NCBI RefSeq assembly: GCF_000284115.1 | Contig: NC_017080.1 | Span: forward strand, 2,340,001-2,372,000 | From: Phycisphaera mikurensis NBRC 102666 | GTDB taxonomy: Bacteria; Planctomycetota; Phycisphaerae; Phycisphaerales; Phycisphaeraceae | Length of the DNA: 32,000 nucleotides | Direction of reading: 5' to 3' | Shown here: positions 1-32,000 of the stretch, one piece after another | How positions within the stretch are numbered: position 1 is the stretch's first letter | Layout: each line of letters begins with the position of its first letter | Position numbers and translations under genes: made by a program | The notes under the pieces: generated by a model | Told to the model about the DNA's origin: nothing | The model's database searches: none | Seen by the model: the letters and a program-made list of their open reading frames with translations, nothing else

Positions 1-266
<266 letters not shown>

Positions 267-277
267 CGCAGTCCAAC

Positions 278-323
278 CCGCGGACCGTCGTCGCTGGCAA
301 GCGAAAACGTCCACGGTCCGCGG
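278..323. repeat. 46-bp hairpin element copy 1 (CCGCGGACCG-N26-CGGTCCGCGG), terminator-like position after groEL-1
   Basis: Perfect 10-bp inverted arms at 278-287 and 314-323, with a 26-nt spacer, followed by CGCTTTC. It lies 12 bp after the groEL stop. Confidence 0.85.
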
Positions 324-388
324 CGCTTTCCCGACCCGCTCCGGCGAATCCGACTTCAATCAGAACCAACTCCCACAGGAACGAACCC

Positions 389-709
389 ATGGCCAAGAAG
401 GCCCCCACCAAGACCAAGTCCACCACCCTCAACCCCCTCGACGACCGCGTGATCGTCCAGCCCCAAGAGGCCGAGGAGCGCACCGCCTCGGGCATCTACC
501 TGCCCGAGGGCGCCAAGGAGAAGCCCCAGACCGGCACCATCCTCTCCGCCGGCCCCGGCAAGCGCGACGACGACGGCAAGCGCATCGCCATGAACGTCAA
601 GAAGGGCGACACCGTCCTCTACGGCAAGTACAGCGGCACCGAGATCGAGATCGACGGCGACAAGCTGATGATCATGCGGGAGTCGGAGCTGCTCGGCGTG
701 TACGAGTGA
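389..709 (+). CDS. groES: Co-chaperonin GroES
   Basis: 106-aa ORF with an ATG start. Motifs LNPLDDRVIVQP...ASGIYLPE...KPQTGTILSAGPG...GDTVLYGKYSGTEI are typical of Cpn10. Confidence 0.97.
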   Translation: MAKKAPTKTKSTTLNPLDDRVIVQPQEAEERTASGIYLPEGAKEKPQTGTILSAGPGKRDDDGKRIAMNVKKGDTVLYGKYSGTEIEIDGDKLMIMRESELLGVYE

Positions 710-710
710 G

Positions 711-830
711 CAAGAGCGAAGAAGCGAAGAAGCGAAGAAGGGAGGAAGTCAGACAGCGGGCGTCGCTCGATGGACTTCCAAGCCTCACCTGCTGACTTCT
801 CCGCTTCCCAACTTCTTCGCTTCTTCGCTT
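711..830. repeat. Long imperfect inverted repeat built from GA-rich 8-mers (GCGAAGAA x3 ... TTCTTCGC x2), groES-groEL intercistronic
   Basis: The left arm caagagcgaagaagcgaagaagcgaagaagggaggaagtcag (711-752) is complementary to ctgacttctccgcttcccaacttcttcgcttcttcgcttg (791-830). The loop is ~38 nt. Confidence 0.8.
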
Positions 831-879
831 GAGCGGCGCAGCCGCTGCCCCCCCACCACGAACCAAAGGAGCCAAAACC

Positions 880-2493
880 ATGGCAACCAAGCAAATGATC
901 TTCGGCGCCGAAGCGCAGTCCGAACTCAGAAGCGGCCTCGAGAAGCTCGCCGCCGCCGTCAAGATCACGATGGGCCCCACCGGCCGCAACGTGATCCTCC
1001 AGAAGTCCTACGGCGGCCCCGCCGTCACCAAGGACGGCGTCTCCGTCGCCAAGGAAGTGGAGCTGGAGTCTCCCTTCGAGAACATGGGCGCGAAGATGGT
1101 CGTCGAGGTCGCCAAGAAGACCGGCGACAAGGCCGGCGACGGGACGACCACCTCGGTCGTCCTCGCCGAGGCGATCTACAAAGAGGGCCTGCGGCACGCG
1201 TCCGCGGGCGCGAACAGCGTCGCGCTGCAGCGCGGCATCAACGCCGCCGCCGAGGCCGCCAGCGAGGCGATCAAGGCGATGGCCACCAAGGTCTCCGGCC
1301 GCGACGACCTGGAGAAGGTCGCCACCGTCTCCGCCAACCACGACCGCCACATCGGCCGGCTGCTCGCCGAGGCGATCGACAAGGTCGGCCACGACGGCGT
1401 CGTCGAGATCGAGGAGGGCAAGACCGCCGAGACCGAGCTGGAGTACGTCGAGGGCATGCAGTTCGACAAGGGCTACCTGTCGCCCTACTTCATGACCGAC
1501 CCCAACCACGCCGAGGCGGTCCTGGAGGACACGCTGATCCTCGTCCACGAGAAGAAGATCAGCAACCTGCCCGACCTCCTGCCGCTGCTCAACAAGGTGG
1601 CGATGGCGCAGAAGCCCCTGCTCATCATCGCCGAGGACGTGGAGAACGAGGCCCTCGCGGCCCTGGTCGTCAACCGCCTCCGCGGCGTGCTCAAGGTCGC
1701 GGCCGTCAAGGCCCCCGGCTTCGGCGACCGCCGCAAGGCCATGCTCGGCGACATCGCCGCGCTCACCGGCGCGACCTTCATCTCCGAGGATCTGGGGATC
1801 CAGCTGGACAGCCTCGAGCTGGATCAGCTCGGCACCGCCCGCAAGGTGACCGTCGGCAAGGACAACACGACGATCATCGAGGGCGGCGGCAAGAAAGCCG
1901 ACGTCGACGGCCGCGTCAAGCAGATCCAGAAGCAGATCGAGACCACCACCAGCGACTACGACCGCGAGAAGCTCCAGGAGCGTCTCGCGAAGCTGACCGG
2001 CGGCGTGGCGATCCTCAACGTCGGCGGCGCGACCGAGACGGCGATGAAGGAGGCCAAGGACCGCGTCGACGACGCGCTGCACGCCACCAAGGCCGCCGCG
2101 GCCGAGGGCTACGTGCCCGGCGGCGGCGTGGCCCTGGTGCGAGCCATTGCGTCGGTGAAGGCCGGCCGCAAGGGTGCCAAAGGCGACGAGAAGCTCGGCT
2201 TCGACGTCGTCGCCGCGGCGCTGGAGGTGCCCCTCCGCCAGATCGTCGACAACACCGGCGAGGACGGCCACGTCGTCGTCGCCGAGGTGAAGGCCCACGA
2301 GGGTGCCTACGGCTACAACGCCGGCACGGCGAAGTACGAGGACCTCGTGCAGGCCGGCATCATCGACCCGGCGCTCGTCTCGCGCACCGCCCTGCTCAAC
2401 GCGGCCTCGGTCGCGGGGCTGATGCTCACGACCAACGTCCTGGTCACCGACCTCGACGACGAGGAGGAGCCGGTGAACGGGGCGACGGCGTAG
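880..2493 (+). CDS. groEL: Chaperonin GroEL (second copy, no GGM tail)
   Basis: ATG at 880 is preceded by [18 protein letters not shown]...GPTGRNVIL...AGDGTTT...[17 protein letters not shown]...GGVAL is a full-length Cpn60 signature. The ORF-track start at 829 falls inside the upstream hairpin and was rejected. Confidence 0.97.
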
Positions 2494-2495
2494 CT

Positions 2496-2516
2496 CCGCC
2501 CGGCGGCGCCGGGCGG
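2496..2516 (+). terminator. GC-rich hairpin immediately after groEL stop (candidate intrinsic terminator, no U-tract)
   Basis: CCGCCCGGC-GGC-GCCGGGCGG: 9-bp perfect stem, 3-nt loop, starting 3 nt after the stop codon. Confidence 0.4.
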
Positions 2517-2900
2517 GGTGAGGTGCGGTCGGGATCGGGCTGCGCCCGGCGGAGCCCGGCAGCGCGGGGGAGCTGTCGGTTCTGTCGTGGCGCTGCCCCG
2601 AGAAGCCCGGCCCACCGAGCCGGGGCCGAGTGACGCCGGCACCTTGCAGCCTCTACTCGATCGCTCCACGGCCCAACGGCCTGGAGCGGCATGACTACGA
2701 TCCGGCCGAGCACGCGAACGCCTTCCCGGCGGCGTGCGAGACAAGCCGGTCCCCCTGAGCGGTCCCCCGCCGCTGCCCCGGGAAACGCATCCGCCGGAGC
2801 CATCGGGCTCCGAGCGCAGCGGCGGGTCCCCCGCCGCGGAGACCGACGGCTCCCCCGACTGACCCCGCGAAGCGGGGGTCCCCCCGCGAAGCGGAGTTCC

Positions 2901-4049
2901 ATGGCGACCCAACGCGACTACTACGAAGTGCTCTCCGTCGAGCGGACCGCCGACGGCGACACCATCAAGCGGCAGTACCGCAAGATGGCGATGAAGTACC
3001 ACCCCGACCGCAACCCCGGCGACGCGGCGGCGGAGGCCAGCTTCAAGGAGTGCGCCGAGGCGTACGAGGTGCTCTCCGACGCCGAGAAGCGGCAGCGCTA
3101 CGACCGCCACGGCCACGCCGGCCTCCGCGGCGGCCCCGCCGGCCACGACTTCTCGGGCATGAACGCCCACGACATCTCCGACCTCTTCGCCGACATCTTC
3201 GGCGGCGGGGGCGGCCGCCGTGGCGGCGGCGGGCGGGCCGGCGGCGTGCAGCGGGGGTACGACCTGGAGACGCAGACCTCCATCACGCTCGCGGAGGTGC
3301 TCGAGGGGGTCGAACAGGAGATCGAGTTCACCCGTCAGGACGTCTGCGAGACCTGCAAGGGCAGCGGCGGGAAGCCCGGCACCCAGCCCCTGGACTGCAC
3401 CATGTGCGGCGGCGCCGGGAAGGTCCGCCGCGGCGGCGGCTTCTTCCAGATGATCACGCCGTGTCCGAACTGCAACGGCACCGGCAAGGCCTACCCCTCG
3501 CCCTGCACGGCGTGCAGCGGTGAGGGCCGGGTGCCGCTCAAGCGGCAGCTGTCGGTCAAGATCCCACCGGGCATCCAGGACACCCAGGTGATCCGCGTGA
3601 GCGGCGAGGGCGAGCCCGGCGTCGCGCCCGGCGGGGCCGTCGGCCCCCGCGGCGACCTGCACGTGGTCGTCCGCGTGGAGGAGCACGAGCTTTTCGAGCG
3701 GCACGACGACCACCTGCTGCTGAAGATGCCCGTCGGCTTCACCCAGGCCGCGCTGGGCGCCACCGTCGCGGTCCCGACGCTCACCGGCGACGCGAGCGTC
3801 GACATCGGCGCCGGCAGCCAGGACGGGGACCTGGTCCGCCTCCGGGGCGAAGGCCTCCCGAACCTCCGGACGAACCGGCGCGGCGACCTCGTCGTCGAGC
3901 TGCACCTGGAGGTCCCCAAGAAGCTGACCCCGCGCCAGCGCGAGCTCCTCGAGCTCTACGCCCAGACCGAGGAGACCGACGGCCGCCCCGCCGACTCCAC
4001 GCCCCGCCAGCAGGGCTTTTGGGACAAGATCAAGACCTACCTGCAATAG
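2901..4049 (+). CDS. dnaJ: Molecular chaperone DnaJ
   Basis: ATG at 2901 is preceded by GGAG. The J-domain reads YYEVLSV...KRQYRKMAMKYHPDRNPGD. It is followed by a G-rich linker, four CxxCxGxG zinc-finger motifs and a C-terminal substrate domain. Confidence 0.95.
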   Translation: MATQRDYYEVLSVERTADGDTIKRQYRKMAMKYHPDRNPGDAAAEASFKECAEAYEVLSDAEKRQRYDRHGHAGLRGGPAGHDFSGMNAHDISDLFADIFGGGGGRRGGGGRAGGVQRGYDLETQTSITLAEVLEGVEQEIEFTRQDVCETCKGSGGKPGTQPLDCTMCGGAGKVRRGGGFFQMITPCPNCNGTGKAYPSPCTACSGEGRVPLKRQLSVKIPPGIQDTQVIRVSGEGEPGVAPGGAVGPRGDLHVVVRVEEHELFERHDDHLLLKMPVGFTQAALGATVAVPTLTGDASVDIGAGSQDGDLVRLRGEGLPNLRTNRRGDLVVELHLEVPKKLTPRQRELLELYAQTEETDGRPADSTPRQQGFWDKIKTYLQ

Positions 4050-4123
4050 CAACCGACGACGCCGCGCGTCCCGCCGCCACCGCCCTTCCCGATGAACCGG
4101 CCGGGGGAGTGAAGAAGTTCCGC

Positions 4124-4714
4124 ATGGACCACGACCAGAACCACGACAGCGACACCGAGGACCTGACGCCCGAGGGCGAGGAGCCGACCTTCGACTTCGA
4201 CGAGCTCGCCGAGGAGATGCCCGGCGAAACCCCGCTCGACGGCGTCGAGGAGCCCGACGCGGCCGGCGAGCTCGCCAACCTCCGCGAGCAGGTCGCCGAT
4301 CTGGACGGCCGCCTCAAACGCACCGCCGCCGACTACCAGAACTACGTCCGCCGCAGCGCCCGCGAGGTGCTCTCGGCGCGGGAGCAGGGCAAGGCCGAGC
4401 TCGTCCGCGCGCTCATCACCAGCCTCGACCACCTCGACCGCGCCGTGGCCGTCGACGCCGCGAGCACCACCGCCGCCGAGGTGCAGCGGGGCGTTTCCTC
4501 GACCATCGAGGAGCTGGGCAAGGCCATGGCCGCCGCGGGGGTGACCAAGCTCACCCCCGCCCCCGGCGACGAGTTCGATCCGAACATCCACGAGGCCCTG
4601 ATGCACACCCCCGCCGAGGGCGTCGAGAGCGGCAAGGTCGCGGCCACCCTCATGCCCGGCTACCTCGTCGGCGAGGTTCCGGTCCGACCCGCCCAGGTCT
4701 CCGTCGCTCAATAA
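4124..4714 (+). CDS. grpE: Nucleotide exchange factor GrpE
   Basis: ATG at 4124 (the 4019 track start overlaps dnaJ). Acidic N-terminus, coiled coil with RTAADYQNYVRRSARE (the GrpE signature region), and a C-terminal beta domain ...GYLVGEVPVRPAQV. Confidence 0.9.
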   Translation: MDHDQNHDSDTEDLTPEGEEPTFDFDELAEEMPGETPLDGVEEPDAAGELANLREQVADLDGRLKRTAADYQNYVRRSAREVLSAREQGKAELVRALITSLDHLDRAVAVDAASTTAAEVQRGVSSTIEELGKAMAAAGVTKLTPAPGDEFDPNIHEALMHTPAEGVESGKVAATLMPGYLVGEVPVRPAQVSVAQ

Positions 4715-4721
4715 GTCGCCC

Positions 4722-5120
4722 ATGCCCACGTACGAATACGTCTGCAAGTCCTGCGGCCAGCCCACCGAGCACTTCGCCTCGATGAGCGCCAAGCCGCTGC
4801 GGAAGTGCCCGCACTGCGGGAAGAACCAGCTGGAGCGCCAGATCGGCACCGGCGCCGGCTTCATCTTCAAGGGCGGCGGCTTCTACGAGACCGACTACCG
4901 GAGCGAGGGCTACAAGAAGTCCGCCAAGGAAGACCAAGCCTCCTCCGAGCCCAAGGGGGAGCCCAAGGGGGACAAGCCCGCGAGCGGCGAGAAGCCGCCG
5001 CCGAAGGGCGACGGCGGCGGCAAGCCCGACACGCCCGGCCAGCCTGCGCCGAAGAAGAAGGCCGAGCCCAAGCCCGCCGCCGGCAAGCCGGCCCCCAAGA
5101 AGCCCAGGGGCGACGGCTGA
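4722..5120 (+). CDS. FmdB-family zinc-ribbon protein with K/P/G-rich C-terminal tail
   Basis: MPTYEYVCKSCG...CPHCG...L.RQIG is the typical CxxC...CxxC FmdB/Zn-ribbon N-terminus. The tail is low-complexity and K/P/G-rich. Confidence 0.8.
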   Translation: MPTYEYVCKSCGQPTEHFASMSAKPLRKCPHCGKNQLERQIGTGAGFIFKGGGFYETDYRSEGYKKSAKEDQASSEPKGEPKGDKPASGEKPPPKGDGGGKPDTPGQPAPKKKAEPKPAAGKPAPKKPRGDG

Positions 5121-5175
5121 GCCGACGCCGCGGACGCGGCACCCCGATCGCGCAGAAGCGGGGACCTCGACCCGC

Positions 5176-6669
5176 TCAGCGGGGCGTGGCCGCCTCGCTC
5201 TCCACCACGCGGAGCCGGGCGATCCCCGCCTTGCAACCCCAGACGAGGCTGCGGTCGGGCAGGATCGACTGCTGGTTGCCCCCGTCGAAGGCGGCATCGC
5301 CCGCGTCGCCGAGGTCGAAAGCCCAGGCCGTTTCGCCGGTCGTCCAATCCAGCGCCCGATAGACGGAGCGGCCCGCCTCCACGCCCTGCCCGTAGAGCAG
5401 GCCCGTGGCCGTGCTGACGGTGAGCACGTTGTTGAGGTTCACGTCCCCGCGGCTCCAGTCCAGGCGCAGCTCGGCCGCGTCGGCATCCCAGCGAGCCCGC
5501 TGCACGCCGGGCAGCGGGTCATCGACCGGGAAGATGCCGTTCCACTGTGCGACGGCGACGGCGTCACCCCACGCGGCGGGCGAGTTCTCGGTGCTGAAGC
5601 CGCGGCCCGCCGGCGTGGCGAAGGGCAACTCCAGCACGCCCGCCACCCGCGGGTCGAGCGCCTCGCCGCCGGCGACCCGCGGCTCCCACCCCGGGGGGAT
5701 CTCGCCGCGCCAGAAGGCAACGAGCCGGTTGGGGGTGCGGCCGTCGACGATCACCACCACGTCCTCGAGCAGCGTCGGCGTGGTGCCGCTGCCGGTGCCC
5801 TCCGCGCCCGCCAGCACGCGCAGCAGCTCGAGCCCGGGCCGCACCCGCCGCGGGGCTTTCGGGCCGCGCGTGTCGTATGCGGCGTGCCACACCGGCTCGA
5901 ACCGCTTGCCGGTCCAGCGAACCTTCGTCATCGCCAGGTCGCTCACGAGGTACACGCCGCCGTCGGGGTCGACCGGCTGGCTGTTGTGGCAGGCGATGTC
6001 GCCGTCCACCGAGGCGAGGTCCAACGAAGCCGCGAGAGCGAGCGCGGGAGCGGGCGAGCCGAGCCCCTCCACACGCAACGCCACGAGGTGGCCGGCGTCG
6101 GTGAGAACCAGCAGGTGGCCGTCGTAGGCGGCGGTGAGCGTCTGAGGCTTCCCGGGCACCGCCGCCGGCAGCACGAAGCGGGCCAGCTCGGCGATGGGGC
6201 TCTCCGCCTCGCCCGGCCGCCGGTCGCCGAAGAGCATCACCCGTCGCTGATTCGGATCGAGCACCGCCAGGCGGTTGCCGCGGAGCAGCACGCAGTTCCA
6301 GTGCAGGTCCATCTCGCGATCGATGCGGTGCTTGTCGACCAGCTCGAAGCGGGGCCCGTCCACGAGGACCTTCGTGACGTGCGTCACGGTCGCGCCCCAG
6401 ACCGGCACCGCCCCTCCGGCGTAGGGCTCGCCCACCAGCGACCAGCACGATGGACCGTTGGCCCGCGTCCGGATCACCTGCAGCTCCAGCGCCTCGCCCG
6501 CCACCGGCCCCGGCAGCGGCGTCGAGCCGGTGGCCGCCGGGTCGTGGTGAAACGTCGGCGAAGCCGACGCCGCGAGGAACGGGTTCCGCGGCGCCGGCTC
6601 GGCGGCGCCGGCGCCCGCCACGCCGACCGCGGCGGCGGCGAGGGCGGCAAGGGCGAAGCGCGGTCGCAT
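5176..6669 (-). CDS. Secreted hypothetical protein (signal peptide; function unknown)
   Basis: An internal ATG at 6669 gives MRPRFALAALAAAAVGVAGAGAAEP, a clear signal peptide. The reading frame is long and coherent. I recognise no family motif. Confidence 0.6.
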   Translation of the reverse strand: MRPRFALAALAAAAVGVAGAGAAEPAPRNPFLAASASPTFHHDPAATGSTPLPGPVAGEALELQVIRTRANGPSCWSLVGEPYAGGAVPVWGATVTHVTKVLVDGPRFELVDKHRIDREMDLHWNCVLLRGNRLAVLDPNQRRVMLFGDRRPGEAESPIAELARFVLPAAVPGKPQTLTAAYDGHLLVLTDAGHLVALRVEGLGSPAPALALAASLDLASVDGDIACHNSQPVDPDGGVYLVSDLAMTKVRWTGKRFEPVWHAAYDTRGPKAPRRVRPGLELLRVLAGAEGTGSGTTPTLLEDVVVIVDGRTPNRLVAFWRGEIPPGWEPRVAGGEALDPRVAGVLELPFATPAGRGFSTENSPAAWGDAVAVAQWNGIFPVDDPLPGVQRARWDADAAELRLDWSRGDVNLNNVLTVSTATGLLYGQGVEAGRSVYRALDWTTGETAWAFDLGDAGDAAFDGGNQQSILPDRSLVWGCKAGIARLRVVESEAATPR

Positions 6670-6885
6670 GCGGAGACGGTAGATGCCGCGGGCGGGCGGA
6701 GCCGGCGGTGTCGCCGCCGGGCGCTGCCCGAGCGTGGCCCGGGGGAAAGAGCCGTGTCGGAGCGGGGTCGGCGCAGCCTCTTGTGTCGGGCCGCGGCATC
6801 GCACGAACGCCCGGGTCCGACGGACGGAACCTTCGCGATCACCCGGCCCGCATCGGGGCGCAACGCGGCTGGATCGTCGTCGGGT

Positions 6886-8049
6886 TCAACGGACGGTGCT
6901 TCGTGGCTGTGCGGCCCGCTCCCGGCGAGCCCGCCTCCCCGCCCCCCGGTCCAGCGGCGACACCACCCCCAGCACCCCGCGCCCGCCGCCCGAGGTCAGG
7001 TGCAGGTACAGCATGGTCGTCTTGACGCTCTTGTGCCCCAGCAGCTCCTGCACCGTGCGGATGTCGTACCCATCCTCCAGCAGGTGCGTCGCGAACGAGT
7101 GCCGCAGCGTGTGGCACGACGCCTTCTTGTCGATCCCCGCCCGCTTCACCGCCGCAGCCACCGCCTTCTGCAGCGTGTTCTCGTGGAGGTGCCGGCGGAC
7201 CTCCACGTCCTGCGAATCCGCCAGCCCCAACCGCTCGAGAGCCGCCTGCATCATCGCGGGATCCTCCAGCGGCGCACCCCCCGACGCCGCCGAGCCGTCC
7301 ATGAACAGCCGCATCACCGGCGTGGGCGTCACCCGCGGGCTCGCGAACACGTACTGCCACGCCAGCGAGCGGCTCGCCGCCGGGGTCTTCCTCACCTGCG
7401 CGTACGGCATCGGCACCCAGCCCACCGACCCGCCCCGCTTCAAGTCCGCCTCGTGGCGGCGGTTCCGCCACGCCAGCTGCTCCCCCATCGCCGCGATGCA
7501 CCGCTCCGGCAGCAGCGCTGCGCGGTCCTTCGCGCCCTTCCCGTCCCGCACCATCACCCGCCCCCGCTCCAGGCTCACGTCCTTCACGCGCAGGCGGGTG
7601 ACCTCCGTCAGCCGCATCCCCGCCCCGTACAGCAGGTTCGCCATCAGCCCGTGCATCCGCGTGACGAGCGGATCCGCCGGCGCCTCCGCGACCGCATCCA
7701 GCACCGCCGCCACCTCCCCCCGGCTCAGCACCTCCGGCAGCCGCGCCGGCTTCTTCGCCCGCTTCGCCTCGAACGCCCCGAGCTTCTGATCGAGCACCTT
7801 CTCGTACAGGAACACCAGCGCGTTGAGCGCCTGGTTCTGCGTGGAAGCCGCGACCTTCCGCTCCACCGCAAGTTGCGTCAGGAACGCCTCGACCCCGGCC
7901 TCGCCAAGCGCCTCGGGCGACACCCACGCCCCAGCCACCTTCCGGTGATGCCGCAGGTAGCGCTCGATCCACCCCGTATACGCCTGCTCCGTGCGGAAGC
8001 TGTAATGCCCCCGCCGCAGCGCTTCGTGAACTTCCTCCATCAGCCCCAT
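6886..8049 (-). CDS. intI: Integron integrase IntI (tyrosine recombinase with IntI-specific extra domain)
   Basis: Motifs: [53 protein letters not shown]...[10 protein letters not shown], an IntI-specific segment (...LAWQYVFAS...), [27 protein letters not shown] and TTMLYLH...GGGRGV..SPLD. The catalytic R-K-H-R-H-Y residues all appear to be present. Confidence 0.93.
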
Positions 8050-8227
8050 GGGGCCACGCTAGATTCTGCATTTGATGCCGTCAATATGGTACGATATGCA
8101 GAAATCGTTCGGCCACGACCCGACCCAGGACTTCAGGAACGGCTTGACAGCCCACGCCGGACAGATCAAACTCTTCCACAAGCGGTAGACGTTCTGCCGA
8201 CAGCATTCTGTATAATCACTGTTAGGC
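8050..8227 (+). other. attI region; crossover box GTTAGGC at 8221-8227
   Basis: This is the intI-proximal intergenic region. It ends in GTTAGGCCGC, identical to the R' boxes of the attC sites. TATAAT lies at 8211-8216 and TTGACA at 8144-8149. An inverted repeat TTCTGCAT...ATGCAGAA lies at ~8064-8103. Confidence 0.6.
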
Positions 8228-8264
8228 CGCGGCAGCATTGCTGTGTCTCCCAGGAACTGCAACA

Positions 8265-8627
8265 ATGAGTCGGCGTAGCAGAGCCAAATTGGTGACGAAG
8301 AGCTCGGACATCGGCAGCCGGATCCTCAACTCTGCTCAGCTGAACGCTAGTTCTGCTGTCCCACGTTTCCTAGCTGGCCGCGAAGCACTAGAGTCCGCTC
8401 CTGCTCCAGCGGCCAAAAAGAAGAAAAAGCGTATCAAGCTGAAGCCGTTCGCCTGCGACGTTTGCGGCGAAGTTTTCAGCCTTAAAGCTATGGATAGGCA
8501 CAGAAGGCATGTCCATTTCATACCAACGCCACAACAGTCTGCTATGGTGAAATGCCCGCACTGCCGGAAAGCCGTGAGGCAGTGCAATCTGCGAAAGCAC
8601 ATGGAAAAAATGCATCCTCAATCTTGA
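8265..8627 (+). CDS. Cassette 1: small basic protein with two C2H2-like zinc fingers and a poly-K stretch
   Basis: ATG at 8265. KKKKKRIK is followed by FACDVCGEVFSLKAMDRHRRHVH and VKCPHCRKAVRQCNLRKHMEKMH (C-x2-C ... H-x3/4-H). The region looks lower in G+C than its surroundings by eye. Confidence 0.7.
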   Translation: MSRRSRAKLVTKSSDIGSRILNSAQLNASSAVPRFLAGREALESAPAPAAKKKKKRIKLKPFACDVCGEVFSLKAMDRHRRHVHFIPTPQQSAMVKCPHCRKAVRQCNLRKHMEKMHPQS

Positions 8628-8648
8628 AGGCCAGCTCGCCGGCGTGCG

Positions 8649-8757
8649 GCCTAACCAGGCGTTGCAGCGGACCGGCAGTGTGTGCGGGTTTACAGTCCGC
8701 TCCGGGAACCAGGCCCGCCGTCAGTTCGGCCGGCCGCTGAACGCTTCTTCGTTAGGT
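8649..8757 (+). repeat. attC 1 (R'' GCCTAAC, R' GTTAGGT)
   Basis: 109-bp imperfect palindrome: gcctaaccaggcgttgcagcggaccggc...ggccggccgctgaacgcttcttcgttaggt. Confidence 0.88.
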
Positions 8758-8770
8758 GCCTTGATCGACC

Positions 8771-9082
8771 GTGAGATTCACCTGGACCGATGCGGTGATC
8801 TTGACCGTCATCTGCGACCGGAATGAGTCTGGCGGGTCGAGTTACAGCTCGATTCTCACTCACGGTGACTTCTATGCCCGGTGCATCCTCACCGACCTGG
8901 AGTACTTCGGTGGCCTGCACAGGCTGATCGCGGCTGGGCACATCTACCTGGACGACGAACTGCTGTTTGCCGAAGACGGAGCTCTTGACTACTACTCATC
9001 TCCACCTGATGGTCTTGAGTACGCGGAGCAGCTCCTGGAACACATGATGGCGTTTCTCGGCGTCACTTGGGCGGGCACCTAA
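8771..9082 (+). CDS. Cassette 2: hypothetical protein (103 aa)
   Basis: GTG start 14 nt after the cassette boundary. The TAA stop lies inside the R'' box (ACCTAAC), which is typical of cassette ORFs. No recognisable family. Confidence 0.5.
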   Translation: MRFTWTDAVILTVICDRNESGGSSYSSILTHGDFYARCILTDLEYFGGLHRLIAAGHIYLDDELLFAEDGALDYYSSPPDGLEYAEQLLEHMMAFLGVTWAGT

Positions 9083-9185
9083 CCAGGCGTTGCAGCGGAC
9101 CGGCAGTGCCCGCGGGTTTACAGTGCTCCCCCGGTTTCAGCTGCGTCGTCGCTCTGGCCGGCCGCTGAACGCTTCTTCGTTAGGC
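9077..9185 (+). repeat. attC 2 (R'' ACCTAAC, R' GTTAGGC)
   Basis: 109 bp. The core arms match attC 1. The right half is of the ...ccggtttcagctgcgtcgtcgctctggccggccgctgaacg... subtype. Confidence 0.88.
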
Positions 9186-9234
9186 GGCGATGAACGCGGT
9201 CCGGTCTTCCCTGTGTGTCCGCCGTCGCGCACGT

Positions 9235-9280
9235 CCGCGGACCGTCGGCGGTTCCGGCCGCCCGTCCCTGCGGTCCGCGG
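9235..9280. repeat. 46-bp hairpin element copy 2 (inside ORF-less cassette 3)
   Basis: CCGCGGACCG at 9235-9244 and CGGTCCGCGG at 9271-9280. The spacer is exactly 26 nt. Confidence 0.85.
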
Positions 9281-9412
9281 CGCGGTCGTCCGCTGCGGGC
9301 TGGCCGCACCTCGTCGGCCGGGCGTCGTCGCCGCTCGTTTCGCTGCGGTCGGCGTCGCGGCCCCGGCTCGCCGGCCATCCGGTCGGCGGCCCTCGCCGCT
9401 CTACGCGTCGCC

Positions 9413-9521
9413 GCCTAACCAGGCGTTGCAGCGGACCGGCAGGGTGTGCGGGTTTACAGTGCTCTTCCTGTTCCAGGCCCGCCGTCAATTCGGCCGGCCG
9501 CTGAACACTTCTTCGTTAGGC
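9413..9521 (+). repeat. attC 3 (R'' GCCTAAC, R' GTTAGGC)
   Basis: 109 bp, same subtype as attC 1. Confidence 0.88.
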
Positions 9522-9571
9522 CGCACCCCAAGCGGGCTTGTGCTGCTGCGCACTCGCGCCGTGTTGCCAAC

Positions 9572-9617
9572 CCGCGGACCGTCGCGGGTTTCGGCCCCTT
9601 TGCCCCACGGTCCGCGG
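9572..9617. repeat. 46-bp hairpin element copy 3 (inside ORF-less cassette 4)
   Basis: CCGCGGACCG at 9572-9581 and CGGTCCGCGG at 9608-9617, with a 26-nt spacer. Confidence 0.85.
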
Positions 9618-9755
9618 CGCCTTCTCCTGCTGCGGGTCCGCCGCGGCCGGCTCAATCCGCGGCCTCGCGGGTCCAGCGTCGCGGTTGCCGTTGCGGTTCA
9701 AGCTCCGCCCCGCTCTCGGTCAGGGCGCCGCCGTCTTCCACGCTCCCCGCGTGCG

Positions 9756-9865
9756 GCCCAACCAGGCGTTGCAGCGGACCGGGGGTGTGCGCGGGTTTAC
9801 AGTGCTTCCCCCGGATCCAGGCCGCCGTTGGGGTCGCCCGGCCGCTGATTGCTTCTTCGTTAGGC
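9756..9865 (+). repeat. attC 4 (R'' GCCCAAC, R' GTTAGGC)
   Basis: 110 bp. This is a third subtype (...cccccggatccaggccgccgttggggtcgcccggccgctgattgcttcttcgttaggc). Confidence 0.85.
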
Positions 9866-9874
9866 CGCATCAAT

Positions 9875-10225
9875 ATGGCTGGATACATTTCCTACTTTGA
9901 GATAGGGGCGGATGATGCAGGCAGTAGCCGTGACTTTTTCCGGGAACTCTTTGGCTGGCCGTTCCACTCGATGGGGGACGGCGACGAGGGCTACTTTGAG
10001 ACTCCCGGCGTCAAGGCTGGCCTGCATGGCGGCGACCAACATGCAGTTTTCTTGCCTTTCTTCGCTGTTGACGACCTCGCATCCGCGGCCGATCGGGTGA
10101 ATCAGCTCGGTGGGCATGCGGGCGAGGTTTCTGAAGAATCGGGCTTCGGCAGGTTCTGTATGTGCCAAGACCCACAGGGGGTCCGGTTCGGGTTGCACTC
10201 CGCTCCCACGGCAGGCGCGGCCTAA
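9875..10225 (+). CDS. Cassette 5: VOC (glyoxalase/bleomycin-resistance/dioxygenase) family protein
   Basis: ATG 10 nt after the cassette boundary. YFEIGADD...FFRELFGW.........G..AGLHG.......FFAVDDL....DRV..LGG........GFGRF..C.DPQG..FGL is the typical single-domain VOC fold pattern. The TAA stop lies inside R''. Confidence 0.8.
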   Translation: MAGYISYFEIGADDAGSSRDFFRELFGWPFHSMGDGDEGYFETPGVKAGLHGGDQHAVFLPFFAVDDLASAADRVNQLGGHAGEVSEESGFGRFCMCQDPQGVRFGLHSAPTAGAA

Positions 10226-10324
10226 CCAGGCGTCGCAGCGGACCGGCAGGGTGCGCGGGTTTACATCCTCCTGTTCCAGGCCCGCCGTCAGTTCGGCCGG
10301 CCGCTGAACGCTTCTTCGTTAGGC
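10220..10324 (+). repeat. attC 5 (R'' GCCTAAC, R' GTTAGGC)
   Basis: 105 bp, attC 1 subtype with a shorter centre. Confidence 0.88.
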
Positions 10325-10373
10325 GGCGGTGAACACGGTCCGTTCTTCCCCGTGTGTCCGCCGTCGCGCACGT

Positions 10374-10419
10374 CCGCGGACCGTCGGCGGTTCCGGCCGC
10401 TCGTCCCCGCGGTCCGCGG
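10374..10419. repeat. 46-bp hairpin element copy 4 (inside ORF-less cassette 6)
   Basis: Arms at 10374-10383 and 10410-10419, with a 26-nt spacer. Confidence 0.85.
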
Positions 10420-10551
10420 CGCGGTCGTCCGCTGCGGGGCGGCCGTACCTCGTCGGTCGGGCGTCGTCGCCGCTAGTTTCGCTGCGGTCGGCGTCGCGGC
10501 CCCGGCTCGTCAGCCATCCGGTCGGCGGCCCTCGCCGCTCTGCGCGTCGCC

Positions 10552-10660
10552 GCCTAGCCAAGCGTTGCAGCGGACCGGCAGGGTGTGCGGGTTTACAGTG
10601 CTCTTCGTGTTCCAAGCCCGCCGTCAGTTCGGCCGGCCGCTGAACGCTTCTTCGTTAGGC
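10552..10660 (+). repeat. attC 6 (R'' GCCTAGC, R' GTTAGGC)
   Basis: 109 bp, attC 1 subtype. R'' has one substitution. Confidence 0.85.
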
Positions 10661-10665
10661 GTACC

Positions 10666-11019
10666 TTGGCGAAACCGACTTCCGAAGCGGCTTGGCTCGG
10701 AGCGTTCGCCGCGATCGTCTGGACGTTCCCCATCGTTGCTCTATTTGCGCTTCTGTATCGGTTCCCGATTCCTTTCGCCGGGTACATGACCGGACCGGCA
10801 GCGGTTCCCCCGGCCATGCTGGCTGTCTTGTTCTACGGTGCGCTCGGGGGCGTCTTCGTTCAGCTCCTCGCGGGCTTGGGTGCCGGTGTGGCCGCTTGGT
10901 GGTGGGCCCGTCCCAACCGCAGCCGTAGCAACCGCTACGCAGTGGCGTTGGCCGCTCTTGCAGCCGTCCCGGGTGTGCTGCTCCTGGCAGTCCTCGACCA
11001 CCTCATCGGCCCGTGGTGA
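10666..11019 (+). CDS. Cassette 7: small hydrophobic membrane protein (about 3 predicted TM segments)
   Basis: The frame is open from the cassette boundary. The only start before the first TM segment is TTG at 10666; an ATG further in would give 73 aa. The sequence is strongly hydrophobic: AWLGAFAAIVWTFPIVALFALL..., AMLAVLFYGALGGVFVQLLAGLGAGVAAWWW, AVALAALAAVPGVLLLAVL. Confidence 0.5.
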   Translation: MAKPTSEAAWLGAFAAIVWTFPIVALFALLYRFPIPFAGYMTGPAAVPPAMLAVLFYGALGGVFVQLLAGLGAGVAAWWWARPNRSRSNRYAVALAALAAVPGVLLLAVLDHLIGPW

Positions 11020-11023
11020 GCAC

Positions 11024-11132
11024 GCCTAACCAGGCGTTGCAGCGGACCGGCAGTGTGTTGGGGTTTATGCTGCTCTCCCAATTCCAGCCGCAGCGTCGCT
11101 CTGGCCGGCCGCTGAACGCTTCTTCGTTAGGC
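11024..11132 (+). repeat. attC 7 (R'' GCCTAAC, R' GTTAGGC)
   Basis: 109 bp, attC 2 subtype. Confidence 0.88.
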
Positions 11133-11180
11133 CGCACCAGTCGGCCGGTGTCGTCGCGTCCACCAGACGGTCGGCGGGCG

Positions 11181-11226
11181 CCGCGGACCGTGCCCCGTTT
11201 CGCCGCCTTTCCGCTCCGGTCCGCGG
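11181..11226. repeat. 46-bp hairpin element copy 5 (inside ORF-less cassette 8)
   Basis: Arms at 11181-11190 and 11217-11226, with a 26-nt spacer. Confidence 0.85.
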
Positions 11227-11295
11227 CTTGGTGGTCGCTGTCGCTCCAACTCGCCCGCCCGCTCGGCCGGCCGCCTTCCACGCTCCCCGCGTGCG

Positions 11296-11405
11296 GCCTA
11301 ACCAGGCAATGTAGCGGACCGGGGGTGTGCGCGGGTTTACCGTGCTTCCCCCGGATCCGGGCCGCCGTTGGGGTCGCCCGGCCGCTGATCGCTTCTTCGT
11401 TAGGA
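11296..11405 (+). repeat. attC 8 (R'' GCCTAAC, R' GTTAGGA)
   Basis: 110 bp, attC 4 subtype. Confidence 0.85.
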
Positions 11406-11422
11406 CCCAACAGGTTCATCAG

Positions 11423-11719
11423 ATGTCAAAGCCAGACCAAATCGAGGTTGAGAACGTCAATCATCCCGATCGTCGACACAACGTGGACGCCACGAAGTAT
11501 CAAGCAGTGCGCAAGACGCTCTTGGAGATCCTGCCAGCGAAATCTCCAGGTTTGACGCAGAAGCAGGTCCAGGAGCAGATCAAGGCGAAGCTTCCCGATG
11601 AACTGTTCCCCGGCGGTGCCAAATCTGGCTGGTGGGCTAAGACCGTTCAACTTGATCTGGAAGCAAAGTCTATAATCGTCCGAGAGCGAACGACGCCGCT
11701 GCGTTGGTATCGCTCCTGA
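11423..11719 (+). CDS. Cassette 9: conserved hypothetical protein (98 aa)
   Basis: ATG start. The motif ...LFPGGAKSGWWAKTVQLDLEAKSIIVRE..PLRW resembles a widespread ~100-aa uncharacterised bacterial family that I recall. I do not assert a family name. Confidence 0.7.
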   Translation: MSKPDQIEVENVNHPDRRHNVDATKYQAVRKTLLEILPAKSPGLTQKQVQEQIKAKLPDELFPGGAKSGWWAKTVQLDLEAKSIIVRERTTPLRWYRS

Positions 11720-11720
11720 G

Positions 11721-11829
11721 GCTTGACCAGGCGTTGCAGCGGACCGGCAGTGGTCCTGGGTTTACACTGCTCCCCCGGCCCCAGCTGCGTCGGCGCTCTG
11801 GCCGGCCGCTGAACGCTTCTTCGTTAGGC
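11721..11829 (+). repeat. attC 9 (R'' GCTTGAC, R' GTTAGGC)
   Basis: 109 bp, attC 2 subtype. R'' is divergent. Confidence 0.8.
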
Positions 11830-11994
11830 CGCACCCAAAGCGGCCTTGTGCTGCTCCGCCAAGCGCCGTCTCGCCCATCCGCGGACTGTCGCGGGTTCTG
11901 GCCAGTCGGCCCCACCTCCCGCGACGCGGCGGCCTGGTGGCGTCTGCCGCCCTCTATCCACCTCTGGCTTCGGGTTCAAGCCCTTGGAGTTCCT

Positions 11995-12792
11995 TCAGAA
12001 AGTGAAGCGGAGGCCCGCCTCAACAGCGACACTTGGATCGGGGTCGTAAGTCCCACCGGCGATGTCTACCTCGGCCACGTCGAAGTACCGACCTCCAACG
12101 GTCAATGCGGCGTGACGAGAGAGCTTGACCGCGACACCCGCCGATGCGTTCCAAGCGAAGGCGAGGCCGGTTTCGTAATCGTCCGCGCTCGTCCCGAGGT
12201 TCTCGACATCGATGAGAACGCCCGCCACGCCGACGCCTCCGCCGACATAAATCTCGACGCGCCGGGTGACCGGGATGTCGACGAGGAGGTTGAGCGTCTC
12301 CACACCAGTAAGTACGTGGCCGAGGGAAGGGGGTGGGTCTTCATCAAACCGACGCTCGTCAAGCTCTTCCGGCTCGCTATAGGTGAGCAGCGACTGGTAC
12401 TCGAAGCGGATCGCCCCGAAGTCCCACCCGAGGTTGATACCCGCGAGTGCTCCATCCTCGAGAGTGATCTCCTCGTCGTCGGCGTAGGCAGCGTCGCCGA
12501 ACGAGGCGTAGCCGCCGAAGAAGCCGAGGGTGAAGCCGGTGTTGTCGAGATCGACGTCATCGGGAGAACGCAGCGGCTCGCGGGGGAAACGCTCATAGTC
12601 CTCAGCAGGGGAAGTCTCACGCGTTGGCTGCCAAGCGTTTCTGTCGATGTATCCGTCTGGAGGGTTCTGCTCAGCGGAGCGGACACTCTCCAAGAACGAG
12701 CGGTTGTATGCATCGATGTCGGTCTCGGCCAAAGGCTGCGTTGATGCGGCGGCGGCGGGGAGGAGGCCGATGACGGAAATGAAGGTCTTCAT
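11995..12792 (-). CDS. Cassette 10 (reverse orientation): outer-membrane beta-barrel protein (OmpA-like/porin-family barrel)
   Basis: ATG at 12792 gives the signal peptide MKTFISVIGLLPAAAAS. The sequence shows alternating amphipathic strands and ends in a C-terminal ...VEAGLRFTF with terminal Phe, the same ending as the OMP at 23248-23871. Confidence 0.8.
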   Translation of the reverse strand: MKTFISVIGLLPAAAASTQPLAETDIDAYNRSFLESVRSAEQNPPDGYIDRNAWQPTRETSPAEDYERFPREPLRSPDDVDLDNTGFTLGFFGGYASFGDAAYADDEEITLEDGALAGINLGWDFGAIRFEYQSLLTYSEPEELDERRFDEDPPPSLGHVLTGVETLNLLVDIPVTRRVEIYVGGGVGVAGVLIDVENLGTSADDYETGLAFAWNASAGVAVKLSRHAALTVGGRYFDVAEVDIAGGTYDPDPSVAVEAGLRFTF

Positions 12793-12948
12793 GGGAGGTG
12801 TTGAAGGCTCGCGGGTGGGTCCGGAGCCTATTGCCGCCCAGACAAGCTTGCAACGCGAGGCCGGGCGAGGCGGCCAGGGCTTAACCCCTTTTATTACCGC
12901 GGCTCTTCCGGTCACTCCTCAGCCTTCATTCACGCTCCCCCGCGTGCA

Positions 12949-13057
12949 GCCTAACCAGGCGTTGCAGCGGACCGGCAGTGCGTGCGGGCTTACAGTGTTC
13001 CTTCGGTTCCAGCTGCATCGTCGCTCTGGCCGGCCGCTGAACGCTTCTTCATTAGGC
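12949..13057 (+). repeat. attC 10 (R'' GCCTAAC, R' mutated to ATTAGGC)
   Basis: 109 bp, attC 2 subtype. The conserved G of the G/TT crossover point is replaced by A at 13051. Confidence 0.8.
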
Positions 13058-13109
13058 CGCACCAAGCAGGCCGCTGGGTTAACCTGTAGCTCTGCTCCCG
13101 AAATCATGT

Positions 13110-13616
13110 ATGAGACACCTTCGAACGATGCTCGGGGTCGCTTCCTTGCTCTGCTTCGTTTGCCTGCTGACGAGCTGTGGCGAGCTAGTGGAGATCGAGT
13201 ACGCGGACGATGTCGTGTTCCGCACCCATGGCGGCCGCTTCGACCAGCTGCATATGACCGGGGCGTACGTCCCCGCGGGAGGCAGTCCGCTCACGTTCGA
13301 CTTGGTGGTTGACGGAACTACTTTCGCGGCGACAGACTTGCAGACTCTTTCTTCGACACCGCCAGGCGGAAATAGGAAGACGAGCGTCACCCCGGAGGGG
13401 TTTTTCACCGACATCGTTTGGATCTTCCCCAGCAACAACTCCGTAAGAGCTGTCTACTTCGGGAACGATCTCTCGCTACTCTGGGTCAATTCTGGCAAAG
13501 CGGGTTCCGTTTCACTGGACTTTCACCGGGGTGTCCGCGTGGAGCTGCCAATTGCCCGTCGCGATCTTGACGCAGCACTTGGTGTACCGCTTCGCGTAGG
13601 CACGTGGGGTCTATAG
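13110..13616 (+). CDS. Cassette 11: putative lipoprotein (168 aa)
   Basis: MRHLRTMLGVASLLCFVCLLTSCGE is a signal peptide with a lipobox-like LLTSC. The rest has no recognisable family. Confidence 0.7.
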   Translation: MRHLRTMLGVASLLCFVCLLTSCGELVEIEYADDVVFRTHGGRFDQLHMTGAYVPAGGSPLTFDLVVDGTTFAATDLQTLSSTPPGGNRKTSVTPEGFFTDIVWIFPSNNSVRAVYFGNDLSLLWVNSGKAGSVSLDFHRGVRVELPIARRDLDAALGVPLRVGTWGL

Positions 13617-13645
13617 CTTGCTCCTCCTTGCGGTCCGCGCATGCG

Positions 13646-13754
13646 GCCTGACCAGGCGTTGCAGCGGACCGGCAGGGTGCGGGGGTTTACAATGCTCTCC
13701 CGGTTCCAGCTGCGTCGTCGCTCTGGCCGGCCGCTGAACGCTTCTTCGTTAGGC
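13646..13754 (+). repeat. attC 11 (R'' GCCTGAC, R' GTTAGGC)
   Basis: 109 bp, attC 2 subtype. Confidence 0.85.
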
Positions 13755-13802
13755 CGCACCAGTCGGCCGGTGTCGTCGCGTCCACCAGACGGTCGGCGGG
13801 CG

Positions 13803-13848
13803 CCGCGGACCGTGCCCCGTTTCGCCGCCTTTCCGCTCCGGTCCGCGG
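13803..13848. repeat. 46-bp hairpin element copy 6 (inside ORF-less cassette 12)
   Basis: Arms at 13803-13812 and 13839-13848, with a 26-nt spacer. The sequence is identical to copy 5. Confidence 0.85.
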
Positions 13849-13917
13849 CTTGGTGGTCGCTGTCGCTCCAACTCGCCCGCCCGCTCGGCCGGCCGCCTTC
13901 CACGCTCCCCGCGTGCG

Positions 13918-14111
13918 GCCTAACCAGGGGTGGCAAAAGGTGAGGTGGCAAAAGGTGACAGCCACCGATTCGAACCTCCGTGCATGGATTCGGTGCATCT
14001 AGCCAGATCGATTATCGGTGGCTGTCACCTTTATTGCCCTCACCTTTATTGCCCCCCCGGTCCCAGCTGCGTCGTCGCTCTGGCCGGCCGCTGAACGCTT
14101 CTTCGTTAGGC
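13918..14111 (+). repeat. attC 12, disrupted (R'' GCCTAAC at 13918, R' GTTAGGC at 14105; left arm replaced by inserted element)
   Basis: The canonical sequence is kept for gcctaaccagg and again from ~14053 (cccccggtcccagctgcgtcgtcgctctggccggccgctgaacgcttcttcgttaggc). The L''-side arm is missing. Confidence 0.75.
13929..14052. mobile_element. MITE-like non-autonomous element (~124 bp) with ~43-bp imperfect terminal inverted repeats
   Basis: Left end: ggtggcaaaaggtgaggtggcaaaaggtgacagccaccgat. Right end: atcggtggctgtcacctttattgccctcacctttattgccc. The inner 18 bp form a perfect inverted repeat. Each end contains a ~14-bp internal direct duplication. No ORF. Confidence 0.6.
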
Positions 14112-14118
14112 CTTTCCA

Positions 14119-14637
14119 ATGACGACGATTGATCCGGCCACATTGCCGAAAGGCGAACCCGAGGGCGGCTTCGATGAGATCCACCTCGCCGCGCGGCAGC
14201 GGGATTCAGACCGCGTCCGTACGTTGCTTGACTCCGGCGTGTCCCCCGATTTGCCGAATCGGAAAGAGCCCAACGGTGACGGAGGCAACACGCCGCTGTG
14301 GTTTGCTGTCCAAGGTGCCCTGGGCGGCGGTATGCCGGTTGCCGACGTGTTACTCGCTGCCGGTGCCGAGGTCAATGGCAGGTGTGAGTACGGAACCACC
14401 CCGTTGCACATGGCCGCTTCGTGGGGACATTTGGATATGGTCAAGTGCCTGATCGAGCACGGCGCCGATCCCACGACGCCGGACGACGAGGGGCGAACGC
14501 CGCGTCAGATGGCCGTATCGGGCTTGGCGAAGATGAAGCAAGACCCCATTCACGCCAAAACCTGCCACCCGCGGATCGAGCAGTGGCTGACCGCCATGCC
14601 GAAAGTGATCGCTCATTTGGAAGCGTGCGAGGCCTAA
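14119..14637 (+). CDS. Cassette 13: ankyrin-repeat protein
   Basis: ATG 8 nt after the cassette boundary. Repeats include IHLAARQRDSDRVRTLLDSGVSPD, NTPLWFAV......VADVLLAAGAEVN and TTPLHMAASWGHLDMVKCLIEHGADP....DEGRTP. The TAA stop lies inside R''. Confidence 0.85.
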   Translation: MTTIDPATLPKGEPEGGFDEIHLAARQRDSDRVRTLLDSGVSPDLPNRKEPNGDGGNTPLWFAVQGALGGGMPVADVLLAAGAEVNGRCEYGTTPLHMAASWGHLDMVKCLIEHGADPTTPDDEGRTPRQMAVSGLAKMKQDPIHAKTCHPRIEQWLTAMPKVIAHLEACEA

Positions 14638-14739
14638 CCACCGGCTGCAGTCGACCGGCGACGCCCGCGAGTAGAATTGTGTTGCCGGTGGTACGCCCCC
14701 TCCCGCGGGCAGCCGGCAACTGAGCCGTTTTCGTTAGGC
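14632..14739 (+). repeat. attC 13 (divergent sequence family; R'' GCCTAAC, R' GTTAGGC)
   Basis: 108 bp. The R boxes are the same but the interior is unrelated (ccaccggctgcagtcgaccggcg...cgcgggcagccggcaactgagccgttttc). The interior still forms an imperfect palindrome. Confidence 0.75.
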
Positions 14740-14762
14740 CGCACCAGCCTTGAGAGGTCCGC

Positions 14763-15020
14763 ATGAAGATCCCACTTGTTCAGCAGCATAATGGGCACCG
14801 CGTGCTCAGCTGGTCCGGCGTAGGCCTCGTCTGGCTGTTCGTGGCTTTCATTGCCACCGGTGCAGCCGCTGCAATGTCGTGGCTGCTGGGGTGGTACTCG
14901 TCAGCTCTCTTCGCCATCACGCTTCTCGTGCTGCCGTTGTTCATGGTCAGCCTTGGCGTCTGGTCAGGGCTCACCTGTGCGGTTAGCAAGCTCCATCCAC
15001 GCCCCCCGCGTGCGGCCTAA
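14763..15020 (+). CDS. Cassette 14: small membrane protein (85 aa, 2 predicted TM)
   Basis: ATG start. Hydrophobic segments VGLVWLFVAFIATGAAAAMSWLLGW and ALFAITLLVLPLFMVSLGVW. The TAA stop lies inside R''. Confidence 0.55.
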   Translation: MKIPLVQQHNGHRVLSWSGVGLVWLFVAFIATGAAAAMSWLLGWYSSALFAITLLVLPLFMVSLGVWSGLTCAVSKLHPRPPRAA

Positions 15021-15056
15021 CCAGGCGTTGCAGCGGACCGGCGGCGTGTGCGGGGC
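15015..15056 (+). repeat. attC 14, terminal and degenerate (left arm only)
   Basis: gcctaaccaggcgttgcagcggaccggcggcgtgtgcgggg is conserved. No GTTAGGC R' box follows. Only weak traces remain (gtttac at ~15137, ctgaacg at ~15217). Confidence 0.6.
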
Positions 15057-15336
15057 TCGTCGGAGCCTGCATCCCGCTCAGGTCGTCCGGTCTACTGCTG
15101 TTGCGTGTCCTTTTGTTTCAGTGGAGGCTCGGCTCGTTTACGCCCGTTCGGTCCGATGATTGCGAGCCGCGGGTGACAGGGGCTCGCCGGGCAAGCTGCA
15201 CAAGTGCATCAGCGGGCTGAACGAAGTCCGATCCGAGGCTCCGGCGTGCATCGGCGGGTGCCAGCGAGCTTGGGAGCGGACGCCACGACGCGGGGGCGCT
15301 ACCGTCGCGGGTCCGCCGACCCGTGAGGATCCCGCC

Positions 15337-16074
15337 ATGCCGCTGAACCGAAGAGACTTCCTCCACACCGCCGGCGTCAGCGCGGCGGGCTTCGCGGTTT
15401 CGGGTCCGCTGCTCGCGGCGGCGGCGCGGGCGGCGGAGGTGGAGCCGCAGGCGGTCGGGCACGCGTTGCCCGACCTCCCCTACGCCGCCGACGCGTTGAT
15501 GCCGCACATCGACGCGGAGACGATGCGGATCCACCACGGCAAGCACCACGCCGGATACGTGCGGAAGCTCAACGACGCGCTGGCGGCGTACCCGGATCTT
15601 GCGGAGCGTGACCCCGCCGAGCTGGTGGCCATGGCCGGCGAGCTGCCCGCCGACCTCCAACGGCCCGTGGTGAACAACGGCGGCGGGCACGTGAACCACA
15701 CGATGTTCTGGCGGATGATGAGCCCCGATGGAGGCGGCGAGCCGCGGGGGGAACTGGCCGGGGCGATCGACGCCGCCTTCGGAACCTTCGCCGGTTTCCA
15801 GGCGGCCTTCAGCGGTGCCGCCTCCGGCCGCTTCGGCAGCGGCTGGGCGTGGCTGGTCGTCGGGCGCGACGGGGAGCTGGCGGTCACCAGCACCGCCAAC
15901 CAGGACTCGCCGCTCATGGGCGGGCAGACGCCCGTGCTGGGCCTGGACGTGTGGGAGCACGCGTACTACCTCAAGTACCAGAACCGCCGGGCCGACTACG
16001 TCGAGGCGTGGTGGAACGTGGTGAACTGGGACGAGGCCTCGGAGCGGTACGCGCGGGCGACGGACCGGGGCTAG
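15337..16074 (+). CDS. Fe/Mn superoxide dismutase with twin-arginine (TAT) signal peptide
   Basis: ATG at 15337. The N-terminus reads [24 protein letters not shown] motifs follow: [42 protein letters not shown] and [19 protein letters not shown]. Confidence 0.93.
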
Positions 16075-16119
16075 CGCCCAGAGCCGGCGTCTGCTCGCGG
16101 CCGTGGGTAGATTCACCGC

Positions 16120-17457
16120 GTGGATGCCGCACCGCTGGAGCCGGCCGTCGTCAACGATCAGCAGTCGCGGCTGAACCGCACGCGGGTGGCCGGGGTCCTG
16201 CGGCCGCGATCGATCGAGGAGATCCGCGACGCGCTCCGCCTCGCCGAGCGGCGGAGCCTGGTGGTCGCGATCTGCGGCGGAGGCCACGCGATGGGCGGCC
16301 AACAGTTCGCGACCGACGGGTTGCTTTTGGACCTCAGTGGCTTCGCGGAGGTGCTCGGACTCGACGCCGCCGCGGGCCTCGTCCGCGTGCAGGCTGGCAT
16401 CCGCTGGCCGGCGTTGATGCAGAAGCTCGACGCGCTCCAGGTCGGCAATCCGCGGCCGTGGTGCATCCGGCAGAAGCAGACCGGCGTGGATCAGGTGAGC
16501 CTCGGCGGCTCGGTGGCGGCCAACGCCCACGGTCGCGGGCTCGACCTGCCGCCGCTGGTGGAGGACGTGGAGTCCCTCACGCTGATGGACGCCCGGGGCG
16601 ATCTGCACCGCTGCTCGCGGGCGGAGAACCCGGATCTCTTCGCCCTGGCCGTCGGCGGGTACGGCTGCTTCGGCCCCGTCGTGGAGGTGGAGCTGCGGCT
16701 GGCACGCCGGCGGACGGTGCAGCGGCGGGTCGCGGCCATTGCGGTGCCCGACCTGGTCGGTCTCGCCCGCGAGCGGCTCGCGGAGGGCGCGGTCTACGGC
16801 GACTGCCAGTACGCCACGCACCTCAGCGGCCCCGCGGACGAGCATCCGGGCATCCTGTCCGTGTACCACCCGGTCGAAGGCGAGCCGGACGCGGACGACC
16901 CCACGCTGAACCTCTCGGCCGACCGCTGGACCGAGCTCATCCGCCTGGCCCGCCGCGACAAGGCGCGGGCCTTCGAGTTCTACCGCGAGCACTACCTGCG
17001 GACCGACGGCCGCCGCTACGCCTCCGACCGGCACCAGCTCTCGCCGGTGTTCGACGGCTACCTCGCGGCCGTGGAGACCGACGGGCAGCGGCCCCGCGGC
17101 ACCGAGATGATCACCGAGGTGTACGTCGAGCCCGAGCGGCTCATGGATCTGCTCGCGGCCTGCCGGGCCGACTTCGCCCGCCACGGCGTGGACATGACCT
17201 ACGGCACGATCCGCCTGATCGAGCCCGATGCGATCACTTTCCTGCCTTGGGCGACGCGGCGGTGGGCGTGCGTGGTGGTCAACCTGCACGTCCGGCACGA
17301 CGCCGCAGGCATCGACGCGGTGCGGGGCCACTTCCGCCGGATCCTCGACCGCACCGTGGAGCACGGCGGCAGCTTCTACCTGACGTACCACCGCTGGGCC
17401 GAGCGGGAGCACCTCGACGCCGCGTACCCGCAGATGCCCGAGTGGCTGGCGCTGTAG
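16120..17457 (+). CDS. FAD-binding (PCMH-type) oxidoreductase, DprE1/ALO-like; ends at an in-frame TAG that is followed by 26 conserved-looking codons (to 17538)
   Basis: GTG start. The FAD_binding_4 pattern is present (VVAICGGGHAMGGQQFATDGLLLDL). After the TAG at 17455-17457, the same frame continues RRHDPMERFASDWYRHLKSLYPEVGG*. This resembles the usual C-terminus of this family. Confidence 0.85.
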   Translation: MDAAPLEPAVVNDQQSRLNRTRVAGVLRPRSIEEIRDALRLAERRSLVVAICGGGHAMGGQQFATDGLLLDLSGFAEVLGLDAAAGLVRVQAGIRWPALMQKLDALQVGNPRPWCIRQKQTGVDQVSLGGSVAANAHGRGLDLPPLVEDVESLTLMDARGDLHRCSRAENPDLFALAVGGYGCFGPVVEVELRLARRRTVQRRVAAIAVPDLVGLARERLAEGAVYGDCQYATHLSGPADEHPGILSVYHPVEGEPDADDPTLNLSADRWTELIRLARRDKARAFEFYREHYLRTDGRRYASDRHQLSPVFDGYLAAVETDGQRPRGTEMITEVYVEPERLMDLLAACRADFARHGVDMTYGTIRLIEPDAITFLPWATRRWACVVVNLHVRHDAAGIDAVRGHFRRILDRTVEHGGSFYLTYHRWAEREHLDAAYPQMPEWLAL

Positions 17458-17856
17458 CGTCGGCACGACCCGATGGAACGCTTCGCCAGCGATTGGTACC
17501 GGCACCTCAAGTCGCTTTACCCCGAGGTCGGCGGATGAGCGACCCGGCCCGCTCCCGCGGGCACCGGTGATTGGCCGCCGCGCTGGCGGTGCTCGCTGCC
17601 CTCTCCGCGGCAGGGGTGGCCGGGCAGGCGTGGGTGGGGTTTGCCGACGACGCCACGCTCGCGGCGGTGCTGCCGATGGAGGCTTGGCACGCGGGCCTGG
17701 TGCCGGTGCTGGTCCATCAGGTGCTGTCGGGATCCCGGGGTGCGGCCGTCGCGGCTCGGGCGACGCACCCGGTGCCCGCCTGCGCTGCGTGGGGCCTCTA
17801 CAGTGAGACCGCGTCGGCTCGAACCGGCTGCACCCGCAGAAACTCCCGCCGTTCCC

Positions 17857-19473
17857 ATGCTCCAACGCTTCCTGCCGCTGCTGCTCGTCCCGCTCCTGCT
17901 GGTCTCGCCGGCCCCCGCCGACGCCCAGAGCGCATCGGCGGAGGAGGACCGGCCCGACGTGCCCGCCCCCGACCCGACGGCGGAGAACGACCCGTTCTTC
18001 GAGCGGGTGTTTGCGGAGGCGGAGGCGCTCGCGGCGTCGCCGTACGAGAAGCCCGGCCCGCCGGTGCCGCCGGCGTTGAAGGCCCTGCCGGACCACGCGA
18101 CCAAGCTGATCACCTTCAAGCCGCAGAACTCGCTCTGGAGCGAGCCGGGGCTGGCCTTCCGGGCCCGGCTGTTCCACCGGGGCAGCTGGTTCAACGCGCC
18201 GGTGCAGATCTTCGAGCTCGAGAACGGCGAGCCGCGGCTGATCGCGTACGACGCGGAGGACTTCGACATGCGGGGGGTCGACCTCGACCCGACCGGCTTC
18301 CCCGACGACCTGGGCTACGCCGGCGCGAGCTTCTACTTCCGCTCGGCGGACATGGCCAGCTTCGAGGAGAAGCTGTCGTTCCTGGGCGCCTCCTACTTCC
18401 GAGCCGTCAGCGACGGGCACCACTGGGGCTCGTCCGGACGCGGCCTCTCGATCAACACCGCCGAGAGCGCGTACCCCGAGGAGTTCCCCGACTTCACGAA
18501 GTTCTGGCTGGTGAAGCCGACGCCGCAGGACCGCGAGATGACGGTCTACGCCCTGCTCAACGGCGAGTCGGTGACCGGGGCGTACCGCTTCGACGTCTCC
18601 TCCGACCGCTTCACCGTGGTGCGGATCCGGGCGTCGCTGGTCTTCCGCCGCGACGTGGAGAAGCCGGGCTTCGCGCCGCTCACCAGCATGTTCCTCATGG
18701 GCGAGGAGGAGCCGGGCCGCTTCGGGGACTGGCGGCCGGAGGTGCACGATGCCGACGGGCTGCTGATGATGACCCGCGGCGGCGAGTCGATTTGGCGGCC
18801 GCTGGACAACCCGGGCCGGGATCCCTCGGGCAGCCGGATCTCGCGCTACGCGATGGAGGACCCCCGCGGCTTCGGGCTGATCCAGCGGGACCGGGAGTTC
18901 GACCACTACCAGGACCTCGACCTCCGCTATCACCTGCGGCCGAGCGTGTGGGTGCAGGCCGGCGACGATTGGGGCGCGGGCTCGGTCGAGCTGGTCGAGT
19001 TCCACTCCGGCGACGAGGACTTCGACAACCTGGCCGCCTATTGGGTGCCCGACGACAAGAGCCGCTTCTCCCCGGGCCTGCGCTTCGACATCCACTACGC
19101 CCTCTGGTTCTGCGACGACCACCCGCCGGTGCCCTCGGGCGGCCGCTTCGTGGACACCAAGCGGGGCCTGCCCAACGCGCTGTTCCCCAAGAAGATCAAC
19201 CCCGGCGCACTCCGTTTCGTGCTCGAAGCCCGCGGCGGGGGCCTGGACGACGTCCACGCCGGCGTGCCGGAGGCGGTGCTCAGCGCCGACGGCGGCGAGA
19301 TCCTCGGCGAGCCCGTGGTCGTCCGCAACGATCCCGGCGGGACCTGGCGGGTGAGCTTCGACGTGCGGAAGGTCGGCGACGAAGAGCCGCTGACGATGCG
19401 GTGCTACCTCCGCCGCGGGGAGGACGCGTTGACGGAGACGTGGATCTACCGCTGGGACGGCGGCACCCCGTGA
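17857..19473 (+). CDS. opgG: Periplasmic glucan biosynthesis protein OpgG/MdoG family
   Basis: ATG at 17857 gives the signal peptide MLQRFLPLLLVPLLLVSPAPADA. Motifs FKPQNSLW, FHRGSWF, GASYFRAV, GLSINTA, EEFPDFTKFWL and AYRFDV are typical of MdoG. Confidence 0.9.
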   Translation: MLQRFLPLLLVPLLLVSPAPADAQSASAEEDRPDVPAPDPTAENDPFFERVFAEAEALAASPYEKPGPPVPPALKALPDHATKLITFKPQNSLWSEPGLAFRARLFHRGSWFNAPVQIFELENGEPRLIAYDAEDFDMRGVDLDPTGFPDDLGYAGASFYFRSADMASFEEKLSFLGASYFRAVSDGHHWGSSGRGLSINTAESAYPEEFPDFTKFWLVKPTPQDREMTVYALLNGESVTGAYRFDVSSDRFTVVRIRASLVFRRDVEKPGFAPLTSMFLMGEEEPGRFGDWRPEVHDADGLLMMTRGGESIWRPLDNPGRDPSGSRISRYAMEDPRGFGLIQRDREFDHYQDLDLRYHLRPSVWVQAGDDWGAGSVELVEFHSGDEDFDNLAAYWVPDDKSRFSPGLRFDIHYALWFCDDHPPVPSGGRFVDTKRGLPNALFPKKINPGALRFVLEARGGGLDDVHAGVPEAVLSADGGEILGEPVVVRNDPGGTWRVSFDVRKVGDEEPLTMRCYLRRGEDALTETWIYRWDGGTP

Positions 19474-20003
19474 GCGGCGACGCCACGCCGGGGCAGGAGG
19501 CCCCGAAGCGGCCGGCCCCGGCGACGCGGCGGGCCAAGCGGCTGCGCGGCTGGCTGATCGCCGCGGGGCTGGCGGAGGTGGCCGCGGCGAAGCGGCTGGC
19601 CCGCGCGCTGATCGATGCCGAGGGGGAGCACGACGCCTCGGCCTGGATCGACCGGATCGAGGCGCGGCTGCCACGCGAGAACGCGGGGGCGTGGCTGTCG
19701 GGCCTCGCGGCCGCGGACCGCCCGGCGGAAACGCTCCAGGAGACCCCGGTCCGCGGCCCGGCCGGGGTCGGCACCGACGGCGGCGGCACCGACGGCGGCG
19801 GCGTGCCGCTGCTGCCGCCAACGCGTCCCTCCGAGATGAAGCGGCAGCCGCTGGGGCGGCTGCCGGCGGTGCTGCGGGGCGGGGCCTGGGTGCTGGCGAA
19901 CCGCTGGTCGCTGCCCAACCGGGTGGGCCCGCGGATCTCGCGGAGCCTCTGGATGGGGCGGAGCGTGCCCAGCGACCCGACGCCGCCGTCCGCCGCCGAG
20001 TGA
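19470..20003 (+). CDS. ORF resembling the N-terminal cytoplasmic region of OpgH, in a different frame from the opgH body (split gene, frameshift or sequencing error)
   Basis: The GTG start overlaps the opgG stop (GTGA). ...RWSLPNRVGPRISRSLWMGRSVPS resembles E. coli OpgH ...[21 protein letters not shown], which precedes TM1. The frame ends at 20003, 70 nt before the opgH ORF. Confidence 0.45.
   Translation: MSGDATPGQEAPKRPAPATRRAKRLRGWLIAAGLAEVAAAKRLARALIDAEGEHDASAWIDRIEARLPRENAGAWLSGLAAADRPAETLQETPVRGPAGVGTDGGGTDGGGVPLLPPTRPSEMKRQPLGRLPAVLRGGAWVLANRWSLPNRVGPRISRSLWMGRSVPSDPTPPSAAE
19711..19756. repeat. 46-bp hairpin element copy 7 (in frame inside the opgH N-terminal ORF)
   Basis: Arms at 19711-19720 and 19747-19756, with a 26-nt spacer. 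It translates as AADRPAETLQETPVRG. Confidence 0.85.
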
Positions 20004-20073
20004 ACCCGGCGGGCCGCGTCGCGCCGCCGCGTGCCGTCGTAAGCTCCGCCGCCGACTCGCTCCCGCAGACGCT

Positions 20074-22323
20074 TTGCCCCAACGCCCCTTCAACGCGCTC
20101 GCCGTCTTCTCGCGGACCGGCCTGCTGATCGCCACCTTCGCCACGACGTGGCTTGGTTCGGTGGCCTTCGGTCGCGTGATCTTCGCGGGCGGGCTGCCGG
20201 GGCTGGAGGGCGTGCCGCTGGCTTGGGACCGCCCGCTGTTCTGGCTGTTGCTGGTGCTGTGGTTCCTCTTCACGGTGCTGCTGCTGTGGGTCGCGCAGGG
20301 CTTCTGGACGGCGACCATCGGGCTGCTGCACATGCTGAGGGCTTCGCCGATGAGCATCGTGCCGGTCCGCCGCAGAGCGGCGCGGGTGCTGCCGCCGTCG
20401 CAGCTGCCCACCGCCGCGATCGTGATGCCGATCTACAACGAGGACCCGACGCGGGTTTTCGCGGGGCTGGAGGCGATGATCCGCGACGTCGCCGCCCAGG
20501 GCTACACGCAGGCCTTCGATTGGTTCATCCTCTCGGACACCCGCGACCCGGCGGTGTGGGTGCGGGAGGAGGTCCACTTCGCGGCGCTGCGGTCGGTGCT
20601 GGCCGGCATCCGCACCGCCGGCACGGCGGACGGGAAGGCGCCGCCGGTGCCGAGGATCCACTACCGCCGTCGGCACCGCAACACGAGCCGCAAAAGCGGA
20701 AACCTCGAGAATTTCTGCCACTTCTGGGGGGCGAAGTACGACTCGATGCTCGTGCTCGACGCCGATTCGGTGATGTCCGGCCGCACGATCGTGGAGATGA
20801 GCCAGCGGATGGCGGCGGAGCCCGACATCGGCATCCTCCAGGCGCCGCCCACGCCGGTGGGGCGGCTCTCGCTGTTCGCCCGCTGCCAGCAGTTCGCCAG
20901 CCGCGTGTACGGCGAGGTCTTCACGACCGGCTTCGGCGTGTGGACGCACAGCGACGGCAACTACTACGGGCACAACGCCTTCCTGCGGCTGGAGCCGTTC
21001 ATGGAGAGCTGCGGCCTGCCGATCCTCCCCGGCAAGGCGCCGCTGGGCGGAGAGATCCTCAGCCACGACTTCGTGGAGGCGGCGTTGATGCGGAAAGCCG
21101 GCTACCGCGTCGTCGTCGCCTACGACCTCGGCGGCAGCTACGAGGAGTGCCCGACGACGCTGGTGGACTTCGCCCAGCGCGACCAGCGGTGGTGCCAGGG
21201 CAACATGCAGCACGTGCGGCTGGTCTTCGCCGCCGGCTTCCACCCGCTCAGCCGCGTGCACCTGGGCATGGGCGTGATGAGCTACCTCGCCGCCCCCCTG
21301 TGGATGATCTTCATGATCATCGGCGTCGTCGCCGCCGGCGTCGCGCGCTTCGCGGGCAGCGACGGCGTCGTGGCGGACGAGGTCACCCGGCAGCGTCTGA
21401 TCACCGGGCCCATCACGCCGCACCTCATCGGCATCGGGCTCTTCGTGCTCGTGATGCTGATGCTGCTGATCCCCAAGGGCTACGCGGTGCTGCTGCTGCT
21501 GCAGCGGCCCAAGCTGCTCAAGGCGCACGGCGGCGAGGTCGCCACCGTGCTCTCGGCGCTCCTGGAGGTCGCGGTCTCGGTGCTGATCGCGCCGCTGATG
21601 ATGGTCTACCACACGCGCTTCGTCTTCTCGACGCTCGCGGGCCGCACCGTCACGTGGGGCAAGCAGAACCGCGACGAGTCGGCCGCGAGCTGGGGCCGCG
21701 CCTGGCGGGACCACCGCCACCACATGCTGCTGGGCCTGACCGCGACGCTGGTGGTGGTGCTGGTCGCGCCCGCTCTGCTCGGCTGGACGGCCCCGGTCCT
21801 GGTCGGCCTCGTGCTCGCGGTCCCGCTGTGCTGGCTGCTCTCCAGCGCGAGAGTCGGCACGGCCCTGCGGGACGTCGGCTTGCTGCTGATCCCCGAGGAG
21901 GCGCTGACGCCGCGGATCCTGCGGCGGGCGAACGTGGCGATGCGGCGGACGCAGCGGCTCAGCGATCACCTCGACGGCGAGGCGGTCGCCGAGGTCGACC
22001 GCCTCGTCGCCGACCCGACCCTGCTGCGGCTGCACACCGATCTGCTGGCGGCCAACCCCGAGCCTCTCCCCGCCCCCGAGGGCGTGGACACCGAGCAGGC
22101 CGCCGTTCGAGCCGCCACCGACGGCCTCGCCTCCCTGGAGCGGGCCGAGCAGAACGCGCTGCTGAGCGATCCGCTGCTGCTCGGGCGTCTGCACCGCGCG
22201 GCGTGGTCCCGCTGGCCGGCGAAGCGCCTGGCCGCGGTCACCGCCGAGCCGCTGCCGGCGATGCTGGAGCGCTGCCGCCGCGGGCGTCGCGGACCGCTGC
22301 GGGAGCGGCGCCGCGCGGCCTGA
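20074..22323 (+). CDS. opgH: Glucans biosynthesis glucosyltransferase OpgH/MdoH (TM + GT2 body)
   Basis: Motifs: IVMPIYNEDPTRVFAGL, FILSDTRDP, YRRR..N..RKSGNLENFC, MLVLDADSVMSG, GILQAPP, LFARCQQFA.RVYG, YYGHNA, GGEILSHDFVEAALMRKAGY, GSYEECPTTL.DF..RD.RWCQGN. The first available start is TTG at 20074, immediately before TM1. Confidence 0.92.
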   Translation: MPQRPFNALAVFSRTGLLIATFATTWLGSVAFGRVIFAGGLPGLEGVPLAWDRPLFWLLLVLWFLFTVLLLWVAQGFWTATIGLLHMLRASPMSIVPVRRRAARVLPPSQLPTAAIVMPIYNEDPTRVFAGLEAMIRDVAAQGYTQAFDWFILSDTRDPAVWVREEVHFAALRSVLAGIRTAGTADGKAPPVPRIHYRRRHRNTSRKSGNLENFCHFWGAKYDSMLVLDADSVMSGRTIVEMSQRMAAEPDIGILQAPPTPVGRLSLFARCQQFASRVYGEVFTTGFGVWTHSDGNYYGHNAFLRLEPFMESCGLPILPGKAPLGGEILSHDFVEAALMRKAGYRVVVAYDLGGSYEECPTTLVDFAQRDQRWCQGNMQHVRLVFAAGFHPLSRVHLGMGVMSYLAAPLWMIFMIIGVVAAGVARFAGSDGVVADEVTRQRLITGPITPHLIGIGLFVLVMLMLLIPKGYAVLLLLQRPKLLKAHGGEVATVLSALLEVAVSVLIAPLMMVYHTRFVFSTLAGRTVTWGKQNRDESAASWGRAWRDHRHHMLLGLTATLVVVLVAPALLGWTAPVLVGLVLAVPLCWLLSSARVGTALRDVGLLLIPEEALTPRILRRANVAMRRTQRLSDHLDGEAVAEVDRLVADPTLLRLHTDLLAANPEPLPAPEGVDTEQAAVRAATDGLASLERAEQNALLSDPLLLGRLHRAAWSRWPAKRLAAVTAEPLPAMLERCRRGRRGPLRERRRAA

Positions 22324-22360
22324 GCATGGGGGCCCGCCGCCGGCGTCTCTCGCGAAACCG

Positions 22361-23158
22361 TCAAGGGGCCCGCAGCAGCGCCGGCGGCGGCGCTTCCGCC
22401 TGCAGGCCGAAAGACTCCGCCTGGATCCTCCAGGCGTGCAGCCCCAGCCGTGGCGCCTCGGGCCCGCGGTAGAGCCAGTCGCCGACCACGGGGTGGCCGA
22501 GGTGGGCGAGCCCGGCGCGGACCTGGTGGAGGAAGCCGGTCTCCAGGTCCACACGCAGCACACTCTGGGCGGTCTGCTCGTCCCAGTGATGCTCCGACCA
22601 GGACATGGCGGTGGCGTGGCCGCGACCGTCGGCCGAACCCACCACCCCCGCCCGCGCGGGCCGGTGCTTCACGACCGCCATGGGGGCGTTCAGCCGGCCG
22701 GCGCCGGGGCGGCCGGCGACGCGGGCGAGGTAGGTCTTCCGCACCCGGTGCCGGGCGAAGGCGTCGCGCAGGGCGTCCCAGGCGTCGTCGGTGCGTGCCA
22801 GCACGACGCACCCGCTGGTGACGCCGTCGATCCGGTGAACGACCCCGCTGCGCAGCGGCCCCTCGCGGCCGACCCCCCCGCCACGCAGCAGCTCCGGGTA
22901 CCGGCCGGCGGCGGCCTGGAGCAGCGTGCCCGCCTCCTCGATCTTCAACGGGTGGACGTCCTGACCCGCCGGCTTGTCGAGCACGGCCCAGCCCGCGGCG
23001 GGGTCCTCGGCGAGCACCGCGAGCGGCGCCTCCGGCGTCGGCCGCAGCCAGTCCGCGGCGTCCACCTCCAGGCGGTCCCCCGGGCGCAGCGTGGCCCCGC
23101 CCTTCCCGGTCGCCACGCCGCCGACCGCCACACGCCCCGCCTCCAACGCCAGCCGCAC
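22361..23158 (-). CDS. RluA-family pseudouridine synthase (RluD-like); true start probably upstream
   Basis: [20 protein letters not shown]...F..H.V.KTYLARV and a C-terminal [19 protein letters not shown]. Upstream of the GTG at 23158 the frame stays open and reads ...[19 protein letters not shown] (S4-like). No ATG, GTG or TTG is available there. Confidence 0.85.
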
Positions 23159-23247
23159 GCGCGACCGCGACCAGCCGAGGCGGCGGCCGACCTCGACGTC
23201 CAGCCGCCCCGCCGCCTCCGCCGCCCAGCGCTCTGGCTCCGACCGCT

Positions 23248-23871
23248 TCAGAAGGTGAACCGCAGCCCGATCTCGCCGGCGTGCGTGATCCCGTTGTCGA
23301 GGTCGAACTCGGCGTCGCCGGACTCCAGCGAGGCGTCGGCGGTGGTGAAGCCGCGGTAGCCGACCAGGAAGGTCAGGTTCCGCGTGAGCTCGACCGAGAC
23401 GCCGGCCATCGCCTGCCCGGCGGCGACCCAGTCGTCGTCGTCGCCCGCGGCGGTGTCGACGGCGACCCGGGCGATCCCGACGCCGACGCCGCCGTAGAGC
23501 CCCAGCCGGTCGCTGAGCCCGGGGACGGGGAAGTCGAAGAACAGGTTCGCCATGAAGGCCTCGGTGTCGAACTCGGCGTCGTCCTCGATGCGTGCCCCGC
23601 CGAAGTCGATGGCGTCGGAGTCGAAGCCGCGGGCCGACAGCTCTCCCTCCAGCCGGAGGTAGCCGAAGTCGTAGCCGGCGGAGAAGCCGCCGCCGAGGCC
23701 GGTGTCGTAGTCGAGGTCGCTGGCGAAGCCCTCGGCGTCGGTCTCGGCGTCCTCGGGCAGCTGAGCCCCGAGGAAGGCGCCGACGTAGAAGCCCGGCAGC
23801 GGCGCGGCGTGCGCGGCGGCGGGAGCGATGGACAGGAGGAGCACGGCGGGCAGGCGGCGGGTCGGCATCAT
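23248..23871 (-). CDS. Outer-membrane beta-barrel protein (OmpA-like/porin-family barrel)
   Basis: Signal peptide [22 protein letters not shown], beta-strand periodicity, and a C-terminal ...[10 protein letters not shown]. Confidence 0.85.
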
Positions 23872-23891
23872 CGCGACGTTATCGGCCGCCG

Positions 23892-23937
23892 CCGCGGACC
23901 GCAGCGCAAATTCACCGACGGACTCCGCGGTCCGCGG
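23892..23937. repeat. 46-bp hairpin element copy 8 (terminator-like position after the 23947-25629 gene)
   Basis: Arms at 23892-23901 and 23928-23937, with a 26-nt spacer. It lies 10 nt downstream of the minus-strand stop. Confidence 0.85.
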
Positions 23938-23946
23938 ATCCGGGCT

Positions 23947-25629
23947 TCAGTCGTCGCCCAGGGAAGCCGCCGCCTCGTACAGCCCCACCTCGCGGAAGGC
24001 CGTCGCCGTGCCCAGCGCGTTGGCGTGCCGCTGCGTGTGGTGCATCCAGTCCGAGACCGCCGCCTGCAGCAGCCGCCGGGCGGCGTCGGCCGTCGCGGCG
24101 CCCGGCTTCTCGCGGTGACGCCGCCGCGCCACCAGCCCGGCGGTGAGGTGGTGAAAGCAGCGGAACAGCGACTCGGTGTAGATCAGCGTCCCGATGAGAG
24201 GCTTGAGCTTCCGGGCGTCGGCGGCGCCGCCGGCCGCGGCCGCGGCCTGCAGGCGCAGCCGCATGCGCGTCGCGGTGGCCGCGGCTTCGGCCTTGGCGGT
24301 GACCGCCTGGTCGAGCAGGTCCTCCGGCAAGCGGTCGATCAGGATCGCCAGCTTCGTGACGTCGACCACGTCGTCGCTCACCCAGCGGCTCGTCGCCGGG
24401 CGGCTGCCCGCCACGTTCCGCCGCGCCGCGTGCCCGGGCCGGAAGTAGAACGCTTGCCGCACCATCTCCGTGGAGTCGTCCAACGCCTCCGCCACCGCGG
24501 CCGCGGCCGCGGCGCCCAGCCCCAGCCGCTGCGAGGCCCACGCCTCCGCCAGGCCGGCGGAGGGCTCGGGCTCCCCCCGCAGCAGCCGCTCCATCATCGG
24601 CGGCACCGCCCAGGCGTTCGCGTCGATCCAGACGGGGTCCGACACGAAGGGCCCGCCCCACCCGCCGCCGCGGACCCAGCTCATCACGCCCGCGAGGTTC
24701 ACCCGATCGTTGACCGCTCTGAGCCCGCCCGCGGGCGCGACGCCCTCGACCTGCAGGGGCGGGGCCCCGGCGTCGCCCTCCGCCCAGGTGGGCGGCAACC
24801 ACGCCGGGATGCCGCCTTTGCCCTCGTACTCCCGCTGGCACTGCAGCTCGTAGAGCACCGGCCAACGCCCCACCGCGAGCGACGACGCGTTCCAGGCCCG
24901 GTCGCGGCGGAAGTCGCCCGCGGTGTGCTTGAAGGAGAGGATCAGCCCGCCGTCCTCCGGCGCCCCGGGCAGGCCCGCGGCGATCTCGGCCGCGACCGCG
25001 GGGTCCTCGTGCATCAGCCCGTCGCCGAGGTTCCAGGCCCGCAGGATCAGCTTCCGGCCCCGCTGGGTCACGACCGCCTCGTGGAAACCGCGGACCAGGT
25101 CCAGCACCCGCTGCACCGGCCCGAGCGGCTCGCAGCGCCCGCAGTTGGGCTGGTAGACGTTCGACCCCACCAGGTGCGGCAGCTTGTTGACGTCCGAGTC
25201 GCCCACGCGCAGCACCAGACCCGCCGCCGCCGGCCAGCGCTCCAGCACCTCCACGCCCGCCGCCACGCAGGCGGCGATCATCGCCGGGCGCGCCGGGCAG
25301 AGGACGTCGGTGCGGCGGCGGCAGGTGAAGCGGTCGGGCCGCGCCGCCACCTGCCAGCGGGGCAGCGCGGGCGCGTCCACGCACAGCCACAACGCCACGC
25401 CCGCCGCCTCCGCTTCCGCCGCCTTCGCGTCGACCTCCTCGAGCAGGTGCTCGGCCCAGCGGCGGGTGTCCTCATCGGGCGCCGCGGTCGGATCCGTCAG
25501 ACCCAGCAGCGGGATCGTCTCGAAGATGACCACCCCGTCGTAGCCGAGCTCCGCCGCCTCCGCCGGCCGCACCTCACCCCCCGCGGGGGCGGGCTCGGCG
25601 GGGTTGCGGACGTTGGTGGCGAGCAGCAT
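23947..25629 (-). CDS. Hypothetical protein, possibly a TIM-barrel glycoside hydrolase (distant alpha-glucuronidase-like motif)
   Basis: ATG at 25629 (MLLATNV...). The part of the track ORF upstream of it overlaps the plus-strand peptidase gene. The segment SFKHTAGDFRRDRAWN...LYELQCQREYEGKGG...LPPTWAE is reminiscent of the GH67-type KxGPxDFxxRE...ExQxxQEYxGQ...W.E region. This is weak, motif-level evidence only. Confidence 0.55.
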   Translation of the reverse strand: MLLATNVRNPAEPAPAGGEVRPAEAAELGYDGVVIFETIPLLGLTDPTAAPDEDTRRWAEHLLEEVDAKAAEAEAAGVALWLCVDAPALPRWQVAARPDRFTCRRRTDVLCPARPAMIAACVAAGVEVLERWPAAAGLVLRVGDSDVNKLPHLVGSNVYQPNCGRCEPLGPVQRVLDLVRGFHEAVVTQRGRKLILRAWNLGDGLMHEDPAVAAEIAAGLPGAPEDGGLILSFKHTAGDFRRDRAWNASSLAVGRWPVLYELQCQREYEGKGGIPAWLPPTWAEGDAGAPPLQVEGVAPAGGLRAVNDRVNLAGVMSWVRGGGWGGPFVSDPVWIDANAWAVPPMMERLLRGEPEPSAGLAEAWASQRLGLGAAAAAAVAEALDDSTEMVRQAFYFRPGHAARRNVAGSRPATSRWVSDDVVDVTKLAILIDRLPEDLLDQAVTAKAEAAATATRMRLRLQAAAAAGGAADARKLKPLIGTLIYTESLFRCFHHLTAGLVARRRHREKPGAATADAARRLLQAAVSDWMHHTQRHANALGTATAFREVGLYEAAASLGDD

Positions 25630-25725
25630 CGCGTCGTTTCTGCAGGCGTCCGCTCGCCATGAGCGCACTTCGAGGAGGCGCAGCCTATCCGCCGCGCAGC
25701 TCCCCGGCCGCGCTACCGTCCGTCC

Positions 25726-26148
25726 GTGCCCGCCACCGTCCACCCCCGCGAGCGTGACGTCTTCGACGGCCTCCTCGAGGAAGAGATCGAGGCCCTGCCG
25801 GCGCCCTGGACGGCGTGGCTGGAGGAGGTGGCGGTGATCGTCGAAGACCGCGTCCCGCCCGCCATCGCGGAGGACATGGGGCTGACCGCGGACGAGGCGG
25901 AGGGCTTGCTCGGGCTGCACACCGGGGTGCCGCTCACGGAGCGGAGCGTGGAGGATCCGGCGTCGCTGCCGCCGGAGGTCCGCCTCTTCCGCGCCGGCCT
26001 GCTCGCCCACGCCGGCTGGAGCCGCCGCCGCGACAGCCCCGCGACGCGGGCCCGCCTGGCCGAGCAGATCCGCGTCACGCTGCTGCACGAGCTGGGTCAC
26101 CACGCGGGGCTGGACGAGGACGACCTGGACGAGGCGGGGTACGGCTGA
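25726..26148 (+). CDS. Zincin-like metallopeptidase family protein (HExxH, DUF1025-like)
   Basis: GTG start. FDGLLEEEIEALP......L..VAVIVED.....LLGLHTGVPLTER......P..V.LF...L followed by TLLHELGHHAGLDEDDL. Confidence 0.8.
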   Translation: MPATVHPRERDVFDGLLEEEIEALPAPWTAWLEEVAVIVEDRVPPAIAEDMGLTADEAEGLLGLHTGVPLTERSVEDPASLPPEVRLFRAGLLAHAGWSRRRDSPATRARLAEQIRVTLLHELGHHAGLDEDDLDEAGYG

Positions 26149-26163
26149 GGGTGCCGGCTGCGC

Positions 26164-26400
26164 CGAGGAAGAGACGGGGTCAGCGGGGGGAAGAGACGAA
26201 GCGACGTTTGGAGGGGTGCCGCGGACCGGGGCTGCGTGGTTCGCGAAGGTCGGTGTCGCGGGGTCGGCCCGTGCGGGGTGAGAGACGAAGAGACGGAGTC
26301 AGCGGGAGGCGGGGGTGTCGGAAGCGGTCGGCGAAGCCGCCGCCCCTGCCTGTCTTCGTCTCTCCGTCTCTTCGTCTCTTCGTTTCTTCGTTTCTCCCCC
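26164..26400. repeat. Intergenic block of GA-rich 8-mer repeats forming a long inverted repeat (arms 26280-26298 / 26362-26380)
   Basis: There are two GA-rich copies: gaggaagagacggggtcagcgggg at ~26165 and gagagacgaagagacggagtcagcggg at ~26280. A CT-rich tract follows at 26346-26400 (cgtctctt cgtctctt cgtttctt cgtttctc). The arms match at 18 of 19 positions. Confidence 0.75.
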
Positions 26401-26416
26401 ATACCGTGCCCAGCCC

Positions 26417-27562
26417 GTGGAACCTTCCCCGCGCCCCCACTTCTTCGACCACACGCCCGACTCGCTCGGCGACGTCGTCGCGGGCTGGGGGATGCCGCGG
26501 TTCCGCGCGAAGCAGGTCTTCCACTGGGTGTACGGCCGCGGCGTTGTGGACCCGCTGGAGATGGGCAACCTCTCCGCCGCGGACCGCGGGCGCCTCAAGG
26601 AGAATCTGGCCTTCATCCGCGGCCGCGTGCTGCGGCGGCAGGACGCCAGCGACGGCACCCACAAGCTGCTCGTCGGCTGGGGCGCGGCCGCCGACGACCC
26701 GCTGGCGCTGGCGCCGGTCGCCGACAAAAACGGCTTCTTCGCCGACGCCACCGAGTGCGTGATGATCCCCGCCGGAGCGGGCCGTTCGGGCGGGGATGCG
26801 GGTCCGCGGGGTGCCGCTCGTCGCACCGCCTGCCTCTCCAGCCAGGTCGGCTGCCCGGTGGGCTGCTCCTTCTGCGCCTCGGGGCTCGGCGGCCTGGACG
26901 GGAACCTCACCGCCGGGCAGATCGTGCAGCAGGCCTGGATGCTCGACCGCGAGCTGAAGACGAGCGGGGATCCCGTCGGCCGGCTGACCAACGTCGTCTT
27001 CATGGGGATGGGCGAGCCGATGGCCAACCTCAAAGCGGTCGTCCCGGCCTTGCGGACGCTGACTGCCGCGTGGGGGATGAACCTCTCCGCCCGCAAGATC
27101 ACCGTCTCCACCGTCGGCGTCGTCCCGGGGATCCGCAGACTCGGCGAGCTGGACCTGCCGGTCACCCTGGCCCTCTCGCTGCACGCCCCCAACGACGAGC
27201 TCCGCCGCCAGATCATCCCCTGGGCCAGCTTCGTCACCATCGAGGAGCTGGTCGCCGCCTGCCGCGGCTACTTCGAGGCCACCGGCCGCGAGGTCACGCT
27301 GGAGTACATCCTCCTCGGCGGCTTCAACGACGGGCCGCAGCACGCCGCCGAGCTGGCGGCCGTCGCGAAGCGCCTGCGCAGCAACGTCAACCTCATCCGA
27401 TACAACGAGGTGAGGGGTCTGCCGCACCAGCGGCCGAGCAGCGAGAACGTCCACCGCTTCCAGAAGGTCCTCCGCGACCGCGGCGTGAACGCCCACCTGA
27501 GGGCCAGCCGCGGCCGCGACATCGCCGCCGCCTGCGGCCAGCTGCGCTACGCCGGCCCGTGA
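26417..27562 (+). CDS. rlmN: 23S rRNA/tRNA (adenine-C2)-methyltransferase RlmN (radical SAM)
   Basis: Motifs: GMPRFRAKQVFHWVY, CLSSQVGCPVGCSFCASG (CxxxCxxC), NVVFMGMGEPMAN, TVSTVG, LALSLHAPNDELR and NLIRYN. GTG at 26417 is the first start after the repeat block. The track start at 26315 lies inside the repeat. Confidence 0.92.
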   Translation: MEPSPRPHFFDHTPDSLGDVVAGWGMPRFRAKQVFHWVYGRGVVDPLEMGNLSAADRGRLKENLAFIRGRVLRRQDASDGTHKLLVGWGAAADDPLALAPVADKNGFFADATECVMIPAGAGRSGGDAGPRGAARRTACLSSQVGCPVGCSFCASGLGGLDGNLTAGQIVQQAWMLDRELKTSGDPVGRLTNVVFMGMGEPMANLKAVVPALRTLTAAWGMNLSARKITVSTVGVVPGIRRLGELDLPVTLALSLHAPNDELRRQIIPWASFVTIEELVAACRGYFEATGREVTLEYILLGGFNDGPQHAAELAAVAKRLRSNVNLIRYNEVRGLPHQRPSSENVHRFQKVLRDRGVNAHLRASRGRDIAAACGQLRYAGP

Positions 27563-27666
27563 ACGCGCAGCGTGCCCGGGCACGCCTCGCGGCCCCGGAA
27601 GACCCGGCACGCGGCGTGGACCGGGCACGCTGCGCCGGCTTGGAGCCGTGCTATCCTGTTCGCTCA

Positions 27667-27740
27667 GGCCGTTTAGCTCAGTTGGATAGAGCAGCTGTTT
27701 CCGGAACAGCAGGTCGGTGGTTCGAGCCCACCAACGGTCA
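27667..27740 (+). tRNA. tRNA-Arg (anticodon CCG)
   Basis: Manual cloverleaf: acceptor GGCCGTT/AACGGTC (one G-U pair); D arm GCTC-AGTTGGATA-GAGC; anticodon stem GCTGT/ACAGC with loop TTCCGGA; T arm GGTGG-TTCGAGC-CCACC; discriminator A. CCA is not encoded. Confidence 0.92.
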
Positions 27741-27890
27741 GTCGGGGAGAGATCCGGTGACAAGTGGCGACCCGCCCACCCCCGCGAGGGGCGAGCCGCC
27801 GGCCGCGTCAATCGCTCGGGCTGCACAACAGCTCCGTCCGTCGGGGCTCCGCTGCGCCGGGTCCCCGCATCCGGCCGATAGCCCCCGACC

Positions 27891-28646
27891 GTGCTCGCCG
27901 TCGACCAACTCGTGAAGGCCTTCCCGACCGGTGAGGGTCCGGACGTGCTCGCGGTGCAGGGGGTGAGCTTCTCCGTCGCGGCCGGGGAGTGCTACGGGCT
28001 GCTCGGGCCCAACGGGGCGGGGAAGACGACGCTCTTGCGGATGATCGCGACGCTGGTCACGCCGACGTCGGGGCACGCGGCGGTCGACGGTTTCCGCGGG
28101 GATGAGCGGCCGGAGCGGCTCCGCTCGCGGCTGGGCTTCATGAGCGGGAACACGCGGCTGTACCGGCGTCTCACCGGCCGGGAGCTGCTCGCGTACTTCG
28201 GGCGGCTGAACCGCATGAGCGAGCCGCGGATCCGGGAGCGGACGGCGGAGCTCTCGGCGGCGTTCGGCCTCGGCGAGTTCCTCGACCGCCGCTGCGGCGG
28301 GTACTCCACGGGGCAGGCGCAGCGGGTGAGCATCGCGCGGGTCATGCTGCACGAGCCACCGCTTCTGATCCTCGACGAGCCGACGCTGGGCCTGGACGTG
28401 ATGAGCGCCCGGGCGATGCTCGACTTCGTGGAGCGCGCACGCGACGCGGGCACCGCGATCGTGTTCTCGACGCACCACATGAGCGAAGCGGAGCAGCTCT
28501 GCACCCGCGTGGGCTTCCTCTACCGAGGCCGCCTGCTGGCCGAGGACACGCCGGCTCGGCTCTGCACCGCGGCGGGGACCTCGACGCTGCGCGACGCCTT
28601 CCTCGCGATGGCCGATGCGGCGGACGCCGACGAGGCGCCGGCATGA
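27891..28646 (+). CDS. ABC transporter ATP-binding protein (NatA-like)
   Basis: GTG start. Walker A GPNGAGKTT, Q-loop, signature YSTGQAQRVSIAR, Walker B LLILDEPT, and an H-loop in the STHHM region. Confidence 0.93.
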   Translation: MLAVDQLVKAFPTGEGPDVLAVQGVSFSVAAGECYGLLGPNGAGKTTLLRMIATLVTPTSGHAAVDGFRGDERPERLRSRLGFMSGNTRLYRRLTGRELLAYFGRLNRMSEPRIRERTAELSAAFGLGEFLDRRCGGYSTGQAQRVSIARVMLHEPPLLILDEPTLGLDVMSARAMLDFVERARDAGTAIVFSTHHMSEAEQLCTRVGFLYRGRLLAEDTPARLCTAAGTSTLRDAFLAMADAADADEAPA

Positions 28647-28658
28647 CTGGGGCACGCA

Positions 28659-28679
28659 GGGCAGGTCGGCGACCTGCCC
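28659..28679 (+). other. Intercistronic hairpin between ABC ATPase and permease genes
   Basis: GGGCAGGTC-GGC-GACCTGCCC: 9-bp perfect stem, 3-nt loop. Confidence 0.35.
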
Positions 28680-28703
28680 GACGCGGCGTTCCGTGAGACC
28701 CGA

Positions 28704-30761
28704 ATGAACCTCCACACCATCCTCACCATCGCCGCCAAGGAGCTGCGGGAGACGCTGCGCGACCGGCGGACGCTGATGGCGATGGTCGGCATCCCGCTCT
28801 TGCTCTACCCGGTGATCCTGCTGGCGGGCACGCAGGCGATCGTCTACCGGCAGGCGAAGACGGACGGGCAGGTCGCTCGCGTGGCCGTCGCCGAGGACCT
28901 CGACGGGCAGCTGGTCGAGCGGCTGCGGGCGGCCGAAGGCATCGAGCTGGAGGCGGAGACGGCGGGATCCGCGGACCGCGTGGCTTCGGGCGATCTGGAC
29001 GCGACGGTCCGCGGAACCGGCGAGGCCGACGGCACCGAGACACTGGAGCTGCTGTTCGACTCCACCGTCCCCCGGTCGGCGGCTGCGCAATCGCGGATCC
29101 GCGACGTGGTCGCGAACCTCGCAGATGAGCGGATTACCGAGCGGCTCGAGGAAGCCGGCCTCCCACCCGGAACGGCGCAGCCGTTCCGGGTGGAGACCCG
29201 CGACGCCGCCCCCGCCCGCAAGCGGGCCGGCAACCTGCTCGGCAACGCGCTGCCGATGCTGATGATCCTGATGCTCGGGCTCGGCGCGTTCTACCCCGCG
29301 GTCGACCTGACCGCCGGCGAGAAGGAACGCGGCACCTTCGAGACGCTGCTCTCCACACCCACGGCCAAGGGCGAGATCGTGTGGGGCAAGTTTCTGGCGG
29401 TCGTGGGGCTGTCGCTGGCGACGGGGCTGCTGAATCTCGGCTCGATGGCGGTGACGCTGTGGTTCCAGCTGGCGCAGCTGCAGGCGGCGGGAGCCGGCAA
29501 CGCCGGGGGCGGTCCGCTGGACCTCGCCTCGCTGACGATCTCGCCGCTGGACCTCGGCGTCATGCTGCTGATCCTGGTCCCGCTCGCGGTGTTCATCTCG
29601 GCGGCGATGATGTCGCTGGCGCTGCTCGCCCGGGAGTTCAAGGAGGCGAGCAACTACCTCTCGCCGTTCTTCCTCCTGATGGTGGCACCCGCGGCGCTGG
29701 TGGTCGCGGCGGGGGTGGAGCTGGACGGAGCCGTGGTCCTCGTGCCGATCGCCAACGCGACGCTGCTGTTCAAGAACCTCCTGATGAGCACGGCGACCTG
29801 GCCGCAGGTGCTGGGGACCTTCGTCTCGACGGCGGTCGCGGCGGTGGCGGCCCTGCGGCTGGCGGTGTTGGTGTTCGGCCGCGAGGACGTGGTGCTCGCC
29901 GGCGACGGCGGCCTGCCCGCGTCGCTGAAGCGGAGCAGCTGGCCGCGGCGGAGGGTGCCGACGGCCACGCTGTCGCTGGCCGCTTTCGCGGTCGGCCTGC
30001 TCGTCTACGTGAACCTCGGCTCGCTGCTGCAGGCTGAAGCGCTGCTGCCGGGGCTGATCGCGAGCCAGTGGATGATCCTGGTGCCGATCGCCGTCGGTGC
30101 GCTGTGGCTCTTCAAGGTGGACGTCGCGGCGAGCTTGAAGCTGCGGCTCCCGCGGCCCGGAGCGATCGCTGGAGCCGTGCTGATGGCGTGCGGCGGGCTG
30201 GTGCTTTCGCAGCAGCTGGCGTGGGTGCAATCCTTCGTCCTCGACGTGCCCGAGGCCTTCGCCGGCGGCACGGCGCCGATCGTCGAGCACCCCTCGCTGG
30301 CGCTTGTGCTCTTCGCCGTCGCCGTGTCGCCCGCCGTCTGCGAGGAGGTCTTCTTCCGCGGGACGCTGCTCGCCGGGCTCGAGGAGAAGCTGCGGCCGTG
30401 GGTCGCCATCGTGCTCGCCAGCCTGCTGTTCGGCCTCTTCCACCTCTACCTGCACCGCATCCTCATCACCGCCGCACTGGGCATCGCCATCACCTGGGTC
30501 GCCTGGCGGAGCCGGTCGATCTGGCCGGGGATGCTGTTCCACCTCATCAACAACGGCGTCGCCGTGCTGGCCGTGCGGGAGGTTCTGCCGCCGGGGCTGA
30601 TGGGCTGGCTGGAGCGGGTGGCTCCGGTCGAGAACGGCTACCCCTGGCCGGTCGTGGCGGCAGCGGCGGCCGTGTTCGCCGCCGGGGCCGCCGTCGTCGC
30701 GAGGCTTGGCCGACCCCGCGCTGCCTCCTCCCTCCCGGGTGCCACGCCCGCTCGGGCGTGA
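28704..30761 (+). CDS. Fusion protein: NatB-like ABC-2 permease (N-terminal ~400 aa) + CPBP-family intramembrane glutamic endopeptidase (C-terminal)
   Basis: The N-terminus has TM1, a large loop, and AGEKERGTFETLLSTP (the NatB/ABC2_membrane_3 hallmark). The C-terminus has the CPBP motifs EEVFFRG, FGLFH and HLINN. Confidence 0.88.
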   Translation: MNLHTILTIAAKELRETLRDRRTLMAMVGIPLLLYPVILLAGTQAIVYRQAKTDGQVARVAVAEDLDGQLVERLRAAEGIELEAETAGSADRVASGDLDATVRGTGEADGTETLELLFDSTVPRSAAAQSRIRDVVANLADERITERLEEAGLPPGTAQPFRVETRDAAPARKRAGNLLGNALPMLMILMLGLGAFYPAVDLTAGEKERGTFETLLSTPTAKGEIVWGKFLAVVGLSLATGLLNLGSMAVTLWFQLAQLQAAGAGNAGGGPLDLASLTISPLDLGVMLLILVPLAVFISAAMMSLALLAREFKEASNYLSPFFLLMVAPAALVVAAGVELDGAVVLVPIANATLLFKNLLMSTATWPQVLGTFVSTAVAAVAALRLAVLVFGREDVVLAGDGGLPASLKRSSWPRRRVPTATLSLAAFAVGLLVYVNLGSLLQAEALLPGLIASQWMILVPIAVGALWLFKVDVAASLKLRLPRPGAIAGAVLMACGGLVLSQQLAWVQSFVLDVPEAFAGGTAPIVEHPSLALVLFAVAVSPAVCEEVFFRGTLLAGLEEKLRPWVAIVLASLLFGLFHLYLHRILITAALGIAITWVAWRSRSIWPGMLFHLINNGVAVLAVREVLPPGLMGWLERVAPVENGYPWPVVAAAAAVFAAGAAVVARLGRPRAASSLPGATPARA
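28969..29014. repeat. 46-bp hairpin element copy 9 (in frame inside the ABC-2 permease loop)
   Basis: Arms at 28969-28978 and 29005-29014, with a 26-nt spacer. It translates as SADRVASGDLDATVRG. Confidence 0.85.
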
Positions 30762-30910
30762 GCACCGCCTCCGACGCTGGTTCCTCCACCTCCTGGAAGG
30801 CTCGACCTTCAGCTCGCCCGTGCAGCGCTTCGCTCTTCCACGACGAAGGCAGAAGACCGGCCAGAGAAGGCAGAGAGAAAAAAGCGTTTCCCTTCCGTCG
30901 GCCGAAGAGG

Positions 30911-31416
30911 CCGGTGGCTCACCGCCTCCGGCGGTGTAGGTCGGGCGGAGCCCGAGCCGGTGGCTCACCGCCTCCGGCGGTATAGGTCGGGCGAAGCCCG
31001 AGCGGGTGGCTCACCGCCTCCGGCGGTGTAGGTCGGGCGGAGCCCGAGCCGGTGGCTCACCGCCTCCGGCGGTGTAGGTCGGGCGGAGCCCGAGCCGGTG
31101 GCTCACCGCCTCCGGCGGTGTAGGTCGGGCGAAGCCCGAGCGGGTGGCTCACCGCCTCCGGCGGTGTAGGTCGGGCGAAGCCCGAGCCGGTGGCTCACCG
31201 CCTCCGGCGGTGTAGGTCGGGCGAAGCCCGAGCGGGTGGCTCACCGCCTCCGGCGGTGTAGGTCGGGCGAAGCCCGAGCCGGTGGCTCACCGCCTCCGGC
31301 GGTGTAGGTCGGGCGAAGCCCGAGCGGGTGGCTCACCGCCTCCGGCGGTGTAGGTCGGGCGAAGCCCGAGCCGGTGGCTCACCGCCTCCGGCGGTGTAGG
31401 TCGGGCGGAGCCCGAG
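30911..31416. repeat. Tandem array, 11 x 46 bp (C[C/G]GGTGGCTCACCGCCTCCGGCGGTGTAGGTCGGGCG[G/A]AGCCCGAG)
   Basis: The units are head to tail with no spacers. Only 2-3 positions vary. Each unit contains the hairpins CACCGCC-TCC-GGCGGTG and TCGGGC-GRA-GCCCGA. Confidence 0.95.
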
Positions 31417-32000
31417 CGGATCTTGGAGACGCCGACGCATCCGCTGCGCGGACCCCGCACCGCCGGGGGCGGTGAGCCACCTGCGGACCCGCGGGCCAAC
31501 CGTCGGCAGCCTTCTCCTCGTCGGTCCCCAGCCCCGCGCCGAGCGCGAGATTCGGCAGCCGACGCCATCTGCCGGCCGGAGGCCGAGCCGGTGGCTCACC
31601 GCCTCCGGCGGTGTAGGTCGGGCGGAGCCCGAGCGGGTCTTGGAGACGCCGACGCGTCCGCTGCGCGGACCCTACACCGCCGGGGGCGGTGAGCCACCTG
31701 CGGGCCCGCGCCCCAACGGTCGGCAGCCTTTTCCTCGTCGGTCCCCGGCTTCGCGCCGAGCGCAAGATTCGGCAGCCCACGCCATCTGCCGGCCGAGGCC
31801 CGAGCCGGTGGCTCACCGCCTCCGGCGGTGTAGGTCGGGCGGAGCCCGAGCGGGTGGCTCACCGCCTCCGGCGGTGTAGGTCGGGCGGAGCCCGAGCGGG
31901 TCTTGGAGACGCCGACGCGTCCGCTGCGCGGACCCCACACCGCCGGGGGCGGTGAGCCACCGGCGGGCCCGCGCCCCAACCGTCGGCAGCCTTCTCCTCG
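31417..32000. repeat. Higher-order repeat (~217-bp period): ~171-bp units carrying an inverted partial 46-mer, alternating with 1-2 direct 46-mers; continues beyond window
   Basis: Units at 31417-31587, 31634-31804 and 31897-32000+ look ~90% identical by eye. Direct 46-mers lie at 31588-31633, 31805-31850 and 31851-31896. An inverted copy sits at, for example, ~31453-31481. Confidence 0.85.

Follow-up and report, generated by a model that had tools for sequence, protein, structure and literature searches.

Why does one exact inverted repeat recur in such different contexts along this part of the Phycisphaera mikurensis chromosome? An earlier note on this DNA had offered three roles for it: a REP/RAYT-type mobile hairpin, a bipartite protein-binding site, or a terminator module. 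The window, which is the whole stretch of 32,000 nt that was analysed, contained nine perfect elements of the form CCGCGGACCG-N26-CGGTCCGCGG by exact search, and 100 dinucleotide-preserving shuffles of the window gave 0 matches to the arm-N26-arm pattern. This confirms that the nine copies are beyond chance. With up to three arm mismatches permitted, the sole extra element in the window was at 26577, within rlmN. The window holds 20 exact arms, 18 of which belonged to N26 pairs. The nine copies, a degenerate copy and the rlmN near-copy are located as follows.

278..323, no strand assigned, copy 1 with perfect arms, 11 nt past the groEL-1 stop (266) and 65 nt upstream of the groES start (389)
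9235..9280, no strand assigned, copy 2, 49 nt into the 336-bp integron cassette 9186-9522
9572..9617, no strand assigned, copy 3, 50 nt into cassette 9522-9866
10374..10419, no strand assigned, copy 4, in a cassette that duplicates that of copy 2, with 2 spacer substitutions relative to copy 2
11181..11226, no strand assigned, copy 5, 48 nt into cassette 11133-11406
11879..11924, no strand assigned, degenerate copy CCGCGGACTG-N26-CCTCCCGCGA with 5 arm mismatches, in cassette 11830-13058 at the same offset as in the other cassettes
13803..13848, no strand assigned, copy 6, in a cassette that duplicates that of copy 5, the two spacers being identical
19711..19756, no strand assigned, copy 7, in the gap from mdoG (stop 19473) to a glycosyltransferase gene (start 20074), in a doubtful called ORF of 177 aa, frame AADR…PVRG
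23892..23937, no strand assigned, copy 8, in a minus-strand operon, 9 nt past the stop of the 23947 gene and 20 nt upstream of the OMP start (23871)
26577..26622, no strand assigned, near-copy with 3 arm mismatches, inside rlmN, frame AADR…FIRG
28969..29014, no strand assigned, copy 9, inside an ABC-2/CPBP permease gene, aa 88-103, SADRVASGDLDATVRG

The contexts described in the earlier note mostly hold. The copies at 278 and 23892 are indeed just past stop codons, and the five copies assigned to cassettes are all 48-50 nt inside short integron cassettes. The two pairs of like spacers, identical at 11181/13803 and two substitutions apart at 9235/10374, each belong to duplicated cassettes. Two copies had been placed in reading frames; this is correct for 28969 in the permease gene, and 19711 is outside the spurious antisense ORF of 2481 aa and falls in the doubtful 177-aa ORF. 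The L176 orthologue of the rlmN near-copy has 2 mismatches.

The wider survey drew on about 139 kb of DNA from unselected loci in P. mikurensis and five close relatives. About 40 kb of P. mikurensis DNA was covered, and elsewhere about 0.3 kb per copy. N26 elements with 0, 1, 2 and 3 arm mismatches numbered 30, 9, 2 and 2 in the 139 kb. Perfect copies dominate the near-misses, and the exact motif is greatly over-represented. At spacings other than 26 and with at most one mismatch there were only two N27 cases, in an assembly with visible frameshifts. Exact arm pairs in the DNA of the family were spaced by 26 nt in 79 of 80 cases, while the same arm pair in other high-GC genomes showed a flat spacer distribution (3/121 at 26 nt), so the arms are not simply frequent 10-mers without preferred spacing. 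Nor is the element confined to the window, as close relatives carry copies too. Single arms showed no enrichment, and the unit was always the pair: outside the window 79 of about 90 arms were in N26 pairs, the orphan arms being mostly halves of one-mismatch copies.

In P. mikurensis and the relatives nearest to it, the motif recurs about once every 3.6 kb. No copies were found in two more distant relatives. A marine Planctomycetota contig carries the motif, and relatives of that contig at 76-77% are without it. A tRNA was the only Rfam family to pass the gathering threshold, no hit fell on the elements at E values of up to 5, and the literature search found no matching described repeat family. 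The earlier view of a real, non-random and unrecognised family is matched by these results, and the 46-bp motif family is apparently undescribed.

The half-site of the element is 23 bp and reads (A at -2)-CCGCGGACCG-Y-SGSSS-WWW-SSS, and the two halves abut. The outer 10-11 bp of each half is invariant and the inner 12-13 bp is specified by a composition pattern only. What looks like a "fixed 26-nt spacer" consists of the inner parts of both half-sites, which are only weakly specified. Symmetrised AT content was 0.58-0.67 at spacer positions 8-9 and 0.15-0.25 at positions 2-6, against a background of 0.29. The AT-rich patches are dyad-symmetric but not complementary, and T-rich or A-rich halves occur together in independent combinations. 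The weak shared GTTTCG core of the spacers, already noticed from the window, is real, and its oriented consensus is TCGSSGGTTYCGGCC. There were 81 spacer pairs alike at 16 or more of the 26 positions, compared with 1-2 among shuffled spacers; this likeness fits common descent as much as a binding preference.

Covariation within the spacer was limited to position 1/26 (T-A or C-G: 0.57 observed vs 0.38 expected), and spacer folding was barely above that of shuffled spacers (z = -0.57, p = 0.002). It means that there may be some selection for a hairpin or cruciform, and shared ancestry could produce both signals as well. The polarity of the interior and the wobble type were random with respect to transcription direction, with U·G-type and C·A-type ends equally frequent. 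The flanks of the elements showed no target-site duplication and no pairing with each other.

Copies are concentrated just past stop codons: 23 of them lie 1-30 nt (median about 10) past the stop of a gene that reads towards them, and many copies lie 7-22 nt upstream of the next start codon within operons. By tally, roughly 40% of the copies with at most one mismatch at unselected loci are inside called or predicted genes. Among the genic copies, 10 of 12 use one frame, xCC GCG GAC CGn … nCG GTC CGC GGn (ADR…VRG). The element appears to be a signal spread over the genome, at the ends of genes and within them, and not a promoter operator.

Three genes, each checked against homologues, show how genic copies arise. 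The permease copy at 28969 occurs at the same place in four species; its spacer encodes the family-wide G-D-L-D-A motif of the ABC-2 permease, and there is no indel relative to 14 homologues. In the FAD/FeS oxidase, the sequence GCG GCG GAG AAG…AAG TCC CGC GGC of L184 corresponds to GCC GCG GAC CGY…GCG GTC CGC GGR in P. mikurensis and L183, which differ from L184 by 7 nucleotide and 4 amino-acid changes at equal length and with the native spacer. In DUF7379 the arms match at 19/20 and 18/20, and the mismatch of the left arm is in a Gly codon conserved in 3/3 species. The arms in these three genes were created by substitution, with the length unchanged and the spacer native. Directional point substitution can thus demonstrably make new copies in place.

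At an orthologous intergenic site, the copy between purQ and GFO_IDH has arms matching 20/20 in P. mikurensis, L176 and L178, and its spacers have diverged to about 35% identity. Strong purifying constraint demonstrably acts on both the arms and their spacing. Next to purQ the junction is alike and 7 nt long in P. mikurensis (GACAGAT), L176 (GACAAAT) and the half-copy of L177 (GAGGAAT), and in L178 it is 13 nt. The purQ-GFO_IDH gap is only 4 nt in the outgroup L181, compared with 55-80 nt in the clade with the element, and at least some copies look inserted. In L178, copies are also carried at the centre of an inverted-repeat element of about 190 bp.

The reading that we tentatively prefer, with a probability of about 0.45, is that a putative dimeric factor recognises the element in duplex DNA as a 2×23-bp dyad site, and that selection or drive maintains and creates its copies, in the manner of DNA uptake sequences. 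The reader of the 46-bp duplex would be a sequence-specific protein, dimeric or with some other two-fold symmetry; it would make base contacts at the outer arms and might sense the shape or bendability of the two AT-rich patches, which are about 9 bp apart around the dyad. Copies would accumulate because selection or molecular drive favours the motif itself, comparable to DNA uptake sequences, Chi and HIP1. Copies other than those made in place may have entered short intergenic gaps, or been carried on cassettes and larger repeats, and transposition alone would probably be insufficient to account for the copies. As to function, the element might be a signal for uptake or self-recognition, serve the nucleoid or the management of supercoils at the ends of genes, or act as a roadblock. 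Its transcribed arms can also fold into a GC stem of 10-11 bp, and a REP-like effect on mRNA may come second to its role on DNA. Of the three roles first proposed, the bipartite protein-binding site fits best, though as a genome-wide site rather than a promoter operator, and the mobile hairpin and the terminator are both weakened.

In the USS, AT-rich tracts in helical phase flank the core, and related species have an uptake motif or dialects of it in common. Like the DUS of Neisseria and the USS of Pasteurellaceae, our element is exact, is dominated by perfect copies and occurs both between and within genes; its coding copies arose by substitution at poorly conserved residues and with a bias to one frame (the 10 of 12 above). 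DUS and USS are short exact motifs with hundreds to thousands of copies, in which perfect ones dominate (PMC2817400, PMC2346458, PMC3630211). From species to species 34.5-70% of the copies of uptake sequences are in coding regions, with a frame bias tied to preferred codons and a location at poorly conserved residues, and those between genes frequently form inverted pairs after genes (PMC2817400, PMC2346458). Unlike DUS and USS (9-12 bp), the element has 46 bp, and its unit is an inverted pair at exactly 26 bp, with no enrichment of single arms.

Selection or biased repair maintains the abundance of other exact motifs, such as HIP1 (GCGATCGC) of cyanobacteria and over-represented oligomers of the Chi/KOPS type, which form in situ both inside and outside coding DNA and show conservation between orthologous sites. 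However, they are single 8-mers, none is known to be a bipartite dyad with fixed long spacing, and Chi and KOPS are strand-oriented. CIRCE (TTAGCACTC-N9-GAGTGCTAA) is a dyad operator with perfect inverted arms, fixed spacing and a dimeric reader. Our element resembles it in its perfect inverted arms and fixed spacing, and one copy is in the groEL-groES gap. Operators are few and located at the promoters of a regulon, whereas the element occurs about once per 3.6 kb, mostly after stops or in genes.

A bolder form of the dyad-site reading, which we regard as doubtful, is that the element represents a new class of genome-wide bipartite "self" signal in Planctomycetota, a 46-bp dyad with a putative dimeric reader whose recognition bias would shift native sequence, that of conserved enzymes included, towards the motif. 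The dyad could be read, for example, by an uptake receptor, a repair or defence complex discriminating self from non-self, or a chromosome-organising factor. If true, Neisseriaceae and Pasteurellaceae would no longer be the only families with a molecular drive of the uptake-sequence kind, and such a drive on a spaced dyad would be a first.

An origin as a non-autonomous element like a REPIN or MITE seems rather unlikely to us. A transposase acting in trans (RAYT or other) would bind and cleave it at the arms, recognising it as a hairpin in single-stranded DNA, and it would have transposed into intergenic DNA and then descended vertically. REPINs also consist of two strongly conserved inverted units with a spacer that differs in each copy, and they persist vertically (PMC3337134; bioRxiv 10.1101/2022.05.22.493013). 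The element shares with REP, REPIN and BIME its abundance and its location near gene 3' ends and between cistrons. The high copy number, the lineage-restricted and patchy distribution, the apparent insertion at purQ/GFO_IDH, the carriage by integron cassettes and by the inverted-repeat element, and the likeness of the spacers with their common TCGSSGGTTYCGG half are all in its favour, and the patchiness of the marine contig and its relatives also suits a horizontally moving element with its own enzyme. On the other hand, REPs are extragenic and each is an imperfect palindrome (about 20-40 nt), whereas the arms here are 10-11 nt, are not palindromic hairpins themselves and lie in genes in many copies, three of which were made in place. 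There is a single spacing here, compared with 5-11 spacings per REPIN group (PMC3337134), and REPIN spacers keep a hairpin at several lengths, whereas only position 1/26 covaries in our element. The mismatch spectrum of 30:9:2:2 is unlike that of decaying insertions. The mobile-hairpin claim is weakened because genic copies arose without insertion, no target duplication was found and the spacer has no pairing constraint. Among the Pfam-annotated genes of about 180 kb there was no Y1_Tnp (PF01797), which is weak evidence since a RAYT is single-copy.

Action at the RNA level appears quite improbable. In this case the transcribed arms would form a GC stem of 10-11 bp past the stop and act as a terminator, attenuator, 3'-exonuclease barrier or processing site, possibly with a sequence-specific RNA-binding protein, much as REPs function in mRNA. 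The 23 copies shortly past stop codons are matched with this, as in intrinsic terminators; the stem by itself contributes -18.7 kcal/mol, complete elements come to about -21 to -31 kcal/mol, and the covariation at position 1/26 lengthens the stem to 11 bp. But intrinsic terminators have a loop of 3-8 nt and a T-run, whereas the element has a loop of 24-26 nt and no T-run in the downstream flanks of 9/9 copies, so it is not called by a terminator scan (no element was called in 1-20,000, the part where seven of the nine copies lie). Many copies precede a start codon inside an operon or lie mid-gene, which further weakens the terminator module proposed at first. The invariant 20-nt sequence is not required by a structural role, the AT patches are symmetric and not complementary, and the random interior polarity also speaks against an RNA element.

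An integron-related recombination site (attC-like or a secondary site of IntI) is scarcely credible: five window copies and one degenerate copy have the fixed cassette offset, the 8-mer GCGGACCG is common to the element and the attC L-box, and attC sites contain CAGCGGACCGG, but in five genomes the majority of copies lie at a great distance from integrons, the element is without GTTRRRY/RYYYAAC boxes, and one or two related families of cassettes with a homologous 5' region of about 100 nt account for the copies in cassettes. The true attC sites (GCCTAAC…GTTAGGC) are separate from the element, which lies 48-50 nt inside the 5' end of the cassette.

An exact search confirmed the nine perfect CCGCGGACCG-N26-CGGTCCGCGG pairs that an earlier note had listed from the sequence, each a 46-bp dyad of two inverted 10-mer arms around a 26-nt spacer, and 100 dinucleotide-preserving shuffles of the window gave none. 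The window has 20 exact arms, of which 18 make up these pairs, and allowing up to three arm mismatches added only one window site, at 26577. The gene map was built from GC3-based ORF calling, Pfam and public gene calls, with a 2481-aa minus-strand ORF rejected as a high-GC artefact; the same DNA is also present in GCA_014207395.1.

Genes of the window in map order, followed by the copies (named by start)
groEL1, stop at 266
389-709, groES
after groES: groEL2, dnaJ, grpE, zinc-ribbon gene
6886-8049, minus strand, integron integrase intI (387 aa)
8221, attI (GTTAGGC)
to about 15,120, at least 12 integron cassettes
after the cassettes: sodA, FAD oxidase, mdoG, glycosyltransferase
after the glycosyltransferase, minus strand: pseudouridine synthase, OMP, 560-aa gene
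next in window order: rlmN, tRNA, ABC ATPase
28704-30761, ABC-2/CPBP permease
after the permease, up to the window end, tandem-repeat region
Copy 278, 11 nt past the groEL1 stop
Copies 9235, 9572, 10374, 11181 and 13803, 48-50 nt into short cassettes with homologous 5' ~100 nt
11879, degenerate sixth cassette copy
Copy 19711, within a doubtful 177-aa ORF
Copy 23892, 9 nt past a stop and 20 nt ahead of the OMP start
Copy 28969, within the ABC-2/CPBP permease gene

The contexts first described were largely retained: copies 278 and 23892 follow stop codons and five lie in cassettes, and of the two placed inside reading frames 28969 stands, while 19711 has only the doubtful ORF. No difference separates copies 11181 and 13803, and two spacer substitutions distinguish 9235 from 10374, as first described; each of these pairs lies in duplicated integron cassettes. 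Restriction-site avoidance was not seen: beyond the elements, CCGCGG and CGGWCCG show no depletion. Rfam gave no match to the element at the gathering or E-value threshold, the viral contigs searched with the motif gave none, literature matches to the arm sequence were primers only, and nothing relevant was found in the literature on palindromic sequences in Phycisphaera mikurensis.

The proposed preference for a 26-nt spacing also holds. A scan of a genome collection with the same arms and gaps of 12-40 nt listed chance matches from unrelated high-GC genomes, in which spacer lengths were flat (3/121 at 26 nt among the matches listed), whereas in family-bearing DNA (263 kb) 79 of 80 arm pairs are at 26 nt. 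We also used 139 kb chosen without regard to the pattern, made of the window, its 8.8-kb extension and the loci of five relatives reached via homologous proteins. There the motif density is about 1 per 3.6 kb, N26 sites with 0, 1, 2 and 3 mismatches number 30, 9, 2 and 2, and arm mismatches concentrate at arm positions 9-10. No other spacing between 18 and 34 gave a site with at most one mismatch in the 139 kb, save two N27 sites, both in one assembly (relative's locus L176) that itself shows frameshifts. Some of the relatives' DNA comes from error-prone or low-coverage assemblies, and the 27-nt spacers of L176 are probably indel errors, not true spacing variants; a third at this mismatch level was seen in L181. 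The L176 N27 copies are at 16238 and 21072, and in this assembly rlmN is split into two genes (L176 2135-3330).

The motif is present in all five loci of relatives at 75-92% protein identity (L176, L177, L178, L183, L184). No N26 copy was found in L181 (72% relative, 13 kb) and no motif copy in L182 (Algisphaera-like, 22 kb), and neither shows an alternative recurrent dyad; the outgroup loci L181, L182, L185 and L186 gave no different arm dialect. Searching metagenomes at N26 brought up 53 contigs, of which about 35 belong to ORXU01, a single low-coverage marine assembly; one ORXU01 contig carries a MamK-like actin nearest (76-77%) to Planctomycetota MAGs, whose own loci are without the motif. 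The distribution of the motif is therefore narrow and possibly patchy.

The copy between GFO_IDH and purQ matches at 20/20 arm positions in each of P. mikurensis, L176 and L178, and L177 has a half-copy there. In P. mikurensis this copy falls just outside the window (extrapolated window position 32768, which is 14065 of the extending locus L179). The purQ-side junction is a similar 7 nt in P. mikurensis, L176 and L177 and 13 nt in L178, and the spacers of P. mikurensis and L176 are alike at 9 of 26 positions. This conservation, together with the 30:9:2:2 spectrum, shows that arms and spacing are under strong purifying constraint or are continually corrected.

About 40% of the copies lie within genes with a frame bias, 10 of 12 coding copies being in the frame xCC GCG GAC CGn…nCG GTC CGC GGn. 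Chance is ruled out for the in-gene sites because only 0.04 sites with up to three mismatches are expected per 32 kb. In the ABC-2 permease the element encodes SADRVASGDLDATVRG; 14 homologues are equal in length here with the spacer-encoded G-x-[LI]-D-A-x-V motif, and the arms occur in the four closest species only. In the FAD/FeS oxidase, P. mikurensis and L183 have GCC GCG GAC CGY…GCG GTC CGC GGR (AADR…AVRG), and L184, which has the family elsewhere, has GCG GCG GAG AAG…AAG TCC CGC GGC. Since L184 lacks the arms and 12 further homologues show no indel, both arms were built by seven nucleotide and four amino-acid changes around a native spacer. The DUF7379 gene has arms of 19/20 in L183 and 18/20 in P. 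mikurensis and none in L184, the left-arm mismatch falling within a Gly codon conserved in 3/3 species, and the SppA copies of L176 and L178 lie within a linker of near-equal length in P. mikurensis. Judging from such homologues, the in-gene copies arose in place.

In the outgroup L181 the purQ-GFO_IDH gap is only 4 nt; the intergenic sites of L176 and L178 are too divergent for insertion boundaries to be placed. L178 has a ~190-bp repeat whose inverted arms are 37 nt long and whose middle is occupied by a copy of the element. Some copies thus seem to stem from duplication or insertion and others from creation in place, given that the 4-nt gap, the carriage in cassettes and repeats and the spacer similarity stand beside the gene copies made in place. 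The L178 repeat regions (4904-5817 and about 20050-20300; arms CCGAGGCAAGCCACGGATGGGTCGGATGGATCGGATG) may be a composite mobile element carrying the motif, and tandem CACAGGTGCCCC runs adjoin the former.

The description that suits the element best is a pair of 23-bp half-sites that abut, with the inward consensus CCGCGGACCG-Y-S-G-S-S-S-n-W-W-n-S-G-G; this arrangement accounts for the fixed "26-nt spacer" with no loop needed. The symmetrised AT fraction of the spacer is 0.52 at position 1, 0.15-0.25 at 2-6, 0.58-0.67 at 8-9 and about 0.2 at 11-13 (background 0.29), and the T-rich or A-rich characters of the two halves combine independently. An extended or inner stem was sought: covariation was found only at spacer position 1/26 (0.57 vs 0.38 expected) and not at positions 2-8, and the folding advantage of the spacers over shuffled ones is slight (mean z = -0.57). 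The spacers also resemble one another more than shuffled spacers do, which with the 1/26 covariation may mean shared ancestry or function. In the outer flanks position -2 is A in 47% and A at -1 is nearly absent; the outward flanks show neither target-site duplication nor pairing outside the arms.

We tentatively consider (probability about 0.45) that the element is a dyad signal on duplex DNA. A putative two-fold symmetric protein would recognise it as duplex, and selection or drive for the motif itself would keep and create copies. This reading is based on the dyad symmetry, invariant outer arms and single spacing, on AT patches that are symmetric and non-complementary, on the lack of transcriptional polarity, and on the ~40% in-gene copies with frame bias and their in-place origin at poorly conserved residues. 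Among the roles suggested in the earlier note, a putative protein-binding bipartite site fits best. The same evolutionary behaviour is documented for DNA uptake sequences (PMC2817400, PMC2346458), but the unit of the present motif is invariably a spaced pair. A C2H2 zinc-finger cassette protein was considered as binder on adjacency alone and dropped.

A REPIN/MITE-like mobile element is a doubtful explanation. The suggestion of a REP/RAYT-type mobile hairpin finds a parallel in the design of conserved arms with variable spacer, common to both (PMC3337134). REPINs, however, are extragenic, have hairpin-keeping spacers and occur at several spacings, whereas this element has in-gene copies, an unpaired spacer, one spacing and no target-site duplication, and no RAYT was noticed as far as the DNA examined shows. 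The L159 gene between paired copies, considered as a transposase, is a small membrane protein, and IS630, IS4 and IS66 transposases in the sampled loci have ends unrelated to the arms.

A hairpin or terminator acting in RNA is improbable, though closeness to stop codons speaks for it: 23 copies are preceded, at 1-30 nt, by the stop codon of a gene that reads in their direction, with the next start codon often 7-22 nt further on (2 nt separate the GFO_IDH stop from its element, and 7 nt that element from the purQ ATG). Against it are the invariant sequence, operon-internal positions, mid-gene copies and the lack of a downstream T-run, and a terminator scan of window positions 1-20,000 (7/9 copies) called no element, so the terminator module once suggested is weakened. 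Taking the upstream gene as reference, interior polarity is random, and ends of the T·G type are as frequent as those of the C·A type. Some copies directly abut gene boundaries (L183 14045-14090 and 17089-17134; also L151 and L166). One of them encodes the final 15 residues of Ddl, whose stop codon lies 1 nt beyond the element, another touches the lpxI ATG, and in marine contigs the ADR…VRG frame is likewise at protein termini.

It is highly improbable that the element is an integron recombination site. The chromosomal integron (6886-15120) has ~108-bp attC sites (GCCTAAC…GTTAGGC) and several duplicated short cassette families. The attC L-box (sites within 8650-15060) is CAGCGGACCGG and has the 8-mer GCGGACCG in common with the element arm, one mismatch off the full 10-mer, which may be coincidence. 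The first cassette (8265-8627) is low-GC (about 57%) and encodes a 120-aa protein, absent from public annotation, in which a lysine-rich tract accompanies two C2H2-type zinc-finger motifs; the cassette at 14119-14637 encodes an ankyrin-repeat protein.

REP/REPIN, uptake sequences, Chi and HIP1 each exposed dedicated machinery. The present motif combines traits of several of these and fits none, uniting inverted invariant arms, one long fixed spacing, gene-end placement and in-gene creation via several coordinated substitutions. This combination implies a strong sequence-specific force on the whole chromosome, which could be protein-binding-site selection or transmission bias. To our knowledge, hundreds of exact repeats are seldom tolerated by bacterial genomes, and the DNA transactions of this planctomycete lineage are almost unstudied. 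The motif is a ready bait for fishing out the putative binding protein and a natural system to gauge how fast a 20-nt specification is written into coding DNA.

Other repeats were also observed. The region 30818-32000 has a 46-bp tandem array (11 copies at 96% identity, 30910-31417) and then 217-bp repeats; array units recur inverted as 42-59 nt arms, and the period equals the element length, yet the array has no arm sequence. These repeats fill the permease-purQ gap, which is 16-389 nt in relatives. Long inverted repeats with GA-rich/TC-rich arms of 31-38 nt and AGCGAAGA and TCTTCGTC runs, one between groES and groEL2 (715-829) and the other upstream of rlmN (26281-26387), look like a second hairpin family.

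Follow-up and report, generated by a model that had tools for sequence, protein, structure and literature searches.

The systems closest to the locus described here include sedentary chromosomal integrons, such as the Vibrio cholerae superintegron (integrase VchIntIA, VCR-type attC sites), and class 1 mobile integrons. In the former, attI and a one-directional cassette array (~180 cassettes in V. cholerae) lie divergent from intI. The attC sites are long, at ~110-130 nt, and both homogeneous and lineage-specific; most of the cargo has no known function, and some cassettes are gene-less or reverse-oriented. The array of strain N16961 has 9 gene-less cassettes in total (PMC11014356). Class 1 mobile integrons (IntI1, short attC such as attC-aadA) have the R-box consensus GCCTAAC / GTTAGRY and heterogeneous attC sites (57-140 nt), in which the first extrahelical base lies 8 nt from R'' and is followed by a 6-nt gap to T.

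We analysed a 32-kb stretch of the Phycisphaera mikurensis chromosome (hereafter, the window). With a probability of about 0.9, positions 6886-15054 represent a complete chromosomal integron, supporting the interpretation given in an earlier note on this DNA; all the structural elements were present and passed the tests that we ran. The locus is a genuine, intact-looking gene-capture platform, well known in type and otherwise ordinary. It has the V. cholerae features listed above, although in a high-G+C planctomycete and with only 14 cassettes. It also shares the R-box consensus and the 8-nt and 6-nt spacings with class 1 integrons but, unlike these, has homogeneous 109-nt attC sites and lacks both resistance genes and a Tn402/tni or 3'-CS context. 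Its sole unusual trait is that more than one third of the cassettes are gene-less (5/14), a share far above that of the entire N16961 array.

Integrase, attI and the intergenic spacer

The minus-strand ORF at 6886..8049 (387 aa; 384 aa at NCBI), whose product matches P. mikurensis protein P0001 at 100% identity, was said in the earlier note to be a recombinase with integron-integrase hallmarks. It is an integron integrase: the curated model TIGR02249 gave 338.8 bits (cutoff, 265), and the best PDB sequence match was VchIntIA (2a3v; E 3e-63; 38% identity). A Foldseek search with the predicted structure also returned 2a3v as the best match (E 1.5e-23), followed by XerA (2.7e-14), so that the fold is common to the V. 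cholerae and P. mikurensis enzymes. The alignment with VchIntIA spans the IntI-specific segment (aligned partner, GVWLPTALKEKYPNAPYEFRWHYLFPS), and the catalytic residues R146, K171, H313, R316, H339 and Y348 (R-K-H-R-H-Y) are invariant in the IntI alignment. A XerC/XerD recombinase devoid of this segment, a counter-possibility named in the earlier note, is not supported, as the XerC and XerD models gave 144.5 and 142.7, far under their cutoffs. The protein also differs from the IntI1 type, for which the NCBIfam equivalog NF011946 (cutoff, 435) gave only 242.5 bits. It differs from that of V. cholerae in a conserved, clade-specific insertion of ~35-40 aa, located within the hairpin that follows the IntI-specific segment; members of the clade are kept at 56-85% identity, insertion included. 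This conservation, together with an intact ORF encoding all the catalytic residues, argues for purifying selection on intI.

The intI-attI intergenic region (8050..8220) is 85% conserved with L001, a metagenome contig carrying the closest relative. This homology stops at 8232, just past the plus-strand crossover box GTTAGGC (G|TT; 8221..8227), marking the boundary of attI where it had been placed before. An inverted repeat, TTCTGCAT-N24-ATGCAGAA, lies in the spacer at 8064-8103, followed on the plus strand by a candidate Pc (TTGACA at 8144-8149, N17, CAAACT at 8167-8172) and by TATAAT at 8211-8216. The TTGACA-N17 part of the candidate Pc is kept in a second relative, L002, too. A consensus scan for the integron promoter found no strict sigma-70 promoter, so that we infer, rather than observe, a promoter function of the spacer.

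attC sites and cassettes

The 32 kb contain 12 copies of GTTAGGY, all on the plus strand between 8221 and 14733, and an nhmmer profile found 14 sites in the window, all within the array. The earlier note described 14 palindromes bounded by R'' and R' and near-uniform at ~109 bp. There are indeed 14 R'' boxes but, attI apart, just 13 R' boxes: the final site (15015-15054) is truncated to R'' and L'', and its nhmmer match covers model positions 1-40 only. Uniformity holds for 11 sites (105-110 nt, 84% mean identity); besides the truncated site, one is of foreign type and one is disrupted. The foreign-type site, attC13 (14632-14739), is ~62% identical to the others and matches type B, known from the more distant Phycisphaeraceae integrons L002, L003 and L013, suggesting that it was imported. 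The disrupted site, attC12 (13918-14111; 194 nt), has a MITE-like palindromic insert of 124 nt (13929..14052) in place of L'' and the centre. The DNA fold of this insert has an energy of -47.6 kcal/mol (z = -10.5), and its terminal motif GGCAAAAGGTGA was not found elsewhere in the window or the compared loci. R'' variants are GCCCAAC, GCCTAGC, GCTTGAC and GCCTGAC, and R' variants are GTTAGGT, GTTAGGA and ATTAGGC.

Bottom-strand folds of the attC sites have the canonical layout of R, unpaired spacer, L and extrahelical bases, with perfect L stems and extrahelical bases in 11 sites. When 38 distinct sites of the window and its relatives, belonging to at least four lineages, were aligned, stem positions were paired in 93.7% of cells, as opposed to 13-40% in slid controls; double compensatory changes occurred in 11 of the 23 stem pairs, and 0 of 500 shuffles reached this level. 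Two columns, one with C and the other with T when read on the bottom strand, were unpaired and invariant. Their spacing agrees with the published requirement that L'' contain a G followed by a T after 6-8 nt, where a C in place of the G is tolerated (PMC2727003). Relative to the V. cholerae type, C replaces the usual G as the first extrahelical base, and the unpaired spacer measures 6/3 instead of 6/5 nt, the '' side having 3 nt instead of 5; both departures count against our reading of the locus.

In the mechanism that we propose, IntI, a tyrosine recombinase, would bind the attC hairpin formed when the bottom strand folds, in which R' GCCTAAC would pair with R'' GTTAGGC around the asymmetric 6/3-nt unpaired spacer, and the L stem (5, 6 and 5 bp) would be broken on its R''-L'' arm by the extrahelical C and T. 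Strand exchange at G|TT with attI (8221) would insert a circular cassette, and exchange with a second attC would excise one. Lacking promoters of their own, the cassettes would depend on one in the intI-attI spacer for transcription, and the first would therefore be the best expressed.

The array is modular, comprising nine coding and five gene-less cassettes on the plus strand. The coding cargo consists of a zinc-finger protein, a glyoxalase-fold protein, a DUF6958 protein, an ankyrin protein, small membrane proteins and one reverse-oriented gene. Specifically, c1 (8222..8751; attC 8649-8757) has an ORF at 8265-8627 (120 aa) with two C2H2-type zinc fingers (Pfam zf-C2H2_4, 27.7; cutoff, 27); c2 (8752..9179; attC 9077-9185) has one at 8771-9082 (103 aa) without a family; and c5 (9860..10318; attC 10220-10324) has one at 9875-10225 (116 aa) with a glyoxalase/VOC fold (Pfam Glyoxalase, 30.4; cutoff, 20.6). 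The ORF of c7 (10655..11126; attC 11024-11132), at 10666-11019, encodes a hydrophobic protein of 117 aa without a family, and that of c9 (11400..11823; attC 11721-11829, R'' GCTTGAC), at 11423-11719, a DUF6958 protein of 98 aa (122.5 bits). In c10 (11824..13051; attC 12949-13057, R' ATTAGGC), the ORF is reversed (11995-12792, minus strand; 265 aa) and possibly encodes an outer-membrane beta-barrel, OMP_b-brl giving 21.4 bits, under its cutoff of 28.7. The ORF of c11 (13052..13748; attC 13646-13754), at 13110-13616 (168 aa), has no family; judged by eye, it is signal-peptide/lipoprotein-like. The remaining two are c13 (14106..14733), with ankyrin repeats in an ORF at 14119-14637 (172 aa; Ank_2, 100.4 bits), and c14 at the array end (14734..15054), with a hydrophobic ORF at 14763-15020 (85 aa). 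As noted earlier, four ORFs place their TAA within R''; these are the ORFs of c2, c5, c13 and c14 (9080-9082, 10223-10225, 14635-14637 and 15018-15020). With a G+C content of 55-66% against 73% in the flanks, the nine coding cassettes look foreign or pooled.

The earlier count of 14 cassettes is correct, but its description of the cargo as mostly unknown needs amending, since five cassettes and part of a sixth have no gene at all. The gene-less cassettes are c3 (9180..9515; attC 9413-9521; family A), c4 (9516..9859; attC 9756-9865; a variant of family A), c6 (10319..10654; attC 10552-10660, R'' GCCTAGC), c8 (11127..11399; 163-nt interior; attC 11296-11405) and c12 (13749..14105). They are GC-rich, A-poor, locally duplicated paralogues, and the 5' ~165 nt of c10 resembles them (72% identical to the 5' end of c4). 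Neither a conserved ORF nor codon periodicity was seen in c3, and c8 has no ORF of at least 50 aa ending at its own R''. The interiors of c8 and c12 are 100% identical, so that their duplication is recent; c3 and c6 (94% identity) are likewise recent duplicates.

The earlier note further held that the first bases of each cassette complement those flanking its own R''. This is the case for c2 (TTAGGTGCC with its own GGCACCTAA; a 9-nt run as opposed to 5 for the neighbour), c3 (11 as opposed to 5), c6 and c7, but c13 is marginal (8 as opposed to 7), and the remaining cassettes are uninformative because TTAGGCCGCAC / GTGCGGCCTAA is common to them. Such R'/R'' chaining is far clearer in the related array L006 than in P. 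mikurensis. These matches are what shows the cassettes to be modular.

Relatives and cassette turnover

Relatives with 61-85% identical IntI have an attC family in common with P. mikurensis. Two Phycisphaeraceae integrons, L001 (IntI 85%) and MAG CBDCBB01 (IntI 61%), resemble that of P. mikurensis in IntI clade and insertion, attC family and architecture, the conserved attI core TCTGTAYAATCACTGTTAGGC and richness in short gene-less cassettes. They differ in having zero coding cassettes in common with P. mikurensis. The 15-cassette array of L001 is almost wholly gene-less, with homologues of c3 and families related to the P. mikurensis gene-less ones, whereas CBDCBB01 has type-B attC sequences, another 165-nt gene-less family and imuA/imuB/dnaE2-like genes adjoining intI. 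Against three IntI-linked relative arrays (IntI 85%, 71% and 61% identical), all eight coding cassettes that were clustered were singletons, and c1, which was outside the clustering, had no DNA match in these loci. This lack of homologues indicates cassette turnover. A static array syntenic among relatives, which the earlier note had raised as evidence to the contrary, was not seen in these three loci: coding cassettes all differ, and the flanks are not syntenic.

Chromosomal setting and alternative readings

Could the locus be a fossil, whose parts are recognisable but whose cassettes no longer move, leaving the array a fixed stretch of chromosome? The truncated terminal attC and the insert that destroyed attC12 point that way, and they probably fix two or more cassettes in place; the degenerate boxes GCTTGAC, GCCTAGC and ATTAGGC, the failure of the scan to find a consensus promoter and the unusual insertion in IntI fit as well. 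However, the selection argued for intI, the 11 attC sites with perfect L stems and extrahelical bases, the recent duplication seen in c8 and c12, the foreign-type attC and the complete coding-cassette turnover relative to a locus with 85% identical IntI all speak against a fossil, which we consider unlikely. That IntI is active today is inferred rather than shown, as are the way and the pace at which cassettes would move.

Even less probable, to the point of being hardly credible, is a mobile integron that has a transposon, an ICE or a plasmid-derived island as its carrier. Non-synteny of the flanks and an IS630-type transposase (HTH + DDE_3) 0.4-2.4 kb from the intI 3' end in L001 and L002 would suit mobility, as would the 14 attC sites: Cury et al. 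2016 operationally class an integron as sedentary when it is present in 100% of a species' genomes or has >19 attC sites, and a single genome is available for this species. On the other hand, Pfam/NCBIfam scanning of flank ORFs (~600-6800 and ~15100-22500) identified groEL, dnaJ and grpE on the left and Fe/Mn superoxide dismutase and FAD oxidase genes on the right, with no match to transposase, tni/tns or conjugation genes, and the G+C content of intI is host-like. The housekeeping flanks and homogeneous attC sites make a sedentary chromosomal integron plausible rather than demonstrated, because the flanks are non-syntenic with relatives. Also opposing mobility, attC sequence type follows IntI divergence inside one bacterial family, which is the pattern of lineage-resident integrons.

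Integrase and attI site

The minus-strand gene intI (6886-8049) encodes a 387-aa protein, and the identical (100%) P. mikurensis protein is annotated just as 'tyrosine-type recombinase/integrase'. The product matched the NCBIfam model TIGR02249, 'integron integrase', with 338.8 bits (curated cutoff 265), whereas the XerC and XerD models gave 144.5 and 142.7 bits (cutoffs 335 and 330), and XerC, XerD and XerA models all lay at 143-154 bits, far under their cutoffs. The best solved relative by sequence was VchIntIA (2a3v; E 3e-63), with the IntI-specific additional segment aligned to its residues 193-229. An AlphaFold model of IntI (pLDDT 79) also had 2a3v as its top Foldseek match (E 1.5e-23), followed by XerA (2.7e-14). 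In an alignment of the window protein with 16 homologues (17 sequences in total), R146, K171, H313, R316, H339 and Y348 were all invariant, giving the full R-K-H-R-H-Y catalytic set. The integrase hallmarks that an earlier note had quoted from the sequence alone were found in this 387-aa product.

In the same alignment, residues ~241-281 stand out as a conserved insertion, about 35-40 aa long. It is common to the closest homologues, which come from Phycisphaera, Phycisphaeraceae and unclassified Planctomycetota MAGs (56-85% identity), and is absent from canonical 320-aa IntIs. In the AlphaFold model, the insertion is predicted to form a pair of short helices, located at the tip of the beta-hairpin that follows the IntI-specific segment. 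Just past the insertion, VRRHLHE replaces the canonical RRHH motif in the window IntI.

We next located the attI site by comparison with L001, a related metagenomic locus with an 85% identical IntI. Homology to L001 amounts to 84.7% across intI and the spacer and ends at 8232, just past GTTAGGCCGCGG. Because this homology halts just beyond GTTAGGC, the attI crossover was placed at G8221|TT, the position proposed from the sequence alone. In the region between intI and attI, the motif TTGACA-N17-CAAACT (8144-8172) is kept in L001, the version in L002 (a related locus, IntI 71% identical) reads TTGACA-N17-GATAAT, and a TATAAT is present at 8211-8216. We infer a candidate Pc promoter, which would drive the array, at TTGACA-N17-CAAACT, and keep it at that level because a consensus scan, whose coverage does not extend to planctomycete promoters, called no promoter in the intI-attI region. 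The intI start is directly preceded by a perfect inverted repeat of 8 nt, TTCTGCAT-N24-ATGCAGAA, at 8064-8103. It could be a regulator-binding site for intI, and bears no resemblance to known LexA boxes.

Structure of the attC sites

The motif GTTAGGY occurred 12 times in the 32 kb, each time on the plus strand and confined to 8221-14733, and the R-box motif was not found in the remaining 24 kb of the window. R'' read RCCTAAC in 10 of the 14 boxes and R' read GTTAGGY in 11 of 13, and a profile built from the repeats detected 14 window sites, every one within the array. Eleven attC sites are 105-110 nt long, with pairwise identities of 75-95% (mean 83.6%). The other three depart from this pattern: attC13 (14632-14739) has the same architecture as the others with only about 62% identity; attC12 (13918-14111) is 194 nt long because a 124-nt palindrome stands in place of its L'' box and centre; and the last attC (15015-15054) ends after L''. 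The 14 imperfect palindromes claimed previously are therefore 13 sites with both boxes and one half-site.

The palindrome in attC12 (13929-14052) has a perfect stem, each arm of which consists of two tandem GGTGGCAAAAGGTGA units and CAGCCACCGAT. It replaced about 40 nt of the site, its DNA fold z-score was -10.5, and no second copy was found in the window or in the related loci examined. It resembles a MITE or the remnant of an IS.

When folded as single-stranded DNA, the attC bottom strand comprises, outward, R' GCCTAAC, a 6-nt spacer and helices of 5, 6 and 5 bp up to a variable loop. On the return arm, an unpaired T separates the first 5 bp from the 6-bp helix and an unpaired C separates that helix from the last 5 bp, after which come a 3-nt spacer and R'' GTTAGGC. 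For pair counting, the two arms were joined for 38 distinct attC sites from the window and the related loci. As a result, 93.7% of cells were paired, compared with 84.8% in shuffled arms and 13-40% when the partner was slid. Compensatory double changes were observed in 11 of the 23 pairs (e.g., GCGTT/AACGC to CGGCT/AGCCG, and CAGCGG/CCGCTG to CAGTTG/CAACTG), covariation was 0.272 versus 0.121 in shuffles, with none of 500 shuffles reaching the observed value, and the unpaired columns 16 and 23 were invariant over the 38 sites.

Extrahelical bases of attC sites are the unpaired bases of the R''-L'' arm, namely a conserved G and a T located 6-8 nt beyond it, and a G-to-C change at the extrahelical base had minor effects only (Bouvier et al. 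2009, PMC2727003). The attC-aadA site, which we folded here, has the same 8 nt between R'' and the first extrahelical base and the same 6-nt gap to the T as the window sites, whereas the window sites carry C at the first extrahelical base, where G is usual, and have a 6/3 spacer. Given that the extrahelical-base spacings equal those of attC-aadA and fit the published G/T rule, the window repeats are canonical attC sites that differ in two minor respects. A separate attC covariance model based on class 1 integrons was dropped; the strict detector gave only aadA-type sites, from two arrays. An Rfam scan of the window matched no attC family, and its sole match was a tRNA gene at 27667-27740 on the plus strand (RF00005, 63 bits), which is unrelated to the integron.

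Coding and gene-less cassettes

The coding cassettes have a G+C content of 55-66%, lower than that of the host. The ORF of c1 (8265-8627) encodes a 120-aa two-finger C2H2 protein, and c1, being first in the array, is presumably the best expressed cassette. The c1 protein has a lysine-rich tract and eukaryote-like C2H2 fingers, with a G+C of 55%. A glyoxalase-fold protein is encoded by c5, a DUF6958 protein by c9 and an ankyrin-repeat protein by c13 (cassette 14106-14733), and c2, c7, c11 and c14 encode small proteins without family match. The ORF of c10 lies on the reverse strand and showed a weak OMP beta-barrel match under the Pfam cutoff. The positions of ORF ends and R'' boxes confirmed that four ORFs have their TAA stop within R'', as previously noted. 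It had also been claimed that the first bases of each cassette are complementary to the flank of its own R''. When own and neighbouring R'' flanks were compared, this held for c2, c3, c6 and c7 and was marginal for c13, and the remaining cassettes were uninformative because TTAGGCCGCAC / GTGCGGCCTAA is common to them. Over a run of eight cassettes in L006, a further locus with a related array, every R' extension is reverse-complementary to the R'' extension of the cassette after it; judged from sequence, such chaining is the signature expected of circularising units.

No gene was found in five of the 14 cassettes (c3, c4, c6, c8 and c12), nor in the first ~165 nt of c10. The gene-less segments of the window are located at 9180-9859, 10319-10654, 11127-11399, 13749-13917 and 11824-11994. 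Their interiors are 163-243 nt long and fall into multi-copy families; those of c8 and c12 are identical, and those of c3 and c6 are 94% identical. The window copies have a G+C of 75-79% with 4-6% A on the sense strand, and their L001 homologues (2930-7513 of that locus) have 69-75% and 4-11%, respectively. The L001 array has 15 cassettes, of which 12-13 belong to homologous gene-less families. A Phycisphaeraceae MAG (L003/L006/L009) contains at least 14 copies of a distinct 165-nt gene-less family with about 62% G+C and 12% A.

What these cassettes are was considered in several ways. Small-protein genes were rejected because the coding test was negative: the gene-less cassettes showed no codon periodicity (variable columns per position 24/18/20, 21/23/17, 20/21/26 and 28/33/29), and no ORF was conserved in their families, with stops in six of six frames in family C and the ATG of c3 not kept. 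In Vibrio superintegrons, the majority of gene-less cassettes are sense promoters, and the count of gene-less cassettes for V. cholerae N16961 is nine (PMC11014356). Such a 'promoter cassette' role is unsupported here because a consensus scan, which may not fit planctomycete promoters, found no promoter sites across the array. A global RNA-fold signal was also absent from the gene-less cassettes on both strands (Z -2.0 to +0.3, no better than coding controls), and RNAalifold detected little covariation in their families, except in the inner stem of a hairpin in family A, which includes c3, c6 and the variant c4. This hairpin, CCGCGGACCG(T)-N24-(A)CGGTCCGCGG, has an invariant stem of 10-11 bp and a covarying inner stem. 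The gene-less cassettes may be structured regulatory modules, or else selfish elements that carry attC and make use of IntI. Gene-less cassettes are already known; the window stands out by how large a share they make up and by their copy number. That the short gene-less cassettes are a lineage-specific minimal class proliferating within Phycisphaeraceae integrons, and not debris, is a reading that we regard as rather unlikely, at roughly one chance in four. The families may have co-evolved with the IntI clade that has the ~35-40-aa insertion and the C-type first extrahelical base.

Turnover, cassette exchange and chromosomal setting

A pattern scan found this attC family only in Phycisphaeraceae MAGs and one metagenome. 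In the relatives, the sites lie divergent from intI: L001 (IntI 85% identical) has 15, L002 (71%) has four, and the Phycisphaeraceae MAG locus L003 (61%) has at least 21. We clustered 115 cassette interiors, leaving out c1 because it is bounded by attI and not by an upstream attC. All eight clustered coding cassettes of the window were singletons, and c1 had no blastn match in L001-L003. By blastn, the DNA shared between the window and L001 comprised intI, attI, attC sites and gene-less cassettes only. Comparison with the relatives thus disclosed no conserved syntenic array lacking turnover; the coding cassettes were all unshared.

Two attC types were distinguished, both within Phycisphaeraceae: type A goes with IntI 85-100% identical to that of the window, and type B with IntI 61-71% identical. 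Inside the type-A array of the window, attC13 shares its sequence type with the sites of L002, L003 and L013 (a further locus with a related array), a type that goes with IntIs only 61-71% identical. Because of this site type, the ankyrin cassette c13 was most likely acquired from an integron of the other attC type. With its type-B attC in a type-A array, the window directly exemplifies exchange of cassettes among integrons that have diverged within one bacterial family.

The integron is flanked on the left by groEL (829-2493), dnaJ (2691-4049) and grpE (4019-4714), followed by a zinc-ribbon gene and an ORF without family, and on the right by plus-strand genes for an Fe/Mn superoxide dismutase and an FAD-binding oxidase. 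No Pfam or NCBIfam match to transposase or transfer genes was obtained from the ORFs scanned in the flanks, at roughly 600-6800 and 15100-22500, and blastn found no flank synteny with L001-L003. Outside the array the G+C is about 73%, and the composition of intI is host-like. The earlier note had called the integron sedentary. In the descriptive sense this holds: the element is chromosomal without a transposition module, lies among housekeeping genes, and has homogeneous attC sites whose type tracks the host lineage. Under the operational rule given by Cury et al. (2016), an integron is sedentary if it has more than 19 attC sites or is present in 100% of a species' genomes, and the 14 sites here (13 with both boxes) fall short of that number. 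'Sedentary' appears a reasonable description because the attC sites are homogeneous, their type tracks IntI divergence in one family, and intI has a host-like composition.

To our knowledge, Planctomycetes integrons have hardly been studied though catalogued, and no paper describing the P. mikurensis integron was found in the literature searched. Integrons in Planctomycetes were recorded by IntegronFinder surveys (PMC4889954). The window element is an intact-looking, cleanly delimited integron of a known kind in a cultured Phycisphaerae type strain; its gene-less families, the insertion in its IntI and the C at the first extrahelical position are noteworthy variations, not a new mechanism, and the general picture of how integrons work is left unchanged. 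Since the host is culturable, P. mikurensis gives an experimental handle on an IntI clade with the insertion, a C-type attC family and arrays dominated by gene-less cassettes.

Two long ORFs near the integron were rejected as genes. The 2481-aa ORF at 15118-22563 (minus strand) has no Pfam match and is almost certainly an artefact caused by high G+C; over its 5' third (15160-17457) it runs opposite the Pfam-matching superoxide dismutase and FAD-oxidase genes, and the rest has no match on either strand. The 794-aa ORF at 5884-8268 (plus strand), antisense to intI, is likewise almost certainly such an artefact.

In L003 (11642-18310), intI is followed by a 276-aa ORF without family, which is imuA-like by position alone, an imuB-like gene with just a faint IMS_C match, and a dnaE2-type polymerase gene. 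By gene order and matches, this would be a mutagenesis cassette adjoining the integron. No imuA, imuB or dnaE2-type genes adjoin the window integron, and an imuB linkage was rejected there: the ORF beside intI has no family and shows no relationship to either the imuB-like gene of L003 or the neighbour in L001. Likewise, no IS630-type transposase gene lies near the window intI; such genes (HTH and DDE_3) are located in L001 (11215-12161) and L002 (11498-12453), at distances of 0.4-2.4 kb from the intI 3' end.
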